Shown here: positions 1 to 64,000 of the stretch, piece by piece
Layout: every line of letters starts with the position of its first letter
Numbering within the stretch: position 1 is the first letter of the stretch
Source: Flaccisagitta enflata
Lineage: Eukaryota
Direction of reading: 5' to 3'
NCBI GenBank assembly: GCA_965153355.1
Contig: OZ231126.1
Coordinates: 43,462,001-43,526,000 of the forward strand
DNA: 64,000 bases
Made by a program: the position numbers and the translations under genes
The notes under the pieces: generated by a model
The model's input: the letters and a program-made list of their open reading frames with translations, nothing else
Databases searched by the model: none
What the model was told of the DNA's origin: nothing

Positions 1-957
1 TTTTCTTTTTTGTCGGGTGTGTTTTTTTTTTTTTCTGTCTTAGTTCCTTCTAACCTCTACTATGTGCGACCATTCTATCACGCCGCGTTTTCAAACTACA
101 TCCTGAAAAAATAGAGGGGTGGTAAGAAGAGGGTTTTTTCACTATTTACCAGTTATTGCGATCCATTGGTAAGCGTGTTAAAGTATCTTGCGACTTGTGG
201 CTTAGTATCATATACCGGCTTTTTCTGGTGCGAATCTCGGTTTATTTGAAAATTTTTACAGCCTCCTTGATGGTTGAGCGATATATTCTCGGCTTTGGTT
301 CCTCCTTCCCTCTGACCGATCGTTTTAAGAAACACTACTTGATAGATACAAAATTGCTTTTTTAATTACTACCCCATCGTTTCATTAAGCATTTAATCAT
401 CATTTTATTACATTTTCAAGTTTTCAAACCATGTTTTCTCTTTTTCCTAACCAGATTTTTGATTGACTAAGTCAGCTCACATCGAGTGAATAGACTCCCA
501 TCGAAAAAGTGAACTCACATTGGTTAAAAAGTAGACTCCCATTGATTAAGTAGACTTATATAGTCTTTCACGGAATCTTTTTAAAGTGCGAGGAGGGATC
601 CTATCAAAGACGGGCTCCATCCAGTCGAGACAGAGGTCAAAATCCAGCGTGCCAACACCAAACAAGGAAATAAAAAAGTAAGTAAGGGAATTAGGAGTAA
701 GTTAGTAAATGTATTAGGCCTAGTATACTTACGGGCCTAAAACAAAGTGGGCGAAATGTCCCTTTGTCAAAGGTAGCTGAGTTGAAAACACTTTTGGGAA
801 TCTTGAATAAGCACGAAGGAGGGCCACTTCCTGATGGGATTTAAGGCCGCTCGCCATATGTAAGATGTGGCCACTCTCCTCCTAGAGATTGTAAAGAGAT
901 GATATTAAGCCTTTTTTTCCCCTTCCCTTCTCCAAACCCTCTATTGTTTTTTTTCAG

Positions 958-1074
958 ACTAGGATCGTTGGCGCTCATACTAAACCGCTCGCACTCATAC
1001 TAAACCGGACACTTCCAAACTCAAGAACGCACCTGAGAGAAAAATCGAAGAACTCACCTGGGAAAAAATCGAAG
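958..1074 (+). other. Putative upstream exon of the 1822-5198 gene
   Basis: Acceptor TTTTTTCAG ends at 957 and donor GTAAGG starts at 1075. The 117 nt are open and in phase 0 with the exon starting at 1816. Another donor GTAAGT lies at 678. Confidence 0.4.
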
Positions 1075-1147
1075 GTAAGGAGTATCACCACCAGAGTCTT
1101 CCCCTTTCACCTCCTTCTCTTCTTCTTCTTCTTCTTCTTCTTCTTCT

Positions 1148-1417
1148 TCACTCTTGAGATCCAAAGCAAGGCGTGTATACCAGCCTGCTTGGTCGTGATT
1201 TTTTTTCCTTTTTTCTCCTTTTTTTTTCCCGTGTGTAACCGAGATATTTTTTCAATTTTTTTCTTTCTCTTTTTGTTAAACCATATTTTTCCGTTTTTAG
1301 TTCCTCTAGTAATGCTTTTGCTTGTACATCTTCACACCATTTCACCACATTGACAGGTCCTCCTTCTTCCGGGACGGTGTCGTGAGTTATTAGAGGTCGA
1401 TCATCCTTTCTTTCCAT
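1148..1417 (-). CDS. Small basic hypothetical protein (89 aa, MERKDD...), antisense within a putative intron
   Basis: Non-repetitive ORF with an NLS-like Lys/Arg-rich C-terminus and a minus-strand TTGCAG acceptor just upstream. No homology recognised. Confidence 0.25.
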   Translation of the reverse strand: MERKDDRPLITHDTVPEEGGPVNVVKWCEDVQAKALLEELKTEKYGLTKRERKKLKKYLGYTREKKRRKKEKKSRPSRLVYTPCFGSQE

Positions 1418-1821
1418 CTTGACTTGGTTCTGCAATTGGAGGAGCCGAAATAAACAACAAAGGATACAAGGTAAGCATTCATTCGATTATTTTTTTTTTC
1501 ACCTGAGTCAAATGTCGCCGTCTTACAAAGTTTTGTAAGACGGCAAAACATATAGTTTGTGACTTTTAACACTCTCTATGACGTTTTCCACCGACTTACA
1601 ATCGTCTATAAAACAACCATCTGGAAACAACCGACTTACGACAATTTCTAAGACTGTGACTCAAGACCATCTAAAAACCACCGACTGAAAATCATTTGCA
1701 AGACAGTAACATGTCTTATAATCTAAACAATTGTTCGTTTTTCTCTCGTTTTCCCTTTTTTCACTTTCCACACTTATCCACTCTCCTTACCTTTCCTACT
1801 TTTCTTTTTCTATAGACTTAC

Positions 1822-2741
1822 ATGCCAATAGGGAATAAGGACAAAAGACCCCTCTATCATTCCCATATATATTTTTCGGCCTTTGCTGAAAGCCTAGTCA
1901 CAAATCGACATCTCCGTAAACTCTTATTAACTATTGACAAAATGGTGCTTAATTCCGAGGGTCCTCCCACTAACTCAAAATTTATTTTAGACCCGGAGGA
2001 GAATGTTTTATCACCGACAGCGACACTCGGCTTAGAATTGGTTAAGGATCGTATCAGAGATGAACAGAATGAGTTAACCATGGGTGGGAATAATTCTGTA
2101 AAGGGAGTTGTTCGAACGGGGAAGATAAGGGCAGCAGCTTGTAATGTTTCTGAACTGAAAGAAATAAGAAAAAAAATTGTGGATATTTTTAAGATCGCTC
2201 TTCCAAGCGAGGTTATTAATCAAAAGGTTCTTCATAACTTTAGCTTTACCACAGACACATCTATCTTAACGGCTCTGTCAGAAAAACACAATAATACCAA
2301 GGCAAACGCGGTTGGGTTTGGGACTGCACACCATCTCCAACATTTCTTACTGGCAAACAGTAGCAACCTAAAACAGGAACCCTGTCAACTACGACACACA
2401 CCAACCTTCTTCATCTCAATCCTACAATGCTGCAATTCAATTCTCGCCCCTTCCCCCCAACACTATCTAAGAAAGGAATGGAAAGAGTATCGTAATGCGA
2501 CCCCTCCTCCATTTCCCAAGTCACCTTCCAACCCACAACAGCATGCCATTAAGACGGAACGCTTACAAGGTCAGAGAGAACGGGTGCTAAAAAATTTAAC
2601 TCATTTGATGGAGAAGAAACCTCACACCATTTCACTAGAACAATACGCATCCTCCGATTGGAGAACATCACCTCTCACTACCACTTTTGATAAAAAAGAA
2701 GTAGCGAAGCTAGAGAAACTCGCATCCTCATTCAACACCCC

Positions 2742-2808
<67 letters not shown>

Positions 2809-4172
2809 GAAACATCAACAGCTTCAGATCCAACAGTCGGTTCCGGTGGTCACCCTGTGTACACCAACTGTTTCTACTGTCCGCCGTTTATCCATAAACC
2901 TAAAAACGAGTCAGCCGTCTCCGTAAACCATTTTTCGTGATCTGTTGCATCCCGCAGTTAACATCCATCGGCTGCTTGTCAAAACTTCGCTCCATCAAAC
3001 ATTGGAACATTTCGAAAAGTTCCACTCTGAACGTTCGAGTTCAAGAGTCAAAAGTGGGCATGGTTTGATTCTCCCATGTGCAATCTGTAGCAGATACGTC
3101 ATGGAAGGGAAGGAGGAGTACCGTTTTTCAATGTATGCGTGTTGCTTAGAGGACCTGAAGGACCACTGTCTCCTCATGCACCATGAAGACAACTTATTAT
3201 ACCATCTTTACGTCTCCATAAGAAGGATGATTGTACAGGAAAACATAATGATAGATTTAAAACTTGTGGATATGTACTTGTTAGTGAAGTGCCCAATGTG
3301 CAATATGAATTTCCTTTCACAAGCTGCAGTCAAAATCCACGAAAAGCTATGTTTAAGTAAATTTGTCACCTCCTGCGCCTTTTTTGGCAACCGTCTTGCC
3401 AACAACGTTTTCTCCTGCAAATACGTCAAAGAGAAATCTGAAGAGGAAGATCAACTGCACGCGATCAATCAAGCATCCCTCTTCCTAAAACGCGCATCCG
3501 CATCTTCGTCTTCCAAGGATTCAGCAACTACATCAGCAACAACTACTGCCACTTCAACAACTTCGACAGTAACATCAACAACGATCAAAACTAACAAAAC
3601 CTTTGAACAATACCTCTCAAAAACTTACGGAGAATTCTTGCTAAAGAAATCAAGCCCCTCAAAACACTCAAAACATAAGCACAAGGATGGGACATCAAAG
3701 CTGACCACGACCTTCGTGGAACAAGAATCAACCCCAAAAATGAAAAAACCTCCACCACACACAACCAGTCGGAAAAAAGACAATCCGGCAAAAGCGTTTT
3801 TAGACTCCGAAGCAATTGAGGTGAATCTCCACTCACCTGACAAGAAGATCCAACGAAAGAAAATGAAAAATAAATCCAAGAGCGAAGGGGTTGGCGGAAA
3901 AAACTGTGATGAAATGGAGAATCGCAAAAAAGAGAATAATGACGAAAAACGCCATCTAAAGAACAAGGAGAAACACAAAGGGGAGGAAGAGGAGAAAAAC
4001 CAAAAACGGAACGCGAATGGCGAGGAGGAGGACAAGGAAGAGGAGGAGGAGGCGTCGAGAAGAGGAGGAGAAAAGACACATAGGAAGAAAAGACCCCACA
4101 CTGAGAAACAAAAAGAGGAGAAAGCAAGGAATGATGGGAGAAACAAAAGCGGAAAAAGAAAGAGTCGGGATA

Positions 4173-4214
<42 letters not shown>

Positions 4215-4628
4215 TTGATGACGTCACAAGTAGAGGCAAGCCCAATGGCAATGGCAATGGTGACAACAGATGCATTGTGATTGAGGGTGATAGTGATGAC
4301 AACAACATTCATAGCAGTTACAAGCACAAAAATGACACTGATAACATGGATGTTGAGGAGGAACATACGGTTAATGATACTGATGATGATGGAAAACAGA
4401 ACTCTGCTGCGGATGATAATGATAGTGATGGCGATGATGACAATGAGGGTGCTGACAACAACACTGATGGAGATGACAATGATGATGGTGGGGGAGATAT
4501 TGACAACAATGATGACGATGACAGTGACGATGATGACGGTGACAGTGACGATGATGACGATGATGACGATGGTGATGATGCTGATGACGATGATGGTGAA
4601 AGTGATGACGACGATGATGATGATGATA

Positions 4629-4664
<36 letters not shown>

Positions 4665-5198
4665 CTGATGATGACAACGATGATGGCGATGCTGGAGATG
4701 AGGGTGATGATAATGATGATGATGATGATGATGATAAAGAAAACGATCCTAACCACCGCCAACGCTCTATTAAGAAGAAGAAACGCGTTCGCTACGCTTT
4801 GTCAACTAGTTCTGACAATAACAGCTCTAACAATTCATCCTCGGAGGAGGAGGAGGAGGAGGAGGAGGAGGGGAAAGGAGGAAGGGAAGGAGGATCTGTC
4901 ATCTTCATCCATGCTTGATACTATGTCAAGTAGCTACTCATCCATAGGTGTGTTAAAGTCTAAAAAAAAATTGAAAGGAAAACATACTGAGGAGCACAAA
5001 CCTGTAAAAAAAAGGAAGACCATCATACAGAGTAAAAACAAAAAAAAAGGTTCTCAGCTGAAGAAAAAAGCCAAAATCATTTCTTCTTCTTCTTCCTCCT
5101 ATTCTTCTTCTTCTTCTTCTTCTTCTCCCTCTTCTTCTTCTTCTTCTTCCTCTCCCCGCATCTCAGCTAAAAAACAGAAAAAGAACCACAGGCGATAA
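1822..5198 (+). pseudogene. Large ORF (about 1,120 aa reconstructed): unknown N-terminal domain, poly-Q tract, Cys/His zinc-finger-like cluster, Lys-rich and very long Asp-rich tail; split by two +1 frameshifts
   Basis: ORF 1822-2940 joins ORF 2945-4918 if one T is removed from the T run at 2931-2935 (NHFRDLLHPAVN). A second +1 shift near 4871-4876 joins the end of ORF 4281-5198. Motifs: CFYC..NHFRDLLH, CAIC, DHCLLMHH, CPMC..HEKLC. A splice acceptor TTTTTCTATAG ends at 1815, just before the ATG. Confidence 0.65.
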
Positions 5199-5316
5199 TG
5201 AAGGATAAAGGTTATAATTACAACTTCCTTTTCACTTTATTCCCCACCACCCTACTACACCTCTTACTGTAAAAAAAAAAGCTTTTTTTTTATCTCTTTT
5301 CTTCTATCTTTCCTCC

Positions 5317-5321
<5 letters not shown>

Positions 5322-5392
<71 letters not shown>
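5322..5392. repeat. (CA)n microsatellite
   Basis: Direct sequence. Confidence 0.95.
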
Positions 5393-5395
<3 letters not shown>

Positions 5396-5599
5396 TCAGA
5401 TTGTGACGAACTTCTTTCACCGTAAAGCAACATTGTTCCAACACATTATGGCAACTATGTTCATTGTAAAATTGTCTCGTTGATTCCAACTTTCCTTTTC
5501 TATATGTTGTATTTCTATTTGTCTATTATGATTTCTTTTTCTCCTGTTGCCCAATCAAAAAAAAACAGAATAGATAAAAATATTAAACCCCCAAAAGTG

Positions 5600-5676
5600 T
5601 GAGTTCCAACACTTCTCCTCTCCCCCCTCCCAACCTATGGGGTGGGGGGGAGGGGGAGGGGTGGGATTGGAACTCA
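5600..5676 (+). promoter_or_regulatory. Hairpin with G-quadruplex-type G tracts just upstream of the pPolB start codon
   Basis: TGAGTTCCAA (5600-5609) pairs with TTGGAACTCA (5667-5676). A C-rich arm faces GGGG-T-GGGGGGG-A-GGGGG-A-GGGG-T-GGG. The ATG is at 5700. Confidence 0.5.
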
Positions 5677-5699
5677 AAGAGAAACACTTAATCTTGAAT

Positions 5700-8600
5700 A
5701 TGTTCCACGAGGATGACTTGGACTACTTAGATGAAAATTCTTTGATAATCCATCAAACAATCACTGACGATTTCTACGCTGGTGAGCAAAAAATTTTTTG
5801 TATATTTTTTTTTTCTTTTTTGCATTTTTTGCATTTTTTCTCTTATAGAACTATGAAATATCATATTCTTTCTTCCCTCAATTCTTACATTTTCTTTTTT
5901 AATGCTGCTTCTATCAAAATACTTTGGATTTAAGGATTGTCTGCGAAAACAATATTCCAACGTGCCCCCCATGAAACTTGGAAATCCTATCTCCCGGAAA
6001 CTGAGATCTTTATATATCATAACTTCTACATGCGTCCCACACTATCACAAATTCTTCAACCCGGCAAAGAATACCTAATTTTCCTCTCGGCTGAAATAGA
6101 GTTTCATAAACTAACAGATATAAATGATAAAATGTCAATTTTTTCATCGTATCGGAATCAAAGATGGATATCAGTGGATCACAACTCTTTAGCTGTATCA
6201 AATAGATATGCTGACGAAATGCTGACAAACTTTAGCATCCAAATTATGTCTGACATTGATTCAGTTCAAAATAAAAAAGAATCGGGTTGGGTTTATGAAA
6301 AAGTCATCAAAATGTCAATAGTGAAAATTGAACGCAATATATTACTCGGACCGAGTTTTGGAGCCACACCACGCCGAAACAAAAAACCATACTCCTTTAA
6401 CAAACATTTTCAAACTACTTTGAAAACATCAAACTTGCGTATTCCTGATAACTACATCCCATACTCTTTCTCAAAGCATCCTAACATCTGCATCCCTCTC
6501 GCCATTGTCATTAAATTGGAACACATCAGGGCCGGTGGATCATTCAACATAAAGACATTTTCTCTCAAAAGAATAGCCTCTGCTCTCCATAATCTACGCT
6601 TTAAAGAACTTCAAACTGTTGAAAACGATTTTAAAATTTACAAAAAAGACCTCCCCAAACTAGAGGAAATAAATAAGGGTTTTGGGGAAGCACTCAAACA
6701 ACAATACCCTTTTCTTCGATTATATGACGGTTTCAGTCTTAATATGTATAGGGTTTTAGGCTTATATGAGACACATAAAGGCGGTACTGTTCGTTTAACT
6801 ACCTCACATCTTTTGGAAAATTGGAATTCGTCAAAATTCCTACAAATAGATTTACTCGACGCGACTGATATCCTAGACCCTCCAGTCACAGACCATGTTC
6901 TAATAATTCTAAACTATATCCAACTTGTCAGTCACAGAAAGGACACTCGCTACAAACATGCTTGTCGAGCATGCCAAAGACTTTTTTCGAAATATGACTC
7001 CTTTCTAAGACATATCACTGAAATTTGCTCCCCCTCTCCAACAGCCCCAAGACGTGCTAAAAACTTCATCCTTCATAAAACTTTCATCAAGGACAAACAA
7101 ACCGGGAAAAAAAAACCTCACACCGTTTCTTTTCAACATAGACAATATCACAAGACATTCCAGAGCCTGGTTTATGGAACCATGGATCTAGAAAGTACAA
7201 ACAAAACCATGGAGGCCGGCCTTTTTCATAAAAAACCCCCTTCATCCTCTATTTTCTATCAAAAACCATTTGCATTCAGCTTATGTTACACCACTCCTTA
7301 CAACATACAACTCCCAGACAATCTTAACAATATCACAATTAAGTTCTATGACGAGCGTCATACTACCCTAGACACCTTTTATTTGTCGATCCTTACAACA
7401 TTAAGACAAAATGCCGCAGATGTGAATAAATTCATATTCAACACAATTACTCAAGATAACGGACCACCCAACTTATCCTCTCTATCCAAGGCCGACAGAG
7501 AAGCCTACATGAAAGCGAGTTCGTGCAGTTTTTGTGGTAGAAAATTCAACTCCAAGATAAGATCAAAAAAGAATAAGAATTTATTTTTCACTCTCCGAAA
7601 GGTAAAACATCATAATCACTTTATCAAAGTTCCCAACCTCGCCAAAAAAGGAAGTATTAGTGAAGACAATGGGAAAGACAGACATGAAGTAATTGTCCTT
7701 TGCTCCGGTTGTAATGTGAACACATACCAAAGTGGTTTTCTCACTAAAAACGATCTACGAATTGGGATTCACAATGGCGGAAAGTACGATTTTATTTTCT
7801 TGTCGGACATGGTCTCTAGAGTGGGCCATACACCATTTAAACAAATTGATAAAAATGGTCAAGAGATCACCTTACCATTAATCAAAGGGGATGTTCAAGT
7901 ACTATGCAAAGATAAAAACAGTTTTTTGCAATTAAGCCTACGCTTCAACTGTGACCATTTATCCACTTGTCCCTACCATTCACAAAACAACCTTTCATCC
8001 ACCCACACAAAAAAAAACCGTTGGAGTTCCTGCCCTTACGAGAAGAGTGTTACCTTTTTTGACACAGCCATGATGATAACTGCCAGCCTGGATGGTATGT
8101 TACAAGATGTGAGAAATATACACGAGGGAGTCAAGGATTTACGTTTAGTCTTCCCTCGCACACACCATTTTATAACCTCTCAAATGGGATATAATGAGGA
8201 AGTTTTTTCATCCGTTCTTTGTAAAAAAATACCTCAACCTTTTGAAAAAATTGATTGTCTCCAATATGCTCTAGACATGAAAGAACCTCCACCGGTTTCT
8301 CATTTTTTTTCCCGTCTTAAAGGAGATGCGTTGACAGGGGAACCTAGCATCTCGGAGGAAAGTTACAATGATTTCGTTAGCATTTGGAGACAAATTGGCG
8401 CAACTAATTACTTTGACGTTCTCGTGCTTCATTCCGGAGCCGACTCCACCATTCTCGCCGACGTGATTTCATTTTACTACGGTGAAATCTTTAGAGTGAG
8501 CGGACTATCCGCAATCGAATTTGTTACGTGTGCGTCAATTTCTTACCAATCGGCGTTACTAAACAGTAAATCCCCATACAACGCAAACGAACCTTTACAG

Positions 8601-10736
8601 CTACATGTACCTAATCGTAAGATTCATGATATTTACGCTCTTGGGTTACGAGGAGGCTACGCATTTGTAAATGCCAATTATTGTGAGTTCCGACATCTTG
8701 AAGTCAATCGGACAAACTCTGTCCCTAGAAACATGATAAAACAACTGTCTTTTGAAGATATTAATGGTCTCTATGCTTCTTTACTCAAACAAAGAATTTC
8801 TATTGGTGATTATGTATTCTATTCCCGCCGTCACAACAAACAGCAGTTTGACTTTCTTAGCCGGCAGTTGCTCTCTATGAATATCGATTTTTTTTCCAAT
8901 GAAATGCACATGAAAAATCACTTATTTTTCTTTGTCGTGATCTTGACTTATGACGATGACGCTTTATTTGCATCCCAAAATTTTGACTTGAGCTTTTTCC
9001 CCTTTTACGATACAATATCTCTCGACATGTTATCCCCACACCAAAGCGCACGTGCTCAACGTCTCAAACGCGATCCCGGGAGAGAATCATGCCAACTTGT
9101 TAGTTACTTAAAAAGAGGTTTAAAGACGGCGGATTATGCAGAAAACTTGATTTATCAATTATCATTCCACAATTGCAGAATTTCTTGTGTGGTTAAGATT
9201 GTGCGCTCAACTGCTTTTCCAGTGTTTAACCCTTGGCTTTCTCGATTAGAGACAGAAAAAAGACGTAATATATCTCCCATTCTTAACAAGCTTTGGAAGC
9301 AGTTTGGCAATAATATCGCGGGATACACCCATCAACGACTCAATGAACGCGTCAGTGCCAAATTATGCCTATCCAAGGCTTCCTTTGTTAGACACACTAA
9401 TTCTGAACACTTTTTCGACTTTACATTTATCAACGAAAATGCTTGCTTACTAACTTTTGATCATAAATCTATTGTAAGTAGAAATCTTCCCGCTATATCA
9501 TCACGCACTTATAGTTCTGCGAAATTATTCATGTGGAGAATGTACCACACTTTAGCTGCAAGATTTTACTTTTTTGGAGGGTATGGCACTCGAATTCTGA
9601 TGAGTGATACTGATTCCTACGCTGTCTCGATGCTCACTAAAAAGTGTGATTACACTTTTTTTTTTTTATAAGAACCAAGTTTATAAGAACGTTAGGCTTC
9701 AAAACGTTAAAAATTTAAGAACATGCTAAGAACATTGGAAGGCTTCATTTTTTCCAAAATTTAAGAACATTAGGCTTAAGATCTTAAAAATTTAAGAACA
9801 TTTTTTTCCTGTGCTTTTCTTAATCAATTGTACCTTGTCAATGGATAGACTATGTATCTTTTATATTGAGCAAATCATGTCTCACTTTAAATAGCGTATA
9901 TTTTTCTACTTTCATTGATCTTAAAACACTTAAAACATTTAAATCTGCTAGTTTGTTGTTTCATTGATATTTTCCTTTATTTTCTCCTTTATGACAAACT
10001 TAAAACTAATTAAGAACGTTCTTAATTGAAGGTTAAAAATGCGTTTAAATTAAGAACAATTTAAGAACGTTCAAGCCTTGAAACTGCTCAAAATTTAAGA
10101 ACATTGAAGGCTTGCTCAAAAAATGACGTTCTTATAAAAAAAAAAAGTGTATATGCTTGCTGAGGCGGAAAAAGCAAAGCAAGCAGGTCTATCTCACCTC
10201 CCCTTCTCTTCGTACACCTCCTGATTTATAGCAAATGCATGCCTGAAAACAATGGCACCATTTTTAGACTTTTCATGTATCAATCCTGATTCTCACATTT
10301 ATCAAACTTTTTTTGCTGATAGTACACCCATGCAAAAGGCCTGTGCAACCTTAGCTGAAAACAGACGATCTCAATCCTTCTATATTAAATCTGAGATCAA
10401 CAACAAACAAATGGAAATGTTTTTAGCCGCCTCAGCTAAATGTACATGATAGTAAACAAAGACTTGTCACCCTCTTTGATTAAAGCAAAAGGTTTGAAAC
10501 GAGGGCTCATTTCTAAAGTGATTGACACTGCCCATTTTATAGATGTGGCAAAACACGAAAAACCTTCAAAAACAGTACAACAATATAACTTAAAACGCAT
10601 GAACGGCACCATTTTTCTACATTCTGTAAAACGTAGAGCCTTAACACTTTTCACCAGTAAACGTATCATGGATCCGACTTATTTCCAACCAGGATCCCAT
10701 TTTGGCTATCCTCTCCATTTTAAACCTTTCATGTAA
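5700..10736 (+). pseudogene. Protein-primed family B DNA polymerase (pPolB, Polinton/Maverick-adintovirus type), about 1,460 aa reconstructed. Exon 1 5700-5781, intron 5782-5934, exon 2 5935-10736, disrupted by a MITE, a TGA and a frameshift
   Basis: Motifs: ESGW (N-terminal region), OTU-like Cys (NICIPLA) and His (DHVLII), zinc finger CRAC..HITEIC, ExoI MDLES, EndoVII/HNH-like insert CSFC..HHNH..CSGCN, ExoII HNGGKYD, GLRGG, motif A EDINGLY, motif B KQFGNNIAG, motif C SDTDS, and C-terminal KSE..SAKMY..KAKGL..KR in ORFs 10252-10449 and 10440-10736. Confidence 0.9.
9653..10149. mobile_element. Tc1/mariner-type MITE inserted in the pPolB coding sequence
   Basis: TIR CACTTTTTTTTTTTTATAAGAAC / GTTCTTATAAAAAAAAAAAGTG, TA duplication at 9651-9652 and 10150-10151. 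A second copy lies at about 62813-63155. Confidence 0.9.
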
Positions 10737-10925
10737 CTGTCTTTCTATCTTGTTACCTCGTTTCCTCTTTCCTTTCCATTTAATCTATTTAAGTGCTTAC
10801 CCACTTAGACATACCTACAAAAACTAGGCTACAATGGCTGACTTTGAAGAAGGAGCAAAACCTGACTTTTACACTTATCCATTGGATTGATATGAGACTA
10901 ACAGTGTGCGACTGCTCTATGACAG

Positions 10926-10926
<1 letters not shown>

Positions 10927-10984
<58 letters not shown>
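10927..10984. repeat. (CA)n microsatellite
   Basis: Direct sequence. Confidence 0.95.
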
Positions 10985-10988
<4 letters not shown>

Positions 10989-11218
10989 GACAGTCTTGTA
11001 ATGATGTAGTTGAAAATTAAATAATGACATAATATGATATATATATATATGGAAGCTAATTTCTATTACTTCACTTGTGTAAAACCATCTTATGAAGAGC
11101 TGATAAGCGAAACGCGTCAGATGTTCTACATTTTCTATTATCATGACTAAAAACGTTCGTCATTTGCATCATTTGTTCAATTAAAATCTCACACGACATT
11201 GAAATTTGACTTCTTTTT

Positions 11219-11270
<52 letters not shown>

Positions 11271-11627
11271 TGTACTTCTATAGGTGGGCTACTTTCTACC
11301 AAAATGGTTCAACAATGGGGATTGCGTTCATGAAGATAGACACAAATAAAGCCGGCTCACAGTGGCAAACTAAGTATGTGCATTTTGTGCAGTTTTTTAT
11401 TTCGTTTTTGTATTTTTTCATCTTTCATTTCATTTCCTTTTTCAACTTTTTTTCCTCAGCAAATTTAAGTATCATATTTAACTCATCCAATTCAATATTT
11501 CTTTTCACTACAACCACTACAGGGGTTTTCGGAGCGATGAAGGTTATCTCTGTTGGTCGTTACCCCTTTGCGATTTCGTGGAACTGGTGGGAAGGAACGT
11601 TTTTCAGGTCTTGCAAGCGTGCGTCAA

Positions 11628-12141
11628 TCAGGTGTGTCAATATGCAAAAGGTCTTCTGATCAGCTCATCATCATCAGGGAGTATGAAGTCACTAATTACA
11701 AGACACTTACCATTTTTATTTTTTTTAATTTCAGTCATCTTCCGTTTTTTTAGCGCATGTAAAGATTGTCCAAAATATATGTACTTTTAGCGACTGTACC
11801 CAGTTTTGTTGAAAATGAGACGGATATATCATTTAAAAAATTATATTTTTTCCATTACTAAGTCTTCTTGTATAAAAGCAGAAGATTTTCACTAATTTTT
11901 TTCAGTATAAGGAATAAAAAAACCAATGGGTTTTGATTTTTTTCCTTATCATCAATAATCCAGGTGCAAAACCAGCTGCACTACAATATACAAATTAGGG
12001 GCTAAATAGGGACTTAGAAAAAAACGGAAAATGAATGAAATTTGAAAAAAGAAAAACGGTGAGTGTCTTAGAATTAATGTCCCAACACTCCCTGATGATG
12101 ATGATCTGATCAAAAAACCTTTTGCATATTGACACACTCGA
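11628..12141. mobile_element. Mutator-like MITE with long imperfect TIRs and a 9-bp TSD
   Basis: TIR GTGTGTCAATATGCAAAAGG... / ...CCTTTTGCATATTGACACAC. TSD GTGCGTCAA at 11619-11627 and 12142-12150. Confidence 0.85.
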
Positions 12142-12540
12142 GTGCGTCAACTCCATCCTATCTACGCTCGAATCTCTTGGAAAGGACCCCACAGAAGAAA
12201 TCGATGAAGAGACCAAAAGGCTTCTTCAGGTGCTTTTTCTTTTCATTCTTACCACATATTTTTTTTTCTTTATAACTAGAAAATAAAAGAGACAAACTAA
12301 ACCTTATTTAACATACCAACTTTCGCCCCTTCCCAACACAGCCTTACGAGTTTGACCCAATCTGGATACCTGGCACGGTTTATGGTTTCGCACTCCAATG
12401 GCAAGACGAACTTGTTCTTCGGAACGGTTCCACTGTTCCACCAAACTACATGGTCACCATCAAAAGGATCCGACGCTTGAAAAAAGAAGACTCGCCTTTG
12501 GAATTTGTCCCATCGTATGCCAACGGCAAGGCAACCGGAG

Positions 12541-13050
12541 CAGGGTTGCATCTATCCATTACAACATATGGTTAAATTTTTTGTCAGGGGGCTAAGGTAA
12601 TATTTTTGCTATTTTCTTCGGTCTCAGGTACCGTATGATTTTCCAAGTGGTTTCATATGCCCGAAACAATTCACCCAGTCCATATTTGAGAGTATGCATC
12701 GAAATTTTATAGAATTATCGCATTTTCTTCGTTATTTCAGCCCAAGATTATGTTAGATTATTGCTAAAAATTGTGTACAAATATGTAACACATAGAAATG
12801 AATTATTTTTCAGCCGATCTAGCTTTAAACTGATCAACGAAGGCGTCTTACTATCTCTGTTGGTCTATGAGAGAAAAATAAAAAAAAAATTATGGCGATA
12901 TCTTCATTTTTACCCGAGATATTCTTCTTGAAAGTTATAGTATCAGCTGTGGCAAACAGGCTTTTATCACGTTAACTTAATGCGACCAACTTTTTTTTTC
13001 TTGTGGGTATCATACGGCGATTTAAAGCCGTTTTTCAATGGCGCTCCCTA
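12541..13050. mobile_element. Putative decayed hAT-like insertion
   Basis: Ends CAGGG... and ...CCCTA. The flanks AACCGGAG and GACCTGTG match at 5 of 8 positions. Removal restores the reading frame. Confidence 0.4.
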
Positions 13051-13634
13051 GACCTGTGCCTTAGTGAGCAAAGACAACCGTTGGATTTTGTCGGAACCTT
13101 CGCAAAACTCATTATTTCCCTTGCTTCAAGACGACCCTATTTCCGAGATTTTAAGACATTGGTGTTCCATTTTGTCACATGAGTTAATATTGTGTCATAT
13201 TCCGTGGTTAAGCATTGAATGTTGATTTTCTCCCCTCATATACCTCCATTAGCAAGTTTTCTACACTGTCAAAAGAGAAAAGAGAATCGTTGAATCATTA
13301 AGTATCGAGTGGGCCATGTAGAACAATGACCCTATTTCCGAGATTTTAAGACAACCGGCTGAAAATAAGCGTAACGTTCTTGAGCTATATTTCAATTGTT
13401 CTGACGCATGGGAATGTGAGTTAATGATGGGGAAACACTAGTAGATGCTTTCAATTAATAATTTTATCCTAAACTCGTCGTCGTCGTCGTCGTCATCGTC
13501 GTCATCATCGTCGCAGCGATGGCAAATCGATGCGTTTCCACCTCTTTGATCGCGTATGATTACGCTTACGAGAACACAAGTGCAACTCAATATTCTAGTT
13601 CCCTTGCACAGTAAAGCTAATTTCGGTCAATTGA

Positions 13635-13694
<60 letters not shown>

Positions 13695-14854
13695 GATGAG
13701 TGAAGATTTTAAAAATTGGATGTTTTGAGCGGTTTTGAACCTTTGCATAACCAAGTGACCAAACAATCGAGAGGGAAAGACTGAGCAAAGAAAGAGAGAG
13801 AAAGAAAGAAAGAAAGAAAGAACGAAAGAACGAAAGAACGAAAGAACGAAAGAACGAAAGAACGAAAAAAATGGCAAAAATGAAAGAGGGAAAGAAGCAA
13901 TGGAGAAAGACGGAACAAAATAAAGAAAAACAAAAAGAAACAGAAAGAAAGGAAGGGAGAAAAAAAGAAAGTGAGAGAAAAAGGAAAAAAGAGAAAAGTC
14001 ATCCAAGGATTGCACATGGTCAGCCGTAACCGATAACCTGCTTGGAGTGATCAGCTGAATAAGTAGAGTGAGAGCAGGGCAGCGGCCCCAAAGGGCCGAT
14101 GTCCTGTAGGACACAGGGGTGAATTACCTTACGTCCTGAGAAGGCAAATTTTAGGCTTTTGGGGCAATTTTCCATGATATTCAATGGGAATTACATATTC
14201 TCAGCAATTTCTTGTTATTTTTCCATGTTATTCAATGAGGAATTCTTTTCTTATTAATCTTTCATGAAATCCAATTGCAATTTTGCATTTTTTTCATTTT
14301 TTGTTAATTTTCCATGTTATTGGATGGGATATATGCATTTTTCTATTTTTTTGTAATCTTTCCATGTTATGCAATGGGAAGTTAGTATTTTGTCATTTTC
14401 CCATGTTATTTAATGGGAAGTTTGCATGTTGTTATTTTCCCATGTTATTTAATGGGAAGTTTGCATTTTGATATTTTCCTTTGTTATTCGATGGGAAATT
14501 GAGAATTAAGAAGTTTTGGGGGAGGGGGGACGTACGTACGGACAGACGGACAGACGGACGGAGGTAAGGAAATTCACCTCTGTGTCCTACAGAGAGGCCA
14601 GATTTGGAGTCAGAAAGGTCTGATTTGGGGTCTGAAAGGCCTGATTAGGGGTCTGAGAGGCCCTATTTGAGGCTTGGGGGAGGGGGGGACGTAAGGAAAA
14701 CGGAAACCAGAGAAAATTGCTCTATGTGGAATCATAGGTGATCGGCCCCTCCGGGGCCGCTGCTAAAAAAGGAACAGGTCGCCCAAAGGCAATATGTGGT
14801 CAGTGATACCCGTTGCCCTGCTTTGCATGGTTGTGAATCAGAGTGAGAGGAAGC

Positions 14855-15312
14855 AGGGCAGCGGCCCCAAAGGGGACAAAGTCCTGTAGAACGCAGGGGG
14901 ACTTTTGTTCACCCATCTATCCGTCCATCCATCCGTCAGCCCCCCCCAGGCCCTCTCAGGCCTGAAATCTACCCTCTCAGGCCTGAAATCTGCCCTCTCA
15001 GGCCTGAAATCTGCCCTCTCAGGCTTTGAATCTAAGGGGGCGTATGTAAGGCCTGAGAGGACAGGTTTCAGGCCTGAGAGGGCAGATTTCAGACCTGGGA
15101 GGGTAGATTTCAGGTCTAAGAGGGCAGATTCAAGGCCTGAAAGGGCAGATTTCAGGCCTGAGAGGGCAGATTTCAGGCTTGAGAGGGTAGATTTTAGGTC
15201 TGAAAGGGCCTGGGGGGGACTAACGGAAGAACAGACGGATGGACGGACGAACGAACAAAAGTCCCCCTGTGTTCTACAGGGCTTCGTCCCCTTCGGGGCC
15301 GCTGCCCAAAAA
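14855..15312. mobile_element. Non-autonomous element carrying a 21-bp tandem array (related copies at about 14077-14770, 42755-43346, 51338-51980, 54395-54996, 56350-56710)
   Basis: Inverted ends GGGCAGCGGCCCC / GGGGCCGCTGCCC, internal GGCCTGAGAGGGCAGATTTCA-type repeats and a (GACG/GTCC)n tract. Confidence 0.75.
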
Positions 15313-15504
15313 AGGAAAAAGAAGAAAAAAATGAAAGAAAGAAAGAAAAAGAAAATCAGAAAATCAGAAAAAAGAAAAAAAGAAAAACGGAAAAAGGAAT
15401 AAGGAGAGAGAAAAAAAGAATTGGATGTTCTGCGCGGTTTTCACCTTTGTATTACCAAGCAAGCAAACAACTGATCAACCTACTGATGAGCATGGACGCT
15501 CATG

Positions 15505-15589
<85 letters not shown>

Positions 15590-15713
15590 TATGGCGTACG
15601 CGCTTACTTGTTGGAAAGATGAACGCTTACGTTTACGCTTACAAGTCCACAGAAATTGTGGGAACAATAATGCTTACAAGTAAAGCCAAAAGTGGCGAGT
15701 ACAGCGAGTACGC

Positions 15714-16232
15714 TTGGGTGCTTCATATAGCAAAAGTTGGGAGTATCCCTCAACCTTACTTAAATAACGTGGAGGAGCAAAAATCATAAAAAATGACAAT
15801 TTTTCTTTTTTCAAAATTTCTCTATCTTCCGTTCTTGTTTTGGCATTAAAAGTTTCCACAGATTTCCCAGAATTCAGCAAAATCCTGTGTAGTTTTGTTA
15901 CAACAAGGACAATTATTTGTTGTTGGAAATCATGATGTTTGTAAAAAAAAAAACTAAAATATCAGAACATAAACTATAGAAGAGTTTATGAAAAGGCAGA
16001 ATTACAATTCTATAAATAGAAAAAATTTGTAAAAGCTAATTCAGACAATATCAGCATATTGTTTTATCCCACTGCAATATGCAAATTAAGTCCTCAAAAA
16101 CAATTTTTTTAGAAACGGAAGATGAACAATTCTTGATAAAAAAAAAATGGTAAGGATCCTAAAATTAGCCATTCCATATTAGAAAAAGAAGGTGAAACAA
16201 AATCACCTACTTTTGCTATGAGAAGCACCCAA
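15714..16232. mobile_element. MITE with a 9-bp TSD (Mutator-like)
   Basis: TIR TTGGGTGCTTCATATAGCAAAAGT / ACTTTTGCTATGAGAAGCACCCAA. Flanks CGAGTACGC and CGAGTAAGC match at 8 of 9 positions. Confidence 0.75.
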
Positions 16233-17239
16233 CGAGTAAGCGACCAGGTCCGCGTCCGCGTCCACGTACGATAACGCCATCACTGCATCGTCATCATGCA
16301 TCAACGTCATTGTCGGAATGTAAAAAAGTGGGATAACTTTGGAAGTACAAGAGTAAGGATCATGAAATTTTGCACTCTCGGACAAATGCTATTACTGTTG
16401 GGTTTATTTGAGGACTAGAGCTGTTTAAACAGGACCAATTGGCCCATTACCGGCCAAGATTGGCATGAGTAATTGAATACACGGCAATCCAGTAATTGAA
16501 TACACGGCAATCCAGTCGCGGACAGTTTGGCAGGAGTAGTAATGCAAAAACCACTCGGAATTCAAAAAGGTCAAGGAGGGAAGGACCGACCGACCAACAC
16601 CGCAAGGTGTAGAGTCGCGTGTCCATGACTCAAAACAATGATTTAATTATAAGATTAGGTTTGGCGTTTTTGTTTTTGTTTTTTTCATTTTTGGCATAAA
16701 AGTGCCCTCTGAGGTACTGAGAAAAGTCGGCTCACAGTGGTAACGACGAGCTGTTTTCTTTTTCTTTTTCAGTCCAGCATCTTCCGCTTTTTAGTCGCGA
16801 ACACGAAACTCTAACCAACTTCTCGGTCCATCGGTCCATGCGTCTGTCCATCCGTCACAGTTGTTATTCGACTTTTTCTGCTCCTGCCCACCCGTCCGCG
16901 ACTAATGCTGCCGTTTATACAGCCTTGTTTAGGTCGACTCCTAGGCTTACCCGTTTTTTTTTGGTCATGATGACCGTCATAATATGTAGAGCATTGAAAT
17001 GTACTTGAGGTGGAAGAAAAAAAAATTCGAAAAAAGAGTAAAATGGGGATCGACCGACCGACCAACCATCGGATAAAGCAAGGTGTAGAATCGCGTAGCA
17101 CGCACTTAAAACAAATTCGTGGAACAACTAAAACAAAAGGCCCTTTGAGCAAAATACGAAGCACGTATGCATCATGCCGCCCATAACTTCTGTTGATTTT
17201 CCTTATTTGCATAATTAAGTAAAATATGTTACTTGCCAG

Positions 17240-18234
17240 CGAACTTCGCTTCGTTAAGCGCCAGTTTTCCCAGAAATGATGTTGGGTGATTAATAGGAAA
17301 GGTCAAGATCAGTTTCAGATGGATTCGAAAGATGATAATTTTTCCAGTTGCTTGACCGCCTGTCTACGGATCTTACCATATGCAAAGTTGTATCAAAGCT
17401 TATTCACTCTTCCTTCGCCTGGCCGAGCACGTAAGACATTCTCCATCATCTCGCATTGTCATACAATTATCATGTGACGTCATGCATGTTCATGCATTGT
17501 CATGCTTTCAAACCTCACACCTTTCCCACTCTTGATTAGGATTTGATGTGGCGGGCTTTACTCAGCATAGAGATGTGAACGTCGATGACGATGACAATGA
17601 AGACATCGATAACGAATACAACCCTTGGAAAACATGGAAAGATGACGCCCTGCTTTATGATGAAATCTTCCCGGAAACCTCCACAGCAAAGCCTACTAAG
17701 TCGGAGAAAAACAAGGTATCTATTCTCCTACAAATCCAATGCGTATCTCTTATCTGAACTCTTCTTCTTCGCTCTATATAATAAGTCTTCTTCTATGTTT
17801 CCTTCTTACAGGGAGTGAATATCTTCCAACTCCACCTAGATGATTTCATTTGGCGTCATTTCGGGGAATGTGCAAAACAAGGCTCCAAATTTTGCAGTAT
17901 TCAACAAACCATCGACATCACTCAACTCGATGATACCATGAACGGGCAAGCGCTACAGAAGCAATTTGGTGGGCTTTCAGCGAAGGCGATGTTCAAAAAG
18001 CTTGACTGGCTGCTTCCAGCGAGAGCACCCCCGACTCCATCAACCAGCAAAAAACTGATCAAATCTAGCCGCACAAACGAGTTAGTGGAAAAATGGAAGA
18101 ACAAATCACTTCCAAAAAACCCTTTTCTTAAAAAAGGGCATCCTGAACAGACTGCACATGAAAAAAGAACCAATGATGATGAAAGTGACGACTTGTTTCT
18201 AGAGAAACCTATTGAGAAAAAGAAAAAGAATTAA
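17240..18234 (+). pseudogene. Three phase-consistent exons (17240-17430, 17540-17715, 17812-18234) of an unknown protein; possibly the 3' half of the 11284-13370 gene
   Basis: Donors GTAAGA (17431) and GTATCT (17716), acceptors TTAG (17539) and TTACAG (17811). Spliced: ..SLFTLPSPGRA-RFDVAGF..SEKNK-GVNIFQLHLDDFIWRHFGEC..KKKKN*. One in-frame TGA at 17277. Confidence 0.6.
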
Positions 18235-18541
18235 ATGTTTTTTTAACATCCAACACTGGTGATTGACATCTGCCGCGGGTCCTCAGCGAGTAATGACACA
18301 CACTCTCAACATTCATTTTTCGTTCTCCGCATGTACTCTTTAACTCTATGTAACCTCAAACCCGTTACTGTTGTTTTTTAAATATCTTCTTTGTCTTTCT
18401 TCACAACTTTTCTATCCTATTCTCTTCTTTTTAAATGTAATACTCAGATTGAGATATAATTTTCTACACCGCTTTTGGTTTATCGCGGCAACAACAACAA
18501 CAATAATAACAATAATAACAATAATAACAACAATAACAACA

Positions 18542-20054
18542 ATGGCGACTCCTCGCCCTCCTCGCGGCTCTTCCACCGCCGTCTTCCTCTTCTTCCTCAT
18601 CGTCTTCACCGGTGGCGACGTCGACGGGCGCCCTCACCCGCCAACCTCCAGAGAGAAGGCGGAGGAGGAGCAGTGGAGGTGGCTCCGCTTCTGCGTGAGC
18701 GAGGTGGCGGACGGATGCAGGCACGTTATTTTTCTTTCTCTTCTTACAAATATTTCATTTCATTATAGTTTTAATCGTGTATCACTTTCACTACATTTTC
18801 AGGTATAGGTGGAACTACCGTAAGTGTAAACCATTACTCTAACATCCTCCCCCCCATTTTACCACCCACAGATACGACGGCAGCAGAGAGGCGGCCTTTA
18901 CCGGCTGCATGCTGGAGGAGAATAATGGTACTTAATTTTTCTTCACTTTACAGGAGGAACTTCTTCTGATCATCCTTATTAGATAATGGGACACAGCAAT
19001 AGATGTTAACTTAAATATAACCCTTCAACAGTCACATAAATATTTACTAATCATCTTTTTTTACTTTTCCCCTAAAACCCCGTCTCTCTCTCTCTCTTTA
19101 TTTTTCCATACACACTCACACAAAAGAATGTATCGCACAGGCGCTCAGAAAATGGTGCACGGTTTTGGAGGGGGAAGCGAGGCCGGATCGTTGGGTGGCG
19201 TCGATGACGTCATTCAATGTCACACCACCCCACGATCCGGTCCTCCCACGACGACCGTTTCCAGTAAGTATACTTCATTCTATCCTCTCATTTGATTGTA
19301 TTGAAATACATTTTCGGAAACCGTGGGTCAATTTTCTAACATTTCTCCCCTTATTCTTCTCTATTTTCCCTCCCCAACTCAATGCAGCCATTCTTCAACC
19401 ACAAATCGTCATCGTCATCATCATCATTATCACCAACATCAACGCCGCCGACGCCGATGTTGGCGTCCCCAACGCCGCCGTCTCCTCCATCTCTTCTTCC
19501 TCATCCTCTTCCTCTTCCTCGTCCTCAACCACTTCCACCTCGTCGTCAAGAGGAGGAGAGGGAAGCGGAGAAGTTTTGGGTGTTAAGCCCTCCCAAACCT
19601 CTCTCCCCTCCTCCTCTATCACCATCATCGTCATCATTATCTTCCTCAACCTCAACCACCACCGCGACGCCTCCTCTCACAACCACAACAACAACAACAT
19701 CAACGACAACAACAACAACAACAAAATCAATAACAGCGGCAACAACAATAGCAACAACAACAACGGCGCAACAACAAGAACAACTACAACAAAAACAACA
19801 AAAACTAAGAAAGAAACAAAAGCAACAACAAAACCAAGAAGAAGAACAATTTCAACAATTACAACAACAACAACGTGAACAACAACAACAACAACAACGA
19901 CAAGAAAGACAACAACAACGTCAACAAAACCAAAAACAAAAAAAACAGCAACATGAACAACAACAACAACAAAATTTACAACAACGTCAACAACAACAAA
20001 GACAATACCAACAACAACAAAGACAACTACGGTACGACCAACGGAGACAAAGAG

Positions 20055-20110
<56 letters not shown>

Positions 20111-20144
20111 AAGCAACAACATCAACAACAGGAACAACAACAAG

Positions 20145-20187
<43 letters not shown>

Positions 20188-21112
20188 GGAACAACAACAG
20201 GAACAACAACATCAACAACAACAGCAACAACATCAACAACAACAACAGCAACAACAACAGGAACAGCAGCATCATCAACAGCAGCAACAACAAGAACAAC
20301 AACATCAACAGCAACAGCAACAACATCAACAACAACTTCAACAGCAACAACAACAACAACACGCTCCATCACCCTCGCCATCTTCCACCACCCCCACCAT
20401 CCTCACCATCTCGCTCTCATCCCCACCGGCGTCGGTGGTGAACATCGACGCCGCCACCGTCGTCGCCCAAATCCACGCGATGTCGTCGATTTTGGTAAGA
20501 TTCATTCCGAATTATCTTCACTTTGAGATTGGCATTAATTAACCTTTCATTCTCTCCTCTCGCTCTTTTCGTTCTGGTATTGATTATTCAGCTTCAAGAT
20601 GGCCATTTTAGTCAACCCTTTTTTTTTCTTGTTTTCGCTTTCACCCTTGTAAAAAGGATTAAACCCACTATACCCATTATCATTTCCCACCAACAGCCGA
20701 AATTACAAATCATCAAAGTGACGCCGGTGGAAAAAACGGACAATCATCAGACGGTCAACGAACAAACGGCCAGGCAACAATCATCAGATAAACAAACAGA
20801 TAAACTACGGTTAATCGAACAGCTAACGGATGGAACGAACGTCGACGACCAAACGGATAATCATCAACCAATCGATCGGATGGATGAACAGCAGTCATCG
20901 GATATACATCGGCCAATCAGCGAGCAAACGGCCAAAACGATCCACGACAGACGAGCGGATGTAACGAAGATCGACAGTCATACGCAGCGGCGTATTTGAA
21001 GGGGCTTCCGCAGCTGCCGCGGCAGCTGTTCTGTGTCGGACAGGATCGATGTCGGACAGACAGACAAAGAAAAAAAGAAGAAAGAGGAGGAGGAGAGGAG
21101 GACGAGGAGAAG

Positions 21113-21166
<54 letters not shown>

Positions 21167-22852
21167 TGGTATTTAGAAATCAAAACTTGTGTTGTTCGGT
21201 AGTATATAACAATGGGCCCCATAGGTCATGTGATTATTCATGCTATGCCATAGTCTGCGCTTTTCGCTCTGATGGAATCCCTCTGTATCATTTTACCATT
21301 GTTATTTCTTTTTATTTGGATTCCCGCTGAAAATATTTCTGCTAAAATGTCCAACGGAAAACGATTTCAGCTTACCCCCAAATGATGCTTTAAAAAAAAA
21401 TGCAGTCATTGCTCTAAGTGTGATGAGAATTCTATGAACTTATTTACACAAATAATGTACTAGGTAGTTTCACAATACACACTGCTGTAACAAGTTATGT
21501 ATGGTCATATTTAGTTATGTTTATATAGTAATAGATATTTATGTATGGTTTTGAATAGAAATATGTATATTTATATAATAATAATTTTTAGTACTATAGG
21601 TCGGACAGGAGCTTTGTCGGACATAGATTGAAGGCGGCAGCTGCTAAAATCTTGGCTCAGATACGCCGCTGGTCATACGGATACAACAGTCATCGAACAG
21701 CGATCGGACATATCAATCGGCGATGATCAAACGGTCGGAGAAATGGACATCGGACAAACGAATGGAACAAAACTCGACGGTCATTCAGTCAAAACAATCG
21801 ACGACGAACGAGCGGATGAAACGGACATCGAACGGCGATCGGATGGACACTCGAATGGAACGCACGTCGACGGTCATACGGACAAATCATCGGGCAGCGA
21901 TCAAACAAATGCAACGGACATTCACGGCCATACGGACAACGCGGACGGCGGATGGTACTTCGCTATGTAAGTTTTCTAAGTCTACGTTACACCGACAAGT
22001 GTGCAGGTCAGTCACTTGGGTTCAAACTAAATGTTAAACAATCCCTCTCCTATGTTTCTTTATTTCTTTGTCTCTTCTCCAACTCGAAATAATTAGCGAG
22101 GGTGGTTCTATCGTTGTCGGGATAGTGGTTGTGGTCGGCGTGGTGGTAGTTGTCACCCGACACTACACCCGCCGACAACAGGCTGCTGATGTTGCGGCAG
22201 AGGCTCGTCCTCATGACGAGGCTGTCGTCATGTCCGATCTGGTGAGATTACTATAACTTTAAACCTTCACTAGTTATGTGTAATTAGATATATAGTGAAG
22301 TTTACTTATACATTCTTAGTTTGCAGTCCTCTTGTCATTTACCAACTCTATTCCAATCTCTCTTATACTACTTTTAATAACAACTTTCAGCTTAGAAGAG
22401 TAGAAGAAGGGGACGCGGCAGAAAGAGAGGAGGTGGAAAGAGAGGAAGCGGAAAGAGAGGAAGCGGAAAGGGAGGAAGCGGAAAGGGAGGAAGCGGAAAG
22501 GGAAGAAGCGGCAAGGGAGGAAGCGGCAAGGGAGGAAGCGGCAAGGGAGGAAGCAGCAAGGGAGGAAGCGGCAAGGGAGGAAAGAGAGGAAGAGGATTGG
22601 GATTCGGAATTGGAGAGAGAAGCGATAGCGTTGGCGAGGTGGAGGAGGCCAGAAGGATTTGGGGAGCAGAGAAGACAGGAGGAAGAGCAAGTTGAAGCGG
22701 GTTGGTTTTGTTGTGGAAGACGGGTGGTTGGTATAAGAGGTAGAGGAGGTAGAGGTAGAGGTAGAGGTAGAGGGATTGGCGAGGAGGAAGGGTTAGAGGC
22801 GTTGCAACAGGCGAGACACGACATCCTCCTGACCACACGCACCTACATATAA
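18542..22852 (+). pseudogene. Spliced type I membrane glycoprotein, about 891 aa (exons 18542-18724, 18809-18819, 18872-18927, 19127-19263, 19388-20494, 20697-21966, 22097-22241, 22391-22852), with a MITE in exon 6
   Basis: Signal-peptide-like AVFLFFLIVF, Cys-containing N domain, S/T/P and poly-Q stalk, NGT/NAT sequons, TM segment IVVGIVVVVGVVVVV followed by RHYTRR, and a cytoplasmic (EREEA)n/RG tail. Junctions are phase-consistent; boundaries of exons 1-4 have an alternative in-frame solution. Confidence 0.7.
20985..21671. mobile_element. hAT-type MITE in the glycoprotein exon
   Basis: TIR CAGCGGCGTAT / ATACGCCGCTG. Perfect 8-bp TSD GTCATACG at 20977-20984 and 21672-21679. Confidence 0.9.
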
Positions 22853-23505
22853 AGACACTCACATTCTCTCAAACCCCATGCACACCACATAACATACAAG
22901 CACACACTGTTACCTTTACCAGCATGCATTAGTGCACATACTGCCATGTACATTCTGTATATACGAGGTAAACTTCTTGATACATTTTTTTATTCTTAGA
23001 CTTAATCTAGTATGTCGTTGGCGTAGATTTTTTAGATATAAGTTTAACTGGTGGGCTAACATGTATTTTGGATTATGGTAGCTATAATTTTTCAACATTA
23101 CTTATATATTCATTTATCATTTTAAAAAACTAATTTCCTCTTTTTTCTTATCTAATTTCATTTTCCCCCTTTTCAATCGCATAAATAATCACTACTATAA
23201 ACACTCGCACTAACATTATTAGCCACATCATGATCAATCGACCACCCGGAGACGGTCTGTGGCGGCCATTATCGCCACAGACAGCGAGGGGGACAGCAGC
23301 GGCAAAGAAGGGGACAACGAGGAAGAAGACAGGGCAAAGAGTGGGGTTTTTTTTTCAGATGAGGTTAAATTGAGTAAGGAAGAGGATGGGGGGGCAGTTG
23401 ATAGTATGGCGTCAGCGTTTGGGAAACTAAAGATGATTGACCCTAGACGTAAAACACAGTAAATTAATTAAGGGGAAATTGAATTAATTTTTTATGGGTC
23501 ATATT

Positions 23506-23986
23506 TTTAGTCGCGTGCACGCGACTCTACACTTTGCCGTGTTGGTCGGTAGGTCGGTCGGTAGGTCCGTCCTTCCGTCCGTCCGTCCGTCACATTTTTG
23601 AAATTATGAGTTTTTAAGGTTTTTTAAGGTATTTTAAGGTACTCTAGGGTATTTCAGGGTACTTTAGGGTCCGTCAGGGTACTTTAGGGTACTTAAGTTA
23701 TTTTAGGTACTTAAAGTATCTTAGGGTACTTTCAGATACTTTTGTTTTTATTTCAGGTATTTTTGAGTATTTTTGGGTATTATTAGGTGTTTTTGGGTAT
23801 TTTTGGGTGTTATTGGGTATTTTTGGGTATTTTTGGGTATTTTATCGACTTTTTATTGGACAGTCGTTATTGGTTCAGAATGTAACTTTTTTTGGGATAG
23901 ACGTTATGTAGTATGAAGTTCTGTCGTATGAAGTTGTGTAATTGTTTGTAACGTAGCACGCGACTGTTGGCCTGTTGGGCTTGTTT
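23506..23986 (+). mobile_element. HINE/Helentron-like non-autonomous repeat (one of about 20 or more related copies in the window)
   Basis: T-rich start, palindrome AGTCGCGTGCACGCGACT, (GGTC/GTCC)n microsatellite, internal 10-bp tandem array, and a CTTGTT end. Similar copies include 26323-26552, 36995-37290, 42130-42302, 44303-44498, 44615-44762, 49962-50112 and 63405-63620. Confidence 0.7.
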
Positions 23987-25101
23987 CTTATACATTGGGT
24001 TTTTTTTTATAATGGGTTGTTGCCGTTGGTCTGTCGTTTTTTTGTGTTTATTTTTTTCCTTTGTTTTATTTTTTGAAATAAAGTTAAATTGTTTGTCTTA
24101 ACTAATATAGTTATTTACTATTTATGAGCAGTTAGCAACCCATTGACGAGTGAGTATATATTTTCTATACATCTTTCGAATAAAAAAAAATCAATACTTC
24201 ACGAAAAAGATCAATACTTCACAAATACAGTCTTCATCAATCGACATAAAAAGTGGATATAATCATGATTTTGATTATGATTATGATTATAATTATGATT
24301 ACGATTTTGATTATAATTATAATTATGATTATGTTATGACATTCTTCAACAAACACAATCACAGGATTCCTACAGTTTGACATGAAATACCGTAATAGTT
24401 AGCCATCTTAAAATTGCTCTTATCAGGTCAGCGTGTTGAAAGTGAAATGTGGACACTATTATGTCTGTGAATTTCAGACCTCTGTTACATAGTATGCACG
24501 TTTCGCCTTTGATACACTGATCTTACTTTTACAACTCGGGGAAAAACAATTATCTCCTCTCAACAAACCATCTCAACAAACCATCTCAACAAACCTTTAT
24601 CTACCATCTCTACCATCTCTACCATCTCTAGGATCAGCGCTTTTTACACAGGCATTTTTTAAGGGTACACCTTATTTCGTTTACATAAAATCCTGTGAAA
24701 AAAGCGGTCAATTTAACGAGATTCATCCAACCAAAAAATAGAGAAAAAAAAGAGAACAAAAAATCTCCATCTCCTTCTTTTCACATTCTTCCCATATACT
24801 CACTCGTCAATATCTAATACTTGCTCTTAAAAATATAAAATTAGGCTTTTTCAAATCCATTTTTAGAAAAAAAAATTAACTATAATATTCCCCCTTTATC
24901 CCTCTACTCAAAGCGGGGTGTAGAGTCGCGTAGCACGCGACTAAAAACTCAACCATTGTAAGTTTTTGTAAGAATTTTGCCTAAATTTTGAAAGTTTTTG
25001 CCTTAAATGACGACGTTTCGCGGGGAAGAAAATTAAAGGTAGGAGGGGGGGGGGGAATCAAAAACTACTCAATCTTACACACCCCTGATTATTAAGCTAA
25101 A

Positions 25102-25777
25102 CTAGACCTTATCCTTTTGGGCTCCATTCACAATTCTTCCCTCCCCATCGGCAGTTTTTCGGCACCATCTGGCCTCTTCACTCGCTGCAAGGTTCTGCGA
25201 AATGGCATGTTATTGCATGACTGAAATATGAAAGATTGTACCTGCTTGGACCGAGGAATTCGACAATCGTTTTTACAGCATATGATCACGATGACAACGA
25301 GAACTAAAGCACAGCTCATAAACAAAATCATCCATGCGCGTATAGGGCCGAAAACCTACGAAAGAAGAAATGATACAATCAATCAATAATGGCGAGAAAA
25401 AAAAATTATGAAACAGCAACAATATATCCATTATTGGGAAAAAACTCGAAAAACGTTTTTCGATTTTTGAGTTTCGCTAAAGAATTAATTTTTTCCATTT
25501 TTGCTTGGGGCGTTTTGAGAAAGTTGGGGAGCGACTAGGCACGCCCTAGGCTGGGGTTGAAATTGATACAGGGTTAAAGAGGAAATTATTTTACACCTTC
25601 TTGAACAAAACAGAGCAGATCAATATTTTTCGAGTTTTTACGATTTTTTTCCGGACGGCAATAGCCGCCATTATTGGTACTCATTACCTTGTCTTCCCAT
25701 GAAAATTCCTTTTCTTCATCGAAAAATGGCGTCAGATCACTCGGATCCCAGGTAACAGGCGCCACTGCAAAGGACAT
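25102..25777 (-). CDS. TMIE: TMIE-like (transmembrane inner ear expressed) small membrane protein; exons 25777-25688, 25355-25242, 25194-25102
   Basis: Spliced product MSFAVAPVTWDPSDLTPFFDEEKEFSWEDK-VFGPIRAWMILFMSCALVLVVIVIICCKNDCRIPRSKQ-NLAASEEARWCRK..DKV*. It matches the TMIE pattern RxW-TM-CC-x3-CR(I/V)PR(S/T)K. Both introns are phase 0. A further 5' exon is possible. Confidence 0.7.
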
Positions 25778-27932
25778 GAAATGCTCAATCAAGCAAACTT
25801 ATTGAGTACATTTTGACTCATATCTTACATACCTATTATCTAACTAACTCTTGAGCACTATCTAGGAAATATCTTTTAAGTACCTGTAAAGAGAGATATC
25901 TCAAATTCTCGTTTAGATAAGTAAATAAAGTTTTTGAGCATTTTAATCAACTCCAACTTTCTTATCTACCGTTCAAAAAAGTGCGATAAAAAGCCTTTAA
26001 AACGATTTTGTGATGGACAGATGAACCAACAGACAGAAAGTCCAACGGATGAACATGACCGATCAACCAACAAATGAATCAACCAAAAAACGCATAAAAT
26101 GGTTTATGAATGCCTTAAAAACATACAAAAACATTTAGAATGTCTTTAAATTGTGAAAAACGCCTTTAAAGCATCTTTGTGATCGACAGATAGACGGACT
26201 AACTGACCAATGGACAAACCAAGAAGTGGCTTCAAGTGGTTCATGAATGCCTTAACTTTCAAAAAACATTTATACTGTCTTGAAATTGTGTAAACGCCTT
26301 TCACTAATTTCTATCATCTTCCTTTTTTAGACGCGGACACGCAACTCTATAAGAGGATTTGTCCGTCCGTTGGACCGTCCGTTGGTCTGTCGGTCCATTG
26401 GTTCGTGGTCATCGAGTTGAAAAGTGGGAAAACGAGCGTTTTTGATACTTCTTGTGTATGTTTGAGTGTTGGCGGTGGGTTGGGGTGTGGCTGGGGGTTG
26501 GATGCCCCTGCCCACCCGTCCGCAACGATATTTTGACCCCGCGTCACTTGTTTTCCAAAAGCCTGGTTTTGCCCCTAATTTGCATAACGTTGTAATCGTC
26601 TTATCGACTTTTCATCCTTTGCCTTGTGTAGTGGGGCGTCCCAATTGTCTTTATACGCTGCTTTCCTCTAGAAAGCTTCACAGAAAAGTGTTTGGGTTCA
26701 TCATATCGATATCCAATTTAATGAGCAGTAAAATGGCGTTTTCGGATCAATCAATCGGTATTTTGGCCAACGCGCTGAGTGACTTAAGAAACAAGGCCGG
26801 ATACACGGTAAATAAACAGTCGCTGACGGGTGGGCAGGAGCAGTTTACAAATGGGCAGGGGCAGTAATTCGGCGGGCAGGGGCAGTCATTTGGTGGGCAG
26901 GGGCAGTCTTTTGGTGGGCAGGGGCTGTATTTTGGGTGGGCTGGGGCTGTTATGCTCAGAAATTACAAAGTCGGACTATTTCGCGTCGTCCAAAATTTCT
27001 TGTGAGGGACGTACGTACGGACGGACGTAGGGACACCCCCTCTTATAGAGTCGCTTAGTCAGCGACTAAAAAAAGAAACCGACGATCTTTTTACAAAAAT
27101 CAACAGCCCCATCTAGATGGCATCTTGACACAGCGTTATGGTTTCAAAACCCTTCTTTGACACACATGAATGCCGCGTGAAACCGAGAATTAGACGAACG
27201 ACATACACAGCTAAGGTACGTCAATGAAATGGACACTAGTTGGACGTTGCAACTGGAATATTGTTATTAACGGTTTTGTCAACCCGAAAAACAAACGAGA
27301 GCGAGGAAGTAAACTCGCGCTATTTCAAAATTTCCAAAACGATGAGTGGAATATTTCCATCGTGCAGTATTCGCAATGCACAATTTGAAACCGTTTTAGT
27401 AATTTTATTGCTTACTGCGGTTTTATTGTGTCTTCAGTTTCCAAGTAGCGAACACAGCCGCAATTTCTGTCATGAAAGGAAATTCCGAAAGTGGTTTCCA
27501 TGCGACATGAATGACGATTCCGTGACTCAGGTCAGGTCGTCATGCAATGACTCCAAACAGTCGTCAACTCGCAGTTCAGTGAGCTTAGTTGAATTTTTCC
27601 TCCGCTCAAAACAAGGCCAACACCCATAAGTGGCGTGCGAGACTGACGTTTACAAGAACTAAAAATGACTTGGAATGACTTATTATACATTTATACTATT
27701 ATATAACTTGAAATGGCTTAAAGAAATAAAATTGACAAAAAAAATCAAAGCCTGACAAACCAACAGACAAACCAATGGGTGGACGGACAAAGCAGGGTAT
27801 AGAGTCGCATGCACGCGACTAAAAATGATATACAGTGTAGGTAAAGCACCGCAAGAGCGTAACCGCTATTAAAGTATCCAAGTCTTTAAAACATAAAATT
27901 TCATCTCTTGAAAGATTTTGTATTTTGTTCTA

Positions 27933-28106
27933 CAGTGAAGCCCCGTTTCATCGCATCTGCTTTTTATGGAGTTCCACCTATTAAAGATACTATTTTTGTA
28001 CCCTTTCAACCAGTTTTATTTTATTTCTTTTGTCTCTTACATAATTCTGCCTATAACAGATACAATTGTTACACCCCTTGAAATCTATTGGAGCGGGGTT
28101 TCACTG
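27933..28106. mobile_element. Tc1/mariner-type MITE
   Basis: TIR CAGTGAAGCCCCG / CGGGGTTTCACTG, flanked by TA. Confidence 0.8.
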
Positions 28107-28124
28107 TATATCAATTGGTAATAG

Positions 28125-29709
28125 CTGAGCCGGACTTAGCCTCCGCGGGGCCCTAGGCTTGACTGCTACCGCGGGGCCCCCCAGCCCCCCTCCATGGGCC
28201 CTACTTCCCCTTTCCCTCAGCTGCCCCCCTTTACCAAAAGCCCATGTGGTAGAACAATTTTTTTGTTTAAAATATATCAAAATAAGATTTTTTTTTAAAT
28301 TTTGAATGTATTTAATTTTTCAAAAATTTAACAAATTATAGTTTTCAACTTCATAATAAGCATTGGACAATCCCAGGCGGGCAAATTGATGCATCTGCGC
28401 AATATTAGAGCAAGCATCTCAGGAGGACTGACGGACGGACTGATGGACTGACCGACCAACCAACCGACAGACCCTCATATAGAGATGCGATGACGCATTT
28501 AAAAAAAAGTTTTTCAAAGATATGAAAAAATTTTAGCAGTTCCCCTTTTGAATTAACAAGTACCCCGGGGGTACAACGATGCGTCCACATGCGGCTTAGC
28601 TTGTTAAGAATGATGCAATATTGCATCAACCTTATAGAATGATGGATCATGGCATGGAGGCATGGAGGCATGGAGGCATGGAGGCATGGAGGGAATGTTC
28701 GGAAATCCGAAATATTTCGGACAAATGTACGACTTTTTCTGTTCTTTCGGATTCCCACGAAGGATTTTATCACTCCTCCAAATGTTCCGAATGATTTGCA
28801 ACAAGCTAAAAAATAGTAATTATTTCAGATTTTGCATAGTTTCAATTGCTAAGCAGCGATTTTTGGCAAAAGAATTAAAAAGGTGGTAACATGGACGCAC
28901 GCGACCTGGGTAGCCGTTTATCTGGTCATGGTTTTTTTTAAATGCGTCATGGCATCTCTATAAGAGGGTCTGTCTGTCCGTCCGTCCATCCGTCCGTTAC
29001 GCCACGCCTCCTCTAATATCACACAGATGACGCATCGAGTTGCCCGCCTGGGCTTGCTTTCCTTCCATTCATTCTTTCAAAAAGGCGCGATGAACATCTC
29101 CTATGAGGAAATCCATATATGTAAAATGATGTAACCTCGGGGATTTTGGAAAACTAATTTAATCTTCCTTAAATTGAAAAATACTGAAAAAAATCGGTGA
29201 CCATTTTGAAGCTCTGCGAAAGATCTTTCAAATGAGATGTTGCGGGTTGTCCTAACTTTATACGTTTGGAAATAGCATTGGGATGAAGACAGGTTCCCAA
29301 GAATATTCTTGGCGCCATTTTGAAGAAAATTCGAAGCTCTTTAATTTGCTCATAGATTTCAAGTATATGTGACAATTCTGAATAGCGTTAAAACGTTGAG
29401 ACAAAACTAATAATAGAAAAAAAGACAGTATTTGGCCTTTTTCCAATCGGTGATATTTTTCTTCAAACTTATGCAATTTCTAAACAAACAAAGCTAGGAA
29501 TGCCAGACACGACTCGAATTAAAGAGCTTTCAAAGGGCTTTATAGGCATCACCAATTTCAATCCATTTTTCTTACGTTATAACGCGTTATGGTTCTAAAA
29601 GGTTTTAAAAATCCGCCATTTTTTATTTCCCCAAGGTTGGTACGCAAATATGACTAGAAGACCCAAAAATTTACTCCTACCTGCCGCTTTTTTCTCTGTC
29701 TGTCTCTCC

Positions 29710-29785
<76 letters not shown>

Positions 29786-30852
29786 CTCTCGTAATCACGG
29801 AAACGCAACACTCTACTTCTCACGGAAACGCAACACTTTACTTCTCTGCGTATGTTGATCCATTCTTCCATTCCCTTTCTTTATTTCCCTCTTTCTCTCT
29901 TTCTTTCTCTCTTTCTCTCATTCTCTCGTTCTTTCTTTTTTTTTTTTTTTTTATTTCTTGGCTTCTTTCTGCGCTTGGTTTGAATTTTGTCGTCATTTCC
30001 TTTAACTAATACTTTTTCCCCCTTCGCGGCATTTTTCTTGTTGGATCTTAGATATAACGCTTCATTTCAGATGTTTTTAGTCGCGTGCTATACAACTCTA
30101 TATCCCACTTTGTCTGTCCGTTATTTGATCCCCCTTTTTACTTTTTTGGGTATTTTTGCATTACTTAGTTGCGGACAAAGTTACGCCCATATGCCCAAGT
30201 GACTTTTTCCACCACTGTTCCCGCCCACGTGTGTCCGTCCTTGTAGAAGCAATGCAACGCTTTTAGGATTCTGCAATGGGTTAAGTTTTATCCACTTGCG
30301 TTTGATACAGTGACTGTTTGTTACAAGTTTAGCTGTATACCTATGGTGAATGAAATTGCAAAACATTCGGATAATTCGGTTCCCTTCGTGGGAGGGACAA
30401 AATCCTTCCCTTCCCTTCCTCCCGAAGGACATATTGTCCCTTGGAACATGTCTACTGAATGATCTGAGATATTTCCAAGATTCTATGCATTATCATCATT
30501 CTCAACTCGATCACCACCGACCGACCAACCGACCGACCAACGGACGGACGGACAAAGCCTCTTATAGAGATGCGTGGACGCATCTAAAAATGAGAATGAA
30601 TTTTTTTGATACCTCAATATTTTATCTGTAACAATGGAGCTTAATTTTTTCTGTGTTTCTTTTTGTCTTCTTGTTATTCTCTCCCTGCCTCTCTCTCTTG
30701 CTTTTTTTCTATCTTTTTCTCTTTCTTTTTTTTCTTTCTTTCTTCCTTTTTTTTTTTTTTTTTTTTTGAAGATGGGGGCTCTACCGCGGGGCCCCCCTTA
30801 CCGCGGGGCCCTAGGCTTAAGCCTCTTAAGCCTATTGGGAAGGCCGGCTCAG
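28125..30852. mobile_element. 2.7-kb non-autonomous hAT-like element with nested repeats
   Basis: TIR CTGAGCCGG / CCGGCTCAG. 8-bp TSD GGTAATAG at 28117-28124 and 30853-30860. Subterminal CCGCGGGGCCC repeats at both ends. Confidence 0.85.
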
Positions 30853-33290
30853 GGTAATAGGGTAGCTTCGGTATTTTAATTTCACCCAGTCTCTCGACTC
30901 TGGTGAAGCTAAGCTGTACTGCCATTTCAGACCATCGTTTAACCATTTCATGCATGGAAAAATCATCATTTGTTCATTTTGTTCTACACACTTTTCTCTT
31001 AATGAAAACATGGATTTTTGAAGTGAAATTGAGCGTTCTGATTTTGAGACTTATTTGAGGCTCCCTTTAGTTTGTTTAAAGATGTAGGTTGTTTTTACAT
31101 TTTCTCAGAATTGCAATTCTTGTTTTTTCTGGTTTTCATTTTAGTATTGCTTGATTGTCTCAGGTGTGTTTTTATGTATTTCTGTCTTTGTCAACGTGTA
31201 TACTACTTTTAACTAAGAAAATACCAATTTTCTTATCTTTATCAAACTAATTTTCAACGATAGAACAAGTTGCATATCCGCTCTCGTAATAGATTGATGC
31301 ATGGATAAACTGACCAACCGACAAACAGACGTGCAGACCCTCTCACAAAGAATCATAGAAAGCATTCTCATATCATATCAAGAGCTTTTGAATTAGTATG
31401 TGATATCTCCACGCTTGACAAGTGCGGTTTAGGTGTTACAGATTAAGTGATGGACAAACAAGCGTACAGACCGACGAACAAACCCCCTAAAAGAGATACG
31501 AGAGTGCATCTAATAGTAAGACAATGTAATGAAATGACATGTATTTTGAACATCGTCAAAATGTAGCATTAATCAACGCACTGATAAACAAGAAGTAATC
31601 GTCTAAAACAGCATAGTAGTAAATGAATCAAATAAAAACTGCATTCCGATAAAGCCATAAAATATCAAGGCTATAAGAGTCGGCATTGTGCCACTTTATA
31701 TCAAATAATAAAAACTGTAGTATTTTAAATGACTTGTTAGACAGCTGGTAGCAAAATATGGTATCGTAGTATCGACCTAAATATTGTAAAAACAGTAGAA
31801 AATGGCTTCAATATTCTACCAAACCTGTACAATTAGCCGTGGGAATTAACAAAACACATTACGACTGACACTAGAAAGAACTGAGTCAACATAACGCAGG
31901 TGGGAAATACTCGAAAATGAAGATAACTGATATTCAAAGGCCTGACATACAGACCTCGTTGCAATGACAGTTAGAAGAAAGAAGCAGTACTGCAAAAACC
32001 TCTACAAACAGAAAAAGGGGGGGGGGGTCATCGGACGGATCGATGCGATGGTGACTCGAGTCACGAGCGTATTTCAAATTAGGTTGACCACATTGACTGG
32101 CATGAGCATTCTGTAATGAAGGTTGGTATTGTCATGATAGGATTGAAATGGCGTAAATGTATATAAGTTGTATTTCTTTTAATTATTCCTAACATGATTC
32201 AATATTCTATTTGTATGTTGTTTTTTCTTGGGGGGGGGGCTAAGATACGTTCATGGGGGTAGCCTCCTAAGGTATTATAGCCTAGATAATTTACGTGATT
32301 CGATTGTGTCAATATCTAAAAGGTCTTTTGATAAAAACCATCAACATAAAAGGACACAAATAAGTAAATTCTAAGACCTTTTTTGCTTTTATTACTTTAA
32401 ATTTTACTTATCTTCCTTTTTTTAACCTCTATTTACCTTCCTTATTTTCTAAACCCCTATGTAACCCCCAATTTCAACATTGTTCGGTCACTGATTAAAT
32501 TTCAAACTAAATGGTTCTGGAAACGAAGCAGTTAATTTTTTTTGAATCTTGATAATAATTCTAATTCCAGATTGAAAATAATTTTAACTTCCATCACGGA
32601 AGTTAAAAGAAAAGAAAAAAAAATTAAGAAAAACCATAAACTGAATATTTAACAAAACTAGGTGTGCTAAAAAAATAAATGAATTTGAAAAAATAAAAAA
32701 AAATGTGAGATTTCCTTCATTAGATCTACGTTTAAATTTCTTCTGAAATCGAAATAATGATAGTAACCAATAACCATACATTGCTTATGAATCAAGCCAA
32801 GGCTGTCATGTTAAAAGGCTACGGAGACCGATAATTTCAAAACTTTACCTCAAGGATTCAAATGTATTATGAATGGGACCAAAACTTCAGAATAGAATGC
32901 ATATTTAATTCCTTCAAACCCATTTGCGCGGACGTGACAAATCGTATTTATTTTTAACTCAAGTCATTCAAAAGCTAGGAAAAGCATCCCCCTACAATGT
33001 TAACCGAATGAGTGAAAAGGCATTTTCTTCAGGATCATGAAATATTCATGATCCGACACCCGTTATTCTCACTGTTCTTTTCAAATTTATGAACTACTGA
33101 TGCACTAATACACCAGGATAAGAAGCATAACAAACACCTCACTTGTCTGGCATATTGTAGGGCCTGGCTAGGCCAATGCCCAAATCTGCATGATTCTTTT
33201 ATATCCCGTAAATGATGACCTCATGGCCTCATAGATTGTCTTGTTGAGCTCTAACTGCAAATTAAGACCACCATCAGGATGATAAAAGGA

Positions 33291-36868
<3,578 letters not shown>

Positions 36869-38559
36869 TCATCTATAGGTCATCACCAGAGTAACAGCTC
36901 TGGGTACATTTTTCATTTCCAGAGCGAGGTATAACTGTACGACGCTGTTATTTAGTTGTAATGACAATGCCTTTGTTTTGCTGGTGTCTTTTTTTGTTTT
37001 TAGATGCGTCCTCGCATCTCTATAAGAGGGTTTGTCCGTCCGTCCGTCCGTCCGTCGGTCCGTCCGTCCGTCCGTCCGTTACGCCTGTGCAAAAACCGCG
37101 GTTTTCGGCCGTTTTCGGCCACGACGAGATCCTACACTGAATCTACTGCGAGACAAACATGATTTGAGAGCCTCCATTACTACTCTTGTCGTTCCATCTG
37201 TCTGTTTGTCCATCTATCAATCCATATGACACATGATCAATATACGCAGAGACACAGTCTGGGCGCATCGTTGCCAGTTCGGGCTTGTTGTTGTTATGAC
37301 GAATTTGACGATGTCGTTGTTAGTGTAGCTGTTAGTGTAGTGTACTAGTGTAGCGGTCGTTGTTATAGTGCCGCCGTTATAAAGATTTCGTTGTTAAGAC
37401 GACGATGCCGATTCATTTGACTCCTCCCTCATTTTTTCGTTTTCCTATGCCGACGCCGATGCCGACGCCGCCTACCTTCTTTTTTTTGTACTTGTTTTTT
37501 TTTCCTATCTTTGTGCCAATGCCGATGCCGATGTCGACGCCGACGCAATTCAGTTTGGAACTATTTTGTAATTCAAGCCGGCGTCGGCATCGGCATCGGC
37601 GTCGGCGTCAGCGTCAGCGTCAATGTCGGCGTTGGCTTCAGCATTAGCAAAAGTATTAGATTTTAATGGAAATGGAAATGCCGATGCCGACGACGATGCC
37701 GACTCTCAGGTTAATCTCATACATCCCCCAGAAAGTCCACGTCTCTTTTGTCTGTTTTTATATCTTATGTTCACGTTTTTAGGTGCGCCACCTCTATAAG
37801 AGGCTCTGTCCCTCTGTCGAGCTGGGGATAGGTGTGATAAAGCTGGTGATAGGTCGGATAGGTCTGATAGAGCTCGGCATAGGTCTTATAGAGATTGGCA
37901 CAGGTCTGATAGAGGTAGGGATAGGTCTGATAGAAGTAGGGATAGGTCTGATAAAGCTGATAGGTCTGATAGAGCTAGGGAAAGGTCTGATAGAGCTCAG
38001 GATAGGTCTGGTTAAGCTAAGGACAGGTCTGATAGAGCTGGGGATAGGTCTTATGGAGCTAGGGATAAGTCTAAGAATAAATAACGCCCGGCGCACTGTC
38101 TGGGTCCGTGTATCCGGCCTTGTTTTGTTTTCATGTTTATTTTTGTTTGTTTATGTTTGTTTTTGCTTATGTCTTCATGTTTTCGTTTATGTTGTCATGT
38201 TTTTGTTTATATACTTGTTTCAAGTTATGCTTTTGTTTATGTTTCGAGTTTATGTTTTTGTTTATATTTTCTTGTTTTTGTTTGTTTTCATGTTTATGTT
38301 TTTGTTTATGTTTTCAACTCTATGTTATTGTTCATGCATTCATATTCATGTTTTTGTTTTTTGTTAACGTTTTAATTTTTGCTTTTGTTTTCATGTTCGT
38401 TTTTGTTTTCATGTTTATGGTTTTGTTCATTTTTGTTTTTATGATTACATGTTCATGGTTTTTGTTGTCACTTTTTCTTTAGCTTATATCTTTGTATTTG
38501 TTTGTATGCTTATGTTTATTGTTTACATTTTTTTTTGTTCTTATGTTATTTTTGTTTTT

Positions 38560-40045
38560 GTTAGAGTTTCTGTCGTTCTTGTTGATGTTTCTTTTGTTGG
38601 TTTTCGTTGATGTTTATTTTGTTGGTTTTCGTTGATGTTTCTATTGTTTGATTTTCGTTGATGTTTCTGTCGTTGATTTTCGTTGATGTTTCTGTCGTTT
38701 CTGTTGATGTTTCTGTCGTTTTTGTTGATGTTTCTGTCATTTTTGTTGATGTTTCTGTCGTTTTTTGATGATGTTTCTGTCATTTTTTGATGATGTTACT
38801 GTCGTTTTTGTTGATGTTTCTGTCGTTGATTTTCGTTGATGTTTCTGTCGTTTCTGTTGATGTTTCTGTCGTTTTTGTTGATGTTTCTGTCGTTTTTGTT
38901 GATGTTTCTGTCGTTTTTTGATGATGTTACTGTCATTTTTGTTGATGTTTCTGTCGTTTTTGTTGATGTTTCTGTCGTTTTTTGATGATGTTACTGTCAT
39001 TTTTGTTGATGTTTCTGTCGTTTTTGTTGATGTTTCTGTTGGTTTTCGTTGATGTTTCTATTGTTTGATTTTCGTTGATGTTTCTGTCGTTGATTTTCGT
39101 TGATGTTTCTGTCGTTTCTGTTGATGTTTCTGTCGTTTTTGTTGATGTTTCTGTCGTTTTTGTTGATGTTTCTGTCGTTTTTTGATGATGTTACTGTCAT
39201 TTTTGTTGATGTTTCTGTCGTTTTTGTTGATGTTTCTGTCGTTTTTGTTGCCGTTGTTGCTATTGTTGTTTTGTCATTGCTATTGTTTTGTTGTAGTTGT
39301 TGATGTTGTTTCTGTTTCTGCTGTTGTTTCTGTTGTTGCTGCTGTTTTTGTTGGTTTTGTTGTTACTGCTTTAGTTTTTGTTGGTTTTGTTGTTACTGCT
39401 GTTGTTTTTGTTAGTTTTGTTGTTACTGCTGTTGTTTTTGTTGCTGCTGCTGTTGCTATTGTTGTTGCTGCTGCTGTTGCTATTGTTGTTTTGTCATTGC
39501 TATTGTTGTTTTGTTGTTGCTGTTGCTTTTGTTTTTGCTGCTGTTATTTCTGTTGTTTTTGTTGTTACTGCTATTGTTTTTGCTGCTGCTGCTATTGTTG
39601 TTTTGTCATTGCTATTGTTGTTTTGTTGTCGCTGTTGTTTTTGTTGCTGTTGTTTTTGTTGTTGCTGTTTTTTTGGTTGTTGCTGTTGTTTTTTGTTGCT
39701 ATTGTTTTTGTGGTTGCTGTGGTTGCTGTTGTTTTTGTGGTTCTTGTTTCTGTGGTTGCGGTTGTTTTTGTTGCTGTTGCTTTGGTGGTTGTTGTTTTTG
39801 TGGTTGCGGTTGTTTTGTTGTTGCGGTTGTTTTTGTTGTTACGGTTGTTTTTGTTGTTGCAGTTGTATTTGTTGTTGCGGTTGTTTTTGTTGTTGCGGTT
39901 GTATTTGTTGTTGCTGTTGTTTTTGCTGTTGCTGTTTTTGTTATTGCTGTTGTTTTTGTTGTTGCTGTTGCTTTTGTTGTTGCGGTTGTTTTTGTTGTCG
40001 CGGTTGTTTTTGTTGTTGCGGTTGTTTTTGTTATTGCTGTTGTTT
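38560..40045. repeat. GT-rich minisatellite and low-complexity array (21-bp TTGTTGATGTTTCTGTCGTTT units, then 18-bp GTT-rich units)
   Basis: Direct sequence; it explains the many spurious ORFs here. Confidence 0.9.
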
Positions 40046-43000
40046 TCAAGCAAATAGCGCCTTTCTTCTTTATTTTTCCTGCGATGTTTCGACCTTTTTT
40101 CAATTCCCTCTGTTGGTTCTTCTTCAAATTCGTTATCATTCACGTCTTTTATCTGTTTTTCGTCTTTTTCTTCTGATTCTGACGATGATTTCGCTTCTTT
40201 GTTGCTTTCCTTTAATTCATCTATAATGGTTCCATGGCTTTCACTCACAGCCTTTTCTGTTTCTTCTTCAATTGCGATGCCAACTCCTTCTTCAATGGTT
40301 TCGAATTCTCTTTCAGGTTTTCCTGTTTCTTCTTCAATTGCGATGCCAACTCCTTCTTCAGTGGTTTCGAATCCCTTTTCAGGTCCTGTTGTTGTCGTTT
40401 CTCCGCTTCCCGATAGGACTTCGATATTTTGCGTCTTCCGGTTCTTCCTCTTCTTCTTTTTCTTCTTCGTTGTCGCTTGATCTTCGCTTTTTGTATGATC
40501 ATCAGATTCTAACTGATCGCCGTCATTCGAATGGTTGCCACTTCCACCTTGATTATCACCCCCTTCTCCGGATCCGGCTTCAGTTTCCGACTGATCCCCG
40601 CTCACAAGCTGATCACCACCACTTTCTTTTTGGTGCCCACTCTCTGTCAAATCTTTGCTTCCACTTCCTGTTTGATCCACATTTCCTTCTCCCGCGGTAT
40701 CGCCTCCTTTTCTTTCCTCCGAGACCACGTGGTCTCGTTTAATAGTGTCTCCCTCGATTGCTTCTATCTCTTTGGCGAGATTTCTGTCCTTTCCCTCATC
40801 TGATTTTCTTTCATCGCTACCTCCCTCGATATTACTTTTCTCTTTTCTTTTTCCTAAGCCTCCATCAACACCTTGTATACTGCCTCCTCCGTCAGCTCCT
40901 TCTTTTCCTCCTTCTTCTAAATCAACTCCCTCTTCTCTTCTTCCTCTTCTTTCAACCGCTTCTTCCCTTCCTCTTCCTCCTCTTTCTATTTCCGGTTTGC
41001 GATATTCGAATTTGGTTCTATGCAGTGAAGTTGGCAGATGCAAAACACGCCGATGATGTTTTCCCGGAATACGCCGTCGATTCGACAACGGTGACGGAAG
41101 TTGGCCTGGAAGATCTCCCGCCGCTACGCGACAACGTTTTGTCGACGACGAGGTGGCGACTCCGCGTCGATGATGATCGACGAGCGGTTGCAACTTAACG
41201 GAGAATGAAGGTGATGATAATTCGGATGTCACTGCGGGAGAGGAGGATGATGAGGTGGAAATAGGCGGTAGGGTACAGAAGGAAGAGGGTAGAGTAGATA
41301 CGTCCGTGAACAATTGTTTTAGACGAGTCTCTCCACAGTTTTCTGTAGAAGTTTCGATGAATGAAATCACTTGGGGCGTTGAGTATTTTACGTCTTCTGC
41401 TGAATCGTGAAAGGAGGAGAAATTTTCGTCACCTTCCTTTCTTCTTGGCAGCAAAGGCTCAAAGTCGTCGAATTTTTCCGCCGTTGAAGGTGAGTCTGTG
41501 GGCGGGGGCGTCGAGGTTGCGGCCGGAAGCGTCCAGTCTGCGGGCGGAAGCGTCGCAGAGGCGATCGAGGCCAAAGACGACGAGGAATTAGAAAGTCGCG
41601 ACGATTTTGGCTGAGCGAAGTTACGCAACGACGGGATCTGGGGATGGGGATGATGCAATAATATGGAAATGAACGCAGGAAACAAACTAGATGACTGTAT
41701 GGGAGTTGATTAGGAAGTCATATTCAAATTTTATTCTCATTTCAAAATGGAAAAAGAATATAAACATGGGTTGGCCCCACATGATATTATGTCATGAGAA
41801 ACATACAGATTTATCGAAAAATCGTTATCCCACTTCTAAGCTTCGAAAATGCAGGCAAAAACATCAGTGAAGCCGATACAATTCAGGCAGAGTTGAAAGA
41901 AACTATTTTGATTGTTTTGGTTGAAGAACATTTTATCTTTTCTTCCCCACAGCATCAGCAGCAGCGGATGAAATAGGTTGTTTTGATTTTCTTGACAGAT
42001 CCCGGTCCGGGATTACTATGTACTTTCAGGTTCGCTCCGTCTCTCTGATCTTAAAAGACGGCTTGGATTTTGAGTCATACAAAAAATATACTCAAGAATA
42101 CATTATCTCTCACTTTCTTATCCTTTCTTTTTAAGTCGCGTGCACGCGACTCTATACCCCGCTTTGTCGGTCCGTTGGTCCGTTCGTCACACTTTTTCGG
42201 CGTTTTTGGCAGTCTTTGGTCATACAGCTCTAGCCCAAATGCTCTCAAAAACGGCCCCTGCCCACTCGCAGGACTAGGGAAGCCGTGTATCCGGCCTTGT
42301 TAGTTGCTCAACTTAGAGGAATTTTTGGGTTGATGGGATCAACATAATAACGATTAATAGCATCAGAATCCCTCGTCGGTTGTTTAGACCTCCCCTAAAG
42401 CGTCAGCTATGCGAGAAAACAAGTGTGAAACAAGCCGTCTCTTGATGGCAAATTAAAACCTAAGTCCAGGCCAAAGGCTACATCGGTGGAGAATATCTCA
42501 CCCCAAACGAAAAAAGCCCTTTGGCTGTATCCGCTTGTCCGTATCGATCCGTTGGGCTATATGTATTTGATTTTAGGTTGTCTGTCAGTCGTTTTTAGTC
42601 ACGGACGCGCGACTTTGTAAGTTGCCGTGACGGTACATTAGTCCGATTGATCTTGCCAATGTGTGATCTTGCCAATGTGTGATCTTGTGATATTCTTAGT
42701 AGCGGACTCCGTCTGTCGGTCCATGATGATCGAATTGAAAAGGTCAAAAGGGTGATAGTCGCAAAAGCGTTACATGGTCAGCGGTACCCGATGCCCCTAA
42801 GTTAGTGTATGTGGGAATGAGATTGTGAGAGGGGCAGCGGCCCCGGAGGGGCCGATGACCTATGATTCCACATAGGACAATTTTCTCCGGTTTGAGAGGC
42901 TGGTTTGGAGGGCTGAGAGGCCTGATTTTGGCTCTGAAAGGTCTGATTTAGGGTGTAAGAGGCGAGGTTTGGGGTCTGAGAGGCTAGATTTGGGATCTGA

Positions 43001-45003
43001 AAGGCCTTATTTGGGTCTGAGGGGTCTAATTTGGGGTCTGAAAAGCCTGACATGGGGTCTGGGGCCTGATTTGGATCTGAGAGGCCTAATTTGGGGTCTG
43101 AGAAGCTTGATCTGGGGTCTGGGAGGTCTGATTTGGGTTCTGGGAGGCCTGATTTGAGGTCTGAGAAGCCTGATTTGGGGTCAGAAAGGTCTGATTTGGA
43201 GTTGAAAAGGCCTGATTTGGGGTCTGAGAGGCTTTATTTGAGGCTTGGGGGAGGGGGGGACGGACGGACGGACGGACGGAAACCGGAGAAAATTGCCCTA
43301 TGTGGAATCATAGGTCATCGGCCCCTCCGGGGCCGCTGCCCAAAAACGAGCATTCGTTACGATTTAAGGTAGGGATGTGGAAGCGGTCGATTTTAATGCC
43401 GCTTCCACCGCTTCCGCTTCCGCTTCCGCTACCATTTTACAGTTCAAATACTAGTAGCTATCCCATCCTCTAAATTGGAAGCGGTCAATCGCTTCCACAT
43501 CCCTAATTTAAGGTACTGCGGTAGTGTTTGTGTCTAAGGGGTTGTTGTTGTTGTTGTTGCCACTTGGGAGGAGTGGAAGTTTTCCATACTCTCGTACAGT
43601 ATGGGGCGTTCTGCCTGCCAATGCAATTACGCAGATCCACCATTCGAGGCGCCCCTGTCCGGATCCATTGTTACCCTCCCTTCCACCCTTCAACCCTCCC
43701 GTCTAGCTAGCTATTTTTACTGTATTCACCAATCAACCCCTCCTAGAGCCCGATCGCATGGTTGAGGATTCCAACCTCCATTGAAAAGACTCGTCCAATG
43801 CAGGACTCGAACTCGTGGCCCAGAGGGCCACGAGCGCACACGCTACCTCTGAGCTATCCCCCCCCCTGTGTTTAAGGGGTGGGAAAGGGGGGGTGTGGAA
43901 TAGGGTTGTATGCCCCTATCCGCGACGATATTGTAACCCCGCGATACTCGTTTGGTTAAAATTGGCTGCATGATGTAAAGCAACGGAAGAAAACTACATC
44001 TTTGGAGCCATAAAAAATTTAAAAAATCAAAAACGGTTCTGCGATTTGTTTCCACGCTACTCAAGACTGCACTGACGCGGAAAAAGAACTGAGTAACGCT
44101 ATTAGCTTAAATGATCAAAGAGCGATTTTTAAATAAGTTAAAACTGATTAAGTCTTGATGCATAAATGCCTTTTTAAATCTTCATCAACAGCCCACGTGA
44201 TAAGCTTTTGTACGTATCCCGGCTCGGGAAAAATTCTCGCCGGAAAATCGTGACAAATTTGTTTTTACAAAGATTAACTTGAATTATAAAGATAAAGTAA
44301 AAAAACAAGGCCGGATACACGGCTACCGAAGTCGCGTGCGGGTGGGCAGGGGCCATATATGAGGTCACTAGACTATTTGGGCAGGAGCAGTGAGGTCAAA
44401 GAAATAAAATCATAAAAAAAGGTAAAGTGTGACCGACCGACCAACCGACCGACCGACGGACAAAGCGGGTTGTAGAGTCGCGTGCACGCGACTAAAAAGA
44501 GAATAAGACGACGCGAGGGTCGTTTTAAGACTGGAAAGCCTGGCCCCAGCTTTGATGCAGTAGAGAAGTGAAAGGAATGCTCGAAAGTCCGAACTAATTC
44601 TGACAAATGTGCCATTTTTAGTCGCGGACACGCGACTCTACACCTTGCCGTGTCGATCGGTAGGTTGGTACGTTACGAACTTTTTTGGATTTCGAGCGGT
44701 TTTTGCATTACGGCCCCTGCCCAACCGTCCGCGACTGTCTTGCTGTGTATCCGGCCTTGTTTAAGGTGCATCCCCGCATTTCTATAAGATGGTCTACCCG
44801 TCCATATGTCCGTCAGTCAGTCACACCTTTTCTCCAAAATGTTGAGATTTAGCGACTTTCGTGACTTGGATGATTCTAAAGCAAAATCAGGTAACGCTGC
44901 AACTGTTGCACATGACAGTCCATCTGTCTTTCCATAACTCACACACTGTTAATACAAAAATCAGCACGCAGTGACACCGTCAGGACGCATCGTTCCGTTT
45001 TGG

Positions 45004-45093
<90 letters not shown>

Positions 45094-45107
45094 TTCTTGT
45101 TGTTGTC

Positions 45108-45153
<46 letters not shown>

Positions 45154-45248
45154 TTGTTGTTGTTGTTGTTGTTGTTGTTGTTTGGTTGTTGTTGTTATTT
45201 TTTGGTTGTTGTTATTGTCGTTTCTATTATTGTTGTTGTTGTTGTTGC

Positions 45249-45289
<41 letters not shown>

Positions 45290-45294
45290 GTTGT

Positions 45295-45335
<41 letters not shown>

Positions 45336-45386
45336 ATGTTGTTGTTGTTGTTTTTGCTGTTGTTGCTGTCATCGTCGTCGTCATCG

Positions 45387-45471
<85 letters not shown>

Positions 45472-46899
45472 GCTTGTTGTGGTTGCTGTTGTTGTGGTTG
45501 TTGTTGCTTTCGTGTATTTCGCTCTTCTGTCTGTTGAAGCTGTTGTCTTCGTCATCGTTTTAGCGATTGCTTTTGAATCAGCCTTTGTCAATTTATTCCC
45601 AACATTCTCACGGGGCGATTAAGCTTACCTCCAGTCGCTTCCAATGGGCTTGTCCTTCTTTCGCCTCAGCCGTATCAGCTCCTTGTCGTTCCTTTCTTCT
45701 TTGTTCTCGTCTGGTGTCGATACATTTTTCTATCAATTTTATATCTTTATCGCCGCAAAATCGTTCTTGCTTCTCAGTCGCGTCCATAATCATTTTCGTA
45801 CCATCATCAATTTCATTCGTGGTATTATTTCCTCCCTTTACATTTTTCCTTCTTCGGACTTTCTTCCTCTGTATCGACATTCCTTCGTCCTCCGCCAAAC
45901 CTCCGCTTTCTTCGTTGTACCCGTTTAGTTTGTTTTTCTTACCGACTCCACCACCCGTTCTCATACTTGCATCTGTCACATCTACTTTCCCGTCGCGTTC
46001 ATTTCTTCGTTTTTCATTGTTCATTCCTCCGTCAGTCATTCTTGTGTCTCGCTCACTTCCATCTTCGCGTCGGCTGTCGTCCTCAAGGCCTTGTCTATGG
46101 TCCAATCCACAGTTTTTCATTTCATCATCAAAAATCACTCCTTTTCTGTCCTTCGTAGTTTCTATCTTCGGTGGCGATGTACTTAGCGTTGGTGTCATCT
46201 TCGTCGTCGTCGCTCTCGTCGTAGTCGTGGTAGTAGATGCCGTCAGTGTCGTCAACGCCGTCTCCGGGGCCAATTCCGTAGCGTTCAACGGAGGCGTCGT
46301 GTCTCTTGGTTTTGCCATCGTAGTCACGTCGGTTGTAATTCTGACATTTTCTTCTTGATCTTCGGTGACCGTGTCGATGAATCCTTGGGAAATCGCCGAA
46401 GTAGAAGAAGTAGAAAGTGAATGCGTGATCGTTTCCAATGGCAAATGAGATGATGATACATTGACAATCCCATTCGCGTTGTTTATCTTCATGGTATTCA
46501 AAAGGGATGCATCATTATCCGCATCAACAATCCGCTCCTCCGCGACCGCATCCACATCCACCCAAATCGCATCTGTATCTTCAATGGCATCTGCCTCCGC
46601 ATCTCTCGCTATGAAAACGGCGTCCGCATCCAAATCCGAATCCGAGTCCGCAAGTCTAACCAAAGAAACGGTGGGCGCCAATCCGATCGACCCAAAGGCG
46701 ATCGTCGGCACTTCCGAGATTTCCGACGCCACGACGACGACGAAAAATTCGGTGTCCCCGTCGAGATGAGGATGAGCGCGAGGCCAAGGAGGAAGGGACT
46801 CATCATTCATGGATCCAACGGCGTTATACGTCGTTGACATTGACGTTGTCATATCATCCATCACGATAACGGTTTCATCAACGCATGGCACGGTATCCG
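39592..46899 (-). CDS. Hypothetical low-complexity or disordered protein; two large exons (about 46899-45629 and 41637-39592)
   Basis: ORFs of 427 and 697 aa lie on the same strand. A strong donor GAG/GTAAGC at 45629 and a pyrimidine-rich acceptor CCCCAG at 41638 join them in phase 0 (HWKRLE-IPSLRNF). No domain recognised. Confidence 0.45.
43370..43505. mobile_element. 136-bp hAT-type MITE
   Basis: TIR TAGGGATGTGGAAGCG / CGCTTCCACATCCCTA. 8-bp TSD ATTTAAGG. Confidence 0.9.
43542..43866 (-). mobile_element. tRNA-derived SINE
   Basis: Minus strand shows A box TAGCTCAGAGGTAG, B box GAGTTCGAGTCC and a (CAA)n tail. 13-bp TSD TGTGT(C/T)TAAGGGG at 43529-43541 and 43867-43879. Confidence 0.85.
45003..45505. 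repeat. (GTT)n microsatellite
   Basis: Direct sequence. Confidence 0.95.
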
Positions 46900-47914
46900 C
46901 TGGATTTGGGAAGCCTCATTGACAGGCGTCCGCCTCGACGACCGATAACAACCATCGCATCATCACGGGCTTGCGCGGCAGATCGTTGCCGACGGCGCCT
47001 TAGCGCGTCGCCCTGGATGATCACGGGAAGCGGCAGCGGCAGCGCGGCGCTGGCAACGACGGCGGCGGCGGCGGCAACGTAGCCTTCAGCGGCAGTTACC
47101 AATTTCGACAGCAGGGTGATGGAGGCGCTGGCGAAATCCCAGGACAGAAATTCAGACGGACCAACTCCGACGAATTCCGTCATGAGTTCGTGCATGTGCA
47201 GATTAAGTCGCAGCACAAGCAGAGAAATATCTCCAAAGACTCGAAAGATCACCCGATTTACCCCACAGACGATATTTCGTGCAGGAATACGAAATTTGGG
47301 CGGCGCAGTTTTTGAACATTCATCCGTTTGGCAACGTCATGATTAAGAAGGAGAATCGGGAGAGTAAGAGGACGTTGACGGCTTATATGAGGAAGATCGC
47401 GGGTGACGCTTACGGCATTTGCATACGCAAAAGAATGAAGAAATTGAACGAGTATCAGTTGAAGAATTTCGAGTTTTCCAATGGAGGGCTGTCGTTATCA
47501 TCGTCGTCGTCGTCTGGACATAATAATCATTTTCATTTGGACCGGTCGTTGCATGCCGCCGATGCGTATTCGTGATTACAGTTATTTGTAATTTTGTATT
47601 GTTATGTTCATTCATTTGTCCGTGTGTGTGTGTGTTTGTGTGCGCGTTTGACGTAGTTTTCTTTTTCTTGCATGCGTTTTCATCCTTATTCTCAAATTAC
47701 ATGGATAGACTAATTTTCATTATGAAATTCATTGAATCATTCGCATTTTTTGATCGATCATTTCAGGTACAGACTGTTCAATCAATTCTTTGTGACTGAC
47801 AAAAAATCAACACTAGTTGAGAAATTCGATTTCGAATTTTGAAATCTATTTAACTTCGAAGCCTTCAAAGAAGTCTCTTCTCTCTTTCTCTCAACTCTCC
47901 CCGACCAACCAAAA

Positions 47915-48479
47915 ATGTCTAAAGCGAATCCTCCCGAATTGAAGAAGTTCATGGACAAAAAGTTGAGTCTGCAGCTCAACGCCGGAAGACGTCTCGTGGG
48001 CACGCTGCGGGGATACGATCCGTTCATGAACCTCGTCATCGCCGACACCGTCGAGTTGCTCAAGAACGGGGAAAAACGACAGGTTAGTAGAGAAAGTGTC
48101 TGAGGCACGGGTTCCCAAAGTAGACGCGATCTGGGCGTTTGGGAAAGGTACAGACTTGTTGATGATTGAATTGAACTGGCGAACAGTTTTCAAATGTGCC
48201 GTATTTAAGGCTTAGCGAAGGATCTCGCTGATGATGACTGTTGGAGTGTTGGTACTGCTTAAATGCTCAAATGCTTAATTGCTCGCAGAAGTGAAATACA
48301 GATCAGTCCATGGCCGTAACTCGAGATCTTTAGGAAACTCTTTTACGAAAAGTTCCCTTCACACGCGCGTGTCATGTCATGTCGACGTCAACGTTCGATT
48401 TTTCGCCCCTTGGCAGGTCGGGATGGCCGTGATTCGTGGCAACTCAGTCGTCATGATCGAGGCGATGGACAGAATATGA
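47915..48479 (+). CDS. SNRPG: Small nuclear ribonucleoprotein G, copy 1 (exons 47915-48082, 48417-48479; 76 aa)
   Basis: [34 protein letters not shown] (Sm1 and Sm2 motifs); GT-AG phase 0 intron. Confidence 0.95.
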
Positions 48480-48986
48480 CAGAAGACGAATCAACTCCGT
48501 TAAAGATACGATGACGTCATCGCAACGATGGACCGAACTTGAAAAAGTTGGTTGAACCCACGATAGCAGCAACTCGTCTCTGATCGCGGAACTTCCGGAC
48601 ACGTTCACAACGTATTTCTGCAGCTGATTGACTTCATTACAACGTTATTCATCTAAATGTATTATTTTGTATTATTCTAATTAAGAAGAGTACGCGGATT
48701 AAATTTCACCTACCTACGAAAGCCGCCATACGGAAACGGTTTTTAGCAACGCAATGCCTGATTTTTATAAAGCCATTCATGAAAATTCACTTTTTCACAG
48801 TCAACTTCACTTTTGCACTCGGTTTCAAAATTCCGACAGCCAGCTAATTTCTCTCAAAACAGCCCAATCACCTTCAAAGACAAACTGATATAAATTAGAT
48901 AACTCGATCAATCGATTACTCCGTGAAATTTAAAAGAGAAGTTTCCCCAAGACAAGTAGTTATCTAACTTTACCAAACAAACAAGA

Positions 48987-49678
48987 ATGTCTAAAGCTAG
49001 TCCTCCCGAGTTAAAGAAGTTCATGGACAAGCGATTGGGCCTTCAGATCAACGGAGGTCGGAATCTCGTCGGAACTTTGCGGGGCTACGATCCGTTCATG
49101 AATCTCGTCATAGACGGATGCGTGGAGAAAATGAAAAATGGCCAAATGCGCGAGGTGAGGGTGCCTGCAGGGTGGCGGGAAGAGGCGAGAGGGAGATGAC
49201 TGTGTCTGGTTGTCTAGGAAAAGAAGATAAGGGCTGTATCTGACTGTAGGAATAGGAGAGGAGGAAGATAACTGCTTCCCCATTTCAGGGAGATTTTTTC
49301 TCGTTGTAGGAAAAGGAAAGGAGAAGATTGAATCTAGATGTAAGAAAAAGAAAGGGGGGAAAGCAGGGAAAAGAAGATTAAGAAAAGGAAAGGGGGAAGA
49401 TTAATGTTTCAGCTGAGAAGATATCCATTCGCATCTGTGAGGGTGCGAAGCCAATATCCATGTAAGCGGGGATTGCTACGAGGGTGGTTTTCCCGCTTAC
49501 ACTTGTTATAAATCAGGAAAAGGAAAGGACTCACTTCAAAGAAGTGGTTGAAAACTTGTTTCATCTACGCGCAGTGGTTGTTATCGTTATTGATTACTCT
49601 TTCGTTCTCAAGGTTGGCATGGTGGTCATTCGGGGAAACTCAGTCGTCATGCTGGAGGGTCTGGATCGAATTGGATGA
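48987..49678 (+). CDS. SNRPG: Small nuclear ribonucleoprotein G, copy 2 (exons 48987-49154, 49613-49678; 77 aa)
   Basis: Same motifs and same intron position as copy 1. AATAAA at 49701. Confidence 0.95.
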
Positions 49679-50197
49679 CCTTCTTTCGCTTCAAAATGCA
49701 AATAAACTTTAAAACGCCTGATCTTGCCACTAACTCGATGCCTGCGATGAACTCATCCATTTTGATACGTTGACTGCAACGTATCAATAGACACGATGAT
49801 GATTTATATTCAAGAGAAGAACTGTGATACATATTTACAAACGTGATACCTCTGATTTTAGCGTCCCTCGTTGTGTTTTTATATTTACCCTAGACGTATT
49901 CGCGTCTCGAAACGGCGTTTTACCAGATTTTGCATTCTAGCTGTAGCGCGAATTTACTGTCTTTTTAGTTGCGGACACGCACTCAATAAGAGGCTTTGTC
50001 CGTCCGTCCGTCCGTCCGTCCGTCCGTAAGCACGAGTCGAAAAGTGTGAAATTGCGCATTTCCGCCCCTGCCCACCTGTCCGCAACTGGTGGCCGTGTAT
50101 CCGGCCTTGTTTAACCTCGATCTCGGTTAACAATGTACTTTCTTAATCCAGATTACAAGTGTAGATTCTGACTGACCGCCAAAACTTGAGATACATA

Positions 50198-58010
<7,813 letters not shown>

Positions 58011-58350
58011 GGAGGAGGAGGAGGAGGGGGGAGGAGATGGCGATGAGGAGGAGAAGGCAGATAAGACAATTGATTTGGGGGGGATATATGAATTGTTTGT
58101 AATATCGTCGACGAGGACGTTATTACTCAGTCTATAGACATTTCGATATTTGTAGATATGTCTGCAGTTCAGTTTGGCTATCTCAGCATGAATCACTCAT
58201 TCTGGATATTTCAACTCAGTTGAGATCTCTCATTCTGGCACATTTCAGCGTTGAGATCTCTCGTCTACTGAGATAAATCTTGGACATGAGAATCTCAGCA
58301 TGGCTGAAATGTGGCACAAAATGGTCTATGAGTTGAAATGTCAGAATGGT

Positions 58351-58360
58351 NNNNNNNNNN
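58351..58360. other. Assembly gap
   Basis: 10 N. Confidence 1.
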
Positions 58361-61336
58361 ACCTTTCCAAAGGCGTAAGAACTCACACAGAGATTCTGCA
58401 CCACTCCATTGTTGGCAAGTCAATTCGTTTTCTCTTTTTTCCCTTCGTTCATCATTTACAAGCGTTGAGGCTCAGAGTTATATATGCTGGCTGCAGCTTC
58501 GTGGTCTTGTTAAGTTTGCAGTGGTAACTTGGACTTGTTCAGTTTTATGCGAGACTTTACATATATATGTGTTCACCCATGTGAAGTGCAAAGCAGTACT
58601 TTCTCCATTCTTTCTTCTCGTTTTGCTTTCTCACTCCTTTTCCTTGCCTCAAAATTGGAGAGAAATTGCAATAGAGAGAAAAAAAAAGATCTTTTTCTCT
58701 TTCTGCCATAAAAGTCAGTCGTTCTCACTTTTGCGCTGGTGAGGAGACCCGCCCCTTTGCCACCTACTTTTTTTGGGCAACGGATTCGAAAGCGATGATC
58801 TCCTCAAGACCTAATTTCTGCAATTTTGGACGTTACTTTTAGGCTTGGAAGGCCACCGCTTTTACCATTTGACTATCACAGTGCAGTATGATAATGTAAG
58901 CTTTTAAGCACTTGCTCATACATTGAAGTACATGGAAGTACCGCCAGCCACATATGGCCCCTGGTCGTCCGTCTCCTACCTTCTCCTCTTCCCCCTCCTT
59001 CTTTTCTGCCCCCTTTTCGCCCCTCGTCTCTGTCAGGGCATTTGCTCCTTAAGACAGTTAATTTTTGAAGGAAGAAATTAGTGTTTCAAATCACTTTTTG
59101 CATAATTAGTTGAACAAATAAAGAACTACAAATACTTTTCTTGGGCAAATTGTCTCTTGGGACACTTGGTGTATACATCTTTGTCATAAGCTGACCTCAT
59201 TCTTACTTTTGGATATGCAAATTACATGAAATAAGGCAAGAAAATCAAGGTTTTTGTGAAATTTTGCTTACATTTTTTTAATTTTTCTGTGGTTGAAATT
59301 CTAAGACTCTTAAATGCATCAAAATTTTGCATTTTCAAAATCATAGTTCTCTCTGTAATTGAATTTGGAAGAGAACTATGTTTTCTATTTTTTCATTTTT
59401 TCATTATCTATGCAAATTTAGAATTTCAACCACCCCCCTGTCAGTTACCAAAAATGAAATTTTCAGAAATTTGCAGTAACTTTCCTTTATCAATCTTGGC
59501 CATATTAAGTTGATTTTTGTATTAGAATGTGAATCGTGCAAAATATTACTAATATCAACCTTTTTCACAGATTTTCTTGATACAATTATTCCGTTTTACT
59601 TAGATTCATATTTATATTTTGACCCTTGTTGAAACAAAAAATGTTGGCTTCGGAGGCTTGCCGTCTTAATTTCATTCTTACCTACAATATTTGCTGGCAC
59701 ACACCCAGACGCACACTCACCCACCCACGTGTTACGTTCTTGCACGGTACGATGACTCGGCATGATCGATCACCGTCTTAACTCGTCGCGGTCTCTGTTC
59801 CACCAAGATGTAGTTTATAACTTGTAACTTGTCTCCACGTTTAACGCACGAGTGACGATGGTCCTTAAACAGCGTCGGAGCACTAAGCCCTTAATGGACC
59901 GGAAATGGTAGTACATATTGCATACGTACTGAATGGTTGCGTGACTTCCACGAGTCATATTTACAACATAAATAGCACAGCGTCTTGAGTACTAACTACT
60001 ACTCTGTTATCTTTAGAAGTAAACAAGCCCAGACGGGCAGCTCGATACGTCATCTGCGTGATATCAAAAGAGGCGTAACGGACGGACGGACGGACCCTCT
60101 TATAGAGATGCGACGACGCATCTAAAAACACGATGCTTTTATGTGCAGTGTATAAACGCACTTGGCCATATGCCCTGACTAGAGAAGCGAGCAGGGATCG
60201 AAGGGGCGTCGTGGGGCATTTTGACACATAAGGCCAGTTTGCCCAGAAAACTCTCCAGCACTCCGAGCTCGCATTAAATTCTGCTGGACTGAGTCCGCCT
60301 CCTCTGCAAACGAATGCATTCATGTATACGTCATTCCCGTAATCTCATTTCGCGCGCACGCACGCTCATTCCCACGCGCCTGCTACGCGTGTGCACATGC
60401 ACATGCAGAGTAGACCTCGTATAGACTTGATAGTGAGATTTAGCGATGAAGATATAAGAAGCTGATGATAATTGGATGATAAGTGACTTTAACGGCTGTT
60501 TAATTGATATACAGTATTTCTTGCATTTATCGCCCCTCTAATTAGCGCCCCCCCCCCCTTTTCAAGAGAGAAGAGAGCTTATGACAAAACTATATTTTTA
60601 AAGAAAATTCTATTATATTCATTGTGATTAAAGTTTCTCATTGGCGAAAAAAGCAAAAAATGGTAAGCAATGCAAAAAACATTTTATTTTAGTGCTTTAA
60701 TGCACAAAAGATTAGTCGAAAACAGTACATTTCAAATAGAATGATCTATATTTTAGTGAATAAGGGTGAGCTAATTGCAGGTTACTAGTTACAATGTGTC
60801 ATTTAATTTCTAAAGCGCCCATGGCGCTAATTACAGGAAATACGGAAATTGTTGGCTTCCGCGATGGTCAATAAATTTTCCTTTGATTTGCTCAATCACA
60901 AAATATCGCTTCCCTTATATCATCTAGATACAAACTATGCGTGCCCCCATTGTCTCAAGTCCAGACGAGAGCGACAGTACATGTGTGAGTGCATGCAACG
61001 TTACAAGTCTACTTGGCAATGGCGTTCGTGCTCTCGAGGCCTTCAAACGCATTTATCTCATATTCCCGTACCTACATGTGTCCCCGGAGCGCTGTCTTCT
61101 TATTCTTCTTTTTTATGTCATTTTATAAATCGTGCTACGCAGAGCCGCGCACCTAAGATCTATATAATGTGAGGACACTCCCTCTGTATATATAATATTT
61201 TATTACGAATTGTTGTGATGCAAGCCGCCCCCCCCTCCCTCCCTCCCCCCCACTCTCAATGTCCCGTACACGCGTCCTGTGCACGCACTCCCCGCCGAGT
61301 TTATTGTGTGCGTGCATGCGCGTGGGACCACATGAA

Positions 61337-61445
<109 letters not shown>

Positions 61446-61586
61446 CTACAACAGCACGTGCGTACACGCACACGAACACGCACACAGAGACACAGACAGT
61501 AAGTGAGAAAGATGACAGAGACTGAACAGCCATGGACAGACATTCAGTAACAGAGAGAGAAAGCGCGCAATAGAAAGAAAGAAATT

Positions 61587-61652
<66 letters not shown>

Positions 61653-61673
61653 CCCCCCTTCTTTTCATCATAG

Positions 61674-61912
61674 GAATGGTGTATTTGGCGGCGGTTAACG
61701 GATTATATCAGCTCAACACCAACTTGAAACAAATTCAGCGAGTCCTGACTGGTCCTCACCTGGACTCTCCCACTTGCGGGCCCGGAATCGCTCTTCAGCC
61801 GGAATCGCAGGCGGCCGCCAGGTGTCAACTCAAGGAAACAAACGCAGTCAACAAAGCGCTGATTATCGACAAACAAAACGACAGGATCATCGTCTGCTCC
61901 AATCTCTATCAG
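61674..61912 (+). CDS. Plexin Sema-domain exon (gene continues beyond the window)
   Basis: VYLAAVNGLYQL..TGPHLDSPTC..C..NAVNKALIID..RIIVCSNLYQ matches the start of the plexin Sema domain. CATAG acceptor and GTGAGA donor. Confidence 0.85.
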
Positions 61913-62089
61913 GTGAGACTTGAATAGAGATCATGATAGTATCGGTAATGGTGATGGAGATGACTGCGGACATTGATGATGATGGTGAGGGTGACGATAT
62001 GATGTCGATGATAATGAAGAAATGATGATGATGATGATAATGATGATGATGATGATGATGATGATGAAATGATGAAGAGAGGATGAAAA

Positions 62090-62167
<78 letters not shown>

Positions 62168-62812
62168 ATTATGTCATGCTGAAACCGATGTTCGCAACAT
62201 TTACAAATAAGATGATCACGATGAGAAAAAAAAATCTATTATATCTAGAAACCTCTTGGGAAGGAAAATGGTTATGAGGGCTGAAAGATGTTGATCATAA
62301 AGCTGATAGTATAAAGTAACCATCGCACTGGCAATCTTGCAGGAAAAAAAGCTTATTTGCAGTTGATGATGGTGGCTACACAGCACTAATGATGATGATC
62401 TTTGGTGGTAGTTTTCCTAGGATGAAAGCCTAATCGACTTCGCTCCGTGAACATTGATTGAAGACTAACGCGTAAACTTGCTGACTTTGCTGTATGGGTT
62501 GTCAGAATGTGTATTTCCTCGTCGCGTACACAAGATCCTATAGGTTAAGTCGAGCAGGCTATTTGATGGTAAACTTTTTGCCTTGTCGATATGTTAGTAA
62601 CTTCACTTCTGTTTCAATCGCCGTCCGTCGGTCCGTTGGTCTGTCGGTCCGTCGGTCGCTCGGTCCAAAACTAATTGCTTTTTCGGGCCTTTTGGGTCTT
62701 TGAGAGCAGTCTTTGAAAACTGCCCCTGCCCAATGACCAAAATGGCTTCTTCACGATTCAATGCTCAACCGCACCGATTTTGTTTACCCACACATGAGAC
62801 ATGAGACATGAG

Positions 62813-63155
62813 ACTTTTTTTTATAAGAACGTCATTTTTTGAGCAAGCCTTCAATGTTCTAAATTTTTGGGCAGTTTCAACGCTTGAACGTTCTTAAATT
62901 GTTCTTAATTTAAACTCATTTTTTAACCTTCAATTAAGAACGTTCTTAAATAGTTTTAAGTATGTCATTAAGGAGAAAATGAAGGAAAATGTCAATGAAA
63001 CAACAATGTACCAGATTTAAACATTTTAAGTGAATTAAAATCAATAAAAGTAGAAATAAAATATGCTATAAAATGTTTTTAGAATGTTCCTAAATTTTTG
63101 ACGACTTGAAGCCTAACGTTCTTATAAACTTGGTTCTTATAAAGAGAAAAAGAGA
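62813..63155 (-). mobile_element. Internally deleted inverted copy of the MITE that interrupts pPolB
   Basis: Reverse complement of 9653-10149 (TATAAGAACGTCATTTTTTGAGCAAGCCTTCAATG ... TTATAAACTTGGTTCTTATAAA). Confidence 0.9.
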
Positions 63156-64000
63156 ATAGCTTCATATCCGGCCTTGCTTCAAATCAAACGAATTTGAAAT
63201 ATTTGGATTTTTTTAAATTCCGCTTCTGCCCTCTTATCTCTTTTTTTTTTAAATTGGACTTTTCTCTAATTTAGGCAAATGTTTTCGTTTTTTTTTTTCT
63301 GCCATTCTCTACTTTTTGCTGAAAGGATAAATTCCTAAGCACTTTTTTCCTTTTATTTTCACCATTTACTTTGTCTAGATGGCGTTAGCAGATGGTGAGA
63401 GGAAACAAGGCCGGATACACGGCTACCCCAGTCGCGTGCGGGTGGGCAGGGGCCGTATTTGAGGTCACTTGATCACTTGGGCTGGAGCAGTGAGGCCAAA
63501 GAATGCAAAAACCCAAAAAAAGTAAAGTGTGACGGACGGACAGACCGATGGACGGACGGACGGACCGACGGACGGACCGACAAAGCGGGGTATAGAGTCG
63601 CGTAGCACGCGACTAAAAAGAATCGTGTTCATGTTAGTACAACGGGTACATCCCGTCAGACTGTTAAATTGTGTCGTGGGCTGGGTTGAAAGGCATCTGC
63701 AAAATGGAATGATTTTCTAAAGCTCAGACAAAAATATTGCATTTTTAATTCATTTTGTTTAATGGCAAGCGTTAATTTAGTTTTTTTTATTGAGTTTCAA
63801 AAAAATTCTTAACTGAATAAACATCTTTTTGAACAATTAGCTTGAATATCTGTTTAAATGATGAGAAGTTATCTACCACGCTTTGCGCCAGCAGCAATTT
63901 AGTTGGTTCAAATTGTCTGCCAATGGCAAATGATTATGTATGATGCGATTTGTAAGCCGATTTTCTCCCTTCTCAGAAAGCCATAAGAGATAAAAAGAGA

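Follow-up and report, generated by a model that had tools for sequence, protein, structure and literature searches.

What kind of genetic element left a family B DNA polymerase of the protein-primed kind (pPolB) at one end of this window, the 64,000-nt stretch analysed here, and which genes came with it? The locus places in a marine animal genome a dead virus-type polymerase block with ordinary introns and with partner genes of no known family. Ordinary introns are unusual for Polinton-type elements. On the + strand a ZnF/acidic gene, pPolB, a multi-exon gene (gene X) and a candidate signal-peptide/TM gene follow one another head-to-tail (Table 1). The initial annotation had described four such genes; the arrangement holds for the first three, and the fourth, the glycoprotein gene, is a candidate by position. 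We see about an even chance that the sequence from ~1822 to 18234, perhaps as far as ~23460, holds an integrated, dead copy of a compact block of genes whose core is a protein-primed DNA polymerase of Polinton/adintovirus type.

Table 1. Features of the block and its surroundings (positions in the window).
Feature	Position	Strand	Description
Minus-strand ORF	1148-1486	-	head-to-head with ZnF; sole match sub-threshold, low-complexity (E 0.043)
ZnF/acidic gene	1822-5198	+	single ORF of ~1100 aa by tblastn of P0051/P0052/P0053
pPolB	5700-10736	+	Polinton/adintovirus-type protein-primed family B polymerase
pPolB exon 1	5700-5781	+	ATG at 5700; 27 codons + 1 nt
pPolB 5' intron	5782-5934	+	153 nt, GTGAGC...TTTAAG, phase 1; inferred from sequence and exon 1 homology
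pPolB main exon	5935-10736	+	split by insertion, stop and frame change
Terminal-protein (TP)-like domain	5937-6341	+	residues 1-135; little finger/PAD fold of Y-family polymerases
OTU-like cysteine protease domain	6369-6926	+	residues ~145-330
Exonuclease + polymerase motifs	7185-9617	+	conserved columns of alignments A1/A2
ExoI D417xE419	7185-7193	+	
HNH/endonuclease-VII-like zinc insert	7524-7715	+	between ExoI and ExoII
ExoII NGxKYD	7773-7790	+	
ExoIII YxxxD	8430-8444	+	
Motif A DxNxLYxS	8757-8780	+	
Motif B KxxxNNxxG	9297-9323	+	
Motif C SDTDS	9603-9617	+	
MITE-like insertion in pPolB	9653-10149		497 bp, terminal inverted repeats (CACTTTTTTTTTTTTATAAGAAC...)
In-frame TGA in pPolB	10222-10224	+	by comparison with P0001
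One-base frame change in pPolB	~10438-10441	+	immediately ahead of KxY motif
Gene X	10834-18234	+	multi-exon; starts 98 nt past pPolB stop
X e1a	10834-10926	+	contains in-frame TGA 10888-10890
X e1b	~11285-11374	+	
X e2a	11524-11631	+	
Palindromic repeat in X exon 2	11632-12139		~508 bp; 9-bp duplication (GTGCGTCAA) at borders
X e2b	12140-12229	+	
X e3	12342-12566	+	
X e5	17542-17717	+	
X e6	17812-18231 + stop	+	
Candidate type I membrane protein gene	18542-23462	+	signal-peptide-like start at 18542; putative block member

Assignment of the window polymerase to the Polinton/adintovirus-type pPolBs, as claimed in the initial annotation, is supported by its motifs, by profile matches of its relatives and by its folds. 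The domain order is TP-like, OTU-like, Exo with an HNH-like insert, and Pol. In alignments of 13 to 20 relatives, the motifs ExoI-III and Pol A-C show no or almost no variation, and the insert pattern CxxC...HHNH...N...CxxCN is invariant throughout in 20 sequences (alignment A2). The window's own polymerase has no Pfam match. PF03175 (cut-off 25.8) scores 26.0 in P0011, 25.9 in P0047, 29.7 in P0113 and 27.6 in P0119, and PF02945 is weak, below cut-off, in P0112 (E 0.044) and P0113 (E 0.0062). PF03175 and PF02945 together are found on 24 of the 30 nearest Atlas clusters (top score 0.96). Eight matches reach E<=0.001 in BFVD (best 7.6e-11), and every one is a polymerase, or a fragment of one, from an adintovirus, a MELD-virus or a bidna-like 'densovirus'. 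The AF2 model of the TP-like domain (pLDDT ~65-88) aligned in VIA-align with little finger/PAD domains (Z 7.0-8.3, rmsd 3.0-3.6, 96-109 residues aligned), a structural match likewise found for Polinton TP domains (PMC11161782). It is followed by the OTU-like domain, which matched many OTU deubiquitinases (Z 4.0-5.1) and in which C185 and H320 are nearly invariant (alignment A2). A vOTU domain of Polinton pPolBs was described in the same work (PMC11161782). The AF2 model of the polymerase half was poor (pLDDT <50), and hhalign against phi29 (motif A) and PRD1 (ExoII) gave motif-sized local matches with probabilities of 5% and 22%.

The end of pPolB exon 1 (..LDENSLIIHQTITDDFYA/G) aligns with the uninterrupted N-termini of the distant relatives P0123, P0132, P0181 and P0185. 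The in-frame TAA ahead of the long ORF falls within the 5' intron. In a tblastn search, P0001 matched the window at 98.3% identity over residues 1-1239 (5937-9653); the remainder of pPolB was found at 10123-10440 (frame 1) and then 10440-10733 (frame 3). The 497-bp insertion is bordered by a TA duplication at 9651-9652 and 10150-10151. Its reading as a pPolB intron was rejected because it is a dispersed repeat with a second copy elsewhere in the window (62815-63151, minus strand, 90-91% identity).

The ZnF/acidic gene is read in frames +1 (1822-2916), +2 (2909-4870) and +3 (4881-5195). An intron was rejected here, since one ORF read in three frames indicates frameshifts, of which there are two (near 2909-2933 and 4870-4881). 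The N-terminal half (~560 aa) is conserved and has CxxC motifs at three places, with a spacing of about 71 residues (alignment A3); after it come a linker rich in S/T, a stretch rich in K/E, a long tail rich in D/N/E and a basic end. No Pfam family was found for this protein. In a 70%-identical lineage, relatives of ZnF and of pPolB occur on contigs of identical sizes (9074, 9084, 8862 and 9594), and from the equal sizes only we infer that both genes share a contig there. Linkage of ZnF to the polymerase, upstream of it, is supported across lineages, and neither L003 nor L004 showed a ZnF relative.

Downstream, exon-wise local alignment of gene X was exceeded by none of 500 shuffles for e2a, e2b, e3 and e6; the weaker exons were exceeded by 35 (e1a), 9 (e1b) and 23 (e5) of 500. 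The palindromic repeat in exon 2 was rejected as an intron and is a transposon insertion with a 9-bp duplication. On the metagenome contig L003, pPolB stops at 4502 and a clean six-exon gene begins at 4608. The L003 polymerase is 27% identical to that of the window, and its gene has at least five introns. By tblastx the L003 downstream gene and X share three collinear matches (sum E 3e-17), at window positions 11482-11634, 12414-12569 and 17914-18021 with the order kept. At the sequence level, it is supported that X travels with the polymerase, downstream of it, in other lineages. The expectation that the block genes recur together was therefore borne out for ZnF (70% lineage) and X (L003). 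The DNA between X exons is of host repeat type, with copies at 43163-43346, 54393-54590 and 56567-56769.

Short GT-AG introns are present in block genes, and their positions vary from lineage to lineage. Judged from these gene models, spliceosomal introns are supported as a property of the polymerase family, and the introns in X appear to be real. The initial annotation had placed GT-AG introns in every gene; this stands for the pPolB 5' intron and X and fails for ZnF, which has none, and two 'introns' that it probably had in view are transposon insertions. It had also called all the genes disabled, and ZnF, pPolB and X are indeed decayed, with at least seven disabling lesions across the three in the window copy, whereas the TMIE and PP1 exons in the window are still open. 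Frameshifts that lie inside homopolymer/SSR runs could be assembly errors instead of decay.

The candidate glycoprotein gene begins ~310 nt past X on the same strand. A TM segment with a basic stop-transfer sequence lies in ORF 22038-22256, and the mucin-like T/S/Q-rich part is largely (ACA)n with many simple repeats; no Pfam family was found at threshold. Because this gene is linked to the block by position only, the suggestion of an enveloped element is left without evidence. Integrase, capsid, packaging ATPase and protease domains were found in none of the 26 block ORFs tested with Pfam, in agreement with their reported absence. A search for terminal repeats and a target duplication had also been proposed. 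Comparison of the left flank with the DNA past pPolB, X or the glycoprotein gene revealed no terminal inverted repeats, and no target duplication was found around the whole block.

Near-identical intact polymerases occur in marine samples: of 15 listed members in a cluster of 52, 13 are intact (1402-1433 aa) and 98-99% identical to the window copy, and close relatives differ from it at 15-24 residues per 1238. Such intactness would fit a domesticated host gene cluster, in which an ancient Polinton-type polymerase and its neighbours are now ordinary nuclear genes of some group of marine animals and the window holds a null allele or dead duplicate, an explanation that we consider rather unlikely. 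The host gene cluster would also fit the lineage-specific intron positions in both pPolB and X, the catalytic residues conserved down to 27-39% polymerase identity, the failure to find terminal repeats, integrase or capsid, and an RNA run containing 0.45 of the sampled words. A precedent, as outlined in PMC3511435, is provided by transposon-derived pPolB genes kept by the cell in Entamoeba. Contigs of the window lineage measure 4.76-5.35 kb, the distance between the (CA)n runs at 5321-5393 and 10927-10992, so their ends are assembly breaks and not element ends; all could come from one locus, and a single host locus would stop at these runs. However, three adjacent genes have collected at least seven independent lesions here, in a copy that has diverged from intact ones by only ~1.5%; this resembles neutral decay of a separate copy, and the sister lineage likewise has whole and broken polymerases (e.g., 1365 aa on contig 9074 vs 721+542 aa on contig 9594). 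In metagenomes the family is also of great size and diversity (at E<=0.001 there are 1444 representatives, and 111 at E<=1e-30), and the one source-named entry among 135 listed cluster members, a partial protein, was assigned to a bacterial MAG, apparently by misbinning. The pPolB-X order is kept with ~100 nt spacing at 27% identity, which is seen more often in elements than in host microsynteny. In pPolB GC3 is 0.37, vs 0.50-0.64 in host exons (weak evidence).

A reading of the block as the right-hand portion of a canonical, larger provirus of Polinton/adintovirus type, with integrase and virion genes deleted or located before base 1, is improbable. The window holds just 5.7 kb upstream of pPolB, the relative lineage P0106 is found on contigs of up to 13.7 kb, polymerases of adintoviruses and MELD-viruses give the best matches by fold, and adintoviruses, according to the account in PMC8502044, encode membrane-active proteins and have CxxC accessory genes that lie upstream of PolB. 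Such a provirus sits poorly with the minus-strand ORF upstream of ZnF and its single low-complexity match, with sister-lineage contigs of 8.9-9.6 kb that apparently carry ZnF and pPolB and leave at most ~1 kb over, with L004, where no gene was recognisable across 830 nt upstream of pPolB, and with IMG/VR, where queries including alignment A1 found no relatives. A solo polymerase fossil lying by chance among unrelated host genes is highly improbable: it would suit the positional tie of the glycoprotein gene and the ordinary host-type repeats within X, but it is contradicted for ZnF and X, both of which recur beside pPolB relatives elsewhere. The reading that we prefer, and to which we give roughly half of our belief, is that the window holds the dead copy of a spliced polymerase element, unusual in kind and of Polinton/adintovirus descent.

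In the intact form of this spliced element, the nucleus would be the site of both transcription and splicing of the block genes. On a linear element copy, the N-terminal TP domain of the polymerase precursor would serve as the primer of DNA synthesis, and the OTU domain would cleave the TP off the polymerase. Because no integrase was seen, the HNH-like insert may make the DNA cut for end processing or insertion. The ZnF/acidic protein, which combines three CxxC motifs with an acidic tail and a basic end, may be a nuclear DNA- or chromatin-binding accessory; its gene occupies the position of the CxxC-bearing 'Oncoid' genes of adintoviruses.

Among known systems, transpovirons and cytoplasmic or mitochondrial linear plasmids resemble the block in having few genes and a TP-fused pPolB without a virion module. 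They are extrachromosomal, intron-less and inverted-repeat-bounded, and reside in giant-virus factories, fungal cytoplasm or mitochondria, whereas the window copy is nuclear and chromosomal in an animal, with no such repeats found. Bidnaviridae/'bidnaparvoviruses' are arthropod-associated viruses with a Polinton-derived pPolB. They share TP-OTU-pPolB and a small genome context with the block, and five of the eight significant BFVD matches are 'densovirus/parvoviridae sp.' polymerases. The window copy differs in being nuclear, integrated and intron-containing, and the block showed neither a parvovirus-like capsid nor an NS1 helicase. The bidnavirid OTU domain is reportedly inactivated (PMC11161782), whereas in the window family a Cys and a His of the OTU-like domain are nearly invariant. 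EhDNApolB2 of Entamoeba histolytica, likened here by its description, has a long N-terminal part and no integrase in a eukaryotic genome; its host is a protist, and the account in PMC3511435, as far as it goes, describes no conserved partner genes. Unlike Polintons, the block has no recognised rve integrase, double jelly-roll capsid, penton, packaging ATPase or Ulp1/adenain protease in 24 kb, and inverted terminal repeats were not found; the window family has spliceosomal introns, of which the pPolB of one relative contains at least five, and the ZnF/acidic and X partners belong to no known family. Endonuclease inserts are known in pPolB, with HNH reported for nematode and oomycete pPolB2 in 10.1101/2023.08.22.554363. 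Like adintoviruses and Polintons (Mavericks) of the class Polintoviricetes, the window element has a pPolB with TP-like, OTU-like, Exo and Pol domains, is integrated in an animal genome, and finds its best fold matches in adintovirus and MELD-virus PolB.

The gene for pPolB, a DNA polymerase of family B that is primed by protein, includes a stop-to-stop ORF of 1245 codons (5934-9671). A protein search recovered 11 pPolB relatives from 2872 candidates, with identity ranging from 99% (P0001, 1433 aa) to 39% (P0011). P0001 residues 1-1239 align to 5937-9653 with 98.3% identity, residues 1230-1335 align to 10123-10440 in a different frame from the first piece, and residues 1336-1433 align to 10440-10733. 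The features mapped in and around the gene are listed in the table. A second copy of the pPolB insertion was found at 62815-63151 (minus strand) with 90-91% identity and T-rich inverted repeats, which makes the insertion a MITE-like element dispersed in the genome rather than an intron. This ~0.5-kb MITE probably belongs to an active Tc1/mariner-type family of the host genome. The 90% identity cluster of pPolB has 52 members, and of the 15 listed, 13 have the full length of 1402-1433 aa, while the other two are short and come from short contigs. The listed members group into a few haplogroups, separated by 12-22 residues. At 15-24 of 1238 residues the window gene departs from each of them, 11 of these residues being private to it. 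NCBI assigns a 649-aa piece of this animal-type polymerase (P0012) to a metagenome-assembled genome of Tenacibaculum, where it is probably a misbinned eukaryotic contig.

Coordinates of the polymerase gene, its lesions and motifs, and neighboring features
Feature	Position	Strand	Remark
Minus-strand ORF	1148-1486	-	head-to-head with ZnF; ATG near 1417
pPolB exon 1	ATG at 5700	+	27 codons, then GTGAGC donor
pPolB 5' intron acceptor	TTTAAG 5929-5934	+	in-frame join; intron 153 nt
pPolB exonuclease motifs	D417xE419; NGxKYD 613-618; YxxxD836		conserved in both pPolB family alignments (A1/A2)
pPolB polymerase motifs	DxNxLYxS 941-948; KxxxNNxxG 1121-1129; SDTDS 1223-1227; VKMY		conserved in both pPolB family alignments (A1/A2)
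Insertion in pPolB	9653-10149		497 bp, terminal inverted repeats, TA at each side
In-frame TGA in pPolB	10222-10224	+	
One-base frame change in pPolB	~10438-10441	+	
In-frame TGA in X	10888-10890	+	
TMIE exon	25128-25355	-	PF16038, 36.6 bits vs cut-off 27; right of block
PP1 catalytic-subunit exons	34153-36868	-	Metallophos E 4e-24; right of block
NDUFV2 exons			right of block

The polymerase assignment made in the initial annotation is confirmed: ExoI, ExoII, ExoIII, A, B, C and KxY occur in this order across the family alignments and are invariant or nearly so. Alignment by hhalign to the phi29 and PRD1 polymerases gave motif-sized matches only, in the right places (motif A, probability 5%; ExoII, 22%). 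The window pPolB and P0001-P0003 have no Pfam match. PF03175 (gathering cut-off 25.8 bits) was found at or above the cut-off in 4 of 15 relatives scanned (P0011, 26.0; P0047, 25.9; P0113, 29.7; P0119, 27.6), with P0105 narrowly below it (24.6 bits). Searched by profile, a set of 1.84 billion representatives yielded 1444 hits at E<=0.001, of which 397 reached 1e-10 and 111 reached 1e-30; most are fragments. In the ESM Atlas, PF03175 and PF02945 (endonuclease VII) occur together in 24 of the 30 nearest clusters, and Arthropoda is the commonest recorded phylum in two of the three top clusters. Searching PDB sequences with pPolB as a single sequence or a profile gave no match.

Fold modeling, proposed in the initial annotation for each protein, was informative for the N-terminal part of pPolB, but the model of ZnF, the upstream zinc-finger/acidic gene, was unusable for search (mean pLDDT 38). 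The AF2 model of pPolB residues 1-1199 has a mean pLDDT of 48; residues 1-365 are good and the polymerase half is below 50. Residues 1-135 resemble the little finger domain (LF/PAD) of Pol eta, iota, kappa, Rev1 and Dpo4 over 95-109 residues (Z 6.6-8.3, rmsd 3.0-3.6), where Z near 8 borders on chance arrangements. The top Foldseek rows for the N-terminal region are the same Y-family polymerases at E about 1e-2, and the model gave no match to PDB at E<=0.001. Residues ~145-330 resemble many OTU deubiquitinases with Z of only 4.0-5.1. Two residues of this OTU-like domain, C185 (in NxC) and H320, show conservation of 90% or more and are predicted to be catalytic. Among predicted viral structures, eight matched at E<=0.001, and all of them are polymerases or polymerase fragments of adintoviruses, MELD-viruses or bidna-like viruses, the best being a Drosophila-associated adintovirus (7.6e-11). 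The TM-scores are low because most of the pPolB model is poor. An HNH-like insert between ExoI and ExoII (CxxC..HHNH..N..CxxCN) is invariant in 20 sequences. PF02945 scored 14.1 and 16.9 bits in two relatives, below its cut-off of 23.6, and the model is poor at the insert. In the Atlas clusters 14-38% of members carry PF02945.

The long pPolB ORF opens right after a TAA, with a conserved 'GLSAK' from its second codon, and the starts of intact relatives were called at TTG or Met32. A short upstream exon ends in the peptide LDENSLIIHQTITDDFYA, joined to G, and in four distant relatives (P0123, P0132, P0181 and P0185) this peptide has its counterpart in an N-terminus without interruption. Because of these four matches the predicted 5' intron is well supported by homology. 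In five other lineages the ORF ends directly after motif B with a read-through of the type 'G K' then 'V', as expected for an intron at that place. A JGI contig, L003 (6382 bp), encodes a pPolB relative 27% identical to P0001. Its gene is split by four canonical GT-AG introns, one following ExoIII, one within motif A, one ahead of DTDS and one past motif C. The 5' contig L004 adds a fifth pPolB intron. The introns in this distant relative are 75-130 nt long and T-rich. For the window pPolB gene, the introns claimed in the initial annotation hold at the 5' end by homology, and not for the interruption in the 3' part, which is the MITE.

Two upstream ORFs (1816-2940 and 2927-4918) form a single ZnF gene. 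When its relatives (617-1122 aa) are aligned, the match passes from frame +1 to +2 and then +3, so the gene has two frameshifts, located at a T5 run and a poly-Glu repeat. The ZnF family is small (3, then 10 proteins found), and window-lineage fragments share 94.5-96.6% identity. ZnF has three CxxC motifs with a spacing of ~71 residues and no Pfam family. In a sister lineage, ZnF relatives are found on contigs of 9074, 9084, 8862 and 9594 bp, and the 70%-identical pPolB relatives are on contigs of the identical four sizes. From the equal sizes we read the two genes as sharing these four contigs, which argues that the ZnF-pPolB pair is kept in a second lineage. Whole and broken gene versions are both present on them. 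The maximum contig size of 9.0-9.7 kb was considered as the element size and rejected, as the 5-kb contigs of the window lineage correspond to the distance between two (CA)n runs. L004 begins (1-246) with the K/E-rich end of an upstream plus-strand ORF that recalls the basic tail of ZnF and is too simple to align. The minus-strand ORF upstream of ZnF gave one sub-threshold low-complexity match in Pfam, and a PDB sequence search (1148-1420) was empty. The ~400 nt between this ORF and the ZnF start contain a perfect 28-nt hairpin (1517-1544) and three direct repeats with CCGACT(T/G)A (1590-1690), which may be a shared promoter or end-related sequence.

Downstream of pPolB, the multi-exon gene X starts 98 nt past the pPolB stop. 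In L003 the pPolB stop is at 4502 and, after a gap of ~105 nt (4503-4607), a six-exon gene begins at 4608; every intron in it is GT-AG and 1305 nt are open over its exons. By tblastx, 10737-24100 matches L003 collinearly in three stretches, at 11482-11634, 12414-12569 and 17914-18021, with a sum E of 3e-17. In exon-wise alignments four segments were exceeded by 0 of 500 shuffles, and three further segments were weak (35, 9 and 23 of 500). Intron positions in X differ between the window lineage and L003. The interval between exon pieces e1a and e1b contains a (CA)33/(AT)n stretch and may represent either inserted DNA or an unusual intron. A palindromic repeat of 508 bp interrupts exon 2 and is flanked by a 9-bp duplication, and e3 and e5 are separated by ~5 kb of repeat-rich DNA whose repeats recur elsewhere in the window. 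Palindromic and dispersed repeats in this long gap of X at 14856-15307, 14592-14770 and 13942-14140 recur at 43163-43346, 54393-54590 and 56567-56769. The X exons of the window and L003 have no Pfam family. For exon 6 a PDB sequence search was empty and the best Atlas score was 0.83, without a convincing relative.

The candidate glycoprotein gene lies on the strand of X, with a signal-peptide-like start (18542) some 310 nt downstream of it; then come a T/S/Q-rich part that is largely (ACA)n and a transmembrane segment with a basic anchor (ORF 22038-22256). From this layout it plausibly encodes a membrane protein. It is tied to the block of ZnF, pPolB and X by position alone, and L003 ends 77 nt after X. 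Recurrence of the genes together, raised in the initial annotation, is supported for X beside pPolB (L003) and for ZnF with pPolB (equal-size contigs), and for the glycoprotein gene it reduces to position. A 10-nt unit (TTTTAGGGTA-like) is repeated about 23 times at 23612-23844, after this gene and before TMIE.

The window is animal DNA with abundant simple repeats. One NDUFV2 exon (57504-57830) contains a perfect tandem duplication of ~53 codons that may be an assembly artefact; a short N run lies ~500 nt downstream at ~58350-58361. Two long minus-strand ORFs (39592-41709, 705 aa; 45608-46915, 435 aa), partly low-complexity and without a Pfam family, may be unknown host genes. Words sampled from 1800-11000 are present, as a hint only, in runs of an 'organism A' and in several marine metagenome studies, and one metatranscriptome run had a 0.45 share of them, likewise only a hint.

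A selfish multi-gene element of Polinton/adintovirus ancestry is the leading reading of the block, about as likely as not in our judgment. This reading is favored because ZnF and X are linked to pPolB across lineages, the genes are tightly spaced (~500, 98 and ~310 nt), whole and broken copies occur in two lineages within a large family, and three genes decayed together beside intact host genes. The disabled state claimed in the initial annotation was confirmed in these three: the MITE, TGA and frame change in pPolB, two frameshifts in ZnF, and the TGA and palindromic repeat in X. A gene cluster resident in the host is a less likely explanation, to which the introns with shifting positions, the mostly intact copies, the lack of detectable ends and integrase, and the shared flanking repeats at which every contig breaks off point. 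If it were domesticated, it would be a rare case of a protein-primed polymerase kept by an animal.

In line with the initial annotation, Pfam scans of 26 ORFs in 1-24100 detected no integrase, rve or otherwise (the window covers 5.7 kb upstream of pPolB), and no double jelly-roll capsid, penton, FtsK-type ATPase or Ulp1/adenain protease. Divergent capsids are often missed by Pfam. When 1-1900 was compared with 10700-13500, 18200-18560 and 23200-25200, inverted matches did not exceed 14-16 nt, and no target-site duplication was found; such repeats and duplication could be masked by decay or lie beyond the window if the left end does. That the window edge truncates a larger provirus, of which the block is part, is rather improbable. 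Scans of JGI metagenome contigs with A1, of IMG/VR with A1, X exon 6, P0106 and P0112, and of a prokaryote genome set with A2 and P0012 gave no related locus. Tentatively, the selfish element could be a dead copy of an undescribed nuclear, intron-bearing pPolB lineage with the order (ZnF)-pPolB-X, with or without the membrane protein, whose integrase/virion module was lost or never present and which is intact in marine eukaryotes. Its spread would perhaps be aided by the HNH-like nuclease of the polymerase itself. In main-text literature searches we found no animal pPolB block described that bears introns and lacks an integrase; supplements may list such elements. If real, the lineage would be a new kind of self-synthesizing element or a first case of animals keeping a protein-primed replication module, and its intact natural genes would provide a test set for the action of a TP-OTU-HNH polymerase (TP, terminal protein) in the animal nucleus.

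To our knowledge, Polinton-type polymerases by definition accompany an integrase and, in animals, a capsid module. The pPolB family (1444 representative clusters) would widen the known persistence modes of protein-primed replicons in eukaryotes, provided that unknown partner genes travel along, the introns are of host type, and integrase and capsid are absent. Integrase-linked copies even served as a filter in large surveys (10.1101/2023.08.22.554363). In its position the ZnF gene is like the adintovirus 'Oncoid', and the likeness is positional only since ZnF has no LxCxE motif. The LF/PAD-like and OTU-like domains would give the window pPolB the TP-vOTU layout (vOTU, viral OTU-like domain) with little-finger matches described for Polinton pPolBs in PMC11161782, and endonuclease inserts in Polinton pPolBs are likewise already published in that paper and in 10.1101/2023.08.22.554363.

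What the first reader, a model, noticed from the sequence alone, without database searches (positions are those of the whole stretch)
5700..5936. pPolB appears to contain a spliceosomal intron
The 1244-aa ORF has no ATG at its start. An upstream exon, ATG 5700 to 5781 (MFHEDDLDYLDENSLIIHQTITDDFYA), ends at G/GTGAGC. A 153-nt T-rich intron ends at TTTAAG (5934), and the join G+GA is in frame with the polymerase. Spliced polymerases are known in adenoviruses but are not the usual Polinton arrangement.
Basis: partly seen in the sequence, partly recalled or inferred. Interest (0 to 1): 0.72.

Follow-up and report, generated by a model that had tools for sequence, protein, structure and literature searches.

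The report
Likely intron in a protein-primed polymerase gene
A virus-like DNA polymerase gene lodged in a marine animal's genome seems to carry its start codon on a tiny first exon, 153 bases upstream of the main reading frame; relatives support an intron there, but no spliced RNA has been seen yet.

Summary
ORF 5934-9671 has no ATG at its head. ATG 5700 opens 27 codons ending G|GTGAGC. 153 T-rich bases end TTTAAG at 5934, and G+GA restores the frame.

Comparison favours a real GT-AG intron. Six distant homologs (26-40% identity) have uninterrupted ORFs carrying the exon-1 motif directly before G-x-x-S-K. The window's in-frame translation shows a 51-codon insertion exactly at 5782-5934. A profile of their pre-Gly block finds 5721-5777 as best hit in the six-frame window (E 0.0018, next 0.45). 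Six distinct closer relatives lose similarity at the same Gly, always after Lys, with F/L/S/C/P-rich upstream sequence.

Splicing itself is not shown. Contigs of three RNA libraries run unspliced through 5934/5935, and no 5781^5935 joint appeared.

The protein is a protein-primed family-B polymerase: the nine best fold matches are phi29 polymerase. "Polinton" is unsupported, as no integrase, capsid, ATPase or protease domain was found. The window copy is broken near its 3' end. Probability of a real intron: about 0.7.

The parts
5700..5781 (+). Proposed exon 1: ATG, 27 codons (MFHEDDLDYLDENSLIIHQTITDDFYA) and the first base of a split Gly codon. It carries the family's conserved N-terminal motif.
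   Evidence: sequence, translation; it aligns to the contiguous N-termini of six distant homologs, and the profile hit at 5721-5777 has E 0.0018; a second copy (P0160) is identical over these 28 residues.
5782..5934 (+). Proposed phase-1 GT-AG intron, 153 nt, 53% T. Donor is G|GTGAGC and acceptor is TTTAAG|GA. A TTAAT branch-like site lies at 5899-5903 (read by eye). The stretch is in frame and open except for TAA 5931-5933.
   Evidence: it equals the 51-codon insertion relative to six homologs; 4 substitutions and a 2-codon indel in 49 codons in P0160, against 0 in 28 for exon 1; no Rfam self-splicing intron match. Removal from RNA was not observed.
5935..9650 (+). [quoted passage not shown] It holds an N-terminal 400-aa region, Exo I (7182-7196), a Cys/His HNH-like block (7524-7727), Exo II (7770-7802), Exo III (8430-8465), Pol A (8757-8786), Pol B (9297-9326) and Pol C DTDS (9600-9620).
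   Evidence: motif places; the motif consensus is recalled; the fold of 7134-9650 has pLDDT 76 and the top 9 PDB matches are all phi29 DNA polymerase, E 1.2e-8 to 3e-6. PF03175 in 4 of 25 homologs.
9651..10149 (.). MITE-like insertion with 19-nt perfect terminal inverted repeats and a TA duplication. It interrupts the polymerase ORF just after the DTDS motif.
   Evidence: arms 9657-9675 / 10128-10146; a second copy at 62815-63151 on the minus strand, 90-91% identical; joint 9650->10150 in DNA run X1 (depth 13) and in X11, so copies without the insertion exist as DNA. P0003 reads straight across.
10150..10736 (+). Remainder of the polymerase coding region (C-terminal about 190 residues). In this copy it is broken by an in-frame stop at 10222-10224 and a one-base frame shift near 10437.
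   Evidence: (sequence) compared with the intact 1433-aa relative P0003. tables 3 and 4: other copies differ at these two places.
5600..5676 (.). C-rich/G-rich hairpin (36-nt arms, 75% complementary) 24 nt upstream of ATG 5700. It could be promoter or 5' UTR; its function is unknown.
   Evidence: I1; only sub-threshold miRNA-precursor-like Rfam matches, best 33.9 bits against a gathering score of 63.
5321..5393 (.). (CA)n microsatellite on the left of the polymerase unit. A matching (CA)n lies at 10927-10985 on the right, in the same orientation.

Best explanation
[quoted passage not shown] The gene belongs to a repeated, virus-like element in the nuclear genome of a marine animal. A 82-nt first coding exon supplies the start codon and a conserved acidic N-terminal motif (L-D-x-x-S-L-x-I-x4-T-D-D-F-Y). 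The host spliceosome joins G(5781) to GA(5935), giving ...TDDFYA-G-LSAKTIFQR..., which is the arrangement that distant relatives encode without interruption. The intron appears to have been gained inside this family, because it is shared by the clade down to about 44% identity. Shown here: the anatomy, the homology of exon 1, the exact fit of the gap, and the polymerase fold. Inferred: that the intron is actually removed from RNA, that ATG 5700 is the start used, and that the closer relatives keep an upstream exon too. This copy cannot make a full polymerase, because its 3' part is broken by a MITE, a stop and a frame shift.
For: (1) Anatomy. G|GTGAGC is the donor, and a T-rich body (53% T against 29-30% in the exons) ends in AG|G. 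Only 1 of the 6 possible GT..AG pairs keeps the frame.
(2) Distant homologs. I fetched 10 homologs, chosen from the 150 listed because their match starts at query residue 9 or earlier. Six of them (P0034, P0048, P0093, P0104, P0138, P0018; 26-40% identity) have one continuous ORF with the block ...L[DN]xx[ST]LxIxxxxTDDx[FY]x directly before G-x-x-S-K-x-x-F. The window's in-frame translation aligns to them with a 51-residue insertion equal to 5782-5934.
(3) Profile test. A profile of only the 26 residues before that Gly, with the window excluded, was searched against all 2484 six-frame pieces of the window. It hits 5721-5777 best (E 0.0018, next 0.45).
(4) Closer relatives. 14 closer polymerases were seen (P0003-P0010, P0021, P0161-P0165). 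Seven, with 6 distinct N-termini, extend upstream of the Gly. All 7 have Lys just before it, where the window and P0160 have TAA. Further upstream all 7 have F/L/S/C/P-rich sequence unrelated to each other or to exon 1. None of the 14 carries the exon-1 motif contiguously. Long intact ORFs (up to 1433 aa) in this clade argue that the interruption is tolerated.
(5) A second copy, P0160, has exon 1 identical in 28 of 28 residues. The intervening part has 4 substitutions and a 2-codon indel in 49 codons.
(6) The first 31 residues of the ORF (LSAKTIFQRAP...) are conserved and fold into the N-terminal domain at pLDDT 87-97. The start must therefore lie upstream of 5937, and no in-frame ATG without a stop exists there except through exon 1.
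(7) The host splices canonical GT-AG introns, as the PP1 gene junctions show.
Against: No spliced RNA was seen. Contigs of three metatranscriptome libraries, all from one study, cover 5831 onward and run unspliced across 5934/5935 into the ORF (X11 record 8, X12 record 16, X13 record 24). No joint 5781^5935 was listed in any of the 4 runs laid. These are assembled contigs, which drop rarer forms, and the libraries may hold DNA or antisense RNA. This is therefore weak but real counter-evidence.

The acceptor has A at -3 (AAG), the least favoured of the common forms (recalled). The intervening stretch is open in frame for 50 of its 51 codons. I estimate about 7% by chance from its base composition, so read-through coding in an ancestor is not excluded.

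I could not see the DNA of any relative. The upstream exon and GT..AG in the closer clade are therefore untested. It is also unknown whether the six continuous homologs come from genomic DNA or from cDNA.
Confidence: 0.7

Rival explanations
1. Transcription starts inside the intervening sequence, at about 5810-5831. Exon 1 is then a relic or belongs to a rarer alternative transcript. The polymerase would be made from this shorter RNA by an internal or non-AUG start (TTG 5937, or Met 33 at 6030), possibly after the 26-codon upstream ORF ATG 5853..TAA 5933.
For: RNA-library contigs in 3 of 3 RNA runs include 5831-5934 joined to the ORF. A TATA-like TATATTTT at 5801-5808 lies about 30 nt before 5831 (read by eye; the spacing rule is recalled). 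ATG 5853 is in frame with the polymerase.
Against: From such an RNA the first AUG (5853) ends at TAA 5931-5933, both in the window and in the RNA contigs. X12 record 16 differs from the window only at 5945. Starting at Met 33 would delete 31 conserved residues that form the first strand and helix of a confidently folded domain. An unused exon 1 should have decayed since the clade diverged (44% identity), yet it keeps its ATG and the family motif. The three RNA runs belong to one study, the contigs carry 6-21 unplaced letters at that end, and their strand is unknown.
Confidence: 0.14
2. There is no splicing. The 153 nt are a dead insertion or an expanded T-rich tract in a decaying pseudogene family, and the GT/AG ends are coincidence.
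For: The window copy is certainly a pseudogene at its 3' end, with a MITE, a stop and a frame shift. Only unspliced contigs were seen.
Against: Relatives of 44-69% identity break off at the same Gly codon while keeping ORFs of 1100-1433 aa. Exon 1 is conserved against distant homologs and is identical in a second copy whose intervening part has changed. The insertion begins and ends exactly at the only frame-keeping GT..AG pair.
Confidence: 0.1
3. The stretch is read through rather than removed. This could be by reading TAA as sense (another genetic code or stop read-through), giving a 51-residue insert, or the stretch could be a self-splicing intron.
For: The stretch is in frame and has a single stop at its very end.
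Against: 1245 codons of the ORF hold no TAA, TAG or TGA under the standard code, so a reassigned stop is unlikely. The insert is absent from six homologs and unlike in the others. Rfam gave no group I or II match in 5200-6200 at E up to 1, and 153 nt is too short for such introns (recalled).
Confidence: 0.03

Closest known systems
Adenovirus E2B mRNAs for DNA polymerase and pTP
   Same: A protein-primed family-B polymerase of a nuclear DNA virus has its coding body joined by the host spliceosome to short upstream exons. [quoted passage not shown] That the main adenoviral pol ORF lacks its own start codon is recalled, not checked here.
   Different: Here there is one 153-nt intron and one 82-nt coding exon right next to the ORF. 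There are no shared leaders kilobases away, and no pTP gene or other viral gene was found nearby. Sequence similarity to adenoviral polymerase was not tested.
Introner-bearing eupolintovirus (Maverick/Polinton-like) elements of dinoflagellates (PMC12166617; abstract and passages)
   Same: Integrated Polinton-like elements, pPolB-encoding ones included, carry spliceosomal introns acquired after integration.
   Different: Those introns are copies of multi-copy introner transposons. The 153 nt here has no second copy in the 64-kb window and no terminal repeats or duplication that I could see. The host here is an animal, not a dinoflagellate.
Polinton/Maverick pPolB (Pfam PF03175, DNA_pol_B_2)
   Same: It shares the protein-primed B-family fold and motif order. 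PF03175 is matched by 4 of 25 homologs. The nearest Atlas clusters carry PF03175 in 27-35% of members and are mostly eukaryotic, with Arthropoda commonest.
   Different: The window protein itself has no Pfam match. No rve integrase, capsid, ATPase or protease domain and no TIRs were found. A Polinton is defined as a 15-20 kb element with pPolB plus RVE integrase and TIRs (passages of PMC5718144).
phi29 DNA polymerase (PDB 1XHX, 2PYJ, 2EX3)
   Same: It is the best structural match of the modelled 7134-9650 region. The top 9 chains are all phi29 polymerase (E 1.2e-8 to 3e-6, TM 0.40-0.48 on the target, 637-679 aligned columns).
   Different: Identity is 8-10%. There is a 400-residue N-terminal extension and a Cys/His block between Exo I and Exo II. 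Sequence and profile searches did not reach phi29.
HNH-bearing pPolB2 of nematode and oomycete Polintons (PMC10748475, passages)
   Same: A Cys/His (C-x2-C ... HHNH ... C-x2-C) block sits inside the polymerase (7524-7727). The Atlas neighbours carry PF02945 Endonuclease_7 in 16-31% of members.
   Different: This is only a lead. Pfam finds Endonuclease_7 in 1 of 25 homologs (E 0.0062) and not in the window's own block. The relation to pPolB2 was not tested.

Membership tests
Spliceosomal U2-type GT-AG intron | GT at the 5' end within a donor-like context, and AG at the 3' end | tested here: met
   G|GTGAGC at 5781/5782 and TTTAAG|GA at 5934/5935.
Spliceosomal U2-type GT-AG intron | Pyrimidine-rich 3' part and a branch-point-like site 18-40 nt before the AG | tested here: inconclusive
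   The stretch is 53% T overall. TTAAT at 5899-5903 lies 32 nt before the AG, read by eye against a recalled YUNAY consensus. The last 20 nt are not strongly pyrimidine-rich, and no scoring model was available.
Spliceosomal U2-type GT-AG intron | Removal restores a reading frame whose product is collinear with uninterrupted homologs | tested here: met
   The 51-codon insertion sits exactly at 5782-5934 against six continuous homologs. It is the only frame-keeping pair of 6.
Spliceosomal U2-type GT-AG intron | Exons conserved, intron body not | tested here: met
   In P0160 there are 0 changes in 28 exon-1 residues, against 4 changes plus a 2-codon indel in 49 intervening codons. Six distinct upstream sequences in the closer clade are unrelated to each other. 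The numbers are small and rest on protein-level data only.
Spliceosomal U2-type GT-AG intron | Spliced junction present in RNA | tested here: not met
   No 5781^5935 joint appeared in 3 RNA-library runs and 1 DNA run, and the RNA-library contigs bridge 5934/5935 unspliced. Only contigs could be laid, not raw reads, and contigs can hide a rarer spliced form.
[quoted passage not shown] | Exo I-III and Pol A-C motifs in order | tested here: met
   MDLES 7182, HNGGKYDFIFL 7770, a Y/H-x3-D block at 8430, DINGLYASLL 8757, KQFGNNIAGY 9297 and MSDTDSY 9600. The consensus motifs are recalled, not taken from a tool.
[quoted passage not shown] | Fold closest to a known protein-primed polymerase | tested here: met
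   The top 9 Foldseek PDB matches are all phi29 polymerase (E 1.2e-8 to 3e-6). The next matches, other B-family polymerases, have E of 0.0086 or more. The model has pLDDT 76.
[quoted passage not shown] | Match to Pfam PF03175 | tested here: inconclusive
   The window protein and P0003 have no match. 4 of 25 homologs match, best E 4.2e-7.
Polinton / Maverick | rve-type integrase beside the pPolB | tested here: not met
   No rve hit was found. The scans covered all 91 ORFs of 75 aa or more starting below 33 kb, and 19 of the larger ORFs beyond 33 kb. An integrase split by introns or decayed beyond Pfam's reach would be missed.
Polinton / Maverick | Terminal inverted repeats, and capsid, ATPase and protease genes in a 15-20 kb unit | tested here: not met
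   No long inverted repeats bracket the gene, and there were no such Pfam domains. Capsid genes are poorly covered by Pfam, so this test is weak.
Introner (intron-generating transposon) | Many near-identical copies of the intron sequence elsewhere in the genome | not testable with these tools
   No whole genome is held. There is no second copy in the 64-kb window.
Group I / group II self-splicing intron | Match to the RNA family models | tested here: not met
   No such match was found in 5200-6200 at E up to 1.

The most novel reading that the evidence does not exclude
The gene may not be part of a Polinton at all. It could be the sole gene of a compact, roughly 5-kb repeated unit found in a marine animal and in ocean metagenomes and RNA libraries. 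The unit would encode a 1460-residue polymerase fusing an OTU-like/zinc-finger N-terminal region, an HNH-like block and a phi29-type polymerase. Such a unit might copy and insert itself without an integrase. It would have become dependent on the host spliceosome, through an intron gained within the family that holds the start codon apart from the ORF and may house a second, internal promoter.
Probability: 0.15. Interest if true: 0.75.

Novelty: new member of a known kind. Interest (0 to 1): 0.45.

Why it matters
If the intron is real, automatic gene calls for this whole polymerase family are wrong at the 5' end. All 14 close database proteins start at arbitrary codons or inside intron read-through, and the conserved acidic N-terminal motif has been missed. 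It would also show that a virus-like replication gene in an animal genome is expressed through nuclear splicing, as adenovirus polymerase is. That speaks to where and how such elements are transcribed. Because distant relatives are uninterrupted, the family offers a datable case of intron gain in a mobile element. The finding itself is modest. Introns in integrated Polinton-like elements are already documented, and splicing is not yet proven here.

Tried and rejected
RNA test.
- No joint 5781^5935 was listed.
- In X12 and X13 nothing was laid on 5628-5830 beyond the 4-nt overlap of the contigs that begin at 5831. X11 had low depth there. Parts without cover prove nothing with contigs.
- The three RNA contigs that begin to fit at 5831 come from one study and carry 6, 21 and 6 unplaced letters, which the output did not print. 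I therefore do not count this as a mapped RNA end.
- An antisense RNA captured through its A-rich tract, DNA in the libraries, or an assembly break in the polymorphic T-run could all give this picture.

DNA of relatives.
- IMG/VR scan with the N-terminal 321 aa: 22 pattern matches, none confirmed.
- JGI metagenome scan with a 7-row N-terminal alignment: 294 pattern matches, none confirmed.
- As a result the GT..AG, the upstream exon and the predicted AAA Lys codon in relatives could not be checked.

Sequence-only classification.
- Pfam on the window protein gave no match.
- phmmer against PDB found 0.
- A 25-row profile against PDB gave a best E of 0.029, which is unrelated.
- Pfam on the Cys/His block and the zinc-finger stretch gave only sub-threshold zinc-finger hits.

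N-terminal 399 aa fold (pLDDT 88.6).
- Foldseek's best match was E 3.1e-3, to the Y-family polymerase little-finger region.
- VIA-align wide gave Z of 7.9 or less for residues 1-135 (little-finger-like) and Z 4-5.3 for residues 145-347 (many OTU proteases). These are within the tool's stated background and are leads only.

Earlier scan notes: none for this genome or sequence.

Literature.
- Searches 'polinton, intron, polymerase' (130 papers, 20 listed), 'maverick, polinton, introns, spliced' (13), 'polintons, exons, protein-primed' (7) and 'ppolb, spliceosomal' (5) were run.
- I read passages of PMC12166617, PMC8502044, PMC10748475, PMC12220804, PMC2646287, PMC6431247, PMC4028283 and PMC5718144.
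- None of these gave a statement on a spliceosomal intron splitting a Polinton polymerase gene, apart from the introner study.
- Kapitonov & Jurka 2006, the 2024 MMBR review and Krupovic & Koonin 2015 are not held. I recall, unverified, that early Polinton descriptions drew some genes with introns, so I do not claim novelty of the principle.

Considered and dropped.
- A U12-type intron, because the donor is not of that type (recalled consensus).
- An acceptor at 5848, which gives an immediate stop.
- A ciliate-type genetic code, because the ORF has no in-frame stops.
Full report
**1. What is in the sequence.**

The stop-to-stop ORF 5934..9671 on the + strand has 1245 codons and starts G-L-S-A-K-T-I-F-Q-R (GGA TTG TCT...). 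Its first Met is residue 33, at 6030.
- Upstream, ATG 5700 opens MFHEDDLDYLDENSLIIHQTITDDFYA. Base 5781 is G, and GTGAGC follows at 5782.
- The next 153 nt are 53% T, against 29-30% T in both flanking coding parts, and end TTTAAG at 5934.
- Between 5703 and 6030 there are two GT donors and three AG acceptors. Of the six pairs of 40 nt or more, only 5782..5934 keeps the frame from ATG 5700 open.
The only stop between them is TAA 5931-5933.

**2. What the gene is.**

Pfam and PDB sequence searches find nothing for the window protein, but the family is large. A full HMMER pass over 1.84 billion representatives gave 431 proteins at E of 0.001 or better and 54 at 1e-30 or better.
- PF03175 (DNA_pol_B_2) is matched by 4 of 25 aligned homologs, best E 4.2e-7.
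- An AlphaFold model of 7134-9650, built with a 45-row alignment, has pLDDT 76. Its nine best PDB matches are all phi29 DNA polymerase (E 1.2e-8 to 3e-6). Other B-family polymerases follow at E of 0.0086 or more.
- The Exo I-III and Pol A-C motifs stand in order (the consensus is recalled).

"Polinton" is not supported. No integrase, packaging ATPase, protease or capsid domain was found.
- The scans covered all 91 ORFs of 75 aa or more starting below 33 kb, and 19 of the larger ORFs beyond 33 kb.
- No terminal inverted repeats bracket the gene.
- A Polinton is defined by pPolB plus RVE integrase, TIRs and 15-20 kb (passages of PMC5718144).

The neighbours are host genes:
- a PP1 phosphatase about 95% identical to vertebrate PP1, split by canonical GT-AG introns;
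- a TMIE exon;
- an NDUFV2-like exon.

The host is therefore most likely an animal. The stretch is found in marine metagenomes and metatranscriptomes: 20 of 24 listed runs hold part of it, across 9 studies.

**3. The window copy is broken at its 3' end.**

An intact relative, P0003, is 98% identical and 1433 aa long. It reads ...DTDSYAISMLTKKCDYMLAEAEK... and continues to ...HFKPFM. In the window three things break this.
- A 499-bp MITE-like element sits at 9651-10149. It has 19-nt perfect terminal repeats and a TA duplication, and a second copy lies at 62815-63151. It follows ...KKCDY.
- The continuation 10150-10736 carries an in-frame stop at 10222-10224.
- There is a one-base frame shift near 10437.

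Copies without the MITE exist as DNA: the joint 9650->10150 has depth 13 in run X1.

**4. Evidence that 5782-5934 is an intron.**

(a) Distant homologs. From the 150 best hits I fetched the 10 whose match begins at query residue 9 or earlier. Six of them have a single uninterrupted ORF in which an exon-1-like block runs straight into G-x-x-S-K-x-x-F-x-R. They are P0034, P0048, P0093, P0104, P0138 and P0018, at 26-40% identity.
- P0034 reads ...FFDGLDETSLRIISRTTDDLFTGTASKQVF.
- P0104 reads ...VPSDLLEIVRSLEDDFFVGTMSKYVF.
- The window reads DYLDENSLIIHQTITDDFYA | G | LSAKTIF.
- Of the other four, P0012 and P0073 start downstream, P0023 has 15 unrelated residues upstream, and P0021 belongs to the interrupted clade.
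- I aligned the window's in-frame translation of 5700-6300, with X at the stop. It shows one insertion against these six, and that insertion equals 5782-5934.

(b) Profile test. I built a profile from only the 26 residues upstream of the Gly in those six proteins and searched all 2484 six-frame pieces (102,591 residues) of the window. The best hit is 5721-5777 at E 0.0018, and the next is 0.45.

(c) Closer relatives. 14 closer polymerases were seen (P0003-P0010, P0021, P0161-P0165; 43-98% identity).
- Seven, with six distinct N-termini, extend upstream of the Gly: ..GIKKG, ..ENQKG (twice), ..STIKG, ..SILKG, ..GKSKG and ..PTSKG.
- All seven have Lys before the Gly, where the window and P0160 have TAA. 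This fits a conserved ..AAAG|G acceptor read through by a prokaryotic gene caller.
- Further upstream they are F/L/S/C/P-rich and unrelated to each other.
- Three start at the residue after the Gly (probably TTG or GTG called as a start, as in the window, where that codon is TTG), and four start further in.
- None has the exon-1 motif contiguous.
- Similarity thus stops at the same codon in lineages that keep ORFs of up to 1433 aa.

(d) A second copy. P0160 is a 75-aa ORF on another contig. It is identical over the 28 exon-1 residues but has 4 substitutions and a 2-codon indel in the 49 intervening codons. It ends at the same TAA.

(e) The head of the ORF. The first 31 residues of the ORF are conserved and form the first strand and helix of an N-terminal domain modelled at pLDDT 87-97. 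Translation must therefore begin upstream of 5937, and only exon 1 offers an ATG that reaches it.

(f) Conservation argument (inference). The interruption is shared down to 44% identity. An unused exon 1 should have decayed in that time, yet it keeps its ATG and the family motif.

**5. Evidence against.**

I could lay only assembled contigs, once (RNA libraries X11, X12 and X13 from one study, and DNA run X1; 90% likeness).
- No joint 5781^5935 was listed.
- One contig in each RNA library fits from 5831 onward and runs unspliced through 5934/5935 into the ORF: 651, 165 and 1201 nt. X12's contig differs from the window only at 5945, so it carries the TAA and the TTG.
- Contigs drop rarer forms, their strand is unknown, and the tool warns that DNA may be in RNA libraries.
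- Splicing is therefore neither shown nor excluded, but the unspliced form is what was seen.
- The acceptor AAG is a weak form (recalled).
- The intervening stretch is open for 50 of its 51 codons. From its composition I estimate about a 7% chance of that.
- I saw no DNA of any relative.

**6. Mechanism proposed.**

Transcription starts upstream of 5700. A C/G-rich hairpin at 5600-5676 and A/T-rich sequence lie there, but nothing about the promoter was tested. The host spliceosome removes the phase-1 intron. Translation from ATG 5700 then gives a polymerase of about 1460 residues in intact copies.

The anatomy, the homology and the fold are shown. The splicing and the start site are inferred. 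I put this at 0.70.

Rivals:
- an RNA start inside the stretch with a downstream or non-AUG start codon (0.14);
- a dead insertion (0.10);
- read-through or self-splicing (0.03; Rfam found nothing).

**7. Comparison with what is known.**
- The nearest working parallel is adenovirus. Its protein-primed polymerase and pTP are made from spliced mRNAs with short upstream exons (passages of PMC11304566).
- Spliceosomal introns inside integrated Polinton-like elements are documented for dinoflagellate introners (PMC12166617, abstract and passages).
- Four literature searches and eight papers read in passages gave no other statement on an intron in a Polinton polymerase gene. Three key papers are not held. 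I do not claim the principle is new.
- I rate it a new member of a known kind.

**8. Verdict.**

The intron interpretation is well supported by comparison but unproven by RNA. The Polinton label is unsupported, and the copy is defective. Interest is moderate, at 0.45.

Noticed in passing
window 9651-10149 and 62815-63151: A MITE-like element (19-nt perfect TIRs, TA duplication, internal TTTAAGAAC-type repeats) sits inside the polymerase gene, with a second copy on the minus strand. Its sequence is far more abundant in the laid runs than the polymerase: summed depth is 1,590-10,723 in bin 9561-9767, against 2-20 elsewhere. Summed contig depths are only a rough guide.
   Followed up: partly
window 5782-5933: The proposed intron is in the same frame as both exons and open for 50 of 51 codons, with its only stop (TAA) as the last codon. 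An in-frame ATG at 5853 would give a 26-codon upstream ORF ending right at the polymerase ORF. This may be chance (about 7% by composition) or a trace of an alternative intron-retaining product.
   Followed up: partly
window 5321-5393 and 10927-10985: (CA)n microsatellites in the same orientation flank the polymerase unit. The fit of metagenome contigs to the window ends near 5404 and 10916. ENA contigs holding close relatives are 5072 and 5079 nt. Either the repeated unit is about 5 kb, or assemblies simply break at the microsatellites.
   Followed up: partly
window 10790 -> 5283 (table 5c): One DNA contig of run X1 (depth 2.1) joins 10790 back to 5283 with 34 other letters between. This would mean head-to-tail copies or a circle, but it is a single low-depth contig and may be an error. 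Another contig joins 5287 to 6127 with 13 letters between (depth 2.4), as a 5'-shortened copy would.
   Followed up: no
window 5600-5676: A C-rich/G-rich hairpin (36-nt arms, 75% complementary) lies 24 nt before ATG 5700. Only sub-threshold Rfam miRNA-precursor matches were found.
   Followed up: partly
window 5937-7133 (N-terminal 399 residues of the polymerase): This region folds confidently (pLDDT 88.6). Residues 1-135 resemble the little-finger domain of Y-family polymerases (Z 7.9 or less). Residues 145-347 resemble OTU cysteine proteases (Z 4-5.3, many entries). A C2H2-like zinc finger follows at 6963-7028. All matches are within the tools' background range.
   Followed up: partly
window 7524-7727: A Cys/His block (C-x2-C ... 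HHNH ... C-x2-C) sits between Exo I and Exo II and looks HNH/endonuclease VII-like. Atlas neighbour clusters carry PF02945 in 16-31% of members. Pfam does not match the window's own block and matches only 1 of 25 homologs.
   Followed up: partly
window 1816-5198: Overlapping ORFs upstream encode a protein with C2H2-like motifs, a poly-Q run and a very long Asp/Glu-rich tail. There is no Pfam match. Whether this is a host gene or part of the element is unknown.
   Followed up: no
window 34156-36868 (-), 25131-25355 (-), 57504-58007 (+): Host genes are present: a PP1 catalytic subunit about 95% identical to vertebrate PP1 with a 1.7-kb GT-AG intron, a TMIE exon, and an NDUFV2-like (2Fe-2S thioredoxin-like) exon. 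These point to an animal host.
   Followed up: partly
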